A DNA stretch of 64,000 bases, taken from the IMG/VR virus record IMGVR_UViG_3300021959_000022, positions 17,608 through 81,607 of that record. One strand, 5' to 3'. Source of the stretch: a virus. Shown here in pieces: positions 1 to 64,000 of this stretch. Under the pieces are notes generated by a model. That model made no database searches, was not told the origin of the DNA, and was given only the letters and a program-made list of their open reading frames with translations. How positions within the stretch are numbered: the first letter of the stretch is position 1; each line of letters begins with the position of its first letter. Made by a program: the position numbers and the translations under genes.

Positions 1-1
1 G

Positions 2-3000
2 ATCGACTTGATAGCATACGTTGGTCAGTCTATTTCTTACAGGGTCGACTTAAACGCCAGAGAAAATTTCATCGATCTTGCTGAGCGTAAAGAGTCAGTG
101 CTGAGATTGGCCAGATTGATTTCCTACCAACCAAAAAGGAACGTGGCGGCATCTGGTTTTTTAAAAATTGATTCGGTCATCACCACAGAATCTGTGTTTG
201 ATGCCAACGGACAAAATCTTGCCAGCACTCCGGTGTTGTGGAACGACATCACCAATGCCAATTGGCAGGAACAATTTAATTCGATATTGAATGCGGCTCT
301 TAGCAGGGAGCAGTTCATAGGCAAACCACAGGCCGGTGAAACAATCTTCGGCATACCCACAGAAATGTACAGATTAAATTCCGCCAACATCTCAGAACCA
401 TTGTATGGTTTTAACAGAAACATCGGTGGAGTCAACATGCCGTTCGAAGTGGTGCCTTGTAGTTTCTTAAATGAGAAATACATCTATGAAGAATCACCTA
501 TTCCAGGCAACGGTCTATCATTCATATACAAGAATGATTCTCAGGGTTATGGTTCGGCCAACACCGGTTACTTTTTACATTTCAAGCAAGGGTCTGTGGG
601 ATTCCAAGATTTCACAGTTACTAATGCATCGCCGAACACAGTGGTTGCTATCGATCAAACCAACATCAACAATTCAGACGTATGGTTGTTTGGCCTTGAC
701 GAAAACGGCATAATTGAAAACAGATGGACCAAGGTGCCTGCGATCACAGGCAACAATGTCATCTATAATTCATTGTCACAAAACATCAACAACCAATACG
801 CAGTGATCACCAGACCAAACGATCAGGTCAGTCTTGTGTTTTCAGATGGTGTGTACGGCACACTGCCAAAAGGCAATTTCAGATGTGTGTTTAGAGCCAG
901 CAACAATTTGACATACTCTATACAAAAATCTTCAATGTCGAACATCAGCATCTCTGTGGACTACATATCCAGATCTGGCCAGACCAACACACTGACCATC
1001 AACGCTTCATTGCAAGGCACAGTAACTAATGCATCTCGTTCACAGTCCATACAGGAGATCAAGACTCTGGCACCGCAGTCATACTACACAAACAATAGGA
1101 TGATAACTCCTGAAGATTATCAGATAGTCCCGTTGACAGAGAATCCATCCATTGCGAAAGCAAAGTCGCAGGTTAGAACAAGTTCTGGCATATCGAGATT
1201 TTTAGATGTTGTAGATCCGACCGGAGTCTATTCACAGACAGATATTTTTGCTGACGACGGAATCCTTTACAGAGATGAAAAAGATCAAACTTTTGATTTC
1301 CAATTCAGCAACAACAATGACATACAACAGATGATCAACACCACACTTACAGATGTGATGAAGTCTGCAACATTTAGACACTTTTACTACAAGAATTATC
1401 CGTCTTTGACATCACCAAACAAGACTTGGAACAGATCAACCATATCCACAAATTCATGTACAGGATACTTCCTTGAAGGATCCACTCCTGTATCGGTTGG
1501 AGCACAATCAAGTTCCAACTTGAAATATGTCACAGCAGACTCTCTGATCAAATTTACAGCACCTTCCGGTTATCATTTCATGAACAATGGTACTTTGATG
1601 TTGGGTTCAGCCAATCATCCAAATTCCAGAGATAGTTGGTGGAGCAAGATTGTTTCTGTCGAGGGAGATGGCTCCAACGTGGGGCAAGGCAATCTCGGTG
1701 ACGGCACTGGTCCTATTCAACTTAATGATAATTTGCCAACCACAAGTGTGTTGTCGGAGATTATACCAAAATTTATTACATCTGTCAGCACCACACTGTC
1801 AGCGTCCATCATCGACAATGTCAAGAATTACAGGAATTTTGGATTATCATACAATTATCTCACATCTACATGGTCTGTGATCAACGAGGACAATCTAAAC
1901 ACGGGCACTTTCAGTCTTGCTAATCAGGGATCAACAGCAAACACACAATTGGATTCATCATGGATGATAAGATTTACTACAAATGGCGTTTCTTACACTG
2001 TGTATTACCGTTCCACAGATTATGTTTTCCAATCCAAATCCAGAAATAAGTTTTACTTCGACGAATCAGTCAAGATATATGATCCTACCACAGGTAAAAC
2101 CATTAAGGATAAGATACAGATACTTTCCACCAACCTCGGACCAGATCTAACTTCTTCCTTGCAGAGAAACTACGATTGGCAGATAGTTAAAAACTTTCAG
2201 GGTGTAGATGGTTACTACGATACAAGAAAGATGAAAATTGGATTTTTCGATTCAGATGATGACGGAGTAGTGGATGATCCTGATCTTTTCGACACAGTTG
2301 TAGGAGAACTGACATCACCCACATCCAAGTATGTGTTCTTCCAGACAGTGACCAGAAATGGTTTCGAAGAGCAAGATCCTGTGCTGAACAGTGATTTTGT
2401 TGTGACATCCATAGAAGGTGACATCACTGATCTTAAAGTGTACGCAAATGGTCAAAAATTTTATTTTTCCTCGACTAAAACATTCAAACAGTACAACAGC
2501 ACCACTGGCACACTGACAACCCTGTCTGGATACAGTGCGTACATAGGTAGAGATTCACTATACTACAGATACAACCATGGGGCTCCAAGATCTCGAAGAA
2601 TTGATCCTGCTGTGTCAAACATGATAGATGTGTATGTGATGACAAAAACTTATGATCAGGAATTTAGAACCTGGCTTAAAAAGAATCAATCAACTACAAA
2701 GCCTGTGCCTCCGACCATCGCTACCCTAAACGAAACATATACAGCAAGCTTGAATCAGTTAAAAAGCGTTTCGGATGAAATAATCTTTAATCCAGGAAAA
2801 TACAAATTAGTGTTCGGTCCTGGCGCCGAGTCTGAACTGCAAGCAACATTCAAGATTGTTAAAAATCCTGCCACCAACGTCAGCGACAATCAATTGAAAT
2901 CATCTGTGGTGGAATCGATTAACACTTATTTTAGTTTGGGGCTCTGGGATTTTGGAGACACTTTTTATTTTTCAGAATTAGCCGCATTCTTGCATAATTC

Positions 3001-3277
3001 ATTGACACCTGATGTGTTGAGCGTGGTCATAGTACCTGCTCAGGCATCGAGTGGATTTGGTTCATTGTTTCAGATCAACTCTTCGGAGAATGAAATTTTG
3101 ATATCATCAGCCACTGTGGATAATGTTGAGATGATCACATCGATAACTGCTGAAAAAATCAAAGCCACAGGCAATGTTGTAGTATCGACTGGTACATCAT
3201 CATCGACTACTGGCACAGCAACAGTAACATCCACAGCAACTTCTAGCAGTTCTAGCAGTTCTGGGGGTTACTACTAA
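2..3277 (+). CDS. Baseplate wedge subunit (T4 gp6-like), 5'-truncated by the window edge
   Basis: Frame is open from base 2 (IDLIAY...). Motifs typical of gp6-like proteins: '[18 protein letters not shown]', '[14 protein letters not shown]', '[24 protein letters not shown]', '[12 protein letters not shown]'. Ser/Thr-rich tail ending GGYY. Confidence 0.8.
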
Positions 3278-6200
3278 TGGCAAAATCAACTCGCCCTTCA
3301 CATAAACTATTACCACAAACTTTTCAAACCGAAAAGAATAAAAAATTCCTATCCTCCACTCTGGATCAATACATAGAACCATCCACATTGGATAAGGTTA
3401 ATGCTTATGTAGGACAAAAGTATCACAGCAGTTTTAGGAAGGATGACACATATCTTCAAGAACAGAGCAAAGAGAGACAAAATTATCAACTGGAAACAGC
3501 TACAACTTATAAATCTAATGGTTCCGAAATTGATTTCATTGCACCATACATAGATGTGGTCAATGAAATAGGTGCACGCGGTGGTGACAAGTACAGACAC
3601 GACAAACTATGGCAAAGTGATTTTTACTCATATGCTCCGCCGGTAGACGCAGACAAACTCATCAACTTCAGAGAGTATTACTGGATCCCTAATGGTCCTA
3701 TCTCGGTGCAGTCTAACATAGACAACCCCGGAAGTGTGATCACTATTAATGTAACAAATGAAGGTTTAACGGGATGGAAGTTCAACAACAAGGCCAATGT
3801 AAATCCTGACATCACTGTGTACAGAGGCAACACTTACAAGTTTGTAATCAACGCTCCGGGCATGAATTTTTGGATCAAGACAGATTATGGCACAGGACGT
3901 GACAGCACAGCTAACACAGATTACGTGAACAACAACGGAGCCTCGTCGGGCGAGGTAACTTTGTACATTCCGACGTCGGATTCGTCTACTATACCGGAAA
4001 CTGTTTTATATTACCAATGCGAAGATCATCAACCTATGCAGGGTCGATTAATAATCAAAGACCTTGCCAATGAAAATTTCGACATCCAGGAAAACCTTAT
4101 AGGAGTAAATGGATTCACAGACAGTCTTGGCCTTGTTTATTCATCAGGGCAGAAGATAACATTCCAGGGTGATCCAGTGTCCGACAGACCACAGACGTTC
4201 TACGTTGAAAATGTTGGCAGAAGTATCATGTTGGTAGAGCAGAAAGATCAATTGGTTTATGAGCTTTATGGAATCAGCGAGATTGAACCATGGGACTACA
4301 ACGGAGTGACTGGTTGGGATTCCAAGGGTTGGGGCGAAACCATAGGTATAATTGAGTTTCCTGATTACTGGACCATAAACAGAGCATCACAGGATTTGAA
4401 CGCATGGTCCAGAGGCAACAGATGGTTCCACAGATCGGTCATAGAGACAGCCAATCTTAAAAACAATCTTCAAACAACTCTGAATGAAAACCAGAGAGCC
4501 AAAAGACCTATAGTAGAATTCATACCAGGATTGCAACTGTTCAATCACGGTAGCAGAGGCAAGGGAGTTGATTTTGTCGATACCAAGACCACTGATGCAT
4601 TCAGCAATCTGCAGGGTGCGTTAGGATTGAGCATTGATCAGACCACAGTGACCGAAGGCTCCACTATCGTGTTTCCTAATGATCCTGAGCAAAAGAATAA
4701 AATTTTTACCGTCAAGTTTGTAGTTCTGGGAGACAGCAGTCTAAGGATCACGTTCGATGATGATTCCACCACTGTGCAAGAGGGACAGAGCATATTCGTC
4801 AAAAAAGGTAAAACGCAAAAAGGCAAGACATACCATTACAAAAACGGTGCATGGGTGTCGAGCCAGGCAAAGACAAAGTTGCAACAGAAGCCTTTGTTTG
4901 ATGTTTTCGATGATGCCGGAATAAGTTTATCAAAAAATGACACCTATCTGTCGACTACATTTGCTGGTTCCACACTGTTCGAAGTTGCCACTGATTCGAC
5001 TCAAGGAACTCCTGACACTGTGTACAACACAAATGTGATTTACCAAAGATATGGATTGTTGTCGGACATTCAGCTGAATGATTCTTTCAACAAGGACACA
5101 TTCCAGCACATAACAGACCAAGGCCTTGAAACATTCAACCTCAGACAGTATTTTTTGAAAGTGAATTCGGGTAGTTCGTACACACTTTCCAACAACTGGA
5201 AGAAAAATGTAATCGAACATCCTCAACAACGCATAGAAGAATACACAGCCAACAAGGATCAAACAGACTTTGAAGTCAAGGCGTGGAGAAATTCTGCACA
5301 ATTGACCGACATCACACTACAAGTTTTCATAGACGGTGAGTTGACCAAAGATTATGTGAGGAAGAACACCAACAAGAACTTGATAGTCCGGTTGAACAAA
5401 AAACAACCACAAGGAACTCAGATAACCATCAAGTCTTACTCTGAGAGAGATTTTCCTACCACAAATGGTTTTTGGGAAGTTCCTGTGACAGTGGTCGGAA
5501 ACCCATTGAACAAGAATCTTTTATCTTTCACACACGGTGACATATCTTCACACTATAAGACCGGTGTGCAAAACCACCCCTCATTCACTGGATTGGTATC
5601 GGGGGCCAACAACAGCAGAGATCTTGACAATGTTTTTGCTTATTCTACTAAATTTTTGCAACATTCCAGCAGTGCACCATTGGCGTCTGTGTTGACCAGA
5701 GATCCTGTTTTGGACATTGTGTCTGCGTTCAGATCTTCGTCCAATGACTATGAAAAAATCAAGAAATCTTTAATTTCAGCTTGCGACACTGTGACACTCA
5801 ACGGCACAGTGGCCGAACAGTTGGACCTACTTTTGTCATACATCAATTCTAACAAAAACAGTTCTATGCCATACTTTTCATCTGACATGTTGGCATATGG
5901 CACCAATAAGAACACACTGTCCTACACAGTAACTGACGCAAACATCACTTCGTATCCTATCACAAGTGCTTTCGATCTGGAAAAATTATCGGAGAAAAGT
6001 GTGTACGTTTACATCAACAATGTGCAGATACTAAACGGAACAGATTATGTGTTTACTGATCTACAAGATTCGACAGCGATCATCGGTGTGGACATAAAAA
6101 AAAGTTTGAATGTGGGAGATGTCATCATCATAGACGAATATGTTTCTACACAAGGATCGTACATCCCGGCAACACCCGCCAATCTGGGTTTGGCTCCTAA

Positions 6201-9200
6201 ATACACCCCGAGAAAGTTTTTGGATGACACTTATCAATCAGAGGATTCTACAACACAAGGCATCAATGTGATAGAAGGACATGATGGTTCCATCACAGTG
6301 GCATATGATGATTTCCGTGATGACATATTATTAGAGTTTGAAAAGAGAATATACAACAATATCAAAACTATCTACAAGGATGACATCATCAACTTAGAAC
6401 CAGGCTTCTATAGATTGAATGATTACAGCACTGACCAGTATGACACTTTGATAGCCAGAGAATTTTACACATGGTCGGGCGTGAATGCTATCGATTACTC
6501 CACTAATTCTACATATGATTCTGGAAACCCATGGACGTACAAATGGACAGGCTATCAAGCCAAGTTCGATGATTCGCAACTCAAGGGTTTTTGGAGAAGG
6601 ATATACCACCTATGGTTTGACACAGACAGACCACACACCGCTCCTTGGGAGATGTTTGAATTTTCAGAAAAACCAGAATGGTGGGATTCAGTGTATGGAC
6701 CAGCTCCTTACACAGGAGGCAACCTACTGCTTTGGAAACACGTTGAACAAGGGTTCATACCGCAAGGATCGAGAAAAGGATACTACAGGAGGTATGCCAG
6801 AAACGGAGTCCTTTCCAACATACCAGTAGACGATGCTGGAAGATTGTTGGATCCTGCCAATGCAGGAATCATCAAAGGCGGCACATCATCTGAACAACTG
6901 CAATCATCTTCTTGGGTTTTTGGAGATTGGGGCCCACCAGAGACTGCATGGAGGAAATCGTCATCATTCAGATTCGCACTACAGATAGCAAAATTTTTGG
7001 CCAGACCCGGGCAGTATTCAGGATTGTATTTCGACACGTCCAGAATTAAAAAGAACACAATAGATCAATATGTTTACGACGGCAAATATCGAGACACCAT
7101 CACAAACTATGCCCTTCCTTCGGGGACAACTTTAACCGCAGGTTATGTCAATGTGTTGTATGATTATGTCAAAGGTTTGGGTTTCGGCATCGATTACATA
7201 GCCAATAGGTTATCCAATCTTGATGTGCAGTTGGCCTACAAACTGGGTGGATTCAGCAACAAGGAAAATATGAATGTTGTGGTAGGCAGCTACAGTCCTT
7301 CTTCGACTAACAAGAGTGTATACATTCCTAAAGAAAATTTCAATTTATACTTGTTTAAAAGTGCACCTATCGACAATGTCAATTACTCGGGTGTGATAGT
7401 TGAAAAATCCGCCGGTGGATACAAACTGAGTGGATACAACAACTTTGATAGATCATTTTCATATTACCCACCTCGGATCAACAACAACAATAGTGTTGTG
7501 GTGGTGGGTGCAACAACAGAATCGTACGTGGATTGGCGAGCGAATGGATTCTATGCTTCCGGATCGGTTGTCAAGAACGGCGGATTCTTCTACAGAGCCA
7601 ACAACAATATTTCCAGCGGACAAACCTTCGAAGAGGACAATTGGAGCAAGATAGGCGCAAGCCTTCCTCTCAAGGGTGGAGTAAGGGTCAACAAATACAA
7701 GGATTACCTGCAGAATGTCGCAACCATAACATACGGCACTGAAGTAAGTTCCACACAGGAAGTGGCCAACTTCTTGTACGGTTATGATCAATATCTTAAA
7801 ACCAAAGGGTTCGTGTTTGACGAGTTTTCAACAGAACTCAACACTCCCATTGACTGGGATCTTTCAGTCAAGGAGTTTTTGTTTTGGAGCACCCAGGAAT
7901 GGGAAAATTCAGCAGTCATAACACTTTCGCCGGCATCGGCCAAATTAAAATTCCAGAAGGAAAACACAATTGGTGATGATCTCATAGGCGGTGATAATTT
8001 TTATACAGTATTACAACAGGATGGATTCCCCATCCAGCCCACAAACTTGTCCACCAACAGAACTAATGGACAATTTGTGATAGAAACCAATCCAGATGAG
8101 GATGGAATCTATAACGCAGACATCAGGGCCATACAGAAAGAACATGTGCTGATACTGGACAACAAGACTTCATTCAAAGATGTGATATATGATGACTTGA
8201 TGGGAGTCAGACAGGACCGTGTAAAATTGGTGGGGTGGAAAACATCCAACTGGAACGGAGATATTTACGCTCCCGGTTACATCGTGGACACTGCAAAAGT
8301 TTATTCCTGGACAACATTTACAGATTACAAGAAAGGCGATGTAATCAGCCATCAAAGCAACACATACGTTGTGTTGAGTAATCATAATTCCGGAGAAAAC
8401 TTCAACAATTCTTACTACAGGTTGAAAACAAGTGAGCCGCAAAAAGACCTACTACCGAACTGGGACGCCAAGGCCGAATCGTTTAGAGATTTTTACTCCT
8501 TAGATACAGAAAACTTTGATGCAGAACAACAAAAGTATGCACAGCACTTGATAGGTTTCCAGACCAGAACGTATTGGGAGAACTTGGGATTGGATGATTT
8601 GACCCAATACAAATTCTACCAAGGAATGATCAAGGACAAAGGCACAATCAAACCCATACAGCGATTCAAGTCTCCGACCACTGTGCAAGATGCAGTTGAG
8701 TACAATGTGTACGAAGAAAATGCTTTCAGAGTGGGAGAGTTTGGGTCATACAGGACAGATCAAAATTATCTCTTTGCTTTGGATGACAAAACACACAGAC
8801 AGCAACAGCAAGTATACAACATCACGCAAAGTGTTGTCGATGACACACAAAATATCATAAATGTTTCAGCATCTGAGATGCAGGACAGACCCTACGAATT
8901 ACAGTTTCCTACTTTTGCAAAATATTCATATGACACACTTAACACCCCGGATCATATTTTCCAGTATCCGATGGCTGGTTATGTACAACCACATCAAGCA
9001 AAATTTAACGCCTATGACGAATCACAGTTGCTTAATCTTTCAGTCGCAAATATGTTCGAAGGAGATAGGATCTGGTTGGCCAACACTGCCAACAAGGACT
9101 GGGAGATTTATAGAGCTACGACCATAGACAATTATATAGAATTTTATGAAGCCAGAGATGGAATACTTCAGTTCACCACATATAACCCACACGGACTTAA

Positions 9201-12200
9201 TCCCGGAGATTACATTGTGGTCAAGAATTTTGACAATGCCATCGATGGCATCCACAAGGTAACTGAATCACCGGACAGCACAGATGGATTGTACAAGTTC
9301 AGTGTTCCATTCGTTGAAACATTCGACAGCACAAAGCAAAACGGCACCATCATGAAATTGACTTCTGTGAGACTTTCGAGTGTGGATGACATTGTAAACA
9401 TCACTCCCATCAATGGATTTTCAACAGGCGACACCGTGTTTGTTGATAATGGATACAAGACTAACACAGGCTTATGGAAGATATATCAACTCAACAACAA
9501 CTCTGTGTTCGAGAAAAAACAAAAATTTAAGAGTTTAATATCTACAGCGGCAGACACTAATTTTGGTTCTGCAGTGGGAATCAATTCAAACAACGGTACA
9601 GTATTAGTGATAGGATCACCCAACGAAAATGCCGCGGTGATTTACACAAGGAACTCTGATGCAGACAATTTCAAGCTCAAAAACGAAGTGGTGTACACAT
9701 ATTTGAATTCAGATTCTTCAGACAAAAATGGCACCAGTGTTGCAGTGTCAGGCGACGGAAACACAGTATACTCTGGTTCACCTTATTCCAAGTCCATTAT
9801 GAGATTGAATCTTGCTTCCGCTTACACATCTTTTGTACCCGGACAACTCATATACGGCACAGACAGTGAAGCCACAGGAAGGATCTTGATAAACGACACA
9901 ACAAATAATGTGTTGTATGTCAAGGTAATAAGTGGAGTTTTCACCACAGAAAATTTATGGTTAGAAGATTCGTCCAGTTTGGTATCCATATCGTCAGTGG
10001 TAGGTACCACAACAGAAACTAATCAAGGTTTGGTGCACATTATGACCAAAGATCAGTATGGCAGTTGGGGTATCACCCAATCTGTGGCATCCCCGACATT
10101 AGGCAGCGACGAGTACTTTGGATGGTCTGTGGCTTCTTCGTCTGATGGCACATATCTGTTTGTTGGAGCGCCGTCCAGCACCACACTTGCCAGTGATTCC
10201 GGATTGCATTCAGGCAAAGTTTACGTTTACAAGAAGACAAGCGGCAAGTACATATACAATCAAACACTCACACCAGGCAGTTCATCCCAATCGATAGATA
10301 AGTTTGGATTCTCCATAGCAGTCAGCGATGATGCTAAGGTGCTCACAATCAGTTCGCCATATTATGATCTCGACTCATCGTCATTCGGCGACAGCGCCAC
10401 AGACTCTGGTTCTGTCTATGTTTATAGATTAAACGATGACACTTACTACTATCAAACACAAGAAATAACCAGTCCTAATAATCAAGGCGCCAACTTCGGG
10501 TATTCAGTGGGCATCAGCGCCACAGACAAGGACTTGTTGATCGGGTCACCACAAACCATAGTAAATGAAAATCCACAAGGCGCTGTGTATTATTACAAAT
10601 TAAATTCATCCTCGCACATCGGGGACGGATCCACAAACGCATTCACTCCAAACTTCACTGTGTCATCTGATACAGTTTCGGTTTCTGTGAACGGCAACAC
10701 AGTATATGATTATACCACGTCGGGCAATGTTGTGACATTCGGAACAACTCCTTCGATAGGTGATGCCATAGTGATTTCGCAGTACAAGTTGTATCAGACA
10801 ATCAATCAACCCGTGTACAAAGCCAACAGCAAGTTTGGTCAGCGTGTTGCTGTTGATGGCAAAAGATTAATTGTGCATTCTTTAAATTTCGGACCCAAGC
10901 AAAAAACAACTTTTGACAAATTTTTGACGGATGGGTCTACTGTGACTGCGGAAACAACATTCGACGGCAAAGCAACTTCATTTGTAAGCACTGTTTCTAA
11001 CACCGGCGCCGCATTTGTGTTTTCTAAATTAGATACTAAATTTGTTTACGAATCTGAATTACAACCCAAGGATCTTTCATCCAATGACAAGTTTGGTTCG
11101 GCGCTGGCATCATACAACAGATCGATATTTGTTGGTGCACCCGGCCAGAGCGTGATTGGATCCGGAGACTCCACTTATTCGGGAGCGGGTCAAGTATATT
11201 GGTTTAAAAAACAATCAACAGATGCGAGTGGATGGGAATTGATACAAACTCAACCAACTTTGGTGGATCATAATAAAACTAAAACAGTGCAGGTTGTGAA
11301 CAAACAGCGTCCATCATTGATATCAAGATTAGAACACATAGACCCAGCCAAAGGCAAATTATTCGGTAGAGTCGAGCAAAACATATCTTACAAAACTCCT
11401 TACGATCCTGCAGATTACGATTCATGGACACAAACTAACACCGGGCAGGTCTGGTTGGACACTTCCAAGTTTAAGTTTGCTTGGTACGAACAGGGTGATT
11501 TGAATTTTAGATTGTTGAATTGGGGCAAACTTCATCCGAGTTCCACAGTGCAGGCAAATGAATGGACAGAAAGCGAGTACACTCCGGAACAGTACAACAA
11601 CCTTGCAGGAACGCAAGAAGGAGAAAGTTTAGGAATCACAGGAACTGCACAATCAAACTACGTGGCCAAATCAGTTTACGATCCCAATGTGCAACAGTTC
11701 AAGAACAAATATTTCTTCTGGGTTTCTAACCCAACTGTGTTACCGCAAGTGTTGTTTAGAACAGTCACAGCCAATCAGATTGCACAGTCCATAATTGATC
11801 CGAAATCATACAGCCAAGAATACAGTGCTGTGGTTAGAGATGATGCACTCTTAGTTTCATACAATCCTAACAGGATAACCAATGAATTGAGTCTGCGTTT
11901 TGAAAACCAAAGCGAGTCTGAGATACAACCACACAAAGAGTATGTTTTAATTTCTGAAAATGACACCACCACAAACATTCCGACACAGCTGATTGAAAAA
12001 ATGAAGGACTCATTGGAGGGCAACGACATAAATGGTAGAACAGTGCCAGACGTCAGTTTCCCATCCACCATGTGGTATGGTATATTGAACAGACCGAGAC
12101 AGTCTATGTTCAAAGACAGATTCGCGGCGTTGCAAAATATGATCGAGTTCGCCAACAAAGCATTGGCAAAAAAACAATACGCTGGCAACAAGACACTGAC

Positions 12201-15200
12201 AAATTGGCTCAAGCAGGAACCATTGCCGAGCAAGATCGTGGAAGGTTACAAAATCAAAGTTGATACTGACACCGATCTCACATATCTAAACACAGAAACC
12301 TACAACACCAATGACAAAGTCTTGGTTGAATTCGACTCACGTGCCGGCAATCGATGGACCATAAACACTTTCGATGAGAACAGGAAGTTCAGAACCACCA
12401 AAGTTCAATCATATGACACCAAAAGGTATTGGGAATACACTGATTGGTACGCAAGCGGATACGATTCTACCCTGACTCCTGATTACACGGTGGCAAATGA
12501 GCGTGCAATGAGAACCACCGAATATGCGATAGGCACAATCATAAAGGTCAAATCCAGTTATGATGGAAAATTTAGATTTTACAAGAAGACATACAACAGT
12601 TTCGACACAATAGCATCCGAGGATGGCACTTTAAAAATCAAAACTAATCTGTATGACACCAGCGGATCTAATCTTGGATACGATGGTGACACATATTCTA
12701 ATAATGTGTTCGATGAAAGAGCAACCACTGAAATAAGATTCTTGTTTGATGGACTGCAGAAGGACATATTCATCGACGCAGACTTGTTAGAATTCAACAA
12801 GATGTTCTTCACACTCGTAAGATATGCTGAACAAGAACAGAAAAACCTTGATTGGTTGTTCAAGTCATCTTTCGTCAAACTGATCAGCACATACAACAAG
12901 TTAGAGCAACCACCGGAATTTAGGCTGAACACAACATCGGCTGTCACAGAATTCATCCAAGAAGTGTTGCCATTTAAAACCAAGATAAGGGAAACATTAG
13001 AACAGCACAAAAATTTAGAAACTCTCGAAGGCGATGTGACAGACTTCGATAACAAATCTTACTATGACAGTCAAAACAAAACTTATGTAGCACCAAGAGT
13101 ATTTGAAGACGACAGCACTTATTTTGATGTGTACAATTACAATCCATGGAAGTTCTATTCAGACAATTACAAGTTTAAAGTAGGATCCATAGATGTAGGA
13201 ACCAAAGGTTCTGGTTACACTTCTACTCCTACTGTCACTATCACAGGCGGAGGCGGTTCCGGAGCTGTCGCAACTGCTGTTGTGAGTGGTGGTGAAATAA
13301 CATCGATCAAAGTCACAGCATCTGGCAGCGGTTATACCACAACACCAACAGTCACCCTAACTGGTGGCGATCCAACAACACCTGCTGTTGTGGCGGCAAG
13401 ATTGGTCAACAACAAGGTAAGAAGTTTCGACAGCATCATCAAGTTTGATAGATTGAACAGCAACAAAGAAATATCGAATTCTGTGATCAAGGAATGGGCT
13501 CAGTTCACACCATATGCTGTAAACGACAACATACGAGTTGGTAAAAAAATATACAGGGTACACACAGCATTCACCAGTGACTTGACATATGACAAGGACG
13601 TGTTGTTGTCTGATTCATCCACGGCTGGATATCTTACTGTGCTCACTGAATGGTCGGCAACAGACAGAATCAATTCATACTATTCGCCTACAGCGGGAAT
13701 GGCAGGACTCATCGGTGATGGTTCAACAAACATAGATGCGTATGCACAATTGATGACGGGTTTAGAATATCCTGGCACTAGATTAGTAGGATTGAAGTTC
13801 GAAGAAGGCGAAGGATACGATGTTGAGCCATACGATATTGCAAGATATGACGCAACTGAGCAGGATGTGATTGATCCTACTGAACTAAGAAATGTTGACC
13901 AAGTGGTTGATTCCAAATCTTTCACCACAACATTGGGCACCAAAGCGGAAGACATTGAAGTAGTAGGCGATGCATTCATTTCAGAATATTCTGCACATGC
14001 ACCTGAGGAAGTGTTGCCGGGCGGAGTGTATGACACGCTGGACATGAAAATTTACACAGCACCATCCACGGGCAGTGGAATGATGGCCAGAGCAACTTAC
14101 TATGGAGATGGTTCGACCAAGTCGTTCAATGTGCCAGGAAAGATCAGCACCCTGGACAGTGTGAGAGTGTATGTTGACAATCAGTTCAACCAGGCAGATT
14201 CCACAGACTACGAACTCGATGTTGTGGCAAAGACAGTGACATTCAACACTGCTCCTGCTAACATGGCAGTGGTGACTGTACACACGGTGGACGCATCTGT
14301 GGACACGCTGGTAGCAGAATTTGAGTTAGATGGCGATGGCAGTACCACGCAGTTTAATCTTAATGTGTCCAGAGATTCCATCCAACAGACTTATGTCACA
14401 GTCAACGGAATTAAGACATCGGTCACACTCAACCAACTCACACCCACTTGTGATGACACCACATTTACTGCTGACAACACAAACATCACCGCAGACGAAA
14501 CAGGCGACAGCGGCATAACCAAAATTACTTTCTCTTCCGCTCCTGCAGAAGGATCCAAGATATTCGTGCATTTCTTCAATGTTTCCGGAAGCATAGCATA
14601 CAGCGAGATGGTCACCACTGAGTACACAGTGCCGACCACAGGAGCTAACAAAAATAAAGTTTCGCTCAATCCAAGACCTGGATTGATCGGACCATACGAA
14701 CACAAAATCATCGTTGAAGGAGTGTCCGGCACATCATCGACCAACAGATACAGATTGAGTCCACCGGTGGTTAGATATTTCAGCGGAGATGGATCCACAA
14801 GGACTTTCTTCGTGCCCAACAACAATTTCAAAAAGATTGAGGCAACTGACAGCACGGTCGAAGTTTGGGTGAATGGAATTTACCAAGGAGATGACTCTTC
14901 AGTCAATTCTGACTACACATTGAACAATGACTCGTCCGATGTTGTAACAGTGACCCTAAACACAGCTCCGGCGGTTGGAGAGACTGTGGCAGTCATGCTC
15001 AAGATAGGACACGATTATGAATTAGACACCAACGCATCAGTTATGACTCTACGTGATGGTTGGTCTTCGATAACTGGCAATGATTCATCGAGCATCAACA
15101 ATGAAAAAATATATGTGACAACTTTTAGAAACCACAACCAGATGAACATGAGAACAGAGCGTTGGGAAGATTACGCATATGATCAAGGTCAGGGAGACGT

Positions 15201-16062
15201 CCATTTTACTTTGGCCAATGCTCCTGTCAGTGCAGATTACACATTCGTGCATCTCGACAAACAGCACCTAACTGCCAACCATGATTATAGGGTTGAAGGA
15301 AACGAGATAATCATTCCTGAATCGGTCATAGGGGACGGCACAGTCAAGGATGTAGTGATTTCGTATGTGACCGGCACAGTTTCACAACCAGCCATGGGTT
15401 ATAGAATTTTCAAAGATATTCTCAACAGATATCATTATAGAAGATTAAGCAAGACACACACCACCACGCTGGCTCAAGCTCTCACACAAACAGACACCAG
15501 CATAATCGTTGCAGATGCTTCGGTGCTGGCTAATCCAAATCCTTCCGCGAACATACCCGGTGTTGTCTGGATAGGCAAAGAAAGGATCACATATTTTACC
15601 AAAGATGGGAACACTTTGGGACAGATCATGCGTGGAACTTTGGGCACAGCCATTTCAAACACTTTGGTGAGTGGAACCAAGGTGGTAGATGCTTCATTGG
15701 TGCAAAATATTCCTTACACAGATACTGTAAAAGTTTCTACATTTAAGGGTGATGGAAGCACCACAGCCTTCACAATGGTCAATGATGCTGACAGTGTGTC
15801 ATTCACTGCATCAGCAACAAATCAGTTGGTGGTACAATTGGGAGGAACCAAGATCACCGACTACACAGTGGATGGATCAAGCACTATTACATTGGGAACT
15901 GCTCCTGCTACTGGTGTGATGGTAAGAGTAACCAAGAAAACAGGCACAACATGGTACAATGCAGGATCCGGCACAGCCGCTGATGGGTTAGGACTGCAAG
16001 CATCTACAGGAGAAGAGGTATCATTCTTACAACAACATCCCGCAGAACTGCCCGAAAATTAA
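3277..16062 (+). CDS. Giant (4261 aa) virion structural protein, probable baseplate wedge/adhesin with FG-GAP propeller, CBM5/12-like modules and GDGST repeats
   Basis: Uninterrupted 12.8-kb ORF coupled to the gp6-like gene (TAATG). Contains FG-GAP-type repeats (FGSAV/FGWSVA/FGFSIA/FGYSVG...GAP/GSP), '[20 protein letters not shown]' repeats, several 'GDGST..F' modules and W-x5-Y-x3-D/S-V sugar-binding-like modules. Confidence 0.75.
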
Positions 16063-16084
16063 AACACATGAGAAAAGGACTCGC

Positions 16085-16090
16085 TAAATA
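16085..16090 (+). promoter_or_regulatory. T4-like late promoter core (TAAATA)
   Basis: CTAAATA in the intergenic gap, 5 nt before ATG 16096; resembles the T4 gp55 late promoter TATAAATA. Confidence 0.5.
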
Positions 16091-16095
16091 ACAAG

Positions 16096-16743
16096 ATGTC
16101 ACAGCAAGAACAAACACCACAACCGGAATCTAAGAAGCCAGACGAACAGCAAGGCATAGATATTCAAGGTTACATCAAAATTCATGACCCTGAAACAGGT
16201 CAAGTGTATGTGGACAAGAAGAATGCCATCCACTATGAAAATTTTTCCGTGGCATTGGCACAATCCTTGGCCAACAGGACCACTGGCTTCATGGAAGAAA
16301 TGCATTTTGGAAATGGTGGAACCACAGTAGACGCTTCAGGTAATATCACATATTTGACACCCAACGCCACTGGTTCCAATGCTAATCTTTACAATCGAAC
16401 TTATTACAAGACTATAAACGACACATCATCATCCAATACTGACACAGCAAGAAACAAGTTAACAATTTCACACACTACAGGAAACACCTACACAGATTTG
16501 ATAGCAACATGTTTATTAGATTTCGGTGAGCCTGCAGGCCAACAAGCTTTTGATAATACAACCACGTTGAATGACACATATGTGTTTGATGAATTGGGAC
16601 TATTCACAAATGAAGGCACAGCGGGGGCTGGCAAACTCTTGACACACGTCATATTCCATCCCGTCCAAAAGTCGTTGAACAGGTTGATACAGATCGATTA
16701 CACTATCAGAATCCAATCATTAACAAATTTTGTGGACGTATAG
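16096..16743 (+). CDS. Virion structural protein (baseplate/tail-associated)
   Basis: 215-aa ORF between baseplate and fibre genes; motifs 'FGNGGT', 'FDELGL', 'LLTHVIFHPVQKSLNRLIQIDY'. Confidence 0.6.
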   Translation: MSQQEQTPQPESKKPDEQQGIDIQGYIKIHDPETGQVYVDKKNAIHYENFSVALAQSLANRTTGFMEEMHFGNGGTTVDASGNITYLTPNATGSNANLYNRTYYKTINDTSSSNTDTARNKLTISHTTGNTYTDLIATCLLDFGEPAGQQAFDNTTTLNDTYVFDELGLFTNEGTAGAGKLLTHVIFHPVQKSLNRLIQIDYTIRIQSLTNFVDV

Positions 16744-16746
16744 TAA

Positions 16747-18738
16747 ATGGCATACACTATTAACAAAACAGATGGAACAGTAGTAGCAACAGTCGAAGAC
16801 GGCACACTCAATACTTCCACCTCGATCAGTTTGGTTGGACAGAATTATCAAGGCTATGGCGAAGCAATTGGCGAAAATTTTATTACTCTATTAGAAAATT
16901 CTGCGAATACATCAGCACCTACTAATCCTATCACTGGTGAACTTTGGTATGATAAAACTAATAATTCACTCAAAGTGTATGATGGTGTTTATTTCGAATA
17001 CATCAATACAGTAAGACCATCTTCCAGCCAACCCACACAAAGTTTAAGAACAGGTGTATTGTGGTATGACACATCCAATTCATTATTAAAATTATACAAC
17101 GGTACATCTTTCGTAACAGTTGGTCCTGTGACAGTTTTGGACGAAGACAACATGGCTTCGAATTCTGCAACTGCTGTCGCATCACAGCAATCAGTCAAAA
17201 AATATGTGGATGATCAAATTGTAGCAAGTAACACTTTGCCGGTGGTTGGTGATGATTCCACCACAATAGAAGTACCTTTTACAACAGGTTTAACTGTGAG
17301 AGGTGGAACAAATATTTCAACCACCACAGACATAGACAGTTCAGCAGAATTGATCACGGCATACAGATTGACAGTCAATTTAGATTCGAACATCACAGTC
17401 AATCAAATTGGAGCTGCAGATTCGTCATCAGTTTCGATAACATCTCCATTGCAGGTTACCGGATCTCTGCAAACCACAGGAGCTTTTAAAACAGGCACAT
17501 CCTTGCAGATAGCAGGCACCACTGCGGTGACATCGATATTAGACGAAGATGCCATGGGATCTAACTCAGCAACCGCACTGGCCACTCAACAATCAATCAA
17601 AGCATATGTTGATTCAGCAGTGTCTGGATTGACAACCACATTTAGTTTTTCAGATTCCGCTTCCAACACAGGTTCCATCACACTTGGTACCACAGACATG
17701 GAATTCAGATCGGGAGATTCGATCACGACCACGGTGGCGGGGACGGGCGTAACATTCGATCTCAACGAAACCATTTCTGTTGACCAAATCAATGCCGGCG
17801 ACTCATCAGTCATCACAATGGGTGCGCCTATCAGAGTATTATCAGATTCAGGCATCACGCTTGGTGCCGACGATGACGTCAGTTTGACTCAGAGTGGTGC
17901 TAACTTCACCCTAAAAAATAAAACAGAGGACGGAAACATTTTAATCAACGTGAATGATGGTGGAGTTGATTCCACAGCAGTCACAGTCAACGGATCCACC
18001 AAAGCAGTTACATTTGCAGGCAATTGTACAGTGCAAGGAGACTTAAACGTCACAGGAACAACATTCACAAACAACTCGGAAACTTTAACAATCACAGATC
18101 CTTTGATCGTTCTCAATCAAGGAGCATCCATCATCCAAGGTTATGATGCTGGAATAATCGTGGACAGAGGTGTTGGAGATTCAGCCAATCAGCAGAATGC
18201 GGCCCTACTATGGGACGAGTCTGCCAACACATTTGCTTTTGTGTTCACTCCTGAAGATGGAACCACAGCAGGCAACGTGGCAATTTCACAGTATGCAGAA
18301 TTGAGAGTGAGCGAACTCACTGGTAAGGCATCATCGGCCACTTACGCTGACTTGGCGGAAAGATATGAAGCAGATGTGCCCATGGACATAGGAGATTGTG
18401 TAAAGATAGGTGGTTCGAAAGAAATCACAAAAACAGATAAGGAATACGACACAGATGTGTTTGGAGTTATCGCAGAAAACCCAGCATTCAAGATGAATGC
18501 AGATGCGGGCACTGACGACTCACATCCGTATGTAACACTGACAGGCAGAACTGTGTGCAAGGTGCAAGGACCCATCGCTAAAGGCGATCGCATTGTCACC
18601 AGCGATGTGCCGGGAGTTGCAAAAAAGTGCGACTTAAATGACCCTAAATTCCACACTTTGACTATTATTGGCAGGAGTTTGGGCAGTCATGCCACCACAG
18701 CTGTGGCCATGATAGAAGTGGTTTTAGGAAGGAACTAA
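16747..18738 (+). CDS. Tail fibre-like protein 1 with C-terminal 'YADLAERY' domain (probable intramolecular chaperone/autocleaving peptidase)
   Basis: N-terminus 'MAYTINKTDG...GELWYD', Thr/Ser/Gly-rich beta repeats, C-terminus 'YADLAERYEAD...GRTVCKVQGPIAKGDRIVTS..PG'. Confidence 0.7.
   Translation: MAYTINKTDGTVVATVEDGTLNTSTSISLVGQNYQGYGEAIGENFITLLENSANTSAPTNPITGELWYDKTNNSLKVYDGVYFEYINTVRPSSSQPTQSLRTGVLWYDTSNSLLKLYNGTSFVTVGPVTVLDEDNMASNSATAVASQQSVKKYVDDQIVASNTLPVVGDDSTTIEVPFTTGLTVRGGTNISTTTDIDSSAELITAYRLTVNLDSNITVNQIGAADSSSVSITSPLQVTGSLQTTGAFKTGTSLQIAGTTAVTSILDEDAMGSNSATALATQQSIKAYVDSAVSGLTTTFSFSDSASNTGSITLGTTDMEFRSGDSITTTVAGTGVTFDLNETISVDQINAGDSSVITMGAPIRVLSDSGITLGADDDVSLTQSGANFTLKNKTEDGNILINVNDGGVDSTAVTVNGSTKAVTFAGNCTVQGDLNVTGTTFTNNSETLTITDPLIVLNQGASIIQGYDAGIIVDRGVGDSANQQNAALLWDESANTFAFVFTPEDGTTAGNVAISQYAELRVSELTGKASSATYADLAERYEADVPMDIGDCVKIGGSKEITKTDKEYDTDVFGVIAENPAFKMNADAGTDDSHPYVTLTGRTVCKVQGPIAKGDRIVTSDVPGVAKKCDLNDPKFHTLTIIGRSLGSHATTAVAMIEVVLGRN
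17137..17613 (+). repeat. Internal duplicated protein module in tail fibre 1
   Basis: 'LDEDNMASNSATAVASQQSVKKYVD' (~17137-17211) and 'LDEDAMGSNSATALATQQSIKAYVD' (~17539-17613). Confidence 0.75.
18310..18368 (+). repeat. 59-bp near-identical repeat, copy 1 (shared between the two fibre genes)
   Basis: AGCGAACTCACTGGTaagGCATCATCGGCCACTTACGCTGACTTGGCGGAAAGATATGA; copy 2 at 19946-20004 differs at 2 positions. Confidence 0.9.
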
Positions 18739-18766
18739 CTTTTTTTATACTAATATAAACTAAGGA

Positions 18767-18772
18767 TAAATA
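18767..18772 (+). promoter_or_regulatory. T4-like late promoter core (TAAATA)
   Basis: GATAAATA in the intergenic gap, 6 nt before ATG 18779. Confidence 0.5.
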
Positions 18773-18778
18773 TTTTAA

Positions 18779-20374
18779 ATGGCTTATACAATTAACAAGA
18801 CCGACGGATCGATCTTAACTACCATCGCTGACGGTACAATCGATACCACCACTAATCTTTCATTATTTGGTAAGAATTATGCCGGCTACGGTGAGCCATT
18901 GAACGAAAACTTGGTGGCACTATTAGAAAATTTTGCGAACTCCACAGCAAACGCTCCTACCAAAGCAATCAAGGGACAATTATTTTATGACACCACACTG
19001 AATCAGATGCAGGTGTACAACGGTTCTGCCTTCAAGGCAGTGAGTGGCTCGATTGTGAGCACTTCGGAACCTTCCACAGGATCGCAGGGTGACTTATGGT
19101 ATGATTCCACTAATGAACAAATTTATGTGTACACAGGATCGACTTGGGTGTTGGTTGGACCAGCTGCCACAGCAGGTGCAGGTGTTTCAGGTTCCATCGT
19201 CAGAGTAATCACAGACAACACAGGCACAGACAGAGTTGTTCTGGAATTGACCACTTCGGACACGATAGTTGGAATGGTTTCATCTGTGGAATTTACTCCA
19301 CAATCTGCTATATCAGGATATTCTGTGATCAAGAAAGGTATCACACTTGGCACCAATGTGACATCGAACAAATTCCAAGGCACAGCAACAGATTCGGATG
19401 CATTGGGAGGAATATCAGCGGCAAGTTTTTTAAGATCAGATGCTTCGGACACCACATCAGGTACACTGACAATCCAAGCAGACTCTTCATTGATTTTAGG
19501 ACAAGACGGCGACGTGTCCATGACACAGAGCGGTGCTAATTTTACATTAAGAAATTCAACAGAAGATGGCAACATAATTTTCTCAGTCAATGACGGAGGT
19601 GTAACATCTACCGTGATGACAATGACAGGTGCAGATGCATCGGTGACTGTTGCAAACAACCTCACTGTGACAGGCAACTTAACAGTCAATGGAACAACAA
19701 CTTCTGTAAATGCAACCAACACAACAATTTCGGATCCGCTTATTGTTTTAAATCAGGGAGCATCGATCATATCTGGTTACGACTCCGGACTTATTATAGA
19801 CAGGGGATTAGGAGATTCTGCCGCACAAAGAAATGCGGCCATGTTATGGGATGAATCTGCCAACGAATTCGCTTTTGTGTTCACGACTGAAACAGGAAGC
19901 ACAGCAGGCAACGTGGCAATATCTCAATATGCCAACCTGCAGGTAAGCGAACTCACTGGTCAAGCATCATCGGCCACTTACGCTGACTTGGCGGAAAGAT
20001 ATGAGTCAGACAGCCAATTGGAACCAGGTGATGTTGTTAAATTGGGAGGTGAAAAAGAAATTACCAAAACTACTGCTCCATATGACAAAGACGTGTTTGG
20101 AGTAGTGTCAACAGATCCAGCATTCAAGATGAATTCCAGTGCTGGAGACGACAGCACACATCCTTATGTGGCACTGTCAGGAAGAGTTTACTGCAAGGTA
20201 AAAGGACCTATCAACAAAGGTGACAGGTTAACCACTTCAGATGAACCTGGAGTAGCACAAAAAGCCGATATTGACAGTGAATTACATTCAGTGTATGCTG
20301 TAATAGGTAGATCATTAGAATCGAGTCAAGAGCATGGAATCAGAAAACTCGAAATAGTGGTTGGAAAGTTATAA
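18779..20374 (+). CDS. Tail fibre-like protein 2, paralog of 16747-18738
   Basis: Same N-terminus (MAYTINKTDG), same 'DPLIVLNQGASII.GYD.G.I.DRG' block and same YADLAERY C-terminal domain. Confidence 0.7.
   Translation: MAYTINKTDGSILTTIADGTIDTTTNLSLFGKNYAGYGEPLNENLVALLENFANSTANAPTKAIKGQLFYDTTLNQMQVYNGSAFKAVSGSIVSTSEPSTGSQGDLWYDSTNEQIYVYTGSTWVLVGPAATAGAGVSGSIVRVITDNTGTDRVVLELTTSDTIVGMVSSVEFTPQSAISGYSVIKKGITLGTNVTSNKFQGTATDSDALGGISAASFLRSDASDTTSGTLTIQADSSLILGQDGDVSMTQSGANFTLRNSTEDGNIIFSVNDGGVTSTVMTMTGADASVTVANNLTVTGNLTVNGTTTSVNATNTTISDPLIVLNQGASIISGYDSGLIIDRGLGDSAAQRNAAMLWDESANEFAFVFTTETGSTAGNVAISQYANLQVSELTGQASSATYADLAERYESDSQLEPGDVVKLGGEKEITKTTAPYDKDVFGVVSTDPAFKMNSSAGDDSTHPYVALSGRVYCKVKGPINKGDRLTTSDEPGVAQKADIDSELHSVYAVIGRSLESSQEHGIRKLEIVVGKL
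19946..20004 (+). repeat. 59-bp near-identical repeat, copy 2
   Basis: Matches 18310-18368 at 57/59 positions; a further identical 21-mer lies at 18264-18284 and 19900-19920. Confidence 0.9.
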
Positions 20375-20421
20375 AAAAGAATATATAAAAAAGTAAAAAA
20401 GGGCAAAGGTAGAAAAAGAAA

Positions 20422-21327
20422 ATGACAATAGCATCAGGAAGTTTAGTATTAGCAACAGACTACAACGCAATACGAACCACTGTAGATAATGTCCTGGGCA
20501 CTGGCTCGGGAGACAGCGGATACGGGCAATCATTAACATCATCAGCAAAGACAACATCGGATATTATCTTAGATGATGACATCAATCAATTATACGCTGA
20601 CATACAAGTTGCTCACACCCATCAACAAGGATCTGCCACTTCACTTATTGCCCAAGTGACAACTGCTGACCTTATTGAAGCCAACAACGGAGTTTCGTTC
20701 AAGGGTTGGACACAATATCAAACAGCGGCCAACCTCATCCAAACAAACAGATTGACTGCCAATGCGGCATCCATGACTGCCACAGCGGCCAAGACCACAG
20801 AAACCAAAGCGGCAGGCTGGAACGGTTCCAACAACCAGATTGTCACAGTGACATTTTCATCTGCGGAAGCGAGAAGATTTTTCTTCAACTCGGGTGGTGA
20901 AATAAGAATTTCTGCATCAGTGGCTTCGGGTGGTAACACCAAATCCGTAGACTGGGCGACCATGTGTTCATCAGTGGGCACTTTAAAAATTTCAAAATCA
21001 TCCATCACCAAAACAGGTGCTTCAGGCACAATTTATGGTTCATACAACGAATCCACAATACCAGGATCTACCACAAAGATCATGGACAGATACGGTTCAG
21101 GCAACTACGCAGAAAACTACTGGCAAGTAGATGCCGCAAACACATCTGCCACAGTCATCACAATCACTCAAACATTCAACGATGCTGACACAGGTGACCA
21201 AACTGGTACAGGACCAGCGGTGGACGAGAACGTGGACAGAGCACTCACAGTGAATGTGGGCGAGTTGAGAGCAACAACATCACTGACCATTGCTTCACCA
21301 ACTTTCGCAGTAACCAACTCAATCTAA
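20422..21327 (+). CDS. Virion structural protein (Thr/Ser/Ala-rich)
   Basis: 301 aa; motifs 'GTGSGDSGYGQ' and 'ARRFFFNSGGEIRI'; last gene of the structural block. Confidence 0.55.
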   Translation: MTIASGSLVLATDYNAIRTTVDNVLGTGSGDSGYGQSLTSSAKTTSDIILDDDINQLYADIQVAHTHQQGSATSLIAQVTTADLIEANNGVSFKGWTQYQTAANLIQTNRLTANAASMTATAAKTTETKAAGWNGSNNQIVTVTFSSAEARRFFFNSGGEIRISASVASGGNTKSVDWATMCSSVGTLKISKSSITKTGASGTIYGSYNESTIPGSTTKIMDRYGSGNYAENYWQVDAANTSATVITITQTFNDADTGDQTGTGPAVDENVDRALTVNVGELRATTSLTIASPTFAVTNSI

Positions 21328-21329
21328 TA

Positions 21330-21358
21330 TTGACAGATTTTAACTTTTAAGTTACAAT
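21330..21358 (+). promoter_or_regulatory. Sigma70-type promoter heading the enzyme cluster
   Basis: TTGACA-17 nt-TACAAT; ATG follows 6 nt later; inverted repeat TAACTT-tt-AAGTTA spans the spacer and the start of the -10. Confidence 0.75.
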
Positions 21359-21364
21359 ATTCGT

Positions 21365-21718
21365 ATGGATAATAGACTTAGCAAGGCCTTGGAGTTTGGC
21401 AACTACATGGTCACACTCAACAACCAAAAAAGATTGCTCAAGGAAAAATTTTTGGATCAATCTGTCCATTATGTGGATGGCCACAAGTTTGAGATTACCA
21501 AAGCACTGATCACATACTGCAAGACACTGATCGATCTTGGACACACCACCGACGTGGTTGTGGTGGATTCTTTGGATGCACCCTATCGTGTGCCAGATCT
21601 CAACCAGTTCCTTGAACAAATACTCGACGTGTACATGGGCAATCTAAATGCATACCACACTGAATACAACAAAATCAAAAACAAACGATCCATACAAGAA
21701 ATTGTAGACAATGAATAA
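21365..21718 (+). CDS. Hypothetical protein, first gene of the enzyme cluster
   Basis: 117-aa ORF after the promoter, overlapping the next gene. Confidence 0.6.
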   Translation: MDNRLSKALEFGNYMVTLNNQKRLLKEKFLDQSVHYVDGHKFEITKALITYCKTLIDLGHTTDVVVVDSLDAPYRVPDLNQFLEQILDVYMGNLNAYHTEYNKIKNKRSIQEIVDNE

Positions 21719-22571
21719 TGGTGTCCTACTATTTGCCAACAACAATGATCAAATTGACTATGTCAAACAGGCGGTATTCTTAGCCACACAGATCAAACGC
21801 CACATGAATTGTGGTGTGGCCATAGCAACAGATTCACCGGATTACCTCAAAGACGGGTTCACAAAACACAATTCTGCAGTGGATCACATCATCCCCATTG
21901 ACTGGCACGTGACCCAAACCACACAATACAAGAGATTCAGAGATGGAACCAAAGCAGAAAAGAGCCTTATGTGGAAAAACACCAATAGGTCATCGGCATA
22001 TGAACTGACCCCATTCGATCAAACCATAGTTTTGGACACTGATGTCATGATCAACAATTCGAAACTGCAGGACTGTTTCCAACAACCGCACGATTTCCTG
22101 ATAGACAGGCATCCTGTGGACATACATCCGACCAGACACGATCCTACTTTCGAAAGGATTTCGGACAAGTCCGTGCAATTCTTCTGGGCCACCGCTTTCT
22201 TTTTTAAGAAAACACATCTCACACACATGCTGTTCGAAATCATAGCACACGTCAAGGAAAATTATAATTTTTATAGGATGATGTATCAAATCCAACCCAC
22301 TAAATTGAGGAATGATTTTGTGTTTTCTATAGCAATTCACATTCTAAATGGCTTCCAGACCAATCCTGATTGGCCGTACTCCATGCCGGCTCGGATGTTT
22401 ATGACCACTGACAAGGACATCCTGCACAAGATCAAGGACAACAAGATGACATTTTTGTTGGACAAGGAAACCCATCCTGGGCAGTACACAGTCAATTCTG
22501 TTCAAGGAGTCAATGTGCATTGTATGAACAAGTTTTCTTTGGGCAGATGCATCGATGAGGTATGGTCTTGA
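21711..22571 (+). CDS. Putative GT-A fold glycosyltransferase
   Basis: 'AYELTPFDQTIVLDTD' DxD motif; 'FFWATAFFF', 'RNDFVFSIA'. Confidence 0.6.
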   Translation: MNNGVLLFANNNDQIDYVKQAVFLATQIKRHMNCGVAIATDSPDYLKDGFTKHNSAVDHIIPIDWHVTQTTQYKRFRDGTKAEKSLMWKNTNRSSAYELTPFDQTIVLDTDVMINNSKLQDCFQQPHDFLIDRHPVDIHPTRHDPTFERISDKSVQFFWATAFFFKKTHLTHMLFEIIAHVKENYNFYRMMYQIQPTKLRNDFVFSIAIHILNGFQTNPDWPYSMPARMFMTTDKDILHKIKDNKMTFLLDKETHPGQYTVNSVQGVNVHCMNKFSLGRCIDEVWS

Positions 22572-23413
22572 GCAAAGGTTTTGGAATTTTCGCACAGAAT
22601 GTCTACAATGAAGGTCATGAGTGTGACTATCTGACCCAGGCTTATGCCCTTGCACTCAGCATCAAGATCAATTGCGGCAAGCAATGGCCGGTGTTTGTGA
22701 TGACCAATGACCAAGTACCTGAACAATACAAGGAAGTGTTTGACGAGATAGTACCGATACCTTGGGGAGACATGGCGGAAAATTCACTGTGGAAGATTGA
22801 AAACCGATGGAAGATGTATCACAAGACACCCTATCGAGAAACCATCGTGCTGGATTCGGATTGTTTGGTCATGCGTGACATTTCACATTGGTGGGATCTG
22901 TTGGAGGGAAGGACTGTGAGTTATGGAAACAACCCCATCACATACACAGGCCAACCCATACAAGACACATACAGGAAAACTTTCATAGCAAATGATCTTC
23001 CTGATGTGTACAACACCATATTTTACTTTAAAAAATCTCCGGAAGCCAAAGCATTTTTCACAATGGTGGAAATAATTGTAAACAATTGGAAGGAATTCTA
23101 TCTGAGATATGCTCCAAAAGAATTCCAGAAATTCCCTTCCATGGATTTGACCTGTGCCATAGCGGCCAAACTCACAGGCATGCAGGATGAATTCACAGAC
23201 AGAAATTTTATCCCCTTCATCCACATGAAACCCAAATGCCAAGGATGGTCCAACGCACCTTTGAATTGGACCAACGTGATCGGATCTTACATCAACAATC
23301 AGGGAGAACTAAAATTGGGCAATCACAGAATCACTGATGTTTTACACTATGTTGAATCCGAATTCTTGACTCCGAAAATCATCAACACATTGGAGAACTT
23401 GTACCATGTCTAA
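22562..23413 (+). CDS. Putative GT-A fold glycosyltransferase (paralog of 21711)
   Basis: 'TPYRETIVLDSD' DxD motif, 'FIHMK', 'LHYVE'; same layout as the preceding gene. Confidence 0.6.
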   Translation: MVLSKGFGIFAQNVYNEGHECDYLTQAYALALSIKINCGKQWPVFVMTNDQVPEQYKEVFDEIVPIPWGDMAENSLWKIENRWKMYHKTPYRETIVLDSDCLVMRDISHWWDLLEGRTVSYGNNPITYTGQPIQDTYRKTFIANDLPDVYNTIFYFKKSPEAKAFFTMVEIIVNNWKEFYLRYAPKEFQKFPSMDLTCAIAAKLTGMQDEFTDRNFIPFIHMKPKCQGWSNAPLNWTNVIGSYINNQGELKLGNHRITDVLHYVESEFLTPKIINTLENLYHV

Positions 23414-23972
23414 CATGTGGATCAGATATGATGCCGAATCTGGCACCATCCATTCCATAGGTGGTGGCCGAGACGACACGTTGGAAGGATCCTGGGCAAC
23501 CATAGATCTTTTCACAGCCACAGAATTCATCGATGGAGTCAAACAGATCATGGATTACATCGCGGTGCCAGTGCCCGGTGACGAAGGCACAGTGAAAATT
23601 GTAAACACCAAAGAAGAACAGATTGATTACGACATCGCCAAATCCATTTACCAGATTGAAAAGGGGTATTATCCAGAAGGTGAAAGTTGTATAGTCACGC
23701 AAGAACCGGACAAGTGGACTGTGAGCCTATCGGAAAAACTAAGATCCATGTTGAAAAACAATGACTACTATGAGAAAAAAGTGTATAATTTTTACATCAC
23801 TGAAGAGAATGATCCTAATGTGTTGTTGGACAAGTTCCAGATTACCATTGGTGATCTAATCCAAGGGGACTGTGTGATCAAAGACATAGATACTAATGTA
23901 TGCCAGAGGCAAGATGTGAGTGTGTTCGCATTCAGACTCTTTGACACCTACAAACATGTGGTAAAAATATGA
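23406..23972 (+). CDS. Hypothetical protein
   Basis: 188-aa ORF overlapping both neighbours. Confidence 0.55.
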   Translation: MSNMWIRYDAESGTIHSIGGGRDDTLEGSWATIDLFTATEFIDGVKQIMDYIAVPVPGDEGTVKIVNTKEEQIDYDIAKSIYQIEKGYYPEGESCIVTQEPDKWTVSLSEKLRSMLKNNDYYEKKVYNFYITEENDPNVLLDKFQITIGDLIQGDCVIKDIDTNVCQRQDVSVFAFRLFDTYKHVVKI

Positions 23973-24892
23973 AACAAGTAAAAATTGCAGACTGCGACAT
24001 AGTTTTCCTGTCATACGATGAACCAAACTGCGAACAGAATTGGGCAGACTTGGCGGCCAAAGTGCCATGGGCCAAACGAGTGCATGGCGTCAAAGGACCT
24101 GACAGAGCACACAAAGAATGTGCCATGATCGCAGAAACGGACAGATTCGTCACAGTGGATGGAGATTCCATCATTGATCCGAGATTCATTGAACAGATCA
24201 TCACTGTGGAAGATGACGTGGACGTCGAAAATTCCGTGCTGTCATGGTGTGGACAAAATTCCGTGAATGGCCTGCTGTATGGCAACGGTGGCCTCAAGGG
24301 TTGGCCCAAACATTATGTGTTGACCATGAAGAGCCATGAAGCCGCTGACACAGATCGTGCTCGAGTTGATTTTTGTTGGGAAGGAAACTACATTCATTTG
24401 AACAAGTGTTTCTGTAAGACAGTGATCAATTCAACTCCCGAACAGGCATGGCGGGCAGGATTCAGGGAAGGCGTCAAGATGACGCTGGATCGTGGGTTAA
24501 AAGTTGATCCGCATGCCATCAATCAAAATCATTGGAAGAACATGGACAGATTGTACATATGGCAGATGGTGGGCGCTGATGTTGACAACGGATTGTGGGC
24601 CATCCTTGGAGCAAGGCAGGGATCATATCTGACCAATCTCACAGACTTTGATTGGGTACAGATCAGGGATTCGGACTACCTAAGCACATACTTCAAGAGC
24701 GAAGTTTCCACCACCATAAATGACGCTAATATCATGGAAAAAATACATGAGTATGGTCGATCTTTGGTGGAACAACTACACTTCCCCATCGCTGTGGAAC
24801 CGCTGAGTCCACAGCAGAGCATATTCCACAAGTCGGTGTACAGGAATCCGGAAAGGACCATCAAGGGATTTATGGACTACACAAATGGATGA
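23969..24892 (+). CDS. Putative glycosyltransferase (GT-A-like)
   Basis: 'IVFLSYDEP', 'RVHGVKG', 'FVTVDGD' DxD, 'NGLLYGNGGLK', 'AWRAGFREGVK'. Confidence 0.55.
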   Translation: MKQVKIADCDIVFLSYDEPNCEQNWADLAAKVPWAKRVHGVKGPDRAHKECAMIAETDRFVTVDGDSIIDPRFIEQIITVEDDVDVENSVLSWCGQNSVNGLLYGNGGLKGWPKHYVLTMKSHEAADTDRARVDFCWEGNYIHLNKCFCKTVINSTPEQAWRAGFREGVKMTLDRGLKVDPHAINQNHWKNMDRLYIWQMVGADVDNGLWAILGARQGSYLTNLTDFDWVQIRDSDYLSTYFKSEVSTTINDANIMEKIHEYGRSLVEQLHFPIAVEPLSPQQSIFHKSVYRNPERTIKGFMDYTNG

Positions 24893-26285
24893 GTTTCAGG
24901 ACGTTAAAAAATTTTCCAATGAGTTGGATGCTATCAGTCCCAGCATGTGTTTCGCCAAATGGAAGCAGGTCACACTACATCTGCAAACAGGACACAATCA
25001 TTCATGCCATCACCCCAAGACACACAAGACACCCATCGAAGAATTAAAGCAGGATCCTTCTGCCCTACACAACACAGAGTTCAAAAAATCACAGCGAGCA
25101 CTCATGCTCAAAGGACAGAGACCCGCAGAGTGTGACTACTGCTGGCGAGTGGAAGATTCGTCACCCAACAAACAGGTTTTGTCTGACAGATACACCAAGA
25201 GTTATGAACCATGGGCACAGGATTATCGTGATGAGATCGTAAAGACTGGCACGGGCAACATCAATCCTTCGTATCTTGAAGTTTCGTTTTCCAATGTGTG
25301 TAATTTCAAATGTTCCTACTGTGCGCCTGAGATATCCTCAAAGTGGATGGAAGAAATCAAACAGCATGGAGCGTACCCCACTTCCACGAGATTCAATAAT
25401 TTGGAAAACGTGGAAAAACAAAACAAGATGCCCATACCACACAAAGACCCAAATCCATATGTGGACGCTTTTTGGGAATGGTGGCCCGAGCTGTACAAGG
25501 ATCTGAGGGTGTTTAGGATCACGGGCGGAGAGCCGTTGATGACCAAGAACACGTTCAAGGTGCTGGACTATGTGATAGAAAATCCAAATCCCAAGATATC
25601 GATCAACATCAACTCCAATCTGTGTGTGCCCAAAGACATATTAGACAAATTCATAGAAAAAGTCAAAAGGATACAAGGCGAAAACATGATCGCACAGTTC
25701 CAATTGTACACATCTAATGAAGCCAAAGGATCGAGGGCAGAATATATAAGACACGGGTTAGATTACAACCAATGGTTGGATAATTGTAGACGTATTTTAT
25801 CTGAAATCCCCAAATCCAAACTCACAAACATGGCCACATACAATGCTCTCAGTGTGACATCATTCCAAGAATTCATGCAGGATTGGTTACAGTTGAGAAA
25901 AGAATTCATGTCTGGTCCTGAAAGACGCAATCCTGTCAGCCTTGATGTGGCATATCTGAGATGGCCATGGCATCAAAACATACACATCCTGCCCAAATCC
26001 TACAGACAAATGATTGAATCACAGGTGACTTGGATGTACCAAAACAAGGAAGTTGGCGATTGGCCTCCACTGTGTGGCAATGGTTGGTATGATCATGAAA
26101 TCAATAGAATGAAACGCATATATTTTGTGGCCAAGCAAGGTCCGGATCAATCATTTGATGTTGAACAGGCCAAGAAAGATTTTGTTAAGTTTGTGGATGA
26201 ACATGATCGCAGACGTGGCACGAACTTTTTAAAAACATTTCCTGAAATGACTGCTTTCTATCATGAGGTGAAAGATGCAATTTGA
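24885..26285 (+). CDS. Radical SAM protein with N-terminal twitch-like Fe-S domain (#1)
   Basis: CNFKCSYC, 'ITGGEP'; N-terminal 'CFAKW...SCHH...ECDYCW'. Confidence 0.85.
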   Translation: MDEFQDVKKFSNELDAISPSMCFAKWKQVTLHLQTGHNHSCHHPKTHKTPIEELKQDPSALHNTEFKKSQRALMLKGQRPAECDYCWRVEDSSPNKQVLSDRYTKSYEPWAQDYRDEIVKTGTGNINPSYLEVSFSNVCNFKCSYCAPEISSKWMEEIKQHGAYPTSTRFNNLENVEKQNKMPIPHKDPNPYVDAFWEWWPELYKDLRVFRITGGEPLMTKNTFKVLDYVIENPNPKISININSNLCVPKDILDKFIEKVKRIQGENMIAQFQLYTSNEAKGSRAEYIRHGLDYNQWLDNCRRILSEIPKSKLTNMATYNALSVTSFQEFMQDWLQLRKEFMSGPERRNPVSLDVAYLRWPWHQNIHILPKSYRQMIESQVTWMYQNKEVGDWPPLCGNGWYDHEINRMKRIYFVAKQGPDQSFDVEQAKKDFVKFVDEHDRRRGTNFLKTFPEMTAFYHEVKDAI

Positions 26286-26907
26286 TTATATATTAGATAA
26301 TATAGCCAAAGCAGAACTCAAACTCAAACCATGGCCATACATCTCAGTACAAAATTTCCTCAAGGAAGAACATTTGCAACTTTTTATCGATGATTGGCAC
26401 AGCATTGATTGGTTAGAGCATGAAGATAAAAAGGAAGAGTACAAGAGAAATTGGGAAGAACCAAACTGGGTGCGTGATTATTATTCTGAAGAGCACAGCA
26501 AAGAATTAAAAAACTTTTTATCAAGTTTTGAAGTGTTTGACATCATGCAACAGAAATTTGATAGATGGTTTGATTGGAAAAACATATGGGTAAAACGCAT
26601 GTTCAAACGTGATGATCCTGGATGCGGCGATTACAGTCACACAGATGTTTGGATTCATTCGTACATGGTGTTACAAATCTTTTTTCCTGATCAATCATAT
26701 GATAAATTTGGCACAGTGTTGCAGGAATATGAGCATCAGCCACATGATGAAGCAGTTGAACTTCCTCTAAGGAGGAACCAAATGTCGGGTTTTGCAAACA
26801 CACCAACTACTTGGCATGCGGTCAGACCGGGCAACAGGCTAAGGAAAAGTTACATCCAAAGATTTTTATACAAGGACGGACACAACCCATATTACAATGA
26901 GCAGTGA
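26275..26907 (+). CDS. 2OG-Fe(II) oxygenase
   Basis: HxD (HTD), distal 'WHAV', RxS ('RKS'). Confidence 0.7.
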   Translation: MQFDYILDNIAKAELKLKPWPYISVQNFLKEEHLQLFIDDWHSIDWLEHEDKKEEYKRNWEEPNWVRDYYSEEHSKELKNFLSSFEVFDIMQQKFDRWFDWKNIWVKRMFKRDDPGCGDYSHTDVWIHSYMVLQIFFPDQSYDKFGTVLQEYEHQPHDEAVELPLRRNQMSGFANTPTTWHAVRPGNRLRKSYIQRFLYKDGHNPYYNEQ

Positions 26908-28306
26908 TTTATACAATTGGCGTAAAAAAACATTAGACTCTGTGAGTCCTTCTTTCTGTGCGGCCAAATGGTTGAATGCTTCCATACATTTGGGCCATGG
27001 CTACACACATTCCTGTCATTTGCCCATACCACATCCCATAGATCGTGAAGCCATCAAAACAGATCCTTCTGCCATCCACAACACAGAACACAAGAAGAAA
27101 CAGCGAGCCAAGATGCTGTCAGGCATCAGACCCGCTGAGTGTGAATACTGCTGGAAGATTGAAGACATCGGTAGAGAAAACATTTCAGACAGGGTGTACA
27201 AATCCAAGATATACAATCAAGAAGACATTGATGCCATAGCCAAACTGCCACCACAACAGAATGTGATGCCAAGGACACTGGAGATATCATTCGATCGTGT
27301 GTGCAACTTTGCTTGTTCATACTGCAACGCCGGCTATTCCACCACCTGGGGCAAGGACATCAAGACAAATGGAGCCTATCAAAATTTGGTCACAGATGGT
27401 GCGGGTGCTTATCACAACACGGGTGAATGGGCAGAACCATACGGACCATTAAATGAAGGCAATCCCTATGTGGAAGCATTCTTCCGTTGGTGGCCAGAAC
27501 TTTCTAAACACCTACAAGAGTTACGAATAACTGGTGGCGAGCCCATGATGGGCAACGGATTATGGCGACTACTCCAATCCATGTCCAAACAATCATTGCC
27601 ATCGATGAGATTCGCGGTGAACAGCAATTTGGGTATCAAGAAAGAACTTTTGAACAAATTGATTGGATACACACATCAATTGGACGTCAAGTCTTTCGAT
27701 TTGTACACTTCTTGTGAAGCATACGGCACACAGGCGGAATACATCCGCGATGGATTGAATTACAACGAATGGAGATCGAATCTTGTGGCTTTCATGGACA
27801 ATGCAAATTTTAGATCAGTGACTATGATGATGACGATAACTTCTTTGAGTCTATTTTCTATTGTTGATTTTATGGATGATATGATCGAGTTGAAAGAAAA
27901 ATACGGTCACAATCGACCTTTGCTTGATCTAAACATATTAAGGTGGCCGTCATTTATGAGTCCTCTGGCATTACCTGATGACATCAAAGATTATTGCAGA
28001 ACAAAATTAAAATATTGGTATGCCACCCATAAGCATCATGAATTACTGGGTGAAGGTGAGTTGGCACAGATACAAAGATTGATTGACTACATAGAAACAG
28101 TGGATAAACCACATCGCAGAACCACAGAAGACAAGGCCAAACTACAGGCAGATTTTAAAAGTTTTTATCAACAATATGATCAGAGACGTGGCAAAGACAT
28201 CAACAAGGCCTTTCCACCTGTACTAACTGACTGGCTGAACACTGTTGAAATACAGCATAAAGAATCCAAAACCATATCACAGGGTATTTCTAACTATGAA
28301 GATTAA
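26897..28306 (+). CDS. Radical SAM protein with N-terminal twitch-like domain (#2)
   Basis: CNFACSYC, 'ITGGEP'; N-terminal 'CAAKW...SCHL...ECEYCW'; close paralog of 24885. Confidence 0.85.
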   Translation: MSSDLYNWRKKTLDSVSPSFCAAKWLNASIHLGHGYTHSCHLPIPHPIDREAIKTDPSAIHNTEHKKKQRAKMLSGIRPAECEYCWKIEDIGRENISDRVYKSKIYNQEDIDAIAKLPPQQNVMPRTLEISFDRVCNFACSYCNAGYSTTWGKDIKTNGAYQNLVTDGAGAYHNTGEWAEPYGPLNEGNPYVEAFFRWWPELSKHLQELRITGGEPMMGNGLWRLLQSMSKQSLPSMRFAVNSNLGIKKELLNKLIGYTHQLDVKSFDLYTSCEAYGTQAEYIRDGLNYNEWRSNLVAFMDNANFRSVTMMMTITSLSLFSIVDFMDDMIELKEKYGHNRPLLDLNILRWPSFMSPLALPDDIKDYCRTKLKYWYATHKHHELLGEGELAQIQRLIDYIETVDKPHRRTTEDKAKLQADFKSFYQQYDQRRGKDINKAFPPVLTDWLNTVEIQHKESKTISQGISNYED

Positions 28307-29570
28307 TGTTGCATATGATAGGTTGGGTGAGTATAATCTATCTCACACGGAACTCCATGATCGTTTCAAGAATGCACCAAAATGGATAGAGTTTGACTTT
28401 GATCAAGTCGAGGAAAACACAATACAATATTTTTGCTCCAAGAATGAAAAATTTGTGTACAATCTCGGCACCATCGGTGGACCAAAATGGTGGTTGTGTG
28501 GCGGCAAAGGCAAATTGTTTGACTACTTTTCTACCGAATTGATTGCACAAGCACAACAAGGCAATGCTTGGATACACATTGATCAATCCATGGAGGGATT
28601 TCCCCTTTTAGAAATTCAAACACCATACAACAAAACAAGGATAGTTGATGCATTTAAAATGTTGCATGATAATCTTGAAACCTATAATATCAATCCGAGT
28701 CAATTGATCTACAGCACATCCAATTTGATAGAAAGATACAATTATCATTCTTGGTGCAGGGAACACAATGTGAGTAAAAAATTCCATATGGTCATTATAC
28801 CGTTTTTTGCCTGTGCGACTCAGCAGAGTGGATTCTTTGATTGGGTGGATAGACCAGACTACAGAGATGATCCGCACAATGTTCTGCTCCAAGATCAGAT
28901 CAACTATAAGGCCACACACGAAATTTCACTGCTGAACTGTTTGAATCGTGTGCAAAGGACACACAGAGCACCGTTCGTGGCCATGCTAAATTACTATAAT
29001 TTGATCGAAGGAAATATAGTGAGCCATGACAATCTTGAAACTCATTTGAAAAACACAATTAAAATTTACAATTGGTCGGATCATCCTTCTTTCAATGACC
29101 CTAATTTTTCCGATTTGAAATCTAAACTTCCTTTGACGTATGACATGAAAGATTTTTCTGTAAATCATGCACAAAATTTGAACAAGGAAATATATCTTAA
29201 AACATATGTGAGTGTGATTACTGAAACTCTTTATGAAGATTGGAAACCAACAGTGTTCTTTTCTGAAAAGATATTCAAACCCATGAGAGCACATCACCCA
29301 TTTATATTAGTGTGCCATCAACACGGCCTGCATTGGCTTAAAAGATTAGGGTTTAAAACTTTTAACCAATGGTGGGATGAATCCTACGATGATGAATCCG
29401 ATCCAGTAAAAAGAATGGAAAAAGTTTGCATGGTTTTGAAAGATCTCAAAAAGTTATCTGTGCATGAATGGGTATGGTTGTATGAACAAATGAGCGAAAC
29501 ACTGACACACAATTACAACCATTTATTGAATACTAAGTGGTTCCAAGGAAAATATCATGACATCTTTTAA
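28296..29570 (+). CDS. Hypothetical protein, possibly glycosyltransferase-like
   Basis: C-terminal 'VITETL...FFSEKIFKP...HPFI...LGFKTF...DESYD' resembles the 'TEK' motif region of GT10-type fucosyltransferases; start set at ATG 28296. Confidence 0.4.
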   Translation: MKINVAYDRLGEYNLSHTELHDRFKNAPKWIEFDFDQVEENTIQYFCSKNEKFVYNLGTIGGPKWWLCGGKGKLFDYFSTELIAQAQQGNAWIHIDQSMEGFPLLEIQTPYNKTRIVDAFKMLHDNLETYNINPSQLIYSTSNLIERYNYHSWCREHNVSKKFHMVIIPFFACATQQSGFFDWVDRPDYRDDPHNVLLQDQINYKATHEISLLNCLNRVQRTHRAPFVAMLNYYNLIEGNIVSHDNLETHLKNTIKIYNWSDHPSFNDPNFSDLKSKLPLTYDMKDFSVNHAQNLNKEIYLKTYVSVITETLYEDWKPTVFFSEKIFKPMRAHHPFILVCHQHGLHWLKRLGFKTFNQWWDESYDDESDPVKRMEKVCMVLKDLKKLSVHEWVWLYEQMSETLTHNYNHLLNTKWFQGKYHDIF

Positions 29571-30369
29571 AAGAGTGTTTTGTTTTGGTTGTTCGTTCAC
29601 AGAGTATCAATGGCCCACGTGGGCGACCATTCTGCAAAAAGATCTCGATGTACCTGTGTACAATTGGGGGCTGTGTGGCATAGGCAACAGGGGAATACTT
29701 TCCAAAATGGTGCAGGCAGATGTCAAGCATGGTTTCAACCAAGATGATCTAATCATGGTGGTTTGGACTTCATGGACCAGAGAGGACAGATACATCCAGG
29801 GGCATTGGCGTAATCATGGTAATTTGCTCAACCAGGATTTCTATGACAGGAACTTCATCAGCAGATATTGGGATTGGGAAAACGATATAATCAACAACTC
29901 AACCTGCATAATCTCTGCCAATCTTGCTTACAAACCATGGTTAAATGGATCGATTGTAAAAACTGATAAACCACAAGATCTTTACATACCAAATCAAACA
30001 GACAAGGACAAGATAGAACTGCAAAACCAGAGGAACATGATAGATTTTTATGTGTCAAAATTACCAAAGATGCAATACTTTGACATGAACGAGAATTCGT
30101 ATTATAATAACACAACAACAGATGGTCATCCGGATATTATGTTGCACAAAAAATTTGTTTTAGAAAAAATTTATCAACCATTGGGTATAGAAATGAAGAA
30201 TACCACCCATCAAGACATACAAACATTCTATGATCATGCTGTTGAAAAGTTTTCTTCCTTCAAAGATCAAAAGTATGCTTGGGAAAAAATGGTAGATGCC
30301 TGCAAGGATCTTTGGCACCACGGAGATTGGCAGAGATCGAGGATAGACGATTGGAACACAAATGTATGA
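29557..30369 (+). CDS. SGNH/GDSL-like hydrolase or acyltransferase
   Basis: Block I 'FGCSFT', block II 'NWGLCGIGN', catalytic-type 'DGHP'. Confidence 0.55.
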   Translation: MTSFKRVFCFGCSFTEYQWPTWATILQKDLDVPVYNWGLCGIGNRGILSKMVQADVKHGFNQDDLIMVVWTSWTREDRYIQGHWRNHGNLLNQDFYDRNFISRYWDWENDIINNSTCIISANLAYKPWLNGSIVKTDKPQDLYIPNQTDKDKIELQNQRNMIDFYVSKLPKMQYFDMNENSYYNNTTTDGHPDIMLHKKFVLEKIYQPLGIEMKNTTHQDIQTFYDHAVEKFSSFKDQKYAWEKMVDACKDLWHHGDWQRSRIDDWNTNV

Positions 30370-31042
30370 TGTAATCTTTATAAGTTACAATGAACCGGCC
30401 GCTGATCAGGCCTGGAAAAAATTATTAGCAAGATGTCCGATGGCCAAAAGGGTGCATGGAATCAAAGGCATACACAACGCTCACGTGGCGGGCGCCAAAT
30501 TGGCATTCACAAAAATGGTATGGTTTGTTGATGCTGATGCTGACGTGATGGATGATTTCGACTTTGGATACACAGTCAGCCAATGGGATTTAGAAACAGT
30601 GCATGTGTGGAGATCACAAAATCCTGTGAACGGATTGATATATGGCTATGGAGGACTCAAACTGTTTCCAAGGCACTTGACAATCAATCAAGACACTTCG
30701 AGACCCGACATGACAACATCGCTGTCAAAAAGTTTTAAAGCAATGAAAACAATTTCATGTACTACAGCGTTTAATGTTGATCCTTTCAATACATTTAAAT
30801 CTGCTTTCAGAGAATGCTGTAAGTTATCGTCAAAGGTAATTGACAGACAAAAGGACACAGAAACAGAACACAGATTGGATGTATGGTGTACTGTAGGCGA
30901 AGACAAGCCATTCGGCAAGTATGCTCTGCAAGGAGCCCAACTCGGTCGTCAGTATGGGTACGACAACAAAAATGATGTTCAGGCATTATACAAAATTAAT
31001 GATTATGAATGGTTAAAGGAGCAGTTTGATGGATCCTGTTGA
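30362..31042 (+). CDS. Putative glycosyltransferase (paralog of 23969)
   Basis: 'VIFISYNEP', 'RVHGIKG', 'WFVDAD', 'NGLIYGYGGLK', 'SAFRECCKL'. Confidence 0.55.
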   Translation: MYDVIFISYNEPAADQAWKKLLARCPMAKRVHGIKGIHNAHVAGAKLAFTKMVWFVDADADVMDDFDFGYTVSQWDLETVHVWRSQNPVNGLIYGYGGLKLFPRHLTINQDTSRPDMTTSLSKSFKAMKTISCTTAFNVDPFNTFKSAFRECCKLSSKVIDRQKDTETEHRLDVWCTVGEDKPFGKYALQGAQLGRQYGYDNKNDVQALYKINDYEWLKEQFDGSC

Positions 31043-31931
31043 AATACTGTCGAGGTGTAAACTACTTTTCGAGGAAAACCAACAGTTCGATGACCTAAGG
31101 AAATCTGTCGTAAATCAAGATCTCAACAGCATCTTTAGACACATTGGTGATGACAAGTTTGAAGATCTTAGGAAAGCAGTTGTAGAAAATAATTTACACA
31201 GTCTTTTTAGACTGCTGGGTGACGAACATGAAGATTTGAGGAAAATGGTGATAGAAAAAAATCATTTTTCATTGATTAGATCATTGCAGAATTTATCCGA
31301 TTCGAGGATGATAGATGTGTTCGACATGATAACCAAGGATGAAACCATTGATCCGGACTGCGTGAGCAGGAGTCAGATACGATGCAAAAAATGGTTGGTT
31401 GAAGAATTGGAAAAACACAACTTGGACTTGGGCACTGTGTTCTTGTGTGCGGGTTGGTATGGTTTGTTGGCTGTGATGATGTTCGAATCTAAACTCAAAT
31501 TCACTAAGATAAGAAACTTCGATGTGGATGACAAGTGTAGGTTGATCGCTGAAAAGTTTAACAATCCGTGGGTGGTAGATGATTGGAAGTACAAACACTG
31601 CACCCAAGACATCCATGAAATAAATTATGACACACATGTCTACAATGTGTTGCGTGGAAATGGCACTCCTTGTGAATTGACCGACTCACCAGATACCATC
31701 ATCAACACCAGTTGTGAACACATAGAAAATTTTGATGCATGGTACAGCAAAATCCCCGCTGGCAAGTTGGTGATACTGCAAACAAACAATTACAAAGACA
31801 TCCAAGAACACATCAACTGCGTCAAGGATGTAGACGAGTTCGTTGGGCAAACACCCATGAACCAAAGACTGTTCCACGGAGAACTCGAAACCCCTAATTA
31901 CAAAAGGTTTATGACATTTGGATACAAGTAA
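31029..31931 (+). CDS. Class I SAM-dependent methyltransferase-like protein with N-terminal triple repeat
   Basis: 'FLCAGWYG' motif I variant, acidic 'FDVD', 'INTSCEH'; three ~23-aa repeats '(F/H)(D/E)DLRK.V'. Confidence 0.5.
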   Translation: MDPVEILSRCKLLFEENQQFDDLRKSVVNQDLNSIFRHIGDDKFEDLRKAVVENNLHSLFRLLGDEHEDLRKMVIEKNHFSLIRSLQNLSDSRMIDVFDMITKDETIDPDCVSRSQIRCKKWLVEELEKHNLDLGTVFLCAGWYGLLAVMMFESKLKFTKIRNFDVDDKCRLIAEKFNNPWVVDDWKYKHCTQDIHEINYDTHVYNVLRGNGTPCELTDSPDTIINTSCEHIENFDAWYSKIPAGKLVILQTNNYKDIQEHINCVKDVDEFVGQTPMNQRLFHGELETPNYKRFMTFGYK

Positions 31932-32139
31932 TCTCACTCTCAGACAAATGCAAATGGAGTCTGCCCGGGCGTTAGTGGTCATGGAAGCAACCAATAACAA
32001 TCTTTCCAAGTTCAACCACACAGCCAGCCACGACAGCCAAAATTGGTACAGAGCCGTGATAGAATGGTATGTTGATCAATACGGAGATCTGCCCAGCAAG
32101 ACAGGTCCGGCCAAAGATGTCAAATTATTGGCCGAATAA
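31918..32139 (+). CDS. Small hypothetical protein
   Basis: 73-aa ORF overlapping the upstream gene. Confidence 0.55.
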   Translation: MDTSNLTLRQMQMESARALVVMEATNNNLSKFNHTASHDSQNWYRAVIEWYVDQYGDLPSKTGPAKDVKLLAE

Positions 32140-32142
32140 ATA
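32137..32142 (+). promoter_or_regulatory. Possible late promoter core (TAAATA)
   Basis: AATAAATA 5 nt before ATG 32148; overlaps a TAA stop, so chance occurrence is plausible. Confidence 0.35.
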
Positions 32143-32147
32143 TCCAT

Positions 32148-32771
32148 ATGCAATGGGAAGATATTCTAAAATCCAAACATCAAACATTTACTTTTACTGA
32201 TCGAGTTCCTGACAAATCATTAATAGACAAGATAGTCCAGGAAATCCATGCCAAGTGCCCGTCAAAACAGAACAGAGTGCTGTATGATCTTAAAATATTA
32301 GATTGGTCCGACGAAGAACTTCGTTTGGATTTGTACAAGAGCACAGAACGAGACCCTAATGGAAGGAGGGCCGGCGAGTACAATCCTCAGACGTTAGCCC
32401 CATATCTGTTCGTTTGGTCTGCACGTGAAATAAAACCAATGACAAATTCATACGGTGAAGACTCGAACCCTGAATACAAAGATCCACAATGGCAGTTTAG
32501 TGTTACCAACATGGAGATAGGAATTTGTAGCATGTTCACAGTTTTGTCCGCACAGGCCAAAGGTTTGTCGTCAGGATTCTGCAAGTGCATCCAAACACCA
32601 TCCATAGAAGAAAAATATGGTTTTACACCATTGCTGTTTTTAGGAATTGGTTACAGTTATGATCTACCAAAGAAAATGTTCTATTGTCCTGTGAACAAAA
32701 AAAATATGGAAGTGCCCTATGGCAGTGAGGTAAAGCCAGAGGTTGATTCTTACATATCTTATAGTGTATAA
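32148..32771 (+). CDS. Nitroreductase-family flavoprotein
   Basis: N-terminal 'KHQTFTF...CPSKQN' and 'IGI...LSAQAKGLSSGFC...LGIGY' follow the nitroreductase pattern. Confidence 0.65.
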   Translation: MQWEDILKSKHQTFTFTDRVPDKSLIDKIVQEIHAKCPSKQNRVLYDLKILDWSDEELRLDLYKSTERDPNGRRAGEYNPQTLAPYLFVWSAREIKPMTNSYGEDSNPEYKDPQWQFSVTNMEIGICSMFTVLSAQAKGLSSGFCKCIQTPSIEEKYGFTPLLFLGIGYSYDLPKKMFYCPVNKKNMEVPYGSEVKPEVDSYISYSV

Positions 32772-32772
32772 T
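32743..32772 (+). promoter_or_regulatory. Sigma70-type promoter
   Basis: TTGATT-18 nt-TATAAT, 7 nt before ATG 32780. Confidence 0.5.
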
Positions 32773-32779
32773 AGTTTTA

Positions 32780-33856
32780 ATGTATAGATTGCAAGACATC
32801 AGACAGGTACATCTTGAGATCACACAAAAATGCCAAGCGGCTTGCCCGATGTGTGACAGGAACCAGAATGGGGGTGCTCTCAATCCACACATCAATCTTG
32901 ATGAATTAAGTCTAAAGGATTGCATGGATATCTTTCCATTTTCTTTTGTTCAACAACTGGATTCAATGTACATGTGTGGCAATTTGGGAGATGCCATCGT
33001 GGCAAAGGATACGCTTGAAGTGTTCGAGTACTTTAGGAACTGCAATCCAAACATGCATTTGAGTTTGAACACAAACGCCGGTGCCAGAGAGCCGGAATGG
33101 TGGGATAATTTAGCAAAGGTTCTTGGTAAGAATGGACACGTCATCTTCTCAGTGGATGGTTTGCAAGACACCAATCACATCTATAGGCAACATGTGCAAT
33201 GGTCAAAAGTGGAGCAATCCATGGATGCATTCATCGGAGCAGGTGGAAGGGCACGATGGGATTTCCTCATATTTGAGCACAATCAACATCAAGTCGAGGA
33301 GGCTGAAAAAATTGCCAAGCAAAAAGGGTTCGAGAAGTTTGTGGCCAAGAAGACAGGTAGATTCGTGACCACCCAGAGCGATGCCAAACAATCGCATCAA
33401 GCAAAAAACAGGAAAGGCGATGACACTGCTGAATTAAAGAAACCCGATGAAAAGTATCAAAACGAAGCACTCAAAAAACAACAGTCCATAATCGACAAGT
33501 ATGGTTCGATGGATGCTTACTATGACGCTGTGCCGATATCATGCAAGGTGGCCAAATCTAAGTCAATATATGTTTCGGCGGAAGGCTTGGTGCTTCCCTG
33601 TTGCTGGACCGCAGGCAGGATGTACAAATGGTGGCACAAAGATCCCAAGGTGGAACCAATATGGTCATTGATCGACGGATTGGGAGGCAAGCAGGTTCTC
33701 GATGCAAAGAATGGTATATCTAAAGTTTTTGACAGTGGCATATTCGATCAAATACAAGACAGTTGGAATCAATCTTCTTGTTCACAAGGCAAACTCAAAG
33801 TCTGTGCGATGAAGTGCGGAGTAGAATGGGATCCTTACACAGAGCAATTTAGGTAG
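32780..33856 (+). CDS. Radical SAM protein with C-terminal SPASM/twitch domain (#3)
   Basis: CQAACPMC, 'MCGNLGD', 'FSVDG'; C-terminal 'ISCK...GLVLPCCW...CAMKC'. Confidence 0.85.
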   Translation: MYRLQDIRQVHLEITQKCQAACPMCDRNQNGGALNPHINLDELSLKDCMDIFPFSFVQQLDSMYMCGNLGDAIVAKDTLEVFEYFRNCNPNMHLSLNTNAGAREPEWWDNLAKVLGKNGHVIFSVDGLQDTNHIYRQHVQWSKVEQSMDAFIGAGGRARWDFLIFEHNQHQVEEAEKIAKQKGFEKFVAKKTGRFVTTQSDAKQSHQAKNRKGDDTAELKKPDEKYQNEALKKQQSIIDKYGSMDAYYDAVPISCKVAKSKSIYVSAEGLVLPCCWTAGRMYKWWHKDPKVEPIWSLIDGLGGKQVLDAKNGISKVFDSGIFDQIQDSWNQSSCSQGKLKVCAMKCGVEWDPYTEQFR

Positions 33857-33860
33857 TAAC

Positions 33861-34862
33861 ATGGAAGTACACAAAAAACCTTACGCACATTTGATTATCA
33901 AGAATCACATGCCAGATGTAGATTTTCAACGCTGTAAAGACAGCATCGTGTTTGATGAGATAAAGGCATACTGCGATGATCCCCAAGTGCATGAACACGA
34001 CAACGCACTGCACGGAAACTATTCTATGCCAACCGATTTGACCAAAGACGCACAATGGCTGTTCGATTATTTTGCAAACCAGGAAATGTATGATATGGTC
34101 ACACAGGCACTGTATGGACAAAGATTACAGCCGGATCATTCCTACATCAATCTGCATTGGGACAATGCAGACACCAGACTCGGAATCCACAACGATCAAA
34201 AAAAATATAGATGGTTGGTCACTGGCCAGTTGTACATCAGTGGATACGAAAAGGACGGAGTGATTTTGCAGGATGACAATCTCAACGAAATAACACAAGT
34301 CCCGTTGGAACCAAATCTTTTCTACGCCATGGCGACATCCATGTATTCATGGCATCACGTTAAGCACCTCAAAGAAGACAAGGTCAGCATACTGGTGAGG
34401 TTTGGCAAGAAACAAATCAACACCATTACGAATTATGATGAAGGTACGGATTACGGTATAATCATACACAATGACAATCACTTCGATGGACATTATAGCA
34501 AGATTGGGATGAGAATGGCCAACATCACTGAAGCATGGTTGTATAATCAAGGATACAAGAACATACACATGAGTGAATGGCGCAATCCTGCAAGTTTAGA
34601 AAAATTGAAATCGTACTGCGACAAGTATTACAAAAGAACTATAATTGTCCCCAGTGGTTATCTATCCAACAAAAACATTTTGACAGACAGCATAAACGAA
34701 AATGATGTTGAAAGAATAACAGAAGACAACATAAAGAAACACGCCGAGTTGATATTTTCGCGAGACAAGTACGTGAATTCGAGATTCAGAGCGGGAGAGA
34801 TCATAATGAAAAGTTTCAATCCACTCGCCCACTTTACAAACACAAAGGAAAAGATACTGTAA
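33861..34862 (+). CDS. 2OG-Fe(II) oxygenase with extra C-terminal domain
   Basis: 'IHND' HxD, 'SWHHV'; N-terminus 'KKPYAHLIIKN' resembles 26275 and 50286. Confidence 0.6.
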   Translation: MEVHKKPYAHLIIKNHMPDVDFQRCKDSIVFDEIKAYCDDPQVHEHDNALHGNYSMPTDLTKDAQWLFDYFANQEMYDMVTQALYGQRLQPDHSYINLHWDNADTRLGIHNDQKKYRWLVTGQLYISGYEKDGVILQDDNLNEITQVPLEPNLFYAMATSMYSWHHVKHLKEDKVSILVRFGKKQINTITNYDEGTDYGIIIHNDNHFDGHYSKIGMRMANITEAWLYNQGYKNIHMSEWRNPASLEKLKSYCDKYYKRTIIVPSGYLSNKNILTDSINENDVERITEDNIKKHAELIFSRDKYVNSRFRAGEIIMKSFNPLAHFTNTKEKIL

Positions 34863-35542
34863 TGAACTGGAAGGGTTTGAAAATATTAGAAGTTTCCTTC
34901 ACCACTTATTGCAATGCGAATTGTCCATTGTGCATGAGGACAGATAAAAAAACCGGCAAGAAAAAAGAAAGTTTGCCACTGTGGCACTATGATATAGACA
35001 AGTTCAAGACACTGTGCGATCAATTGGACAAAACTGAAATAAGGAGCATACACTTCTGTGGCGATTATGGCGATCCCATGATGCACCCACACATAGAAGA
35101 AGCCATAGACTACGCCATCCTGCAGAAGGGCATGTTGGTGCAAGTTGACACCAACGGAGGTGTGCGTGACAAGGATTGGTACAAGAAAATGGCGGAAAAA
35201 TACGAAGGCAATCTCTACATAAATTTCTCTATCGACGGTTTTGATCAATCGACCAACTCCATCTACAGGATTGATGTTGATTTTGAAAAGGCCAAAGAAA
35301 ATTGCACAACATTCGCCAAATACAATCTGTGGCCGGGTAACTGCAATTGGCAGATGTTGATATTCAATCACAACTACCACCAGATCGATGAAGTTGCCAA
35401 CTACTGCAAGGCAAACGGCATAAGATTTGACTTCAAATTGAACAAAAGACACTGGCACAGGTACACAGTCAAGAACCCCGACATCATAGAGTTTGTAAAA
35501 GCTAAACAAAAAGAGTACAGTTATTTGACAGATGAATATTAA
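34862..35542 (+). CDS. Radical SAM core domain (#4) lacking its SPASM domain
   Basis: CNANCPLC, 'FCGDYGDP', 'FSIDG', 'WQMLIFNHNYHQ'; paralog of the N-terminal part of 32780. Confidence 0.8.
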   Translation: MNWKGLKILEVSFTTYCNANCPLCMRTDKKTGKKKESLPLWHYDIDKFKTLCDQLDKTEIRSIHFCGDYGDPMMHPHIEEAIDYAILQKGMLVQVDTNGGVRDKDWYKKMAEKYEGNLYINFSIDGFDQSTNSIYRIDVDFEKAKENCTTFAKYNLWPGNCNWQMLIFNHNYHQIDEVANYCKANGIRFDFKLNKRHWHRYTVKNPDIIEFVKAKQKEYSYLTDEY

Positions 35543-35783
35543 ATGTAAATCAAAAAAATTAATGATCAACTATGACAACACGGTGTGGCCTTGTTGTTGG
35601 GTGTGTACCAACCGTAGAGGTGATTATCTACAGTCATTACCAAAAGATTGGAACAGTCTGGATCATCACACCTTGGAAGAAATTTTAAATCATGAAGCAT
35701 TCACAAAGCACTACAACACAGAACATTGGAACGATGAGACCAAAGTAGACATAGAATGTAAGAGGGAGTGTGACCATGACTGA
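35532..35783 (+). CDS. Stand-alone SPASM/twitch Fe-S domain
   Basis: 'IKC...LMINYDNTVWPCCW...LEEIL...ECKREC' matches the C-terminus of 32780. Confidence 0.7.
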   Translation: MNIKCKSKKLMINYDNTVWPCCWVCTNRRGDYLQSLPKDWNSLDHHTLEEILNHEAFTKHYNTEHWNDETKVDIECKRECDHD

Positions 35784-37125
35784 GACAAAAAAATTGAGCG
35801 AAGATCTTAAGGTCGGAATAATCAAGGAAATTCTGGAGAGATACAATTTATCACCCCAAACATTTTGCTTGGCTCCTTACATGCACTTGGATTATGATCA
35901 GTCCGGGGAGATGCATTCCTGTTTCGAAGGCAAGTCTAAAATGGGAAATTGGAGGACTAATTCTGTGTTCGAGCAATTCAATAATGAAGAATATCAGAAA
36001 TTGAGGAAATCACACAGGATTGGAGACATAGTAAGCACACAGAAAAATTGTGAAACTTGTTACACGCACGAAGATCACAATGTGTATTCACATAGATTGA
36101 GAAACTTGGTGGACAAGTACAACATTATGGGGCACGCAAGGTTCGAAAGCTTGATTGAAACACTGTCAAAGGCAGACATCTCTTCGATTGAACCCAACAA
36201 TCTTGACCATGTAGAAATGAGATTGTCTAATTTCTGTAATCTGAGATGTATGCATTGCGATCATAGATCTTCCACTCAGTGGCTAAATTTCTACACCAAT
36301 CAAGAAAATATTGATAAAGCCAGAGAAGTTGGCATTGCGATTCATCCCGATGCGAACGCTGAAAATATCATGCAGTTCTTCAATGATCATCAACACAGCA
36401 CTGCCAAACATTTCGACGAGATAGTCAAGACGCTACAGAATTCAAAACTCATTACTTTTTCGGGCGGTGAGCCGTTGCTGGATCCATACTACAAGCCATT
36501 AATGGACGAAATAGTAAAAAGTAAAAATTGTTCTACAAAGTCCTTGGATATCCATTCGAATTTGAACATAAAAGACATCACTGCATATTTTGATCACTGG
36601 AAGAAATTCAAAAAGGTATCCATTTATGTAAGCATAGACTGTCCTCCATCCACATACAAATATTTCAGGAGAAATGGAGACTGGAATTTGGTCGCCAGCA
36701 ACATTAAGAAAATTAAGAATGAATGTTCGCAAGTCAGCGTGATAGGACATCTTACGTTCAGCCTTTTCGGTGCACTGCGGTACAAAGAAATTGCAGACAC
36801 ATGGGAGGACATGGCCCTCGAACCAAACTCGAGCATTGTAATCTTAGGACCAACCAGTTCGAGGTATCTATCAGATCCTCTCAAACAATCAGCATTGTCG
36901 CAGATGAATGAAGTGTTGCAGAACAAAGATGGAAAATATTCCAATGGTTTGGTTAGAATGACTGATAAATGCAAGACATACCTGCTGAACACAGAAAGTT
37001 ATGGAGAAAATATACATCATGAAGTCATCGGTTGGTGCAAATTGCACGATAAAAAAACAAACTTGCAAACTTTAGACTTTTATCCTGAGCTCAAAATGTA
37101 CTATAATAATAACAATGTCAAATAA
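35776..37125 (+). CDS. Radical SAM protein with N-terminal twitch-like domain (#5)
   Basis: CNLRCMHC, 'FSGGEP'; N-terminal 'FCLAPY...SCF...NCETCY'; SD GGGAG before ATG 35776. Confidence 0.85.
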   Translation: MTETKKLSEDLKVGIIKEILERYNLSPQTFCLAPYMHLDYDQSGEMHSCFEGKSKMGNWRTNSVFEQFNNEEYQKLRKSHRIGDIVSTQKNCETCYTHEDHNVYSHRLRNLVDKYNIMGHARFESLIETLSKADISSIEPNNLDHVEMRLSNFCNLRCMHCDHRSSTQWLNFYTNQENIDKAREVGIAIHPDANAENIMQFFNDHQHSTAKHFDEIVKTLQNSKLITFSGGEPLLDPYYKPLMDEIVKSKNCSTKSLDIHSNLNIKDITAYFDHWKKFKKVSIYVSIDCPPSTYKYFRRNGDWNLVASNIKKIKNECSQVSVIGHLTFSLFGALRYKEIADTWEDMALEPNSSIVILGPTSSRYLSDPLKQSALSQMNEVLQNKDGKYSNGLVRMTDKCKTYLLNTESYGENIHHEVIGWCKLHDKKTNLQTLDFYPELKMYYNNNNVK

Positions 37126-38524
37126 ACTTCCTTCTAACACTTTCTGCATACTGCCATGGATGCATCTATCCACGAGACCGGATGGGTCAATGCGTGTGTG
37201 TTGCACAGCCAATGCATCTTCCGTGGGGGCCACAAATGACAAAAAGCATGGAGGACAGGTAGGCATCCTCAAAGACGAAGAGGGTAGACCAAACAATTTG
37301 AATGTGAGTGATTTCCTTTCTTCTTGGAATTCTACATACATGAAGAATGTTCGCAAACAGATGTTGGCAGGCGAACAACCGCCATCATGTTTGAAATGTT
37401 ATAAGGAAGAGGCCGCAGGACACAGAAGCAAAAGGCAATGGGAAACAGAGTATTGGCTGAACAACGGTGCCGATCTCGAGACTCTGATAAAAGACACAAC
37501 TCCCGAAGGAGAAGTACCGCCGCGTTTGGAATACATTGATTTGAGATTCGGCACCAAATGCCAGTTGGCCTGCATCATGTGTTCACCACATGATTCTTCG
37601 GGTTGGATCAAGGACTGGAAGGCAGTGTTCCCCAAGGTGCAGAATCCCGAACTTAAAGAAATCATGCAGTGGGAGAACAAAGGATCCACCAACAATTCAT
37701 CCTACAATTGGCACAAGAACAATCCTACATTCTGGAAGCAGTTCTATGATCAAATTCCACACATGAAACAGGTTTACTTCGCTGGCGGAGAAAGTTTGAT
37801 CATTGAGGAACATTATGAGATATTAGAAGAGATCATCAGGCAAGGTCACAATGACAGGATCGAATTGCGATACAACTCCAATGGTGTTGAATGGCGTGAT
37901 GACTTGTTCGAACTATGGAGCAAGTTTAGGAAAGTTCGATTCCACTACTCGGTTGATTCGATAGGTGCAATGAATGAATACATAAGGTATCCTTCCAAGT
38001 GGAAACGCACAGAAGAAGTGTTCCACATACTGGACAAACAAACCACAAACAACGTAGAAGTCACAGTGGCGTGTGCAGTCCAACTGCTGAACATCTATTA
38101 CATTCCAGACTTTATCCAATGGAAACTTGAACAGGGATTTAATAAAATTAACATGTGGCCGTTTGGTGCAGGTGGTATCAACTATCATTTTGTGTATTGG
38201 CCGGGACATCTCAATGTCAAAGTATTGCCCGAGTGGTTCAAGAAGAAATGCAGAGACAAGTATGAAGCATGGTATCCATGGTGGGAAAAGAATTGGGAAA
38301 AGGGAATTCCAACATGGCACGAAGGCAAAGTCGAACACAGCGAATGGCGTGATGCAAACTATGGCATCAAAAGATTAGAAGGAATGCTATCTTTCATGGA
38401 ATCGGAAGACTGGAGCCAAAGGCTGCCACAGACAAGAGAGTTCTTGCAATTGAACGATGCTCACAGATCAAACTCTTTTGCAGACACCTTTCCGGAAATG
38501 AAGGACATATTCCGTGACATCTAA
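37115..38524 (+). CDS. Radical SAM protein with N-terminal twitch-like domain (#6)
   Basis: CQLACIMC, 'FAGGE'; N-terminal 'FCILPW...VCC...SCLKCY'. Confidence 0.85.
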   Translation: MSNKLPSNTFCILPWMHLSTRPDGSMRVCCTANASSVGATNDKKHGGQVGILKDEEGRPNNLNVSDFLSSWNSTYMKNVRKQMLAGEQPPSCLKCYKEEAAGHRSKRQWETEYWLNNGADLETLIKDTTPEGEVPPRLEYIDLRFGTKCQLACIMCSPHDSSGWIKDWKAVFPKVQNPELKEIMQWENKGSTNNSSYNWHKNNPTFWKQFYDQIPHMKQVYFAGGESLIIEEHYEILEEIIRQGHNDRIELRYNSNGVEWRDDLFELWSKFRKVRFHYSVDSIGAMNEYIRYPSKWKRTEEVFHILDKQTTNNVEVTVACAVQLLNIYYIPDFIQWKLEQGFNKINMWPFGAGGINYHFVYWPGHLNVKVLPEWFKKKCRDKYEAWYPWWEKNWEKGIPTWHEGKVEHSEWRDANYGIKRLEGMLSFMESEDWSQRLPQTREFLQLNDAHRSNSFADTFPEMKDIFRDI

Positions 38525-39722
38525 AGTACCATCAACAGTTTGTGCGGCACCTTGGATGCACTTCGCAGTCAGTACTCATCCTGACGGATTTATCACAATG
38601 CCTTGTTGTAGATTTAGACTGGGCAGTGATTCGGAATATCGCAAACACAAGTTCCAACAGCCAGAACTCGCTGTAAGCCAGAGAGGTTACTTCGAAGACA
38701 TAAGGCAGAGAATGTTGGCCGGGGAAAAATTAACCGGTTGCAACAAGTGTTGGCGTGAAGAAGAGCACAAAGGGTACAGTTATAGGACGCTCATGTTCGA
38801 CCGACTGGGCATAGATGAGATCGATCACCAAGCAGGATTCAATCTCAAGTATTTGGAGATTTTCTTTTCAAATTTATGCAACCTATCATGCAGGATGTGT
38901 GATATAATGCAGTCCAGCCAATGGGCAAATCTATACAATAATGCATTTATACCCGCTGGTATCACAGACAATCAAGTTGTGCCCGAAGAATATTTGGACG
39001 AAACCGGGCGTGCCAAGACCAGTCCTGTGAGCTTTGATTTATCACTCTTAGACAAACTGGATCTCAGTGACCTCATCGAAGTCAAGATACTTGGCGGAGA
39101 ACCAATGATCACTCCGGATCACTTGGTGTTCTTGGAAAGATTGATGAAGGACAGCAAACAACCCAACAAGATAAAATTGGTGTATCACACCAATGCCACC
39201 AAACGACCACCCAAGCAAGTGGTAGATTATTGGAAACAAATGGAAAAGATAGAAATCGTTTGTAGCATCGATGGTTACGGAGAGGTCAACGAATACCAAC
39301 GGATAGGTAGCAACTTCGATACGATCCAAGACACGATCGATTGGTACAAATCACTGGACGCAAACATTGAACTGAGAATACATTCTACCATTAGCCTTTT
39401 GAACGTGTGGAAGATCGATGAATTGGTAAAATGGAGCAAGACAATCACAACTGAGAACATATCCTTCGACTTCGTACAACGACCGTCCTATTTGGATGCA
39501 ACCATAATGCCTGATGAAGCCAAAGTTAAGTGTAATGAAGTGATCCAAAATTCAACCGATCTTTCACAATCACAAAAGCAGTTTATTCTTGCATATTTGA
39601 ATTCTAAAAGTTATAATATACCGTACTGGAAGGAGTTTTGGAACAGGATGACAGCGATTGACAAATACACCAAACAGTCATTGAAAAACATAGCACCACA
39701 ATTAGAGGAATACAGAATATGA
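38514..39722 (+). CDS. Radical SAM protein with N-terminal twitch-like domain (#7)
   Basis: CNLSCRMC, 'LGGEP'; N-terminal 'VCAAPW...PCC...GCNKCW'. Confidence 0.85.
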   Translation: MTSKVPSTVCAAPWMHFAVSTHPDGFITMPCCRFRLGSDSEYRKHKFQQPELAVSQRGYFEDIRQRMLAGEKLTGCNKCWREEEHKGYSYRTLMFDRLGIDEIDHQAGFNLKYLEIFFSNLCNLSCRMCDIMQSSQWANLYNNAFIPAGITDNQVVPEEYLDETGRAKTSPVSFDLSLLDKLDLSDLIEVKILGGEPMITPDHLVFLERLMKDSKQPNKIKLVYHTNATKRPPKQVVDYWKQMEKIEIVCSIDGYGEVNEYQRIGSNFDTIQDTIDWYKSLDANIELRIHSTISLLNVWKIDELVKWSKTITTENISFDFVQRPSYLDATIMPDEAKVKCNEVIQNSTDLSQSQKQFILAYLNSKSYNIPYWKEFWNRMTAIDKYTKQSLKNIAPQLEEYRI

Positions 39723-40774
39723 CCATAGCGACCTACACAGAATTCCAACCGTTAAAAGAAGTATTGGTTGGATCAGCATTTGAAACATCTAATTTTGATC
39801 ATGTTGAAGATCTTGAAGCAAGAGATCTGTTCAAACGAGTCTTTGAGGAAACCAACGAAGATTTGGAAACGCTGTGTGGTATTTTAAAACAAGCAGGTGT
39901 GACTGTACACAGACCCAAACAAATATTCAATTTCAGTGAAGAACAAACAGTGATCACACCATGGATGAAATCTTGGTTTCCAAATCACCCATTGATGCCA
40001 AGGGACATAATGGGAGTGTATGGTTCCAATGTGGTTGAACACTTCACCGGTGATGCTGGAAGATTCTTTGAGAACCTGGCATATCAACCCATCAGCAGAT
40101 CGTTGTATGACAGGGGTATGAGATGGCTGAGCATGCCGATGCCGTATGTGACCACAGACAAGATCCCATACAAAGACATGAACAACAGCCAAATCTTTTA
40201 TCATGCCGCAAATGTCATCAAATGTGGCAAGGATCTATTTTACAGCCTTCCCGGCGATGTTGATTTCGTTAAAGGCAAAGGCACTTCAGCAGGCATAGAA
40301 TGGCTACAACGTGAGTTGGGCGATCAATTCAGATGGACAAAGATTCCAACTGGCGGCCACGCGGACGGCAAAATTGCACTGTTAAAACCCGGTGTGTTGA
40401 TGACCTGGAACAGGAATTGGGTTCCAGAGAAGTTGCAGGATTGGGACATCATCGAAGTCAGATCCGAAACCGAACTGCCAAATGAAATACAGTACATGAA
40501 AAAACAGAGATACTACAAAAACTTCATCCAAGAATGGTTCTCGCATTGGATAGGTTGTGTGGAAGAAACTGTGTTCGATGTCAATGTGTTTTCCATAGAC
40601 GAATCCACAGTAATCTGCACAGGCAAGAATCAGTACGCATTCCGTAGGATGGAGAAGCATGGCATCACCCCTATATATTGGAAGTTCAGACATCAATATT
40701 TTTGGGATGGCGGCATACACTGTGTCACACAGGATCTTGTGAGAGAAGGCAATCAAGAGGATTATTTTGCTTAA
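39719..40774 (+). CDS. Amidinotransferase (glycine/inosamine-phosphate amidinotransferase family, pentein fold)
   Basis: 'EFQPLKEVLVG', 'PRD', 'HADG' and terminal catalytic 'GGIHCVTQD'. Confidence 0.8.
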   Translation: MTIATYTEFQPLKEVLVGSAFETSNFDHVEDLEARDLFKRVFEETNEDLETLCGILKQAGVTVHRPKQIFNFSEEQTVITPWMKSWFPNHPLMPRDIMGVYGSNVVEHFTGDAGRFFENLAYQPISRSLYDRGMRWLSMPMPYVTTDKIPYKDMNNSQIFYHAANVIKCGKDLFYSLPGDVDFVKGKGTSAGIEWLQRELGDQFRWTKIPTGGHADGKIALLKPGVLMTWNRNWVPEKLQDWDIIEVRSETELPNEIQYMKKQRYYKNFIQEWFSHWIGCVEETVFDVNVFSIDESTVICTGKNQYAFRRMEKHGITPIYWKFRHQYFWDGGIHCVTQDLVREGNQEDYFA

Positions 40775-42095
40775 GAGCCAATTAAAATATGACATACTTT
40801 TAGACTCGTTGGGTCATACCGACGGCACTCTACTGCAACCATCACCTCGATGCATCGCTCCATTCTTGTGCCTCACAATAGATCCCAATGGAGATGTTTT
40901 CACGGACTCTGTGTACAGATTGGCATTAGGCAATCTGCATGAACAGTCTCTCAAGGAAATCTGGGAAGGCGACACTTGGAAACAACTGAGGCAGGATCAG
41001 ATAGACAGGAAGATAAATCCTGGGTGTGTTGATTGTGCAAACAAAGACAAGATGATAGGCCACAGTCGTAGAAGATTCTATGACACTTTTTTTATGTACA
41101 GGATGCCACGGAATCAAATGGAACCGATCACAGACGACCAAGGCTGGAATCTCACCCTAAGACCCAAAGTGACAGATTACAATAATCCCAATTTCCTTTA
41201 TCTCGATATCAGCACATCAAACAAGTGTAATTTAAAATGTGTACATTGCAGAGGAGCCGTCAGCACAGGATGGATACCCGACGAAAAGAAACTTCAAAAG
41301 TCTGACATCAAGGATTTGAGGATGAACAGGTTTGGTGTGTACAGCATGGAAACTGATGTGATTGATAAGATATTCCAATTTCCAGAGTACTTTAAGAATC
41401 TAAGATATGTTGCACTGCGTGGCGGTGAACCCACATACGAAGCCAAGAACAAGATCATCCTCAAAAAATTGATCGATCTTGGTTGGAACAGCCAGATCAC
41501 CATAGACATTTCGACCAACGCCACAGTGAACGACGAGGAATTCATGGACCTGTTAGGACAGTTTGAAAGTGTGATGCTCTACATCAGCATCGAGGGAGTC
41601 GGTGAAATGTATGAGTATTGTAGAGGTGGCAAGCAGTACAAGATAGACGATCTCGAGAAGATGATATTCAAATACGCAAACTTGCGAAACAACGAAATTT
41701 GTGTTACATTTACAAGCATGGCCACAAACATATTCAACATCAGGGCAACTTGGGATTGGCTACAGAAGTACAGGGATTATTGCACCTTCTCATTCTCCAA
41801 CACAGTGAGCCAGCCGGAATATCTCAGCCTTGGAGCATTGAACAATGAAATGAGGAAAGAAGCATACGACATGATACAGGACATACACGAAGACATGCCA
41901 TGGCCGGGCGAGTTCAACAGAAGTTATCAAGCGGGGATAGACAAGTTGAAGGTCAATCTCAACAAGCCTGAGCTACCGAACTGGCAAACATATTTTAACA
42001 ATTTCAAAAGGTACATCACTGCCATAGACAAAGTGAGAAACACAGACTTTTTAGAAATAGAACCAACATACAGGAAATTTTGGGAGATAAAATGA
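40767..42095 (+). CDS. Radical SAM protein with N-terminal twitch-like domain (#8)
   Basis: CNLKCVHC, 'RGGEP'; N-terminal 'RCIAPF...LGNL...GCVDC' (the CC pair is replaced by 'DS'). Confidence 0.8.
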   Translation: MLKSQLKYDILLDSLGHTDGTLLQPSPRCIAPFLCLTIDPNGDVFTDSVYRLALGNLHEQSLKEIWEGDTWKQLRQDQIDRKINPGCVDCANKDKMIGHSRRRFYDTFFMYRMPRNQMEPITDDQGWNLTLRPKVTDYNNPNFLYLDISTSNKCNLKCVHCRGAVSTGWIPDEKKLQKSDIKDLRMNRFGVYSMETDVIDKIFQFPEYFKNLRYVALRGGEPTYEAKNKIILKKLIDLGWNSQITIDISTNATVNDEEFMDLLGQFESVMLYISIEGVGEMYEYCRGGKQYKIDDLEKMIFKYANLRNNEICVTFTSMATNIFNIRATWDWLQKYRDYCTFSFSNTVSQPEYLSLGALNNEMRKEAYDMIQDIHEDMPWPGEFNRSYQAGIDKLKVNLNKPELPNWQTYFNNFKRYITAIDKVRNTDFLEIEPTYRKFWEIK

Positions 42096-43033
42096 GCAAC
42101 AAATTCTCGGGACTTTTTAAAGACTACTTGGGCACTACTGGCAACAGCACTACCATAGAACCACCCTTTAAATTCTTACAGGATCATGTCAAGGAACATG
42201 GATGGTTCAATATCGATTACGATGTACAAGACGAGTATCTGGACACTTTCACACAATGGATCAAGTCTTCCAAGTTGAACAAGGTGGAAGGCCTCGACAC
42301 TTTTCCATTCAAGTATGTGAGCCTTGGTGCCACACAAACACTGGATTGGTTCCATTATGAATGTGCAAGGAACAAATGGCGACTCAGAATGCTCAGAGGC
42401 GAGTACCCGTACAACAGAGATGTACATGAATTCTATTGGGAATGGTTCATAGACGATGAAAACGAACCACTACAAAAAAATGATGCGGTGGTGATGAGTG
42501 TGCCTTTTTCTGGTGCAGGTCACATCCATCCGAGGTATTATGAAATATTAGAAAAGTGTGATCAACTCAATATTCCTGTTATGATTGATTGTGCATGGTT
42601 TGGTACTTGTTATGGTCTTGAGTGGACTTTGGATTTCAACTGCATCAAAGTGGTTGCTTTCTCCACAACCAAGGGTTTGGGCACAGGACAATTCAGATCT
42701 GGCATCTGCTACACCAAATGGAAATACGGCCCGATGGCTGTGCAAACAGAATGGCATCATGGCATCCATTTGAACACATATGTTGGTAACATGCTGATGA
42801 AAGAATTCAGTCCTGACACTGTGCCAAACTTGTACAGAGAATCTCAGCACGAGGTGTGCAAATACTTTGGTTTAGTACCATCGCCCACAATCCATATAGC
42901 ATCTGGCAGAAAACCAGATTGGGATTTTTTCCATAGAGATAGTTCATACAACAGAATCAACATAAGGAAGCCTGTGTTTGACTATTATAAAAATAAGTTT
43001 TATAATGTAGTTGAGGAAAGATTGAATGGCTAA
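42092..43033 (+). CDS. PLP-dependent enzyme (fold type I, aminotransferase-like)
   Basis: 'VMIDCAW' (DxA) and 'FSTTKGLG...RSG' (Schiff-base Lys); SD GGAG before ATG 42092. Confidence 0.7.
   Translation: MSNKFSGLFKDYLGTTGNSTTIEPPFKFLQDHVKEHGWFNIDYDVQDEYLDTFTQWIKSSKLNKVEGLDTFPFKYVSLGATQTLDWFHYECARNKWRLRMLRGEYPYNRDVHEFYWEWFIDDENEPLQKNDAVVMSVPFSGAGHIHPRYYEILEKCDQLNIPVMIDCAWFGTCYGLEWTLDFNCIKVVAFSTTKGLGTGQFRSGICYTKWKYGPMAVQTEWHHGIHLNTYVGNMLMKEFSPDTVPNLYRESQHEVCKYFGLVPSPTIHIASGRKPDWDFFHRDSSYNRINIRKPVFDYYKNKFYNVVEERLNG
42978..43006 (+). promoter_or_regulatory. Internal sigma70-type promoter
   Basis: TTGACT-17 nt-TATAAT inside the 3' end of the PLP gene; GAGG SD and ATG 43026 follow. Confidence 0.6.
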
Positions 43034-43823
43034 CTTAAGATACATCACCTGTTGCAAGAATTACAGACAGCAAATTATCGAACGATTCAGACCTGCACAA
43101 AAGATACCAAAGTTCTTCAGCAAGAGCGAAATAGAAAAGATAAGGCTGTATCAATTTCAAAATGCACACAGAGCCAAGTTTCAAGAAACAGCATCCAACA
43201 TACAGTCTGTAGTTGATATGACAGACATGTTTAAAAAGATGCCATGGTTGCAGTATAGATTCGAAGAATTATTCGGCAGGGGAGAATTTTCTACTGAACA
43301 CAGCGGTAACTTTTACATCACCACACAGCCACACGATTGCCACGTTGATTTGCCCACTGAGGATGAACACACATATAGATGGTATGACAACATGATTCCG
43401 TGGAAGAGTGTGATTATTCCTCTGTTCTTAAGACATGGAACTAAAGCTTGGACAGCATTTTACAAACAAAGACGCATTGGCTATTCAGTGACGTTTGACA
43501 GAGATTTTTCCAGCAGTCAAGATAATTCTGCATACAGGATAGCAAGAGTGTATGATGGACTTATTGATCAGTTCGGCAATCCCACAGATCCTGAAAAAGA
43601 TTATGGACAGTGGAGCGAACAAAGATATCCACATGTGTCACAAAATAATTTGAGAGGTTTCGAAGAGGAAACAATATTAGAACACGAAACAGGAAGTTTA
43701 TTTGTGTTTGATGCTTGTCAGATACATGCCAGTGTGCTTCACGATGGTAAACCTGCCGACTGGATGAAGAACGGAATCAACATACAATTTTACAAATATC
43801 ATGACAGTTCAAAAGAGTTTTGA
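43026..43823 (+). CDS. Putative Fe(II)/2OG dioxygenase (PhyH-like)
   Basis: 'CHVD' HxD and 'GSLFVFD...IHAS'. Confidence 0.55.
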   Translation: MANLRYITCCKNYRQQIIERFRPAQKIPKFFSKSEIEKIRLYQFQNAHRAKFQETASNIQSVVDMTDMFKKMPWLQYRFEELFGRGEFSTEHSGNFYITTQPHDCHVDLPTEDEHTYRWYDNMIPWKSVIIPLFLRHGTKAWTAFYKQRRIGYSVTFDRDFSSSQDNSAYRIARVYDGLIDQFGNPTDPEKDYGQWSEQRYPHVSQNNLRGFEEETILEHETGSLFVFDACQIHASVLHDGKPADWMKNGINIQFYKYHDSSKEF

Positions 43824-44274
43824 TGAGTTCAGAGATAAGTTTCTTGCATGGAGCGAATCTCACATAGAAAAGGTGAAACCCAACGGGTTTCCTGTTTGTC
43901 CATACGCAAGAAAAGCCAGACTGGGCAATGAGATACAGTTCATTGATGCACGGGAAAATATAAACTCTTGTGTGGACGAATTAGATCTCAAGAAATACAT
44001 GATAGCCATATGCTGGTTGGGAGACGAGATGGCATACACCCAAAAATACATCGACAAGAAGATCAAAGAGTTTTCAGAAGATCCCAAGCACACCAATCTA
44101 TTATTCTTTATCAGCAATAAAGAATCAGGTGCTTTTGTTAAGAACTTTACCAACTGCATATTTGTGCAGATCAAAAGCGATATCATGAGCAGGAGAGCCT
44201 ATCTAAAACACACTAATTACTACGATAATTGGCCTGCGGAGTATTACAAGTACATTACAGGCGAGGACAAGTAA
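43801..44274 (+). CDS. Hypothetical protein (DUF1415-like CPYA motif)
   Basis: 'W...IEK......PVCPYARKA' motif. Confidence 0.45.
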   Translation: MTVQKSFDEFRDKFLAWSESHIEKVKPNGFPVCPYARKARLGNEIQFIDARENINSCVDELDLKKYMIAICWLGDEMAYTQKYIDKKIKEFSEDPKHTNLLFFISNKESGAFVKNFTNCIFVQIKSDIMSRRAYLKHTNYYDNWPAEYYKYITGEDK

Positions 44275-44285
44275 AACACCGCTGT

Positions 44286-45536
44286 ATGACGCTTAAACCA
44301 CCATTAAAACAGCAGATATCCGAGGATCCTACTGCTGATATATCGCCTACTTTCTGCGTGTTACCTTTCATGCATTTGGCAACAAACGCCAGTGGCAAGT
44401 ACAGAGTTTGCTGTAATTCAACACCTGGTAAAAACCATATTGTTGATGAGAACAATGAACCCATGAAATTAGATCAGCACGACATAGAAGAAGTTTGGAA
44501 CCTTCCTTATTATCAAAAAATCAGACAGCAGTTTATTAATGGAGAACGTCCTGAAATTTGCCAGAGATGTTTTTCAGAAGAAGATGCGGGCGTTAAAAGT
44601 GCGAGGCAGAGTTACAACGAATCATGGTACAATGACACCATAGACATCCAAACAGAGTATGCTCATCCTGATATAAGATACATTGATCTAAGACTGGGCA
44701 ATCTGTGTAATTTAAAATGTAGGATGTGCAATCCGTATGCAAGTTCACAGTGGGTGAAAGAATGGAACGATGTCGTTAGCACAGCAGAATTGGTGCCCAA
44801 TGAAAAATTACCCGAAGATGAAATCAAAAGGCTATCCAACATGGACTGGTTTGAAAACAGCAAGGTATGGGATAACATTTCTAAAATTGCTGACTGCATA
44901 GAAGAAATATATCTGACCGGAGGAGAGCCGACACTCGCCACAAAACAATATGACCTGTTCCAATACTTGCAGGACAAGGATTTCGCCAAACACATACGTT
45001 TGAAATACAACACCAATCTTACAAACATTCCGGACAGGATGGTTTGGTACTGGCACTTCTTTAAAATGGTCAAGATAAATGCTTCAATAGATGCTGTTGG
45101 AGATTTGGATAGGTACGTGAGATATCCATCTTCGTGGAACAAGATTGAAGAAAACTTTAAGAAACTGAGAAGACTTAGAAACACCAGACTCCAGATTCAT
45201 TCTACCGTGCAGACTTATAACATCTTAGCACTTCCTAAATTGTATGAATGGTGCGATTCCATCATGTTCGATGATGTGTACTTAAATATTTTAAATCATC
45301 CCAAGTGCTTGAACATAAAAACACTACCTTTAGAGTTGAAAAAATTAGTTGAGGAAAGACTTCAACCATACACAAACAGGCCAAAGGTCAAACAAGTCAT
45401 CCAATACATGTACTCTGAAGATTGGTACGCAACGTACTGGAAGGAGTTTGTTGATTACACAAACGCCCTTGATAAAAGCAGAGGAGAAAATATCTTAGAT
45501 TTAGTTCCTGAGTTCAAGGAGTTCTGGAATGTCTAA
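44286..45536 (+). CDS. Radical SAM protein with N-terminal twitch-like domain (#9)
   Basis: CNLKCRMC, 'LTGGEP'; N-terminal 'FCVLPF...VCC...ICQRCF'; start moved to ATG 44286. Confidence 0.85.
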   Translation: MTLKPPLKQQISEDPTADISPTFCVLPFMHLATNASGKYRVCCNSTPGKNHIVDENNEPMKLDQHDIEEVWNLPYYQKIRQQFINGERPEICQRCFSEEDAGVKSARQSYNESWYNDTIDIQTEYAHPDIRYIDLRLGNLCNLKCRMCNPYASSQWVKEWNDVVSTAELVPNEKLPEDEIKRLSNMDWFENSKVWDNISKIADCIEEIYLTGGEPTLATKQYDLFQYLQDKDFAKHIRLKYNTNLTNIPDRMVWYWHFFKMVKINASIDAVGDLDRYVRYPSSWNKIEENFKKLRRLRNTRLQIHSTVQTYNILALPKLYEWCDSIMFDDVYLNILNHPKCLNIKTLPLELKKLVEERLQPYTNRPKVKQVIQYMYSEDWYATYWKEFVDYTNALDKSRGENILDLVPEFKEFWNV

Positions 45537-46671
45537 CTTGGCAACATCGGAATACGATTTCAGTGCGATTCCGTTTGATGATATCGTTAGTGTTGGACAA
45601 AGGACACTGCTGTACAGAGATATATTTTCTGTGAGTTGGTTGTTGGGGAGATTTTGTAATTACAGATGTTCGTACTGCTGGCCATACGCCAGATCCAACA
45701 CCAAGGACCATAGACCAACTGAGTTGTGTTTACAAACCATCGACGAAATCAAAAGACAGGCCAGGGAAAGATCATTCAATTCATTCCATTTTTCATTGAG
45801 TGGCGGCGAACCAACCTTCCATCCCGGATATCTGGACATAATGAAGCATCTTGCAGATGATGTTTCCAACACCAACTACACATCTGTACACATGACATCC
45901 AATTGTTCAAGGCCGATGAAATGGTTCGAAACATATGTTGATCATGCGTCTAAGTTTCACAGGGCATCCATCACTGCCAGCCTACACGTGGAACACGTCA
46001 ACACTCCCGACCGCATGCAGGACTTCGCCGACAAGTTAATTTACTGTCAAGAACACGATGTGCAAGTCACTATCAATATGGTTATGGTTCCGGAATCATT
46101 TGATCGCTACTATGAAAATGCTTTGTTCTTCCACAACCAAGGCATAAATGTCACACTCAAGCCACAGTCGGACACCACCGCATCTAAGATTGTAGACGGC
46201 TACACGGATGAAATGAAGGAAAAATTATACAACGGCATGCCGCAGAGAGCATTCACTGAAGTTAAAAACAAATATGTCATGAGACCCAAACCCAAATTCC
46301 CTATAGAATCAAAAGAAAACATCACTCACAACACGGAAGTTCCGCAACACTTTCAAGTGGAGTTCCAAGATTCCAAGGGCAAGAAATGGTACATGGACCA
46401 AGCAGAACGATTCAATGCTTTCAATTTTAACAAATTCGAAGGTTGGGAGTGTTCATCTGGATATAGATCAATCATCATAAGGGAACCTGACGGTTCGATA
46501 AAAAGATCTTATTCTTGTGCAGATGTGCCTTTGGGTAACATCGAAACAGGATTCAAGTTGTTCGATGCTCCAATGCCGTGCATAACAAAAAGTTGTGTGA
46601 GTTCAGCGGACAGTAAAATTCCAAAACGGAAAGTCGGTAGCGGAGTTAAATTATACCCTCATTCATCGTGA
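45529..46671 (+). CDS. Radical SAM protein with C-terminal Cys-rich domain (#10)
   Basis: CNYRCSYC, 'LSGGEP'; C-terminal 'WECSSG...SC...LGNI...PCITKSC'. Confidence 0.85.
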   Translation: MSNLATSEYDFSAIPFDDIVSVGQRTLLYRDIFSVSWLLGRFCNYRCSYCWPYARSNTKDHRPTELCLQTIDEIKRQARERSFNSFHFSLSGGEPTFHPGYLDIMKHLADDVSNTNYTSVHMTSNCSRPMKWFETYVDHASKFHRASITASLHVEHVNTPDRMQDFADKLIYCQEHDVQVTINMVMVPESFDRYYENALFFHNQGINVTLKPQSDTTASKIVDGYTDEMKEKLYNGMPQRAFTEVKNKYVMRPKPKFPIESKENITHNTEVPQHFQVEFQDSKGKKWYMDQAERFNAFNFNKFEGWECSSGYRSIIIREPDGSIKRSYSCADVPLGNIETGFKLFDAPMPCITKSCVSSADSKIPKRKVGSGVKLYPHSS

Positions 46672-46940
46672 GGTTCCTCCACAGCAGTCACATTTCTTAA
46701 TGATTGTATCACTTGGTCTCTAAGTTCTATCATATCAATTTTACCTGATTCGATTTCTCTTAGTGCAGTGACCGCCGTGGATCCTTGATCATATTCTTCG
46801 CCGGATAAAACATGATCTGACTGATTGAGTTTTGGTATTCGTCTTGCTCTATGAGCTGCCAAGATGACCGTTTCGAACTTGGAATCGATGCCTTGTTTTT
46901 CGCATGCTCTTAAAACGTCGTTAGCAAATACCCGTGCCAT
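46659..46940 (-). CDS. rpoZ: RNA polymerase omega subunit homolog
   Basis: 'MARV', 'SKFETVILAAHRARRI', 'AVTALREIESGKI' match RpoZ hallmarks. Confidence 0.8.
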   Translation of the reverse strand: MARVFANDVLRACEKQGIDSKFETVILAAHRARRIPKLNQSDHVLSGEEYDQGSTAVTALREIESGKIDMIELRDQVIQSLRNVTAVEEPHDE

Positions 46941-46943
46941 ACG

Positions 46944-47567
46944 TTAGGCCTCTACAGTTTCTTTTTTAGGTCTACCCTTTTTAGGTCTTAGGGTTTCGTC
47001 TAACTTGTAGGCTCTTTCCTTAAGGTCTTCTGCCTGAGCAATCATTCTTTCTGCTCTTGTGAACATATTTTTTGCTTCTATTTTTTGCGGATCGTTCTTT
47101 GGTAAGTTGGCTGCATCCTTTGGTGCTAAGTCTGTGATCTTAACGCCACGTTGATCAGCAATCATCTTGTTTAATTCGTCCAAAGCCATGGTCACATTCG
47201 CTTCTGGAGTCATTATAACATTGTATGTTGGTTGTTTGATCAATAATCCCTTGGCATGAAGATACGCCAATACGGTGGTCGGTCTCGAGTTTGCCACTGC
47301 CACTGGATCTGAAGGATCTGAAGTTGCACCCGGTAAATTTTCACCTGTGATGTCATCTGTTGGCATTGATCTTTGAGCAAGGTAATCGCCAAAGTCGAAC
47401 GCTTCTTGTCCTTCTGGTGATTCCAGGTGTGGTATTATGATGTCTGCCTCGAAAGGTCTGAGTGCATCTCTGTCTAAAACTAAAGATGATTCTGGATCTC
47501 CAGGTATAGTTTTGTATACTACAATTACTTTAGAGTTTAATTTTTTTAAAAAACCTACGTGTTTCAT
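46944..47567 (-). CDS. Hypothetical protein
   Basis: 207 aa; SD AGGAG; basic C-terminus 'KKGRPKK'. Confidence 0.6.
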   Translation of the reverse strand: MKHVGFLKKLNSKVIVVYKTIPGDPESSLVLDRDALRPFEADIIIPHLESPEGQEAFDFGDYLAQRSMPTDDITGENLPGATSDPSDPVAVANSRPTTVLAYLHAKGLLIKQPTYNVIMTPEANVTMALDELNKMIADQRGVKITDLAPKDAANLPKNDPQKIEAKNMFTRAERMIAQAEDLKERAYKLDETLRPKKGRPKKETVEA

Positions 47568-47576
47568 TTGTACTCC

Positions 47577-47873
47577 TTACTTCTTTTCTTCAGCAGGCGC
47601 AGGTGTGTCTTTTGTTTCACCTTCCGCTGGAGCAGGATTTTCTGCTTGTGCTTTGGCATCAACTGCTTTTACGAATTGATCTAACTTATCATATGTTTCA
47701 CCAACTGGTTTGAGTTCGTTTCCTCTGAATGCTCCACGCTGGCTCGCGATGTCAATAATTGTTCTTAGATTTCTTAAGTCTGCAACTGTAAGATTGATAT
47801 CTTGTGTAACTGGTGCATCTGCAGTCTTTTCTGTTTTTGTTTCTGCAACAGGTTGTTTTTTTTCTTCCGGCAT
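47577..47873 (-). CDS. Hypothetical protein
   Basis: 98 aa; SD AAGGAG; core 'LTVADL....IID.ASQRGAF...E...VG..Y'. Confidence 0.6.
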   Translation of the reverse strand: MPEEKKQPVAETKTEKTADAPVTQDINLTVADLRNLRTIIDIASQRGAFRGNELKPVGETYDKLDQFVKAVDAKAQAENPAPAEGETKDTPAPAEEKK

Positions 47874-47911
47874 TTTAGTCTCCTTAATTTAATATTAAAT
47901 TATATACGCAT

Positions 47912-47940
47912 ATTATAGTTATGTATATAGGAATGATCAA
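47912..47940 (-). promoter_or_regulatory. Sigma70-type promoter for the 47873-46659 (rpoZ) unit
   Basis: TTGATC-17 nt-TATAAT on the - strand; 18-bp palindrome at 47885-47902 downstream. Confidence 0.55.
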
Positions 47941-49118
47941 CCGTAATAAACGGTTTGGCCGAAAGGTGGTTTTACTCTGTCATTGGTATGAATGATCCAC
48001 AGTGTATCACAATAGTCAGAATCACCCCAACGATCCCAAGTTTCACCGTCTGTAAAACACACAAGCAGTTGTGGTTTTATTTCATTTTCCTGCATCCATT
48101 TCCAATTTACACTTATATCTGTACCACCGTAACCTTGTGGTTGATAATTGGTAATTGATTTACCATCCCATGATTCGAATGATTCCGGAGCATGAACTTC
48201 TGTGTCGAAACACCATATTTTAATCTTGTAGTCATCAAATTCTTCTGCAATACCATTGATCTCCCCCAAAAAATCTTTGAGCATAGATTCTGATATAGAG
48301 CCTGATGTGTCTATCGAAACACAAATATCTAACTCGTTTTGGACGTCAAGTCCTGGTAGCACTGCATTAGTCGAATACATCTTGCGTGAAGGTCTCATCC
48401 AAGAGTAGTTGTTCTTGATTTGACTTTTTATGGTCTGTCTCAGCATCGATCTCCAGTCCAATTTAGGTTGTGTGATGTCTGTGATCAGTCTTTCTAATCC
48501 TTTAGGAATATTACCAGCACCTGATGATTGTGCCGCCTTGGCAGATTGTAACAGTGAATTTTTTATTTCATCCTTGAGTTGATCTTGTTCTGATTTAGAC
48601 ATCTTGGGCATTTCGATTTTTGTTTCATTACCGTCCTTGTCCTTGATAGTGGCTTCTCCCTTATCCAAGTCGATATGGACATCGAGTGTCTGCTGTTGTT
48701 TCTGCCAATCCGATAGTTTGTCATATATCTGTTCTGCTGACAAACCTCTGTATTGTGGATCCAACAATGGAGCATCATCACCTGTAGGTTTAGATCCAAT
48801 GCCTTCATCGTCAAGTATCTGATTAATTGCATAATCGGCCGCAACATTCCAACCCTGTGGATTTCTGTCACCACGTCTTAGCATGTGTTCAAATGCCACG
48901 TGTAGAACTTCGTGTGCTAATAAGAACTCAACCTGTTTGACATCCAATCGGTCAATGAATTCTGGGGCATACCAAAGATGTCTGCCATCAGTCGCCGCAG
49001 TGCCTATTTCGGGTTTTTCTTTTAGGATAAGTCTTGTGGCCATGTTGCCAAAGAATGGTTTCTTCAGCAACAATGATATTCTGGCTGTTACGATTTTTTC
49101 TTCTTGTGGAGTTCTCAT
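47937..49118 (-). CDS. HExxH metallopeptidase-like plus VWA domain protein (DUF2201-type)
   Basis: 'TAATDG', 'HEVLH', MIDAS 'DTSGS', 'GGTD', 'FTDG'. Confidence 0.8.
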   Translation of the reverse strand: MRTPQEEKIVTARISLLLKKPFFGNMATRLILKEKPEIGTAATDGRHLWYAPEFIDRLDVKQVEFLLAHEVLHVAFEHMLRRGDRNPQGWNVAADYAINQILDDEGIGSKPTGDDAPLLDPQYRGLSAEQIYDKLSDWQKQQQTLDVHIDLDKGEATIKDKDGNETKIEMPKMSKSEQDQLKDEIKNSLLQSAKAAQSSGAGNIPKGLERLITDITQPKLDWRSMLRQTIKSQIKNNYSWMRPSRKMYSTNAVLPGLDVQNELDICVSIDTSGSISESMLKDFLGEINGIAEEFDDYKIKIWCFDTEVHAPESFESWDGKSITNYQPQGYGGTDISVNWKWMQENEIKPQLLVCFTDGETWDRWGDSDYCDTLWIIHTNDRVKPPFGQTVYYG

Positions 49119-50197
49119 TAACCCTCCATACTCGCTACAACATATTTGCCAAACTTCTCATGGAACTTGTTGAATGATTTCAACTTGCTTGGCTTCATTG
49201 GTAGTTTGTATGTGGAAAGAGCAATCTTGGCGCCCATCACAGTCAATTCTGTGTCAAAGTTGTCCATCATAAAGTTAAGGAAACTGTCTGCCATCTTGTC
49301 AAAGTCTTTGTGTTTCTCATTCTCTTTGAGTTCATAGCACATGGACACTGCCAGTGAATACTGTCCTGACACTTCAACTTTCTTGGTCAGTTTCTTAACT
49401 TTGCCGGATAATATGTCTGTTGGGTTGGGAAGGTCAGCCGCAATTTTACGATGAGCCATAAATTTGATGGCTGTACCTTCGCCAACAGCACCTGCAACCA
49501 GATCAGTGAGCGTGTTGTCCGGCAGGTGTTCTGTTAGTAATTGACTCACGAACGACCAAGTTCTTGGTGTGGCAAATGCCTTGGAAGAACCCTTGGGATC
49601 GAAGTCATACAAATCGTTTTTAGCAAATGTGCAGTAACCCACTACATCTGCGTGAATATTATTGAGTGTGGCCCATTCGAACCAATCATCGAAGTCCACT
49701 TTCATTTCAATGTGAACAAAACGATTGGAAAGAGGAGCAGGCATTCTGAATGTCACGCCTCGGTCTGTTTCTCTGTTGCCAGCCGCCACAATTGACACAC
49801 CCTCGGGCAAGTCATATGCACCAACTTTTCTGTTTAATATAAGTTGATAGGCCGCCGCCTGCACAGCCGGAGGTGCCGCATTGATCTCATCCAAGAACAA
49901 TATAGCAGTTGAATCAGGATCCGATGGCAGTTCAATGGGTGGTGCCCATTCCATCTTGTTGGATGTTGAATTGTAGAATGGAATACCCTTGATGTCTGTG
50001 GGTTCCCACAATGGTAATCTGATATCAATCACTTCACGTGACTGTTCGTCTCCAATCTGTTTGACAATATCGGACTTACCAATACCTGGTGCACCCCATA
50101 TCATCACTGGTCTTTTTAGGCTGATACAATGTTGTAGAGCAGATATTGCCTGTTTCGGGCCTATCTGTCTGGTTGTTTCTAATACTTTGTCGCTCAT
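49118..50197 (-). CDS. MoxR-like AAA+ ATPase
   Basis: Walker A 'GAPGIGKS', Walker B 'LFLDE', 'AAGN', 'NRF', 'TPRTW'. Confidence 0.85.
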   Translation of the reverse strand: MSDKVLETTRQIGPKQAISALQHCISLKRPVMIWGAPGIGKSDIVKQIGDEQSREVIDIRLPLWEPTDIKGIPFYNSTSNKMEWAPPIELPSDPDSTAILFLDEINAAPPAVQAAAYQLILNRKVGAYDLPEGVSIVAAGNRETDRGVTFRMPAPLSNRFVHIEMKVDFDDWFEWATLNNIHADVVGYCTFAKNDLYDFDPKGSSKAFATPRTWSFVSQLLTEHLPDNTLTDLVAGAVGEGTAIKFMAHRKIAADLPNPTDILSGKVKKLTKKVEVSGQYSLAVSMCYELKENEKHKDFDKMADSFLNFMMDNFDTELTVMGAKIALSTYKLPMKPSKLKSFNKFHEKFGKYVVASMEG

Positions 50198-50224
50198 CTG
50201 TGTTTACGCTCCTTGTTATAATAT

Positions 50225-50252
50225 ATTGTAACTTCTTACTACAGAGTGTCAA
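50225..50252 (-). promoter_or_regulatory. Sigma70-type promoter
   Basis: TTGACA-16 nt-TACAAT, then SD AAGGAG and ATG 50197. Confidence 0.6.
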
Positions 50253-50285
50253 CCAAACCAAAATTGTTGTAAAATAAGGCTTTTT

Positions 50286-51410
50286 TTACCAGAATTTTTG
50301 GATGAAATTGCTGATTTCTACCGAATCTTGATCATTTCCATACATTTGTGGCATCATGAATCGCTGTACATTCTTGAGGAAATTGTTGGTTCCCTTTTCC
50401 GGATGCACATAAAATATGCCTAATTCGTGATTGTGTTTGTCCTGGATCACATCCAAAACATCGCCACCGTACACAGATTTTTGTTGAATTTTTAATTCTG
50501 TATCGGAAGGAAAGATCATGTATTTTCTATACACACGATTTTGATTTTTGTGTGCGTACCACCCATCGAGATCAGACACCATGGGTTTTGTATGCTGGCT
50601 CACGATCGCCCCCGCGAATAATACAACGATTGTCTTACAACCATTATCACGGAGATTGTCGACAGCATCTTGGAATTGAGTGTGTGAATCAATCAAACAT
50701 ATGTTGTGCCATCCATGATGTTCCAGATTGATTTTGGTGAAGTTCCCCAAGTTGTGCTCCAGTGATTCCACAGAGGAACCAGATTCCATGTCCTTGCAAT
50801 CTATGATCACACCTATCTGATCTTCTGATTTCGCAGAGTGCAAAATATTAGGTCCGATCAACTTGGTCTTGATACGCAATCTTATGCTGGTCCTGTGACC
50901 AACACCCTTGAGGAACATGTGTTGGGTGTTAGGAGAGGATTTAAACATTATGAAATCGTTGGTCATGCACTTGGAATCTAATTGTTTTGTTTTAGATTTC
51001 AACATCAATGTCCTATTCTTGTGAGGCTGTTCTATGTACCACTGCAGGGTGACCACATCGCAGGCATCATTCGAGTTGCCGATGTCAGTGTGCCATCCAT
51101 TCGATCCGTCAGGACCGCAATGGTCCAAAACAACATTGTAGTTGAATCCTTGTTGATATGGCACTGACCAATAATCTAAAATTTTTTTATGGAAACCATG
51201 GTCGAACAGCACCGATAAATCTGTGTTTGATAGATCACCGACACACAAGGTCTTGGTAGTGATGTCTCCCTCTCTGTCATGCTCTGGCAAACTTTCCACG
51301 TCTATGTGATCAACCAATTGGTTGCATGTAGAAATGTCTTTGGCTGACAGGCAATTCCTTACGACTACATGTGGCCATGGATCATCGATTTTTGGTCCAA
51401 ATATTTCCAT
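50286..51410 (-). CDS. 2OG-Fe(II) oxygenase with extra C-terminal domain (similar layout to 33861)
   Basis: 'DPWPHVVVRN', 'WHTD', 'TQHMF', 'RTS'; start set at ATG 51410 (TGATG overlap with the upstream stop). Confidence 0.55.
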   Translation of the reverse strand: MEIFGPKIDDPWPHVVVRNCLSAKDISTCNQLVDHIDVESLPEHDREGDITTKTLCVGDLSNTDLSVLFDHGFHKKILDYWSVPYQQGFNYNVVLDHCGPDGSNGWHTDIGNSNDACDVVTLQWYIEQPHKNRTLMLKSKTKQLDSKCMTNDFIMFKSSPNTQHMFLKGVGHRTSIRLRIKTKLIGPNILHSAKSEDQIGVIIDCKDMESGSSVESLEHNLGNFTKINLEHHGWHNICLIDSHTQFQDAVDNLRDNGCKTIVVLFAGAIVSQHTKPMVSDLDGWYAHKNQNRVYRKYMIFPSDTELKIQQKSVYGGDVLDVIQDKHNHELGIFYVHPEKGTNNFLKNVQRFMMPQMYGNDQDSVEISNFIQKFW

Positions 51411-51754
51411 CACATCTGAAAATTGTCTATGTCGCCATCCAGCATCTGCAGAACCACTGCGGGTTTTTCTGCGAACAGATATATGTATTTCTTGTTCTTG
51501 GGTAGGTAGTAGGGACTCGGACACATCCTATCCAGATTCAGCATCGCTTTCATAGTGATTATTTTGTTTAATCTAATCTTATAGGTCTTGAATTTGGCAT
51601 ACTTCAACAATTGAAAACCTTTGTAGGTTACTTGGAAATGTGCGTCATCCTTTACGAAAGATTTGAACATCATTTTTTTGACCGACTCGGCAGTCATGGA
51701 TATATCACACTGTCTGATGATCAGTTCTGCGAGTTTGGATTTAGTTAATTTCAT
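51410..51754 (-). CDS. Hypothetical protein
   Basis: 114-aa ORF overlapping both neighbours. Confidence 0.55.
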   Translation of the reverse strand: MKLTKSKLAELIIRQCDISMTAESVKKMMFKSFVKDDAHFQVTYKGFQLLKYAKFKTYKIRLNKIITMKAMLNLDRMCPSPYYLPKNKKYIYLFAEKPAVVLQMLDGDIDNFQM

Positions 51755-52037
51755 CTTTAACCTTGTCTCCTGTAGTCAATGCGAAAACTTCGAATTCTTT
51801 GGTTTTAAACATTTCATTTAACTTATGGGCAAGATTATGTGCATGTCCTGGATTGGAAAAAGACACTTTTTTGTATTTTGGTCCAGGATAATTTGATATC
51901 AATGATGATGATTTTAAATTTATAGGTTTACCTTGGTAAAACACTGCCCATATGGCAGTTGCTTCCAAGATCTCCTCAGACTTATAGTTCTTTTTGTTAC
52001 TGTATTGCAGTAAAACTTTGGGTTTGGGTCTACTCAT
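51741..52037 (-). CDS. Hypothetical basic protein
   Basis: 'MSRPKPKVLL...PGPKYKKVSFSNPGHAHNLA'; start set at ATG 52037. Confidence 0.6.
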   Translation of the reverse strand: MSRPKPKVLLQYSNKKNYKSEEILEATAIWAVFYQGKPINLKSSSLISNYPGPKYKKVSFSNPGHAHNLAHKLNEMFKTKEFEVFALTTGDKVKDEIN

Positions 52038-52053
52038 ATTATATGAGTATTTA
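52031..52053 (-). promoter_or_regulatory. Late promoter core TAAATA plus 19-bp palindrome over the start codon
   Basis: TACTCATAT-T-ATATGAGTA (52031-52049); TAAATA on the - strand at 52053-52048. Confidence 0.5.
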
Positions 52054-52073
52054 TCTTGATTTAAGACCAAATA

Positions 52074-52685
52074 TTAGGACGTTTTGGGTCTATGGGTTAT
52101 TTCCCAAACATAATCTCCCATTGTTGTGTAATTAGATGAGCGCCATTTTTGTAACCATCTATATGCTTTAGTTGATTCAAATTGAGCGTCTTTAGTATGG
52201 GGTATAAATGGCGCATACCCTATTATTATTTTTCCATTAGATTTTAAAAATTCTAATAAGTTCTTTACCAAGTAAAGAGTTTCGTCATACTGCATTTCCT
52301 CTAATTGGAATAAATCGAAAGCCTGCCATAGTATTAAATTAAATTTAGTGTTGTTAGTTTCTTGTTGTAATTTGTCAAACATACTTTTATTGATTTTTCT
52401 ATTTTTATCATTCAAGGGAATCAAATAATGAAAATGTAATCTTGGGTGATTAAAATAACTAAGAATTTCATCATATCTTATAGAAAATTCTGTTGGTGAA
52501 TAATTTTTATCATCACAGGACACAACTTTATGACCATAATCTTTGAGTATTTTGCTAAGGCATCCTATACCGCATCCTAATTCAAGTATATATTTTTTAT
52601 CCCCTACGTGCAGATTTAAGTCATGAATCGTATCATTTGCCCAAGACAATTTTTCATTGATTAAGTTTATGATATATTGCACCAA
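52074..52685 (-). CDS. Class I SAM-dependent methyltransferase, AT-rich
   Basis: 'ILELGCGIG', 'VVSCD', 'LKSNGKIII'. Confidence 0.7.
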   Translation of the reverse strand: MVQYIINLINEKLSWANDTIHDLNLHVGDKKYILELGCGIGCLSKILKDYGHKVVSCDDKNYSPTEFSIRYDEILSYFNHPRLHFHYLIPLNDKNRKINKSMFDKLQQETNNTKFNLILWQAFDLFQLEEMQYDETLYLVKNLLEFLKSNGKIIIGYAPFIPHTKDAQFESTKAYRWLQKWRSSNYTTMGDYVWEITHRPKTS

Positions 52686-52907
52686 TTATTTAAGAAAATA
52701 ATTTTTTAAGTCTTCGTATGTGCCTATGTATGCATCTTCTAAGAAGATTTGCGGAACTGTTTTGGCATTTGGCACCGCTTCTAATAATTGCTCACGAGTC
52801 CAGCCTTGGCCGATGTTTCTTTCTTCGAATTGGATACCTTTTTGCTTTAATAAGTTCTTGGCCATGTCACAGTACCAACAACCGGGTTTAGTCCATACTA
52901 TGTTCAT
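52686..52907 (-). CDS. Glutaredoxin
   Basis: 'KPGCWYC', 'TVPQIF', 'YIG.Y.DL'. Confidence 0.9.
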   Translation of the reverse strand: MNIVWTKPGCWYCDMAKNLLKQKGIQFEERNIGQGWTREQLLEAVPNAKTVPQIFLEDAYIGTYEDLKNYFLK

Positions 52908-53131
52908 TAAAAATCACCTCCGTCCATACTTATGTCAGTCGTTGGTGTTGAAGAAGATGATCTATTGGCTTGTAGTTCTGCCAACAGTAACAACAAAGAA
53001 GTAAGTCCGTTCCTTACTCTTTTTGCGTGTTCTATGTCTATGGTGAGATTTTTCTGTCTCGAATTGTCCGCTTTGTTAATTGTGTCTATAAAGTTCTTGA
53101 TGTGCAGTGTGTCGTTAATCTTTGTTGACAT
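52907..53131 (-). CDS. Hypothetical protein
   Basis: 74-aa ORF ending 'MDGGDF', coupled to glutaredoxin. Confidence 0.55.
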   Translation of the reverse strand: MSTKINDTLHIKNFIDTINKADNSRQKNLTIDIEHAKRVRNGLTSLLLLLAELQANRSSSSTPTTDISMDGGDF

Positions 53132-53618
53132 TTGAAAAAGCCTGTCTCTGTTCCATCACTGATTTGAATGGACCTTTGAATTCATTGTTTGCTATGGTCA
53201 CCATCTTAGGACAAAATCCCTTGACCCAGCCTTTTGGAAAGTGAACCAAATAATAACCCGCCGCATACATGTTGGAAGAATTTTCTGATTTAGAATACAA
53301 AGGAATCTTGTGTTTGACATCTAACACTGCATTGTAAGGCACATGTTTGGTCGGATATCCATACACTTCTTTCTTTATTTCCTTCACAGGTTTCACAATA
53401 TCTTGCTTGTCGAATATATGAAATTGTTGATTGACTTCGTCCTTAGAAAGTTGAGCTATGGTAGAGTCTGTACCTGTCACAACAAAGTTATTTTCGTCGT
53501 GCCTCTGGATAGTTCCTATTCTAACTCCATTATTTTCGATAATCCAAAATCGATCAGGCAACAACTGCTTGGTCTTGACGGATTCTTGCGTTGAAAGGTT
53601 CTGCATAAAATTTAACAT
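53115..53618 (-). CDS. Hypothetical protein
   Basis: 'FWII...G.RIG', 'YAAGYY', 'FCPK', 'GPFKS'; start uncertain because it overlaps rnh. Confidence 0.55.
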   Translation of the reverse strand: MLNFMQNLSTQESVKTKQLLPDRFWIIENNGVRIGTIQRHDENNFVVTGTDSTIAQLSKDEVNQQFHIFDKQDIVKPVKEIKKEVYGYPTKHVPYNAVLDVKHKIPLYSKSENSSNMYAAGYYLVHFPKGWVKGFCPKMVTIANNEFKGPFKSVMEQRQAFSNVNKD

Positions 53619-54564
53619 TGTCTCTTATCCTAACTAAATCGTGCTTGGCACAAAATTTTAACAGATGCACACCAACATTTCCCACAGACTTTGGTTCATC
53701 TGTTGCAGTTGCTATTGTTTCTGCTATCTTTATTTTAATGTCATCTGGCTGTTTGGTCAAGTCGATTAATTGTTCGTTTACGGCAAATTCTTCCTTGACT
53801 ATTCTTTCCTTGCCGTTGTGATCAACCCATCTGCTCAACATGAGGTTGTTCCATACGAATCCTTGACTTTTCCTGTCTTCAAACGCTTCCTTGAGTTTGT
53901 TGGTACGCACTTTAGGAAATGCGGAAAATACATTGTCCGATGAATCGCCACGCATACATTTTTCAAACAACAACCATTCTGGATCCGGAGCAGGTTTAGG
54001 ATCTTTGGTTTTTTTGTCGATTATCGGGTTGTCTTTATCGTCGAAGAAACCATTAGTGTTGGCAAATATATCTGTGATGCCATTGTACTGAGATATGTTT
54101 GCACTCAATAATTGGTAGAAATCAGTGTCTGATGATATTATCACATGTTTGTCATCAGGATGAGATTGTGTCCATCCTGCAATCAAATCGTCTGCTTCGA
54201 GTTCAGGGTGCTGGAGCACAGTGCAGTTTGACTTATCCGTCACAAAAGATTTGAATTCATCAAAAGTCTGCCAAAACAGTTCATCTGCTTCTTGTTCCGA
54301 CGGAGTCATCGCATCTCGAGTTGCTTTCCTGTTCTGCTTGTAGGCAGGGTAAAATTCTTTTCGCCATGATCTACCCTCGAAACAAAATACAACATGATCC
54401 GCCTTAAATCTCTCCCAACATTTTTTGACAGAGTTCATCATGATGTGTAAGGCCAATCCTAACTTGGTTTCTACGTCATCACCTCTTACAACATGTCTTG
54501 CTCTGAAGAATGTGTTGGCTGAATCTATGATCAGGTATGTTTTATGAGATTTCTGTTCTGCCAT
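53554..54564 (-). CDS. rnh: T4 RNase H-like 5'-3' exonuclease
   Basis: 'LIIDSAN', 'SWRKEFYPAYKQNR', 'EADDLIA', 'ISSDTDFYQL', 'GDSSDNV'. Confidence 0.85.
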   Translation of the reverse strand: MAEQKSHKTYLIIDSANTFFRARHVVRGDDVETKLGLALHIMMNSVKKCWERFKADHVVFCFEGRSWRKEFYPAYKQNRKATRDAMTPSEQEADELFWQTFDEFKSFVTDKSNCTVLQHPELEADDLIAGWTQSHPDDKHVIISSDTDFYQLLSANISQYNGITDIFANTNGFFDDKDNPIIDKKTKDPKPAPDPEWLLFEKCMRGDSSDNVFSAFPKVRTNKLKEAFEDRKSQGFVWNNLMLSRWVDHNGKERIVKEEFAVNEQLIDLTKQPDDIKIKIAETIATATDEPKSVGNVGVHLLKFCAKHDLVRIRDNVKFYAEPFNARIRQDQAVVA

Positions 54565-54886
54565 CTTCTAATTTTTCTTCCTTGACTAATTGATTGTCTG
54601 GTTGGATAGCAGAGCCTTCATCGGCAATAGTATTGCACAGCACACTGAACCAATGATCCACTATTTCTTCATCTGTGTTTCCGGAAAATCCATGTTTCTT
54701 TAAGTTCGTCACAAAGTGTTGATTCCAATCTAATTCAAAATATCCGTATTTTGGATTATTCTTATCTACATTTGTTTCCAAAACTTTAACATATGGTTCG
54801 CCACGTGCGGTCGCTAAATCTTTTTCAGATTTTTGTTCTTTGTTTACAGTCTTCTTTGTAAAAATATTTTTTAACTTATCCAACAT
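54542..54886 (-). CDS. Hypothetical protein
   Basis: 114 aa; 'GYFELDWN..FV..L...G..G.TDEEIVD.WF'. Confidence 0.6.
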   Translation of the reverse strand: MLDKLKNIFTKKTVNKEQKSEKDLATARGEPYVKVLETNVDKNNPKYGYFELDWNQHFVTNLKKHGFSGNTDEEIVDHWFSVLCNTIADEGSAIQPDNQLVKEEKLEDGRTEIS

Positions 54887-55005
54887 AATACTAATATTAT
54901 AAGTGATATACCAAGTATTGTCAATGCACTTATTTTCCTACATTTTTCAACAGAGTTAGACATATATTGGTACGTCATATCGTCGGAAGGCAAAGGTTTA
55001 ACCAT
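54871..55005 (-). CDS. Possible 44-aa single-pass membrane protein (below the ORF-track cutoff)
   Basis: MVKPLPSDDMTYQYMSNSVEKCRKISALTILGISLIILVLCWIS; ATG overlaps the upstream ORF's end; fills an otherwise empty gap. Confidence 0.35.
   Translation of the reverse strand: MVKPLPSDDMTYQYMSNSVEKCRKISALTILGISLIILVLCWIS
54896..54924 (-). promoter_or_regulatory. Perfect sigma70 consensus promoter
   Basis: TTGACA-17 nt-TATAAT on the - strand, 9 nt before ATG 54886. Confidence 0.8.
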
Positions 55006-55108
55006 TGGCCAACTCCATTATAATCATACTCAAAATCAGCATCATGATGGCCCATACATACGGCTCATACAAGAAGTCTTTGAGCATTTTAAACAACAAC
55101 TTCATCAT
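54998..55108 (-). CDS. Possible 36-aa membrane peptide
   Basis: MMKLLFKMLKDFLYEPYVWAIMMLILSMIIMELANG; ATGA overlap with the upstream stop. Confidence 0.45.
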   Translation of the reverse strand: MMKLLFKMLKDFLYEPYVWAIMMLILSMIIMELANG

Positions 55109-55428
55109 TGGATAGAACCGAAGTAATAGTTCATCAATCCTCCCATTAACAGTGTCACCAAGACTGCATTCAGAAAGAGCAGTGCTCGATCGTGCCAAAG
55201 ATATCCAACCCACGCCCAACCGGCGGTTCCGAACAATCCGAACCACATGTCGATGTGCGGTATGGTACCAACACTTCTGGCCGCTGTTGCGATCAATATA
55301 AGAAGCACCGAACCCCATTTGACATACCAAGATAGATCTCCCCTTGGGGTTACTTTCTTGTACACTCTGGATGAGTTGAGTGCTTTGATTTTATCGTCTA
55401 ATTTTTCTTTGATTGGTTCTATGGTCAT
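55105..55428 (-). CDS. Small three-helix membrane protein
   Basis: Three hydrophobic segments; 'WYVKW', 'GWAWVGYLWHDRALLFLN'. Confidence 0.65.
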   Translation of the reverse strand: MTIEPIKEKLDDKIKALNSSRVYKKVTPRGDLSWYVKWGSVLLILIATAARSVGTIPHIDMWFGLFGTAGWAWVGYLWHDRALLFLNAVLVTLLMGGLMNYYFGSIQ

Positions 55429-56324
55429 TATGTGCCTATCAAGTTGCCAAATAAATGTACATGCACACGGGCCGCAACATTATAACCTCGTTGAAATGCA
55501 CGTCTTGCCACGTCGCCTGCTGTGGCTGATTGTTCTTCTTCTCTCGCACCAACGGGCATCACCCACACAGGATAATCGATGCCTTGTGCTTTAAAGTTTG
55601 CTAAAACGTCTTCCATTTCGTGCCATTGGGCGTCATCATTACCTAACACGAATTTCAATTGTCCTCTGTTAGATAATGCAAAGTAGTCTTTGACTATCTC
55701 GGGATGGATGGCTTTGTCGGATTTTTCACCTGCCACTGTCCAAAGTTTGGGAGAAACAGAAAAGAAAATTTCTGTGGGTTTTTCTGCCACAAACCATTTA
55801 AATGAATCTTTCAATTTTTGTGTGCCATTGGTTTCGAATGTGATCGATGCGGGAAGATTACCCCTTGCTTCTAATTCCTTGTACACACCCACGAACGCAT
55901 CTTGTGACTGTGGCATCAGTGGTTCACCACCTGTGATGCACAGATGTTGATGTTGTCCTGAAACTGGATGAACAAACAAACCATCTGGATTAGAATCATT
56001 TCGCATCACATCCATGACTTTGTCTGCCAATTCTTTGGGAGTCGCTTGGCCCATTAGGTGTTTGTATTTCTTGGCCCATGTGTATGATGAATCACAACCT
56101 TTATCCCACACAGGTAAATCTTCTACTCTTTTTACTTGACTGACATCAAATGTTTCGTATGGAAGTTCCCAAGAGTCTGGATCTGTTGGTTTAAGTTGTC
56201 CGAACCCATTACACTGTAAGTTGCACAAGAAGAATCGTATCCAAGCAGTGGGCACACCCGTGTAGTGTCCCTCACCTTGTATCGAATAAAATATTTCCGA
56301 ATAATAGTATTTCTTGTCTTCCAT
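55428..56324 (-). CDS. queE: 7-carboxy-7-deazaguanine synthase QueE-like radical SAM
   Basis: 'SEIFYSIQGEG', 'CNLQC...CDS', 'ITGGEP', 'ETNGT', 'SVSPK', 'RVHVHLFG'. Confidence 0.85.
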   Translation of the reverse strand: MEDKKYYYSEIFYSIQGEGHYTGVPTAWIRFFLCNLQCNGFGQLKPTDPDSWELPYETFDVSQVKRVEDLPVWDKGCDSSYTWAKKYKHLMGQATPKELADKVMDVMRNDSNPDGLFVHPVSGQHQHLCITGGEPLMPQSQDAFVGVYKELEARGNLPASITFETNGTQKLKDSFKWFVAEKPTEIFFSVSPKLWTVAGEKSDKAIHPEIVKDYFALSNRGQLKFVLGNDDAQWHEMEDVLANFKAQGIDYPVWVMPVGAREEEQSATAGDVARRAFQRGYNVAARVHVHLFGNLIGT

Positions 56325-56330
56325 TGTTTT

Positions 56331-56358
56331 ATTATAACATATATTTAGAAAATGTCTA
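56331..56358 (-). promoter_or_regulatory. Composite promoter (sigma70 with extended -10 and embedded TAAATA)
   Basis: TAGACA-ttttcTAAATAtaTGt-TATAAT, 6 nt before the queE ATG. Confidence 0.6.
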
Positions 56359-56814
56359 TACTTCCCACGGATAAACTATCCAACGGGGATCTTTTTCTTT
56401 ATTGATTTTTTCCGCCCAATAATTCACAGTAAAATGTGAGGGTTCGTTGTCGATCAATACGGCGTATTCTACATAATGGGCGCCACGATGCAACATGATA
56501 GACTGCATCCTTTTGAATGTTTCACCTGTGTCATTGATATCATCCACAACCAGAAAGTTGTACTGATCTATGTAAGTGTCGCCAGAGCCGTGACCAACAG
56601 GAAAATCAGGAATCATTTCCTGTGCATGGTCTCTGGTAGATAGTTTGACAGGAATCATTGGTATGTCGAGTTTGTGTGAAATTATGGTTGCTGGTATGCA
56701 CCCACCACGTGATATGCCTATGACGTGAGTGAACAGTTTGGGTTCAACTAAATCAGCCAGGAACAGCGACATGGTTTCAATCTGTTTCCAAGTATAGTAT
56801 TTTTTATCTGCCAT
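56356..56814 (-). CDS. Purine phosphoribosyltransferase (gpt/hpt-like)
   Basis: 'IGISRGG', PRPP loop '[12 protein letters not shown]', 'WIVYPWE'. Confidence 0.85.
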
Positions 56815-57847
56815 TACCGAACACCGTGTTTACTTGATTGTGCACCTGTACGAATGTGGTACACTTGGGAATATCTTTTAATCTTTTGGCACCTATGTAT
56901 GTGCAAGTGGACCTTAAACCACCCAAATAGTCCGTGATAACGGTCTCTACAGCACCCTTGTGGGGTATCGACACTACTTTGCCTTCAGAACCACGATATG
57001 AGTGTCTGCCACCATGTGTTTCCATGGCCTTGTCTGAACTCATGCCATAAAAAGTGACTCGACCATCTTGAACGGTTGCTTCGGACTCGTCTGTGCCCGC
57101 CAACATGCCACCCAACATCACAAAGTCAGCACCACCACCGAATGCCTTGGCAATATCACCTGGCACTGTGCAACCACCATCTGCTATGATGTGTCCGCCA
57201 ACTCCATGAGCTGCATCAGCACATTCGATCAAACCCGACAGTTGGGGCATGCCCACTCCTGTCATCAATCTTGTGGTGCACACAGATCCAGGACCAATGC
57301 CACATTTGACAACATCACAGCCATCGATGATGAGTTCTTCGACCATCTCTGCTGTGATCACATTACCGGCCACAATGATTTTGTCTGGATATTCGTCTCT
57401 GACTCGTTTGACAAAGTCCACAAAGTTCTGTTGATAGCCATTGGCAACATCGATGCAGATCCAACGAATGTCTGGATATGCTGATAAAACTTTTTTCATG
57501 GTGTCATAGTCTGGTGCTTCCTGATTGTATTGATAGGCAGAACCGGTACAGATCATTACATTCTTTAATTTTAGTCCTGTCTTGACTGCCTGATGCCAGT
57601 CATCAACTGTGTAGTGTTTCCTGATTGCTGTGAGTAAATTGTGTTTTTGCAGTGCCTTGGCCATTGTGAATGTGCCAACGCCATCCATGTTGGCCGCAAT
57701 GATGGGAACACCCTGCCACTTTTGTGTGGAGTGTTTGAATTCAAAATCCCTTTCTAATTCAACATTTTTGCGTGATGTGAGTTGTGAACGTTTGGGTCTG
57801 AATAGGACATCTTTGAAATCTAATTTGATATCTGATTCTATTCTCAT
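56804..57847 (-). CDS. guaC: GMP reductase
   Basis: '[21 protein letters not shown]', 'AANMD', 'CIDVANGY', '[11 protein letters not shown]', 'FYGMSS', 'YRGSEGK'. Confidence 0.92.
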
Positions 57848-58530
57848 CTTGGTGCAAACTCTTGCTGTAATTTGATGTTGTCCATAAATTCTTTTTTAGT
57901 AGCCGAGTCATTATTGAAAGCACCTTTGAGCACAGTGGTTTGTGTAAGACTCGAATGAGCCATTATGCCTCTGTTCTCACAACAACCATGAGTTGCTTGG
58001 ATGTACACACCGACGTTTTTAGAACCAGTTGCCTTCATTATTTCTCTGGCTATGTCGTTGCATAATTCTTCTTGCAGTGTGCCACGTCTTGCACACCATT
58101 GAGCGATTCTTGTGTACTTGCTCAAACCAATTAGAGTGTCTGCGGCAATTATTCCAATGTATGCAACACCACTTACGGGCTGATGATGATGTGAACACAC
58201 GGATCTCAGTTCAGATCTGACAACCAACATTCCGTCATAACCGTCATCGACATGGTTAGGAAACGCAGTTGCATTTGGCATAGGAAAGTATCTGCCTTGC
58301 ATGAGTTCATTCACATACATCTTGGCCAATCTTCTGCCTGTGTCCTGGGAATTTGGATCTGTTTCACGATCGATGATGAGTGAATCTAAAACAGATTCAA
58401 ACTTGCCTGTTAGTTCATCGATCAATTGTTGATGTTCACCTTCGCGGATGTGTTGTGAAATGTTATCACCTGCCCAAAATCTGTCGCCGGATGATTCTAT
58501 TCTTTGCTTGATTGTGTCTGATATGCTCAT
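57844..58530 (-). CDS. folE: GTP cyclohydrolase I
   Basis: 'CSHHHQP', 'GLSKYTR', 'LQEEL', '[10 protein letters not shown]'. Confidence 0.9.
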
Positions 58531-59591
58531 TCTTCTATTATACTTTCTGCGATTGCGTCATACAAGTTAAATCCGTGGAAAAATTCTGTTTGTAATTTTT
58601 TACGTTGCCTTGCAATTTCTGTGAGATATTTAGAATAATTTTCCATCAAGTCAACGATTCTGTCCATAATTTTTTGTTTGTTTTTTTGATAATTCTTCAT
58701 GTCTTTTGTCCACACACTTGGATATTTCATTGTGTCAAGGAACATCTCTGTGTATGACAGTCGATCTGGTACCATCACCATGCAGTCAAGTATCAATCCT
58801 TCATAGCCTGATATGCCCAGTGTTTCTTGTAGATTCGCTGAAAACACCAGTTTGGATTCTGCCAGTAGATTGTGATATTCGTGTTTCTTGAGTTGGCGTT
58901 CCTGACACACGATAAAATCATACTGTGGCAGTGCTTCTTTTAGATCATAGAATATTTCTGGTTGCTTCTCTGGCGCCAAACGATGTGGAAACACAATTTG
59001 ATTCTTTTTGGGCATTCCCTTGTATGGTTCCAACTCTTTGTCAAAGTATTCCATGGGCCAACCTGTTCTCACTACATTTGGTTGATTGTATTCAATATTA
59101 AAGAATGCCTTATCCCACAGTTTGATGTGAAAGTCTGTGGCATAAAAATTGTGATCATAACAGTTGAACATGCTGATTTCTGCTTGCCTCACCCATTTAG
59201 CATCACCAATCAGTCTGCCCAAAAAGTCTGCAGGGTCATATGAGCCAGCGTGCCACATGCCACCAATTTTAATCTTTACACCCAACAGTTCTGCCATGTA
59301 TTTCAATTGTATCACAGTGGGATTCCAGGCATCTGTGTACAGGAAGTAATCACCATCTTTGATCTTACCAGCACAGAACATGGTTGCAATTTGTTCGAGT
59401 TGTTTGGATTTGTACACATTGGTGCCACCAAAGTTTAGGAAAGCACCTGGAGTGGTTGCCTGCGGAGTTTCACCACCTGATATAGTGACCACTTTGTGAC
59501 CTGTGGATTTCTCCAGCTGTGGTGGCAGATACTTCTTCCATTCTGCGGTGTAACGAGTTTCCACTGCTTCAATGTCTACAATGTAAATCAT
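58527..59591 (-). CDS. GT-B fold glycosyltransferase-like protein inside the deazaguanine cluster
   Basis: 'FPHRLAPEKQP', 'SANLQETLGISGYEG', 'VPDRLSYTE' resemble GT4-type motifs; start set at ATG 59591 (ATGA overlap). Confidence 0.7.
   Translation of the reverse strand: MIYIVDIEAVETRYTAEWKKYLPPQLEKSTGHKVVTISGGETPQATTPGAFLNFGGTNVYKSKQLEQIATMFCAGKIKDGDYFLYTDAWNPTVIQLKYMAELLGVKIKIGGMWHAGSYDPADFLGRLIGDAKWVRQAEISMFNCYDHNFYATDFHIKLWDKAFFNIEYNQPNVVRTGWPMEYFDKELEPYKGMPKKNQIVFPHRLAPEKQPEIFYDLKEALPQYDFIVCQERQLKKHEYHNLLAESKLVFSANLQETLGISGYEGLILDCMVMVPDRLSYTEMFLDTMKYPSVWTKDMKNYQKNKQKIMDRIVDLMENYSKYLTEIARQRKKLQTEFFHGFNLYDAIAESIIEE
58537..58565 (-). promoter_or_regulatory. Possible internal sigma70 promoter for folE
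   Basis: TTGTAT-17 nt-TATAAT, 6 nt before the folE ATG. Confidence 0.45.
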
Positions 59592-59890
59592 CCGTGTATG
59601 CTGTCCTCCGCCGCAACAGTTGTATATCTGGTTGAAAGATATGTTAATAACTTTTTGTCTTTCACTGAAAAACATACTTCATCACAGCCTGCGTCCTCAA
59701 AGTAGAAGTCCACACCATACTCATAACCCTTGCGACCCAAGTCATTTGACACCATACAGCCAACATCGAAGTCTGTGTAGTTGCCGTTGAGAGCGCCACC
59801 CTCTGTGTCATAGTATCCACCACGTTCTGTGGTTTTGTCGGATGCTATCACAATGGTGTGTTCAAACTTGTAAGGTCCTGGATTGCTCAT
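59588..59890 (-). CDS. Hypothetical protein
   Basis: 100-aa ORF with 4-nt overlaps on both sides. Confidence 0.55.
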   Translation of the reverse strand: MSNPGPYKFEHTIVIASDKTTERGGYYDTEGGALNGNYTDFDVGCMVSNDLGRKGYEYGVDFYFEDAGCDEVCFSVKDKKLLTYLSTRYTTVAAEDSIHG

Positions 59891-60093
59891 TTCACACTCC
59901 TTTTGTTGGATTCCATGTTGTTAACGAACACCCTAACCAGTCTTGAAACATCAACTTCTTCTCTTTGCAGAGTTTTTGGATTGGTAAAGATAACTTTACT
60001 TTTGTTTGCTTCAAGTTGTATACCTATGTTGGAAGCAACAACAATAGCATCATCTGTGTTTTTACGCCAATCATGTGAAGAATAAACTGTCAT
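59887..60093 (-). CDS. Hypothetical protein
   Basis: 68-aa ORF coupled to both neighbours. Confidence 0.55.
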   Translation of the reverse strand: MTVYSSHDWRKNTDDAIVVASNIGIQLEANKSKVIFTNPKTLQREEVDVSRLVRVFVNNMESNKRSVK

Positions 60094-60530
60094 TAGTTTA
60101 TGATACTCCTTACCTGTTCGTCTATCTTTTTAAAGAATGATTTGTTAGAAGGTTGATCCTCTTCTTTTGGATAGTCGATATCACAACCATTTTCGCCATC
60201 CTCCGACACTTCGATTTTGATATGTCTGCCAGGATATCTTGTTTTGATCTGTTGTGCCAATGCATCAGCGATCATTTCGCAAGATTTATAGTCCAATTCC
60301 AATGTCTTTTCGCTGTATAACTTTTCGAGCCATCTTTTGAATTGAATGAATTCTATATCTCTATCATCATGGAAGACCTCGATCCACACCTTAAAATGGA
60401 ATATGTGTCTGTGCGGGTATCCTAAAAAAGACACGTCGTATTCGTCGCCAGTCTTTAATTTGGGATCTTCCAGTGCCGCAGGATATTTGTGAATGCCTTC
60501 CTTCTTAAATGTTACCCATATTGTTTTCAT
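60093..60530 (-). CDS. queD: QueD-like / 6-pyruvoyl-tetrahydropterin synthase-like T-fold protein
   Basis: 'EGIH', 'HRHIFHFKV', 'SCEMIA', 'VSEDGE'; lies near folE/queE; start set at ATG 60530. Confidence 0.65.
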   Translation of the reverse strand: MKTIWVTFKKEGIHKYPAALEDPKLKTGDEYDVSFLGYPHRHIFHFKVWIEVFHDDRDIEFIQFKRWLEKLYSEKTLELDYKSCEMIADALAQQIKTRYPGRHIKIEVSEDGENGCDIDYPKEEDQPSNKSFFKKIDEQVRSIIN

Positions 60531-61039
60531 ATCGTTGTGTCGTCTCCGTATTTGTCCCAAGCAGTGTAGTTCTTTTTCTTCATCATGTCTTTCACAGACC
60601 AACACCACACACCTGGATTTGTTGCTTTAAAGTCCTTGTCATCGATCTTGATGACCACATTGCCTTGAATATTGTTTACATTTTCCACTGTGACACCATA
60701 CACAATGGTAAACTTGGAATATGACAGTAGATCGGTGATGTCTGTAAACTTGTAGTCTGGATTCATATCTATGGTCACATGATAATCTCTGTCTAAAAAG
60801 TATCTGAGTTGTGATGCGATCGATTGTACTTCTTGCCCATCCATGACTTTGTATGAATGATTGGCACCAAAGTAGATGTGTTTGCATGAATTTTTTTCTG
60901 CGTTTCTCAGCACAGTGGCAGTTCTCTGCAAGTCAACCACAAACAGAGTTTTCATACCTTCTGTGGGTGTTTTTTCTACTTCTTTACCGACAAAAAATGT
61001 GGCACCTTCTTTTACGCCATCATGATAATCACGTTTCAT
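60527..61039 (-). CDS. Hypothetical protein of the deazaguanine cluster
   Basis: 170 aa; 'GKEVEKT', 'HIYFGANHS', 'KIDDKDFKATNPGVWC'. Confidence 0.55.
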   Translation of the reverse strand: MKRDYHDGVKEGATFFVGKEVEKTPTEGMKTLFVVDLQRTATVLRNAEKNSCKHIYFGANHSYKVMDGQEVQSIASQLRYFLDRDYHVTIDMNPDYKFTDITDLLSYSKFTIVYGVTVENVNNIQGNVVIKIDDKDFKATNPGVWCWSVKDMMKKKNYTAWDKYGDDTTI

Positions 61040-61304
61040 CTTTGGTCATCTCCTCGATCCATTCATATTCACTTAAAGGTGTAGACAGTGTGTGCTCCTG
61101 CACATATGCATCAATTTCTTCATCGGTCATGTTTTCGATGCCGTGTAACAGATCCTTCCAATATAATTTCTGCTTTTTCATTTCCAACAGTTCTGCTTTG
61201 TGATTCCAAGATCTTGTCTTTTCACGCTGTGCTTCCATCTGCTTGACTTGTTTCTTTAACTTTTTCAACTGCTGTTTGAAATAGATTATCTTTTCGTCTG
61301 ACAT
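61029..61304 (-). CDS. Small coiled-coil hypothetical protein
   Basis: 91 aa, charged and helical. Confidence 0.5.
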   Translation of the reverse strand: MSDEKIIYFKQQLKKLKKQVKQMEAQREKTRSWNHKAELLEMKKQKLYWKDLLHGIENMTDEEIDAYVQEHTLSTPLSEYEWIEEMTKDET

Positions 61305-62765
61305 TTAAACCTCCTCGAATAAATTATTAAACTGTGTTGACGCATTTACTGTTTTTTTGCCTGTTGCACCCCTGGTTCCTATAATACTCATCCAATATCT
61401 CGAATACTCTTCTATTATAGCATCTGCTACGGATCTGTCATCCGTTGAAAATATCGCTTCCACAATATCACGGAACATCACTCGATCGAATGATTCGTTG
61501 ATCAACATGTTTGGTATTTTACCAGCATCATACTGTCTGTTGGCTTCCTGCACTGCGTTGATGTGCATCCAAACATTGTGGCCCATCATGATGGCATATG
61601 AAAATGAATCCCATGATGTCTTGCCTTCTTTACCAATCTTGTTGAGATCACCCGCACCATAAATGCAGATGTCCTTGGCAGTGAGTCCTGTGGTGATGGG
61701 TGAATTCATAAAACTTGTGTGCTTGCCTTCTCTCACAAATGCTTCTGAGAATGGGGTTTTGTCCTGGGCAAATGCTTTGTTGTCGATGGATGGAACCATT
61801 CTGTACACCCATTTTTCACGATCATTGGTTTCCAATTCACAGTAGATTTGTCCGTTGGCTGTGGCCAAAAATGGAGATGCACAGTCGAACGTTACTGTGT
61901 AATTTGGATTGTGATGTTTTCTGACTGCTCGTTGGATGTCTGTGAGCAGTGTGGCCCATTCCAGTTTTGATGTGCCAAGGAAGTGCATGAAGTCATGTTT
62001 GCCTTTTTCCAGCAGTCCGTCAAATCTTAGTGCCACTAATCTTTTCAACACAAGGTGCACATCACACATGTTCTGTCCGCCCATGGACCAACCGTTGAAA
62101 TGTGTTTCGGGATATTTCTTGGGATCACAGTAGTCTTTCATCTGCTCATACCAATCGTCAGCATCAGCATGATTTTCACCCTGCAACACATTTAAAAATC
62201 TACAAGAACCTGTACGATTCTTCATGAAATAATCGTTGTTGATCCTTGTGGCATTGACGGCATCCTGATAGTTGTCTATGCCAGTTGCTTTGGCGCCTGC
62301 TGGTGAACGAGCCACCCAGGCCGGAATATCAAGTATCATACCGTAGTCCATGTAAGCATCCATCCACGCAAGAACCTGCTCACGTTTCTTTTTAGCCTTG
62401 GGACAGTTAGGATCTTTCCAATCACCTTCCCAAACACCCTTACCTATTTGGAAACCACCTGAGTCGCCGAGTAGCCAAGATGATGATCTATCACGATTGC
62501 GGATCATGTCTTCCTTAGGAGAATCTCTGTTGATGTCGAGATCGGCGTGACCCGCTGAGTACAATGTCCAATTGTATTGGAACAGTCCTTGTTGGGGGTT
62601 GAGCCAGTTCAAACTTTCAACGCCATTTGTAAAATGTTGAGGAATTCGAGAGTTGTCTACATATTCCTCATGACGTTGTTTGCCTACGAATGTAGCAAAG
62701 AATCCACTCAGTGCTGGAAGAAACACAGCATAATCTTTTTGTTCAGCAGTGAGGTTGGTATTCAT
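61305..62765 (-). CDS. dpdA: TGT-fold transglycosylase, probable DNA 7-deazaguanine insertion enzyme (DpdA-like)
   Basis: 'GDSGGFQ', 'MILD', 'NVLQG', 'GWSMGG', 'HFLG', 'TFDCAS', 'HN'; clustered with folE/queD/queE and replication genes. Confidence 0.7.
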   Translation of the reverse strand: MNTNLTAEQKDYAVFLPALSGFFATFVGKQRHEEYVDNSRIPQHFTNGVESLNWLNPQQGLFQYNWTLYSAGHADLDINRDSPKEDMIRNRDRSSSWLLGDSGGFQIGKGVWEGDWKDPNCPKAKKKREQVLAWMDAYMDYGMILDIPAWVARSPAGAKATGIDNYQDAVNATRINNDYFMKNRTGSCRFLNVLQGENHADADDWYEQMKDYCDPKKYPETHFNGWSMGGQNMCDVHLVLKRLVALRFDGLLEKGKHDFMHFLGTSKLEWATLLTDIQRAVRKHHNPNYTVTFDCASPFLATANGQIYCELETNDREKWVYRMVPSIDNKAFAQDKTPFSEAFVREGKHTSFMNSPITTGLTAKDICIYGAGDLNKIGKEGKTSWDSFSYAIMMGHNVWMHINAVQEANRQYDAGKIPNMLINESFDRVMFRDIVEAIFSTDDRSVADAIIEEYSRYWMSIIGTRGATGKKTVNASTQFNNLFEEV

Positions 62766-63503
62766 CTACTTGGTTTGTGCTGGTAGGATGTATTGATATG
62801 AAGCCATTCCTGAATCAAGTGTGATTTGCAGTGCACCATCATCTGAGAATGACATCTCACATTCATTAGATTCAATCAATTTTAGAATCTGTGTGACCTG
62901 TGCCACTGGCCATGCCCACGTCTTTGTGAGTTTGCCTGTGATGCCTTTTGCAAATGTAAATTCACCTGCGTGTGATGAAGCATCTCCGAACTTGAATTTG
63001 AGTGCATCACCGTCTGTTGACACAGTGAACACATTTTCTTCTGCGTTCGCTTGTGCTTGGAAGTTTAATCTCTGCACATCTGGCATGGTTGGCTTGATAG
63101 TGACATGCCAATTCACACCCCTGAACTGCACAGATTTTAATTTTTCACTGACAATTTCAGCATTCATGAAGCGATAGTCGTTTTTAAAATCTTTGGAATC
63201 GTTCTCAAAATGCAATCCTACGGGCACAGTTTCGTTGTTGCGTTCCTGTGTGTTGACTGTGATTTCTGCTTTGTCTTTGTACACCGGAAGTTTTAACAGG
63301 ATATCGAGTTTGCCCAAGTTTGGCATACCGAACGTTCCCTTCCATTCACTCACTGGTGTCTTTAATTCTGATTTGACCACAACAGATCTGTCTTCCGCCA
63401 TGGCATCTATTGTTGTTGATTTGTCGTCACCCACCACCTTCACAAGGTCTATGAAACCGAGAGAATGAGTGTGCTTGACGATGTCTTGTAGTGTATCTTT
63501 CAT
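62766..63503 (-). CDS. Probable sliding clamp (gp45/PCNA-like)
   Basis: 245 aa, directly downstream of DNA polymerase; C-terminal 'YQYILPA'. Called from size, context and pattern only. Confidence 0.5.
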   Translation of the reverse strand: MKDTLQDIVKHTHSLGFIDLVKVVGDDKSTTIDAMAEDRSVVVKSELKTPVSEWKGTFGMPNLGKLDILLKLPVYKDKAEITVNTQERNNETVPVGLHFENDSKDFKNDYRFMNAEIVSEKLKSVQFRGVNWHVTIKPTMPDVQRLNFQAQANAEENVFTVSTDGDALKFKFGDASSHAGEFTFAKGITGKLTKTWAWPVAQVTQILKLIESNECEMSFSDDGALQITLDSGMASYQYILPAQTK

Positions 63504-63527
63504 ACTGTGTATCTCCTAAGTGTTTTT

Positions 63528-63556
63528 ATTATAGAATTATTTAGAGCTAAAGTCAA
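63528..63556 (-). promoter_or_regulatory. Composite promoter (sigma70 with embedded TAAATA)
   Basis: TTGACT-ttagctcTAAATAattc-TATAAT (17-nt spacer), then SD AGGAG. Confidence 0.7.
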
Positions 63557-63558
63557 CT

Positions 63559-64000
63559 CTAATTAAACAATTTGTCAAAGGTATTTTCTGCTTCGGAATT
63601 GCCAAGATTCCAATCCAAAACACCGATGAGGTTTTCTAATTTTTTGTTGATAAGAGTTGATTCCATTTCGTCATCTGCGAATGGTAACTCTTTGAACCAA
63701 TCTGGTATTCTCAGTTCATCTGTTGGATATGCGATAGATGTGTACCCCATGGGATTGTCCTTGAGTTTACACACGATGCATTTTTGGCCATCGATGATGT
63801 CCATGGAATACTTGTCGTTGTAAACCTTTTTGAGGGTGTTCCAATTGATGGCCGCTCTGACATGTCCGGGCATGTTGATCTTGCCTTTTCTCTTTTCACG
63901 TGAATGGTATTCAGTGAGTTTGTTCACACGACGTGGGGAGCCTTTCTCCCATCCTGGCATCTTTTTGAATTCCAAACGGAAGTCTGCGATGAAGTCCATG
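63559..64000 (-). CDS. Family B DNA polymerase, C-terminal end (5'-truncated)
   Basis: 'PGHVRAAINWN', 'I.DGQKCIVCKLKDNP', 'IAYP' resemble the gp43/PolB thumb. Confidence 0.7.
   Translation of the reverse strand, partial: MDFIADFRLEFKKMPGWEKGSPRRVNKLTEYHSREKRKGKINMPGHVRAAINWNTLKKVYNDKYSMDIIDGQKCIVCKLKDNPMGYTSIAYPTDELRIPDWFKELPFADDEMESTLINKKLENLIGVLDWNLGNSEAENTFDKLFN

What the first reader, a model, noticed from the sequence alone, without database searches (positions are those of the whole stretch)
3277..46671. Candidate new system: phage-encoded virion glycosylation and glycan tailoring
Seen: a ~25-kb chain of overlapping enzyme genes directly follows the baseplate/fibre genes. It holds 4-5 GT-like genes, 10 radical SAM genes, 3 2OG oxygenases, an amidinotransferase, a PLP enzyme, a nitroreductase, an SGNH protein and a methyltransferase, and the structural proteins upstream are rich in a repeated D-S-[S/T] motif. 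Known: twitch-domain radical SAMs (e.g. BtrN), PLP transaminases and amidinotransferases (StrB1) tailor sugars and cyclitols. Inference: the GTs attach glycans to Ser in the D-S-x loops and the other enzymes diversify them into an unusual virion coat. Modification of host surface glycans or of phage DNA are alternatives.
Basis: partly seen in the sequence, partly recalled or inferred. Interest (0 to 1): 0.92.

Follow-up and report, generated by a model that had tools for sequence, protein, structure and literature searches.

The report
Jumbo-phage radical-SAM and glycosyltransferase island
An uncultured estuarine giant phage carries, just behind its tail-fibre genes, a real 25-kb block of soluble sugar-transferring and iron-sulfur radical enzymes that probably builds and edits an unusual sugar chain, but what that chain is attached to is still unknown.

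Summary
The gene chain is real. Window 21365-46671 holds 27 + strand ORFs, and 23 of 26 junctions overlap. A 28th, conserved 73-aa ORF had been missed.

- **Confirmed:** ten radical SAM genes, seven of them in the uncharacterised NCBIfam family NF033640 (twitch domain at the N-terminus), and an amidinotransferase.
- **Supported by fold or profile:** five glycosyltransferase-like genes.
- **Weak leads only:** the aminotransferase, methyltransferase and nitroreductase labels.
- **No tool support:** the three 2OG oxygenases and the SGNH protein.

The island is not unique. Its core recurs after homologous fibre genes in at least 597 IMG/VR stretches and in Ralstonia phage RsoM2USA. Part of it also occurs in two Bdellovibrionia MAG contigs beside GT2 genes. 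The scan noted it before on other DNA.

The D-S-[S/T] motif is enriched here (21 observed, 5.5 expected), but it fails as a sequon. Enrichment is inconsistent among relatives that carry the island and absent in RsoM2USA, and other tripeptides are more enriched.

In 49 of 71 relatives the enzyme block has its own sigma-70-type promoter, while the fibre genes carry a T4-late-like motif.

The best reading is a cytoplasmic glycan-building and glycan-editing pathway. A virion target is favoured only weakly over host surface glycans.

The parts
2..3277 (+). baseplate wedge protein (gp6-like); the ORF starts upstream of the window
   Evidence: tblastn 32-37% identity to annotated baseplate wedge proteins of SCTP-2, Phosso, PA5oct and GAP32
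3277..16062 (+). giant virion structural protein, 4261 aa
   Evidence: homologous to PA5oct gp355 (MS-detected virion protein per the record note) and Phosso 294; D-S-[S/T] 21 vs 5.5 expected
16096..16743 (+). 215-aa structural-block protein
   Evidence: 55% identity to Phosso 293 and 39% to PA5oct gp357
16747..18738 (+). tail fibre 1 (663 aa)
   Evidence: N- and C-terminal similarity to PA5oct gp358/gp359 and the Phosso fibre
18766..18773 (+). ATAAATAT late-promoter-like motif, 5 nt before the fibre start codon
   Evidence: 3 occurrences on the + strand of the 81.6-kb contig, all 5-6 nt before an ATG; [AG]TAAATA lies upstream of 50 of 115 fibre homologues vs 24 of 3000 background windows
18779..20374 (+). 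tail fibre 2 (531 aa)
   Evidence: paralogue of 16747
20422..21327 (+). fibre-associated structural protein (301 aa)
   Evidence: 29% identity to PA5oct gp360, MS-detected per the record note; present in 68 of 81 related loci
21330..21358 (+). sigma-70-type promoter-like site (TTGACA-17-TACAAT) at the head of the enzyme block
   Evidence: 11 of 12 match; 11 or more of 12 upstream of 49 of 71 homologues vs 8 of 3000 background windows
21365..21718 (+). conserved 117-aa protein of unknown function; first gene of the core
   Evidence: 71 of 81 loci and RsoM2USA ORF354; no family hit
21711..22571 (+). GT8-like glycosyltransferase (GT-A, DxD)
   Evidence: family profile hits glycogenin at E 1e-5; D109 and D111 invariant; no Pfam hit
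22562..23413 (+). GT8-like paralogue
   Evidence: 29% identity to 21711; same profile
23406..23972 (+). 188-aa protein of unknown function
   Evidence: weakly conserved, 21 of 81 loci; an ORF of the same size sits at this position in RsoM2USA
23969..24892 (+). GT-A-fold transferase of an unnamed, very large family
   Evidence: AF2 pLDDT 82.6; Foldseek and VIA hits to GT-A transferases; D64-G-D66 invariant; more than 7489 homologues
24885..26285 (+). N_Twi radical SAM
   Evidence: NF033640 334.5 bits, cut-off 170
26275..26907 (+).
   Evidence: no Pfam, PHROG or PDB hit; 16 homologue clusters, only one carrying a Pfam domain (PF12322, a 323-aa protein covering 62% of the query)
26897..28306 (+). 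N_Twi radical SAM
   Evidence: NF033640 308.9 bits
28245..29570 (+). GT-B-fold glycosyltransferase-like protein
   Evidence: AF2 pLDDT 70.2; Foldseek hits to OtsA, GtfA/B, SdgB, TarM and T4 BGT, E 6e-5 to 5e-3
29557..30369 (+).
   Evidence: no family hit; GxS and DGH motifs seen only by eye
30080..30108 (+). sigma-70-type promoter-like site, 12 of 12, 250 nt before 30362
   Evidence: 9 of 50 homologues of 30362 have an 11-or-more-of-12 site upstream
30362..31042 (+). GT-A paralogue of 23969
   Evidence: 32% identity to 23969; fused with a 23969-like half in about 530-aa proteins
31026..31931 (+). conserved 301-aa protein, possibly a SAM methyltransferase
   Evidence: ESM Atlas lead; no Pfam or PDB hit; RsoM2USA ORF347 homologue
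   Evidence: 61-74% identity in 24 loci; follows the 31026 homologue in 23 of 24
32136..32143 (+). ATAAATAT late-promoter-like motif, 5 nt before 32148
32148..32771 (+). nitroreductase-like protein (weak)
   Evidence: PF00881 E 0.033, full length, below cut-off
32780..33856 (+). radical SAM with a Cys-rich C-terminal part; conserved core member
   Evidence: PF04055 E 6.5e-5; 39 loci at median 64% identity; homologue in Bdellovibrionia MAG contigs
33861..34862 (+). 333-aa unknown; '2OG oxygenase' unverified
   Evidence: no hit
34862..35542 (+). radical SAM core (226 aa), paralogue of the N-terminal part of 32780
   Evidence: PF04055 60.3 bits; 26% identity to 32780
35532..35783 (+). 83-aa SPASM-like piece in another frame: a split or frameshifted partner of 34862
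   Evidence: PF13186 E 4.9e-4
35770..37125 (+). N_Twi radical SAM
   Evidence: NF033640 214 bits
37115..38524 (+). N_Twi radical SAM; most conserved member
   Evidence: NF033640 420.1 bits; the 120 homologues listed are 74-94% identical; 57-59% identity in Bdellovibrionia MAG contigs
38514..39722 (+). N_Twi radical SAM
   Evidence: NF033640 282.4 bits
39719..40774 (+). amidinotransferase
   Evidence: StrB1 1bwd E 3.8e-26, also HsvA, SxtG and AGAT; C-terminal His-Cys aligned
40767..42095 (+). N_Twi radical SAM
   Evidence: NF033640 224.3 bits
42080..43033 (+). class I/II aminotransferase-like protein (lead)
   Evidence: ESM Atlas score 0.99 to viral clusters with PF00155 on 17-27% of members; no PDB or Pfam hit
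42978..43006 (+). sigma-70-type promoter-like site (11 of 12) before 43026
43026..43823 (+). 265-aa unknown; '2OG oxygenase' unverified
   Evidence: no informative hit
43801..44274 (+). 157-aa unknown
   Evidence: no informative hit; a paralogue lies upstream of the window
44229..45536 (+). N_Twi radical SAM
   Evidence: NF033640 385.2 bits
45529..46671 (+). radical SAM without an N-terminal twitch domain; last gene of the chain
   Evidence: PF04055 53.3 bits; 58-60% identity in Bdellovibrionia MAG contigs

Best explanation
The stretch is one copy of a widespread, fibre-adjacent enzyme island of aquatic jumbo myophages of the Rak2/PA5oct/SCTP-2 kind.

**Proposed mechanism.** All its proteins are soluble, so the work is done in the cytoplasm of the infected cell.
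1. Four GT-A-type transferases (two GT8-like, two of an unnamed DxD family) and one GT-B-like transferase assemble a short glycan from host nucleotide sugars.
2. Ten radical SAM enzymes edit its sugars. Seven belong to the uncharacterised N-terminal-twitch family NF033640. Likely reactions are oxidation, epimerisation, deoxygenation or C-methylation, as twitch enzymes do on aminoglycosides.
3. An aminotransferase-like enzyme and an amidinotransferase then add amino and guanidino groups. Further unidentified enzymes add other changes.
4. The product is most likely attached to a protein of the adsorption apparatus: a fibre or a fibre-associated protein.
5. The variable cassette between the two conserved GT-A genes diversifies the product among related phages.

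**What is shown:** the genes, the enzyme families and folds named above, the conserved core, its position and its variability.

**What is inferred:** that the product is a glycan, the kind of radical chemistry, and above all the target.
For: **Enzyme identities.**
- NF033640 for 7 of 10 radical SAM proteins.
- GT8-like profile.
- GT-A fold with an invariant DGD.
- GT-B fold.
- Amidinotransferase.
- Aminotransferase-like lead.

**No membrane machinery.** No membrane-spanning segment is credible. The highest hydropathy peak lies in the Rossmann-like part of 31026. Nothing in the chain matched a flippase, polymerase or polyprenyl-phosphate enzyme family in Pfam.

**Position.**
- The order fibre, 20422, 21365, two GT8-like genes, then 23969 recurs in the loci fetched. 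Of 81 loci, 58 have fibre hits, 68 have 20422 hits, 71 have 21365 hits and 74-75 have GT8-like hits.
- The same order is in RsoM2USA, ORF355 to ORF347.
- PA5oct has the same structural block without the island. The island is therefore an add-on to this fibre module.

**Variability.** Each locus has 1-6 N_Twi genes within 10 kb (73 of 81 loci). Between 3 and 12 exceed the cut-off in five longer relatives. The content between 23969 and 30362 differs from locus to locus. The two flanking GT-A halves are fused in other phages.

**Independent link between these radical SAM enzymes and glycosyl transfer.** Two Bdellovibrionia MAG contigs with ordinary bacterial genes hold the trio of 45529-like, 37115-like and 32780-like genes. 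Beside it lie GT2 genes and a 544-aa protein whose N-terminus looks like a type IV pilin; that resemblance was read by eye from a recalled motif.

**Late-type motif.** In this window, ATAAATAT lies 5-6 nt before only three + strand genes: the wedge, fibre 18779, and 32148 at the head of the distal enzyme half.

**Fold neighbours (weak).** They include protein glycosyltransferases: PBCV-1 A64R, SunS/ThuS, ppGalNAcT, GtfA/B, SdgB and glycogenin.
Against: - No result shows a glycan, or any modification, on a virion protein.
- The D-S-[S/T] sequon idea fails.
- The head of the enzyme block carries a near-consensus sigma-70-type promoter in 49 of 71 relatives. In this contig, sites of that class also precede the DNA-metabolism genes on the minus strand. 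The fibre genes carry the late-type motif instead. Most of the block may therefore be expressed before the virion genes.
- Promoter evidence is mixed. RsoM2USA has no sigma-70-like site there and has GTAAATA-like words 60-75 nt upstream.
- PA5oct builds homologous fibres without the island.
- In Vibrio phage K566, N_Twi-like radical SAM genes lie far from fibres, in an accessory region with a gene annotated as PagP-like.
- No nucleotide-sugar synthesis gene was recognised in the chain.
- The fold matches are to folds shared by transferases with all kinds of acceptors.
Confidence: 0.4

Rival explanations
1. Host-surface remodelling. The soluble transferases and tailoring enzymes act on cytoplasmic intermediates of host lipopolysaccharide, capsule or another envelope glycan during infection. 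This would change the cell surface, for example to stop superinfection or to stop progeny sticking to debris. It is the reading given in print for glycosyltransferases in pelagimyophage host-recognition clusters.
For: - A sigma-70-type promoter heads the block in 49 of 71 relatives. Sites of this class also precede DNA-metabolism genes in this contig.
- GT8 enzymes include lipopolysaccharide core transferases (established knowledge).
- The pelagimyophage paper proposes O-chain modification (PMC7029224, passages read).
- N_Twi-like genes in Vibrio phage K566 lie in an accessory region with a gene annotated as PagP-like.
- PA5oct fibres do without the island.
Against: - No membrane protein, flippase, polymerase or lipid-carrier enzyme is in the chain.
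- The island keeps its place behind the fibre genes in distant phages of different hosts, including the soil phage RsoM2USA. That is unexpected if it matched each host's own glycan.
- The distal half in this window carries the late-type motif.
Confidence: 0.22
2. Radical protein maturation (RiPP-like). The radical SAM enzymes act directly on a protein or peptide, either the conserved 73-aa ORF or a fibre protein. They would install cross-links or oxidised residues. The transferases would play a secondary role.
For: - SPASM and twitch enzymes are mostly peptide or protein maturases (established knowledge). Weak NCBIfam side-hits go to such maturases.
- A conserved 73-aa ORF sits directly before the 32780 homologue in 12 of 24 loci.
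- A pilin-like protein lies next to the trio in Bdellovibrionia MAG contigs.
Against: - The 73-aa ORF is absent from the Bdellovibrionia loci.
- It was not detected in the RsoM2USA locus, which has one N_Twi gene.
- The Pfam and NCBIfam scans of the radical SAM proteins listed no recognition-element (PqqD-like) domain.
- Five transferases, an amidinotransferase and an aminotransferase-like enzyme are not explained.
Confidence: 0.12
3. A free small molecule. The island makes an aminoglycoside- or aminocyclitol-like compound, or alters the nucleotide-sugar pool. The product would act on the host or on competitors and would not be attached to anything.
For: - The run of N_Twi radical SAM, amidinotransferase (best hit StrB1), N_Twi radical SAM and aminotransferase-like gene (38514-43033) recalls streptidine logic (recalled pathway knowledge).
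- A cyanophage paper calls a similar trio 'antibiotic synthesis genes' (PMC12801897, passages read).
Against: - No exporter or resistance gene is present, and no cyclitol synthase was recognised.
- The amidinotransferase and aminotransferase genes are rare among relatives: 4 and 0 of 81 loci. The GT and radical SAM core is what is conserved.
Confidence: 0.1
4. DNA hypermodification. The transferases and tailoring enzymes decorate a modified base in phage DNA.
For: - The promoter class is shared with DNA-metabolism genes.
- Phage DNA hypermodification pathways can use radical SAM, PLP and transferase enzymes (recalled knowledge).
- A 7-deazaguanine-type gene set lies on the minus strand of the window.
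Against: - No nucleotide-handling enzyme is in the chain.
- The complete relative G001 has one thymidylate-synthase-family gene. It scores 338 bits and lies about 50 kb from the island.
- The island tracks the fibre genes, not the replication genes.
Confidence: 0.06

Closest known systems
NCBIfam NF033640, N_Twi_rSAM (twitch domain-containing radical SAM protein)
   Same: Seven proteins score 214-420 bits against a cut-off of 170. They have the N-terminal Cys cluster, CxxxCxxC and GGEP.
   Different: The family has a name but no known reaction. My full-text search on its product name found no study of a member with the twitch domain at the N-terminus. Here 7 copies stand in one operon-like chain, and up to 12 in a relative. 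None of 14 model genomes has a member above the cut-off.
Host recognition cluster of pelagimyophages and cyanomyophages (Zaragoza-Solas et al. 2020, PMC7029224)
   Same: A variable island after a giant VrlC-type structural gene, holding tail fibres, GT8-type glycosyltransferases and radical SAM 'cassettes' (passages read).
   Different: That island belongs to T4-like phages of about 150 kb. This phage's wedge protein is closest to Rak2/PA5oct/SCTP-2-type jumbo phages. No cultured T4-like phage among 50,697 records holds these GT families. I could not test whether the radical SAM families are the same.
Virus-encoded virion glycosylation (PBCV-1 capsid glycosyltransferase A64R; mycobacteriophage capsid and tail-tube glycosylation, Freeman et al. 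2023)
   Same: Soluble viral GT-A enzymes encoded near structural genes. A64R is the top Foldseek hit of 23969 (E 2e-4, TM 0.27-0.38).
   Different: Those systems have no radical SAM expansion, and their glycoproteins were shown by experiment. Here no glycoprotein is known. The Freeman paper was seen only as a citation inside other papers.
Aminoglycoside tailoring enzymes (BtrN-type twitch radical SAM dehydrogenase, StrB1 amidinotransferase)
   Same: 39719 is a clear StrB1/AGAT-family member. Twitch radical SAM enzymes acting on amino sugars or cyclitols are a precedent (recalled).
   Different: In BtrN the twitch domain is C-terminal, and no sequence relationship to it was found here. No cyclitol synthase is present.
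Ralstonia phage RsoM2USA ORF347-355 (MG752970.1)
   Same: The only cultured phage found with the core: a fibre-like protein, a 21365-like gene, two GT8-like genes, a GT-A gene, an N_Twi radical SAM gene, the second GT-A gene and a 31026-like gene. Identity is 28-45%.
   Different: It is a minimal form with one radical SAM gene. All its genes are annotated hypothetical, and the paper does not mention them: 0 occurrences of 'radical' and 1 of 'glycosyl' in passages read.

Membership tests
Radical SAM superfamily (PF04055) | CxxxCxxC cluster motif and a match to the family model | tested here: met
   All 10 proteins show the motif and match PF04055. 7 of 10 are above the Pfam cut-off; 26897, 32780 and 37115 are below.
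NF033640 N_Twi_rSAM | score above the curated cut-off of 170 bits over the full model | tested here: met
   Met by 7 of 10: 24885, 26897, 35770, 37115, 38514, 40767 and 44229, at 214-420 bits. 32780 and 45529 score 39-43 bits; 34862 is not listed.
NF033640 N_Twi_rSAM | auxiliary-cluster (twitch/SPASM-like) Cys motif N-terminal to the radical SAM core | tested here: met
   Pfam SPASM matches at residues 11-114, before the radical SAM match, in 35770, 37115, 40767 and 44229. C11, C92 and C95 are invariant in the alignment.
Glycosyltransferase family 8 (glycogenin, LgtC type) | match to the family model above cut-off | tested here: not met
   No Pfam hit for 21711 or 22562, even at E up to 10. 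They are therefore called GT8-like, not members.
Glycosyltransferase family 8 (glycogenin, LgtC type) | sequence relationship over the nucleotide-sugar-binding half, with the DxD motif | tested here: met
   The profile of 30 sequences hits 19 distinct glycogenin sequences at E 1e-5 to 1e-4, over profile positions 14-106. D109 and D111 are invariant.
GT-A fold glycosyltransferases (GT2-like) | GT-A Rossmann-like fold with an acidic DxD after the fourth strand | tested here: met
   23969 model has pLDDT 82.6. VIA gives Z 8.4-10.5 over residues 3-176 to many GT-A enzymes (nucleotidyltransferases of the same fold also appear). D64-G65-D66 is invariant.
GT-A fold glycosyltransferases (GT2-like) | match to PF00535 above cut-off | tested here: not met
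   30362 reaches only E 0.19 (12.1 bits, cut-off 23.3). 23969 has no hit.
GT-B fold glycosyltransferases | two Rossmann-like domains matching solved GT-B enzymes | tested here: inconclusive
   28245 model has pLDDT 70.2. Foldseek gives E 6e-5 to 5e-3, TM 0.22-0.39, and the listed matches are nearly all GT-B enzymes. The family profile had no hit among PDB sequences.
Amidinotransferases (StrB1 / AGAT family) | full-length sequence similarity and the C-terminal catalytic Cys | tested here: met
   1bwd E 3.8e-26, 5wpi E 3.9e-25, 6u1r, 1jdw. The His-Cys of the C-terminal motif aligns with StrB1.
2OG-Fe(II) oxygenases | match to a family model or a solved member | tested here: not met
   26275, 33861 and 43026 have no Pfam, PHROG or PDB sequence hit of this kind. 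HxD...H was seen only by eye.
SGNH hydrolases | match to a family model | tested here: not met
   29557 has no hit.
Pelagimyophage host recognition cluster | variable island with fibres, GT8-type GTs and radical SAM cassettes after a giant structural gene | tested here: met
   description from PMC7029224
Pelagimyophage host recognition cluster | T4-like pelagimyophage genome | tested here: not met
   The wedge protein is closest to Rak2/PA5oct/SCTP-2-type jumbo phages. CheckV completeness of 23% for 81.6 kb implies about 350 kb. The complete relative is 381,886 bp.
Virion glycosylation systems (mycobacteriophage, chlorovirus) | a glycan demonstrated on a virion protein | not testable with these tools
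   Needs glycoproteomics.
RiPP radical SAM/SPASM maturase systems | a cognate precursor peptide next to the maturase | tested here: inconclusive
   A conserved 73-aa ORF lies before the 32780 homologue in 12 of 24 loci. It is absent from the Bdellovibrionia loci and not detected in the RsoM2USA locus.

The most novel reading that the evidence does not exclude
Giant aquatic phages coat a protein of their adsorption apparatus with a glycan that a battery of N-terminal-twitch radical SAM enzymes rewrites. This would be a new class of glycan-editing radical enzymes. Amino and guanidino groups are then added. Shuffling of the enzyme cassettes between two conserved transferase genes gives each phage lineage its own coat, which would act as a host-range or anti-defence determinant. 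Predatory Bdellovibrionia would use the same enzyme trio on a pilus-like surface protein.
Probability: 0.22. Interest if true: 0.85.

Novelty: new variant of a known kind. Interest (0 to 1): 0.6.

Why it matters
If the product is a radical-edited glycan on the phage's host-recognition apparatus, three things follow.
- Virion glycosylation, shown so far for chloroviruses, giant viruses and mycobacteriophages, would extend to a very abundant group of aquatic jumbo phages.
- A first function would be assigned to the NF033640 radical SAM family. Homologues of the 37115 member alone number 3224 metagenomic clusters at E 1e-10 or better.
- A hypervariable chemical layer of phage-host specificity would come to light.

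Even with the target unknown, the island is a large reservoir of uncharacterised radical chemistry. One cultured phage, RsoM2USA, carries the minimal core, so the question can be tested at the bench.

Tried and rejected
**Searches that found nothing**
- Megablast of 20400-44000 and 46700-64000 against 50,697 phage records: no match.
- PHROGs for ten dark proteins: nothing informative.
- PDB sequence searches found nothing useful for the 23969 family profile, the 28245 family, the 31026 family, the 73-aa ORF (only designed repeat proteins), 42080, 33861, 43026 and 26275.
- The last homologue search, on 26275, gave 16 clusters; none carried a Pfam domain except one 323-aa protein with PF12322.
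- TET/JBP family search: it rang nowhere, not even in the controls, so it says nothing.
- Sequencing runs: the stretch is held by estuary and marine metagenome runs of 2018-2023. No RNA holder is listed.

**Complex prediction.** Complex prediction of the 32780 family with the 73-aa ORF returned 'no answer' (score 0.12, mark 0.32). This is no evidence either way.

**Readings rejected**
- D-S-[S/T] as a glycosylation sequon.
- The enzyme chain as simply the tail of the late fibre operon. This was rejected for most relatives because of the conserved sigma-70-type promoter. The picture is mixed in this window and in RsoM2USA.
- The general sigma-70 promoter scan of 15500-33000 was at chance level (40 found, 40.3 expected). 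Only the conserved sites are used.
- A search of the related loci for ATAAATA next to called ORF starts found few cases, because ORF starts were called too far upstream. Redone with alignment-based starts.
- Kinship with the 'moraphage' lineage, which has four core glycosyltransferase orthogroups (PMC12619734, section 12 and passages read), could not be tested because no sequences were at hand.

**Literature.** Full-text searches found no functional study of this island. In print I saw:
- radical SAM 'cassettes' and GT8 genes in pelagimyophage islands (PMC7029224, passages);
- 12 radical SAM genes in a T4-like marine viral genome (PMC5332604, passages);
- an amidinotransferase, AHBA-synthase-like gene and radical SAM trio in a cyanophage (PMC12801897, passages);
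- the RsoM2USA genome paper (PMC8504454, passages).

Full report
**What the window is.** The window is bases 17608-81607 of an 81.6-kb IMG/VR viral contig that CheckV rates 23% complete. That implies a genome of roughly 350 kb. The baseplate wedge protein (2-3277) is 32-37% identical to those of Rak2/PA5oct/SCTP-2/Phosso-type jumbo myophages. Upstream of the window lie hub-like and gp25-like ORFs, read by eye. The stretch is held by estuary and marine metagenome runs from 2018 to 2023.

**The observation.** After the wedge come:
- a 4261-aa protein (3277-16062);
- a 215-aa protein;
- two paralogous fibres (16747, 18779);
- a 301-aa protein (20422).

All are homologous to the virion block of PA5oct (gp355, gp357-gp360, marked as MS-detected in the record) and of Phosso.

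From 21365 to 46671 run 27 + strand ORFs, and 23 of 26 junctions overlap. The one 216-nt 'gap' is not empty. It holds a 73-aa ORF (31918-32139) that is 61-74% identical in 24 related loci.

None of the proteins has a credible membrane segment.

**Enzyme identities.**

|---|---|---|---|
| Radical SAM (10) | 24885, 26897, 32780, 34862, 35770, 37115, 38514, 40767, 44229, 45529 | All match PF04055, seven above cut-off; all show CxxxCxxC | 3-6, 10 |
| N-terminal twitch subfamily | 24885, 26897, 35770, 37115, 38514, 40767, 44229 | NF033640 at 214-420 bits (cut-off 170); auxiliary Cys cluster before the core | 5, 22, 54 |
| GT8-like | 21711, 22562 | Paralogues; joint profile hits glycogenin at E 1e-5; invariant DxD | 48, 50, 120 |
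| GT-A | 23969, 30362 | AF2 pLDDT 82.6; GT-A fold, VIA Z up to 10.5; invariant D-G-D; 30362 is the paralogue | 32, 41, 44, 49, 120 |
| GT-B-like | 28245 | AF2 pLDDT 70.2; GT-B fold | 92, 101 |
| Amidinotransferase | 39719 | StrB1 E 4e-26 | 63 |
| PLP enzyme | 42080 | Lead only | 65 |
| Methyltransferase | 31026 | Lead only | 102 |
| Nitroreductase | 32148 | Pfam E 0.033, below cut-off | 21 |
| 2OG oxygenases | 26275, 33861, 43026 | No tool support | 20, 21, 90, 129-132 |
| SGNH | 29557 | No tool support | 20, 90 |

Two further points:
- 34862 and the 83-aa SPASM-like ORF 35532 together look like a split paralogue of 32780.
- About 530-aa proteins in other phages are fusions of a 23969-like half and a 30362-like half.

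**How common it is.**
- The 23969 family has more than 7489 members in the metagenome protein collection. The listed members carry no Pfam domain and no informative name.
- At least 597 IMG/VR stretches encode it.
- In the 81 loci fetched, the order fibre(s), 20422, 21365, GT8-like, GT8-like, (188 aa), 23969 is nearly invariant.
- The region after 23969 is variable. It is filled with N_Twi radical SAM genes (1-6 within 10 kb) and with 28245-, 29557-, 39719- and 45529-like genes.
- This variable region is usually followed by 30362, 31026, the 73-aa ORF, 32780 and a 37115 orthologue.
- The 120 homologues of 37115 listed, out of 3224, are 74-94% identical to it.
- Five longer relatives carry 3, 6, 8, 11 and 12 N_Twi genes above the cut-off. 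One of them is a complete 381,886-bp genome. None of 14 model genomes has a member above the cut-off.
- Among 50,697 cultured-phage records, only Ralstonia phage RsoM2USA has the transferase families. It carries a minimal eight-gene core, ORF354-347, after a fibre-like ORF355.
- N_Twi-like genes also occur in three Vibrio phages. In K566, the one whose record I read, they are not near fibres.
- PA5oct has the same structural block and no island. Phosso has a different radical-SAM-rich cluster at the same place.

**A bacterial counterpart.** A scan of one genome per species with 37115 found three contigs.
- One is a phage-like contig binned in a Crocinitomicaceae MAG.
- Two are syntenic Bdellovibrionia MAG contigs with ordinary bacterial genes (CheX, HD domain, aldehyde dehydrogenase, enoyl-CoA hydratase, a solute symporter).

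In the two Bdellovibrionia contigs, 45529-like, 37115-like and 32780-like genes stand together (58-60%, 57-59% and 37-42% identity). Beside them are:
- GT2 genes;
- a methyltransferase-like gene (read by eye);
- a 544-aa protein with a type-IV-pilin-like N-terminus, also read by eye from a recalled motif.

This links the radical SAM trio to glycosyl transfer independently of phage fibres.

**The D-S-[S/T] motif.** It is enriched in this window's giant protein (21 observed vs 5.5 expected) and fibres (5 vs 1.3; 3 vs 0.9).

| Protein | Island present? | Observed / expected |
|---|---|---|
| Giant proteins of five relatives | yes | 2/3.7, 9/4.5, 9/5.5, 15/3.7, 9/3.6 |
| RsoM2USA giant | yes (core) | 3/2.2 |
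| PA5oct giant | no | 4/2.9 |
| Phosso giant | no (different cluster) | 3/2.5 |
| Homologous fibres, pooled | yes | 156/74.9 |
| 20422-like proteins, pooled | yes | 50/53.2 |
| Enzymes, pooled | yes | 94/94.8 |

In the fibres, at least 25 other tripeptides are enriched 2.9- to 4.3-fold. Part of the D-S-[S/T] signal comes from conserved homologous positions, for example after a Trp.

**Regulation.**
- A near-consensus sigma-70-type site lies directly before 21365 (21330-21358). A site matching 11 or more of 12 positions lies before 49 of 71 homologues, against 8 of 3000 background windows.
- Fibre genes instead carry [AG]TAAATA within 45 nt upstream: 50 of 115, and 20 of 53 for 20422-like genes, against 24 of 3000 background windows.
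- In this contig, the other strong sigma-70-type sites precede 30362 (at a distance), 43026 and the DNA-metabolism genes on the minus strand.
- ATAAATAT occurs three times on the + strand, each time 5-6 nt before a start codon: the wedge, fibre 18779 and 32148.

This suggests two units. The proximal half (21365-31931) would be read like the DNA-metabolism genes, and the distal half (32148-46671) like the virion genes. This is inference. RsoM2USA does not show the sigma-70-type site, and no transcript data were available.

**Interpretation.** The enzyme set fits a cytoplasmic pathway that assembles a short glycan and edits it heavily. The target is open.

Points that lean towards the adsorption apparatus:
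- the island's fixed place behind one type of fibre module in distant phages;
- the absence of any membrane or lipid-carrier machinery;
- the late-type motif on the distal half;
- the bacterial locus with a pilin-like neighbour.

Points that lean against:
- the promoter class of the proximal half;
- the failed sequon;
- PA5oct's island-free fibres;
- the Vibrio phage context.

My odds:

| Target | Odds |
|---|---|
| Virion | 0.40 |
| Host surface glycan | 0.22 |
| Direct protein maturation | 0.12 |
| Free metabolite | 0.10 |
| DNA | 0.06 |
| None of these | the remaining 0.10 |

**Comparison with what is known.**
- In print, similar islands are described only by content: GT8 and radical SAM cassettes in pelagimyophage host recognition clusters; 12 radical SAM genes in a marine T4-like genome; and an amidinotransferase, PLP and radical SAM trio in a cyanophage.
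- My six full-text searches found no functional study.
- The scan has met this island before on other DNA. 204 findings in at least 179 genomes hold the search words, and earlier follow-ups reached similar verdicts.

I file it as a new variant of a known kind: virus-encoded glycan machinery with an unprecedented radical SAM expansion of an uncharacterised family.

Noticed in passing
window 31918-32139 (+): A conserved 73-aa ORF with a TTG start here fills the only gap in the enzyme chain. It is 61-74% identical in 24 loci, which is more conserved than most of its enzyme neighbours. It always follows the 31026 homologue and often directly precedes the 32780 radical SAM gene. No family or PDB match.
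   Followed up: partly
window 34862-35783 (+): A 226-aa radical SAM core and an 83-aa SPASM-like ORF overlap by 11 nt in different frames. Together they resemble the single gene 32780. This could be a frameshift, a split gene or a sequencing error.
   Followed up: no
window 21330-21358, 30080-30108, 42978-43006 (+); 63556, 56358, 54924, 50252 (-): Near-consensus sigma-70-type promoter-like sites precede the enzyme block and the DNA-metabolism genes. Structural genes instead have ATAAATAT 5-6 nt before the start codon, which suggests near-leaderless late transcripts. ATAAATAT is rare: 3 occurrences on the + strand and 0 on the - strand of 81.6 kb.
   Followed up: partly
G000:C1:1185-2270 (+) and 3041-3544 (-), upstream of the window: A second amidinotransferase paralogue (27% identical to 39719) and a paralogue of 43801 lie about 15 kb before the baseplate genes. 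Next to them are an ORF that looks like a membrane protein and two small ORFs with nucleotide-binding-like motifs, all read by eye. This may be a second small enzyme island.
   Followed up: no
L101 8686-12656 and L100 8911-12603 (Bdellovibrionia MAG contigs): A chromosomal trio of 45529-like, 37115-like and 32780-like radical SAM genes lies beside GT2 genes and a 544-aa protein with a pilin-like N-terminus. It is syntenic in two MAGs.
   Followed up: partly
L093 19999-28148 (Sinorhizobium phage Phosso): At the same position, after a homologous fibre gene, lies a different enzyme cluster. It has three annotated radical SAM genes and an oxidoreductase, with a fourth radical SAM gene about 4 kb further on. 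It shows no sequence similarity to this window's enzymes. Enzyme islands behind the fibre genes may have arisen more than once in this phage group.
   Followed up: no
window 55428-58530 (-): QueE-like radical SAM, dehydrogenase and GTP cyclohydrolase PHROG matches lie on the minus strand.
   Followed up: no
L102 21549-25951 (Vibrio phage K566): Three annotated radical SAM genes, of which tblastn matched two to the window's N_Twi proteins at 23-24% identity, sit in an accessory region. The region also holds NAD-salvage genes and a gene annotated as PagP-like, and is far from any fibre gene.
   Followed up: no
proteins P0008, P0023, P0028, P0052: About 530-aa proteins are end-to-end fusions of a 23969-like half and a 30362-like half. 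The two GT-A paralogues that flank the variable cassette here probably work as a pair.
   Followed up: partly

Follow-up and report, generated by a model that had tools for sequence, protein, structure and literature searches.

Genomic setting of the radical SAM array

The question raised by this locus is what a phage would make with ten radical SAM enzymes encoded in eleven ORFs at positions 24885-46671 of the window, the window being the whole 64,000-nucleotide stretch analysed (positions 17,608 to 81,607 of IMG/VR record IMGVR_UViG_3300021959_000022). The source is an uncultured, ~350-kb, estuarine jumbo myovirus. Ten such genes had been counted in a first-pass annotation, and all were found where it had placed them. 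The enzyme array to which they belong covers 26 kb directly downstream of, and contiguous with, tail-fibre genes; its largest intergenic gap is 47 nt and 25 of 33 gene junctions overlap. Features from the start of the window were as follows.

8-3277, + strand: baseplate wedge protein (tblastn to annotated jumbo-myovirus baseplate wedge proteins, 32-37% identity)
3277-16062, + strand: giant protein of 4261 aa (virion gene context)
within 8-20374, between the 4261-aa protein and the fibres, + strand: 215-aa protein (virion gene context)
16747-18738 and 18779-20374, + strand: two tail-fibre proteins (PHROG tail and tail-fibre families)
20422-21718, + strand: two ORFs of 301 and 117 aa (no Pfam, PHROG or NCBIfam match)

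Virion gene order over 8-20374 is the same in a related phage (G001), in which homologs of the 301- and 117-aa ORFs also follow the fibres; such homologs occur in 13-22 of 80 related viral loci. As judged by its baseplate protein, the phage belongs to the GAP32/CBB/PA5oct/SCTP-2-like jumbo group. The island holds a fixed position between tail-fibre genes and a convergent downstream module, and the stretch is best explained as the enzyme half of a hypervariable island. Radical SAM genes make up 44% of ORFs across the 80 loci, and 12 of the 18 non-radical-SAM ORFs of the array have no detectable family. The array genes are real and under purifying selection; of 262 population differences in it, the 40 listed comprise 34 synonymous and 6 non-synonymous changes and no indel. 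The same phage genotype was present in sequencing runs of 2018 and 2023.

The seven N_Twi radical SAM enzymes

Family membership was tested with NCBIfam model NF033640 (N_Twi_rSAM) at its curated cut-off of 170 bits. Seven ORFs match over their full length (214-420.1 bits), in agreement with the N-terminal twitch domain radical SAM family that the first-pass annotation had named for them, and a six-frame search of the whole contig returned the same seven. Because none of 14 well-known control genomes has any match over this cut-off, the array lies far above chance.

24885-26285, + strand: N_Twi radical SAM 1, 466 aa (334.5 bits; Cys 22/41/83/86, then CX3CX2C at 139)
26897-28306, + strand: N_Twi radical SAM 2, 469 aa (308.9 bits; Cys 21/40/82/85, then CX3CX2C at 136)
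35770-37125, + strand: N_Twi radical SAM 3, 451 aa (214 bits; Cys 33/51/94/97, then CX3CX2C at 156)
37115-38524, + strand: N_Twi radical SAM 4, 469 aa (420.1 bits; sole conserved-core paralog)
38514-39722, + strand: N_Twi radical SAM 5, 402 aa (282.4 bits; Cys 10/31/32/76/79, then CX3CX2C at 122)
40767-42095, + strand: N_Twi radical SAM 6, 442 aa (224.3 bits; Pfam SPASM at residues 29-90, E=5.3e-10)
44229-45536, + strand: N_Twi radical SAM 7, 435 aa from TTG or 416 aa from the ATG at 44286 (385.5 bits; Cys 24/42/43/92/95, then CX3CX2C at 141)

A further radical SAM match, outside the array at ~55758-56090 of the window, fits QueE. Five of the seven gene starts given earlier stand; the other two, 35776 and 44286, are ATG codons lying downstream of the GTG or TTG starts of their ORFs at 35770 and 44229.

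Four or five Cys precede CX3CX2C in each protein, as had been described, with the pattern C-x17-20-C(C)-x41-62-C-x2-C, from which 40767 departs (C29/C35/C87/C90). When a profile of this N-terminal domain is compared with BtrN, it matches the twitch domain at the C terminus (E=4.8e-6) with all four cluster Cys in register, and by this alignment the two domains are homologous; the earlier statement that the domain order is the reverse of the usual one therefore holds. The paralogs share 20-32% mutual identity, six of the seven have a sister in another phage, and their catalytic motifs are kept, with C149/C153/C156, GGE, N256, S279 and R291 invariant in all seven. Their description as diverged and intact is thus borne out; on sequence grounds they are old and non-redundant, and that they would serve distinct steps or substrates, at a large iron-sulfur cost for a phage, is reasonable to infer. 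Orthologs of 37115 at 73-78% identity were found in 202 IMG/VR stretches, and it matched 3224 clusters at E<=1e-5. A literature search found no paper naming the N_Twi_rSAM family or assigning it a function.

Peptide-modifying SPASM/twitch enzymes (8vpo, SkfB, 5wgg) are among the solved structures nearest to N_Twi in sequence, TPR fusions were seen in 3/9 long N_Twi proteins, and one N_Twi representative carries a fused FkbM methyltransferase. The structures and TPR fusions, together with the contiguity of array and fibre genes, favour an alternative that we regard as unlikely, in which the radical SAM enzymes, proteins with an HxD...H pattern and a methyltransferase-like protein would directly modify the tail fibres or the 4261-aa protein after translation, in their side chains or along the backbone, by epimerisation, cross-linking, hydroxylation or methylation, as anSME, PoyD and sactisynthases do. 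Against it, the array yielded no repeated small precursor-peptide genes, RiPP recognition element or proteins sharing N-terminal tags.

The other three radical SAM enzymes

32780-33856, + strand: radical SAM enzyme, C-terminal region SPASM-like with six Cys (Pfam Radical_SAM E=6.5e-5; CX3CX2C at residue 18; conserved core)
34862-35542, + strand: core of a split radical SAM enzyme, 226 aa (Pfam Radical_SAM E=3.4e-16)
35532-35783, + strand: Cys-rich SPASM/twitch-like piece of the split enzyme, 83 aa (six Cys; Pfam SPASM E=4.9e-4, just below the gathering score)
45529-46671, + strand: radical SAM enzyme, C-terminal region twitch-like with four Cys (Pfam Radical_SAM E=4.8e-14; conserved core; last gene of the array)

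In 32780, 34862 and 45529, CX3CX2C is N-terminal, and the C-terminal Cys sets predicted for all three enzymes were located (C255, C274, C275, C334, C342 and C346 in 32780; C308, C330, C351 and C356 in 45529). The 35532 piece lies in the +1 frame relative to the 34862 core with an 11-nt overlap, and a two-ORF split of this kind recurs in two related loci (L014 and L021). A minus-strand ORF at 34886-35569 was rejected as an antisense artefact of the split locus (34862-35783). Homologs of at least 60% identity to 32780 and 45529 occur in 67/80 and 49/80 loci, respectively.

Transferase-like genes and other core proteins

21711-22571 and 22562-23413, + strand: paralogous pair of GT8-like (glycogenin-like) glycosyltransferases (profile A2)
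23406-23972, + strand: 188-aa ORF (no family match; weak homologs in 10/80 loci)
23969-24892, + strand: first probable GT2-like (GT-A) domain protein (paralog of 30362)
26275-26907, + strand: 210-aa ORF with an H-x-D ... H pattern (no family match)
28245-30369, + strand: ORFs of 441 and 270 aa (no family match)
30362-31042, + strand: second probable GT2-like (GT-A) domain protein (conserved core)
31026-31931, + strand: three 23-aa repeats, then a probable SAM-methyltransferase-like domain (conserved core; conserved motifs in alignment A4)
31918-32139, + strand: highly conserved 73-aa protein, no Cys (conserved core)
32148-32771, + strand: 207-aa ORF of a recurrent island family (no family match; homologs in 23/80 loci)
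33861-34862, + strand: 333-aa ORF (no family match; homologs in 4/80 loci)

Assignment of glycosyltransferases in the array is weak, and profile-profile tests of these assignments were not significant. The GT8-like profile matched glycogenin-1/-2 chains over ~105 residues (E=1.3e-4), reaching the invariant D109-x-D111. Glycogenin self-glucosylates, and this best solved match, itself a modifier of protein, would suit direct protein modification. The putative GT2-like proteins 23969 and 30362 share 32% identity and invariant D57/D59; Pfam GT2 matches were obtained for 5/120 listed members of their family, the domain in one fusion protein (L058) matched Glycos_transf_2 at E=7.6e-4, and GT2 is the nearest named cluster in the Atlas (0.87), which serves only as a lead. 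Homologs of 30362 at 40% identity or more occur in 63/80 loci. In many relatives the two parts adjoin each other or are fused, and 17/69 relatives carry 23969-like, 30362-like and 31026-like parts on one polypeptide; here, the two GT2-like genes are separated by a 5.5-kb insertion made up of the genes at 24885-28306 and the 28245-30369 ORFs.

The 31026 repeats start at residues 24, 48 and 71, and repeat number ranges from 0 to 11 among 69 homologs. Its end domain is a probable methyltransferase, from motifs and Atlas leads (Methyltransf_31/PCMT/NAS clusters, 0.85-0.94); no PDB sequence match was found. The 73-aa protein (31918; 68% mean column identity), with homologs of at least 40% identity in 64/80 loci, gave no Pfam or PHROG match and no meaningful PDB match. 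ORFs 26275 and 33861 are weakly similar (E=2e-4), and an oxygenase role for 26275 would be a guess only.

The amidinotransferase and aminotransferase cassette

39719-40774, + strand: amidinotransferase of the StrB1/HsvA/SxtG/AGAT family (profile A11)
42080-43033, + strand: fold-type-I PLP aminotransferase-like protein, 317 aa (profile A8)
43026-44274, + strand: ORFs of 265 and 157 aa (no Pfam, PHROG or PDB match)

Profile matches identify both enzyme folds. Profile A11 aligned over its full length to inosamine-phosphate amidinotransferase 1bwd (E=1.3e-63) with His334-Cys335 invariant, and profile A8 matched aminotransferase 3if2 (E=6.5e-6) and valine-pyruvate aminotransferase (3.3e-4), with D170, S195 and K198 invariant in the family. 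The 265-aa protein has invariant H106-x-D108 ... H234; its hhalign comparison with a PhyH protein was not significant, and an oxygenase role is a guess. In the cultured cyanophage S-SCSM2R, a homologous amidinotransferase adjoins KdsA, KdsB, a glycosyltransferase and 2OG oxygenases.

These enzymes also suit a different product, a free aminocyclitol or guanidino-sugar of the aminoglycoside/streptidine type, released or used in the infected cell without attachment to a polymer. Among solved proteins, 39719 matches StrB1 of the streptomycin pathway best; the PLP aminotransferase is close by, the N_Twi twitch domain is closest to that of BtrN from butirosin biosynthesis, and a similar S-SCSM2R trio is termed 'antibiotic synthesis genes' in a paper on that phage (PMC12801897). 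We nevertheless consider a free small molecule quite improbable, as the cassette varies (only 5/80 loci have an amidinotransferase homolog at 40% identity or more), transferase-like and radical SAM genes make up the conserved core, the array lacks exporter and resistance genes and none of its 29 genes encodes a predicted membrane protein, and the fibre-adjacent position and GT-GT-repeat-methyltransferase fusions suggest a polymer.

Bacterial clusters and accessory genes of relatives

N_Twi proteins are present in 79/301 Bdellovibrionota genomes, and the conserved core of the island forms a single cluster in Bdellovibrionota chromosomes; a core common to phage and these chromosomes is newly described here. 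Orthologs were found there of 37115 (59-60% identity), of 32780 (43-48%), of 42080 within the clusters (35-38%) and of 45529 (58-68%; 16/301 genomes, mostly a few kb from the 37115 ortholog). In four Bdellovibrionota genomes, matches to Wzx (PF01943), Wzy_C (PF04932) and ABC-2 (PF01061) all fell outside the N_Twi clusters, which sets the bacterial version apart from canonical O-antigen and capsule loci.

Hypermodification of phage DNA, with the island supplying an unusual sugar, is highly improbable. The QueE-like match fits it, as does a preprint on DNA-glycosylating virus-encoded glycosyltransferases (10.1101/2023.12.21.572611); however, the island lies on the virion-gene strand and is contiguous with virion genes rather than with a replication or modification module, it is also a chromosomal cluster in Bdellovibrionota, and family searches detected none in the island that binds nucleic acids or modifies bases.

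Accessory families of relatives' islands, sampled as 149 representatives, include sugar-type families (CTP_transf_3, NTP_transf_3, Sulfotransfer_2 and FkbM methyltransferase, two each; UDP-glucose/GDP-mannose dehydrogenase, one) and four Asp/Asn beta-hydroxylase-type families (Asp_Arg_Hydrox). The latter point to protein substrates, as does a Bacteroidota cluster (G086) adjoining a T9SS-secreted, fibre-like Peptidase_S74 protein, with no glycosyltransferase in the seven neighbouring genes scanned. Conversely, the amidinotransferase, the aminotransferase and the relatives' CMP/NDP-sugar enzymes fit small-molecule or sugar chemistry better than protein modification, and the Bdellovibrionota clusters examined had no fibre-like neighbour detectable by BLAST.

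Proposed pathway

We tentatively favour, at somewhat less than an even chance, the reading that the island enzymes tailor a sugar, or a polymer of sugars, by radical chemistry. The island would encode a soluble pathway for the synthesis and extensive tailoring of this product, although no nucleotide-sugar-activating enzyme was recognised in the window. The GT8-like and tandem GT2-like transferases would assemble a sugar chain, the GT2-like pair being fused in many relatives to a helical-repeat spacer of variable length and, at the end, a methyltransferase-like domain. Each N_Twi enzyme would bind the SAM-cleaving [4Fe-4S] cluster and a second cluster in its N-terminally moved BtrN-type twitch domain and, by analogy with BtrN and other twitch enzymes, abstract hydrogen from an unactivated C-H bond in the ring of a sugar or cyclitol, with every paralog having a position or substrate of its own. 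The most concrete proposal concerns the cassette at 38514-43033, in which a radical SAM enzyme would oxidise a secondary alcohol, the PLP aminotransferase would convert the resulting ketone to an amine, and the StrB1-type amidinotransferase would convert the amine to a guanidino group. The sugar substrate, this order of steps and late co-expression with the fibres are what we infer; the product may decorate virion proteins or remodel the envelope glycan of the infected cell.

Comparison with known systems

NF033640 has the same domain order, twitch first and then radical SAM core, but is a catalogue entry, whereas here seven old paralogs stand in one phage array. BtrN (2-deoxy-scyllo-inosamine dehydrogenase, butirosin; PDB 4m7t/4m7s) shares the homologous twitch domain, the CX3CX2C core and nearness to aminotransferase-type logic. 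Its twitch domain is C-terminal, that of N_Twi being permuted to the N terminus, and it has 250-270 aa, in contrast to 400-470 aa with an extra C-terminal region in N_Twi, so that the likeness is limited to the domain and does not extend to the whole protein. Streptidine logic (StrB1 plus aminotransferase) is matched by full-length likeness of 39719 to StrB1 and a PLP aminotransferase two genes away; there, however, oxidation is by NAD-dependent dehydrogenases rather than, as proposed here, radical SAM enzymes, no kinase or cyclitol synthase was recognised here, and the genes are of actinomycetes rather than of phage and Bdellovibrionota.

In WbdA/WbdD-type O-polysaccharide assembly, a coiled coil acts as a ruler. 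The two transferase-like domains, variable spacer and methyltransferase-like end of the relatives' fusions resemble WbdA polymerase with the WbdD kinase/methyltransferase terminator (PMC3482155; PMC11231755) in architecture only, with no sequence relationship shown, and the island spacer consists of 23-aa repeats that are not proven to form a coiled coil. Among phages, Zaragoza-Solas et al. 2020 (PMC7029224) describe a 'host recognition cluster' in pelagimyophages and cyanomyophages, and the T4-like marine viral genome of Nishimura et al. 2017 (PMC5332604), which has 12 radical SAM genes, resembles this phage in having many Fe-S proteins in a single marine myovirus. In these two papers radical SAM genes receive one sentence each, without family, structure or function; their phages are T4-like, of 130-180 kb, whereas the phage described here is of the jumbo group.

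Radical SAM genes of the array

One unbroken run of genes occupies the plus strand from window position 8 to 46671, with genes for a baseplate wedge protein, a 4261-aa giant protein and two tail fibres upstream of the ~26-kb array of 29 genes analyzed here (also termed the island; ORFs are named by window start coordinate). Membership in the radical SAM family N_Twi was assigned by NCBIfam profile search with NF033640 (curated cut-off 170 bits). The seven ORFs to which the first-pass annotation had attributed an N-terminal twitch domain all matched the whole model (positions about 1-398) above the cut-off, at 214-420 bits. A six-frame search of the 81.6-kb contig returned exactly the same seven matches over cut-off, and none were found in 14 well-known control genomes. 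With three further enzymes carrying the radical SAM motif at the N-terminus, the annotated total of ten radical SAM enzymes in 21.8 kb was reproduced. On profile and motif evidence, the array thus comprises seven intact N_Twi genes, three further radical SAM genes, two to four transferase-like genes, a putative amidinotransferase and a putative aminotransferase.

Predicted enzymes of the array, by window start coordinate
24885, 26897, 35770, 37115, 38514, 40767, 44229; plus strand; N_Twi radical SAM paralogs
32780; plus strand; radical SAM, N-terminal motif and Cys-rich C-terminal part (Cys motifs)
45529; plus strand; radical SAM, N-terminal motif and Cys-rich C-terminal part (Cys motifs, Pfam)
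34862 + 35532 (34862-35783); plus strand; split radical SAM pair, core and SPASM/twitch-like part
21711, 22562; plus strand; GT8-like pair (profile to glycogenins, E=1.3e-4, invariant DxD)
23969, 30362; plus strand; GT2-like (GT-A) paralogs, invariant DxD-like pair (PF00535, Pfam on homologs, Atlas)
39719; plus strand; amidinotransferase, StrB1/HsvA/SxtG/AGAT type (E=1.3e-63 to 1bwd, full length)
42080; plus strand; fold-type-I PLP aminotransferase-like, 317 aa (E=6.5e-6 to 3if2)

In the split pair, the radical SAM core and the Cys-rich SPASM/twitch-like part lie on overlapping ORFs in different frames (34862-35783), and the two-ORF split is also kept in relatives' loci L014 and L021. The pair may work as two subunits of one enzyme, be joined by a programmed frameshift, or represent an intermediate toward the N-terminal-twitch architecture. 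Outside the array, an eleventh, weak radical SAM match was seen on the minus strand at ~55758-56090 (NF033640, 18.8 bits, E=1.6e-5) and is probably a QueE-like gene of a deazaguanine module.

The N_Twi paralogs had been described as diverged and intact, and both terms proved apt: the seven are 20-32% identical, and the cluster cysteines C149/C153/C156 (CX3CX2C), G224-G225-E226 (GGE), N256, S279 and R291 are invariant in all of them and across 86 family members. In each paralog 4-5 Cys precede CX3CX2C, and Pfam SPASM was matched at the N-terminus in four of the seven. Two [4Fe-4S] clusters and reductive SAM cleavage are predicted for each N_Twi enzyme from these motifs.

Position of the twitch domain

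A profile of the N-terminal domain was made from the first 120 residues of 50 N_Twi family members and compared with solved structures. The best match was BtrN (4m7t, E=4.8e-6), with profile positions 5-74 aligned to BtrN 186-257, the C-terminal twitch domain of that enzyme, and with all four Cys of the phage consensus landing on BtrN Cys. Because the C-terminal twitch of BtrN aligns to the N-terminus of N_Twi, the twitch precedes the core and the domain order is permuted relative to solved enzymes, in agreement with the reversed order first proposed. The whole-protein N_Twi profile matched the SPASM/twitch group broadly (8vpo, SkfB, BlsE, 5wgg, Tes, viperins and MoaA).

Age of the paralogs and selection

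Trees were built with FastTree, and supports are SH-like values only. In a tree of 95 sequences, six of the seven paralogs had a sister from another phage (support 83-100), and 24885 and 26897 were the only pair of paralogs within one subclade; the duplications are therefore older than these phages. Population differences numbered 262. Among the 40 listed, 34 were synonymous and 6 non-synonymous, 35 fell at third codon positions, none were indels, and they were spread alike over radical SAM and unassigned ORFs. The synonymous excess and the old sister relationships argue that the paralogs are neither decayed nor redundant, and imply nothing on expression.

Accessory enzymes and proposed chemistry

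Scanning the accessory ORFs with Pfam, PHROG and NCBIfam gave almost no matches, and most are without a detectable family. The amidinotransferase family profile (39719) aligned to 1bwd over 4-348 of its 349 positions, and H334-C335 near the C-terminus was invariant in 8 family sequences, as expected of a member; we take the invariant Cys to be the catalytic nucleophile. The 42080 family profile aligned to 3if2 at positions 114-225, with D170, S195 and K198 invariant in 14 sequences, so that the conserved Asp and Schiff-base Lys lie over the PLP-binding core, as in fold members; this short protein may lack part of the fold at its N-terminus. For the GT8-like pair, the profile match covers only the first ~105 residues (the nucleotide-binding half), D109 and D111 are invariant, and Pfam gave no match to the single 21711 and 22562 sequences.

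A GT2-like fold for 23969 and 30362 has weak but consistent indications. One fusion homolog gave a PF00535 match that fell short of the gathering score (E=7.6e-4), GT2 Pfam matches were seen for 5 among 120 listed homologs, and the nearest named Atlas cluster was GT2 (0.87). The family profile found no usable match among PDB sequences, and hhalign of its alignment against the GT8-like alignment and against a GT2 fusion was not significant. In 17 of 69 relatives, parts corresponding to 23969, 30362 and 31026 form a single protein of 800-1220 aa, laid out as two transferase-like domains, a run of 23-aa repeats and a C-terminal domain; in the window the first two parts are separated by a 5.5-kb insertion (24885-30369). 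The repeat (LRKxVxExNLHSxFR...) occurs in 0-11 copies among 69 homologs (for example window 31026-31931, L027:1288-4956 and L037:26-3139), and the repeat run may be a length-setting spacer. For the C-terminal domain of 31026 and the fusions, a SAM methyltransferase fold is suggested by its motifs and Atlas neighbours; the 31026-family profile found no usable match among PDB sequences, and hhalign against a methyltransferase was not significant. The 43026-family profile likewise found no usable match among PDB sequences, with a non-significant hhalign against a PhyH protein. PDB matches to the 73-aa 31918 were rejected as short repeat segments of designed proteins only.

The reading we favour for the array as a whole, at slightly less than even odds, is radical tailoring of a sugar or sugar polymer. 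N_Twi enzymes would abstract hydrogen from sugar or cyclitol carbons, the resulting keto intermediates would pass to the aminotransferase and then the amidinotransferase, and the transferases would build a chain, possibly with the repeat spacer governing its length. The homology of the twitch domain, together with the aminotransferase and amidinotransferase close by, leads us to infer that N_Twi may oxidise a secondary alcohol of an aminocyclitol as BtrN does. The homologies to StrB1 and BtrN would also suit a free aminocyclitol-type metabolite; however, the genes of that cassette vary among relatives and the core seems directed at a polymer, and we rate this product as improbable.

Virus, genome setting and expression signals

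The contig is an IMG/VR record with a CheckV completeness of 23%. Completeness ratings of 51-72% for five relatives of 182-257 kb suggest a full genome near 350 kb. At 32-37% identity, the 1089-aa baseplate wedge protein resembles its counterparts in jumbo myoviruses, among them SCTP-2, Phosso, fHe-Yen9-03/04, XaC1, GAP32, CBB and PA5oct. Marine and estuary metagenome runs of 2018 contain the stretch nearly whole and may be the source of the record; 53-83% of its words were present in runs of 2023. For window 24885-44884, a near-identical genotype was found in estuary runs of both 2018 and 2023 (contigs up to 4 kb, 0-3 letters different). Megablast with the 21.8-kb stretch against cultured phages gave no match; tblastn gave only three weak matches for 37115 and none for 45529.

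Within the array, 25 of 33 gene junctions overlap, and no membrane segments were predicted in its 29 genes. The array is soluble and co-directional, is under purifying selection and occupies a fixed, hypervariable site next to the fibres. The T4 late-promoter motif had 0 matches (1.5 expected), and sigma-70-like sites showed no excess (47 seen, 47.9 expected). An RpoZ-like protein, sought as a clue to the host, had no match in four Bdellovibrionota genomes and one Bacteroidota genome and was uninformative. The neighbouring deazaguanine module is the sole point in favour of DNA hypermodification as the role of the island, which we regard as highly implausible.

An A-type Fe-S carrier (Pfam Fe-S_biosyn) was encoded by two of five related giant-phage contigs (G002:C1:98206-98508 and G004:C1:12993-13289); a search of this contig and four relatives, all of them fragments, detected neither IscU nor flavodoxin. 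The tripeptide D-S-[S/T] was enriched in the 4261-aa protein (3277-16062; 21 vs 5.3 expected, with 0 of 2000 shuffles reaching 21) and in the first fibre (16747-18738; 5 vs 1.2 expected, p=0.006), and was not enriched in the baseplate protein. The excess could reflect internal repeats instead of a modification site.

The island in related viruses

Relatives of 37115 were encoded by 202 IMG/VR stretches, and 3224 clusters of a large protein collection matched at E<=1e-5. Eighty of the 202 stretches were kept as loci (37115 identity 73-78%, each <=21 kb). ORFs were called by a simple longest-ORF rule, and all counts from this set are lower bounds since many loci are cut by contig ends. N_Twi genes numbered 0-8 per locus and radical SAM-like ORFs of any kind 2-12 (median 8), the latter making up 618 of 1406 ORFs of >=120 aa; 248 full-length N_Twi proteins fell into 79 clusters at 60% identity. 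Homologs of >=40% identity were present for 37115 in 79 loci, 32780 in 71, 31918 in 64, 30362 in 63, 31026 in 55 and 45529 in 49. The six N_Twi paralogs other than 37115 had best matches of 33-55% identity in the 80 loci. Conservation is confined to a core of island genes.

In the large related contig G001, gene order agrees with the window on either flank: baseplate, giant protein and fibres precede the island, and the same minus-strand module follows it. The G001 island spans ~57 kb vs 26 kb in the window. Two B12-binding radical SAM proteins of the class-B methyltransferase type lie in the G001 island (L102:5650-7614 and L103:15751-17604). N_Twi matches over cut-off in the five large relatives numbered 11, 2, 11, 9 and 2. 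Among 149 accessory-family representatives from relatives' islands, a Pfam census (figures for the first 25 of 41 families) listed Radical_SAM 8, Asp_Arg_Hydrox 4, TauD 3, CTP_transf_3 2, NTP_transf_3 2, Sulfotransfer_2 2, FkbM 2, UDP-glucose/GDP-mannose dehydrogenase 1, Asn synthase 1, several methyltransferase families and others.

The N_Twi family in bacteria

Among 1.84 billion cluster representatives, the family profile retrieved 9,811 (clusters at 50% identity) at E<=1e-30. Tandem double N_Twi proteins of ~750-1400 aa accounted for at least 31 of the best 150 representatives (for example L054:14454-16997 and P0241-P0271). Long N_Twi fusions contained TPR repeats in 3 of 9 scanned and an FkbM methyltransferase in 1 of 9.

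NF033640 exceeded its cut-off in 4 of 401 sampled Bacteroidota genomes, where N_Twi genes are also clustered, near PhyH/WelO5-type oxygenases, methyltransferases, a GT2-methyltransferase fusion, a GDSL-like protein and one secreted Peptidase_S74 fibre-like protein. One of the four (L081, from a MAG labelled Crocinitomicaceae) shares an identical 37115 ortholog with viral locus L013; its contig nests inside the phage clade in the tree and is probably phage DNA binned with a bacterium.

Among sampled Bdellovibrionota, 79 of 301 genomes encoded N_Twi, often in >=5 scored copies and on contigs of up to 2.9 Mb. In three of four regions examined, the phage core was present as one cluster with further N_Twi genes, its orthologs being 59-60% identical for 37115, 60-64% for 45529, 43-48% for 32780, 39-46% for the 23969/30362 pair, 35-45% for 31026 and 35-38% for 42080. 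An ortholog of 45529 was found in 16 of the 301 genomes, mostly a few kb from the best N_Twi match. Rooted with paralogs, all 28 sampled phage 37115 orthologs formed one clade (support 100) beside an unresolved Bdellovibrionota set, a topology that would fit one exchange between phages and Bdellovibrionota, in either direction. The bacterial clusters hold polytopic membrane proteins, which had no matches in a PDB search or plasmid tblastn, and one ABC-type ATPase.

Direct modification of proteins draws some support from the TPR fusions, the neighbours of Asp/Asn-hydroxylase type in relatives' islands, a Bacteroidota genome in which a fibre-like protein lies alongside, and nearest solved structures that modify peptides. 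A precursor, tag or recognition element was nevertheless not seen: there were no repeated small ORFs or shared tags, no RRE in Pfam scans and no N-terminal serine-rich tags in this genome, and the only small conserved protein (31918) is conserved over its full length and has zero Cys. We judge protein modification unlikely. Three small ORFs beside an N_Twi gene in the GC-rich MAG L107 were considered as precursors and rejected as spurious, given their Arg/Gly/Pro-rich composition.

Destination of the product

For sugar tailoring, two destinations fit. The lack of membrane and export genes and the position beside fibres suit cytoplasmic decoration of virion proteins; the bacterial counterpart of the core, and what others have proposed for similar islands, suit remodelling of the host envelope. 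In pelagimyophages, a 'host recognition cluster' with glycosyltransferases and radical SAM cassettes was described by Zaragoza-Solas et al. 2020 (PMC7029224), who proposed modification of the host O-chain.

A broader joint reading, which we offer as quite a long shot, is that the island is a self-contained glycan diversification engine shared by Bdellovibrio-like predators and giant phages. A GT-GT polymerase would make a chain whose length is set by the 23-aa-repeat ruler and the methyl-capping end domain, and shuffled permuted-twitch radical SAM enzymes would edit the product, with a distinct C-H functionalisation for each. Bacteria and phages would trade the kit and use it in an arms race to vary a coat relevant to recognition, be it on virion or cell. 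Within tandem arrays, fusion of the auxiliary domain of one gene to the next core would have given rise to the N-terminal twitch; the intermediates would be the tandem double N_Twi proteins and the split pair 34862/35532.

N_Twi and other radical SAM genes make up nearly half of a hypervariable island beside the host-recognition genes of giant phages that are abundant in marine and estuarine waters, and the island core is common to phages and predatory-type bacteria. If sugars are edited, the enzymes would constitute a novel, highly varied set of tools for radical carbohydrate chemistry, and the pathway would be an unusually costly one for a phage-encoded glycan, requiring at least 20 predicted Fe-S clusters per enzyme set; if proteins are edited, the array would represent virion maturation of a new kind. 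Under either reading the locus offers concrete clonable cassettes, such as 38514-43033 (radical SAM, amidinotransferase, radical SAM, aminotransferase).

Comparison with known systems

A search by family name found no published work naming N_Twi or giving it a function, and literature on radical SAM with twitch, phage, jumbo, tail fiber or glycosyltransferase held nothing further on function. Twelve radical SAM genes, along with genes for Fe-S assembly, were reported from a T4-like marine viral genome of 183 kb by Nishimura et al. 2017 (PMC5332604).

BtrN carries its twitch at the C-terminus, whereas N_Twi has the homologous domain at the opposite end of the protein. The alignment is limited to the twitch domain and does not extend to whole-protein similarity, so that N_Twi enzymes would be at most BtrN-like in working and not members of a BtrN-type family. 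Canonical O-antigen and capsule loci combine Wzx/Wzy or an ABC-2 exporter with a polyprenol-phosphate priming transferase; the present clusters differ from this type, and PF01943 (Wzx), PF04932 (Wzy_C) and PF01061 (ABC-2) were all absent from the N_Twi clusters of four Bdellovibrionota genomes. A 2025 paper on cyanophage S-SCSM2R (PMC12801897) terms a trio of aminotransferase, radical SAM and amidinotransferase genes 'antibiotic synthesis genes'. In our search, the matched amidinotransferase copy of S-SCSM2R (L108, 213353-214246 of the record) stood beside KdsA, KdsB, a glycosyltransferase and 2OG oxygenases. A homologous amidinotransferase was also present in Campylobacter phages CP220 and F379, and these three phages are possible culturable models.
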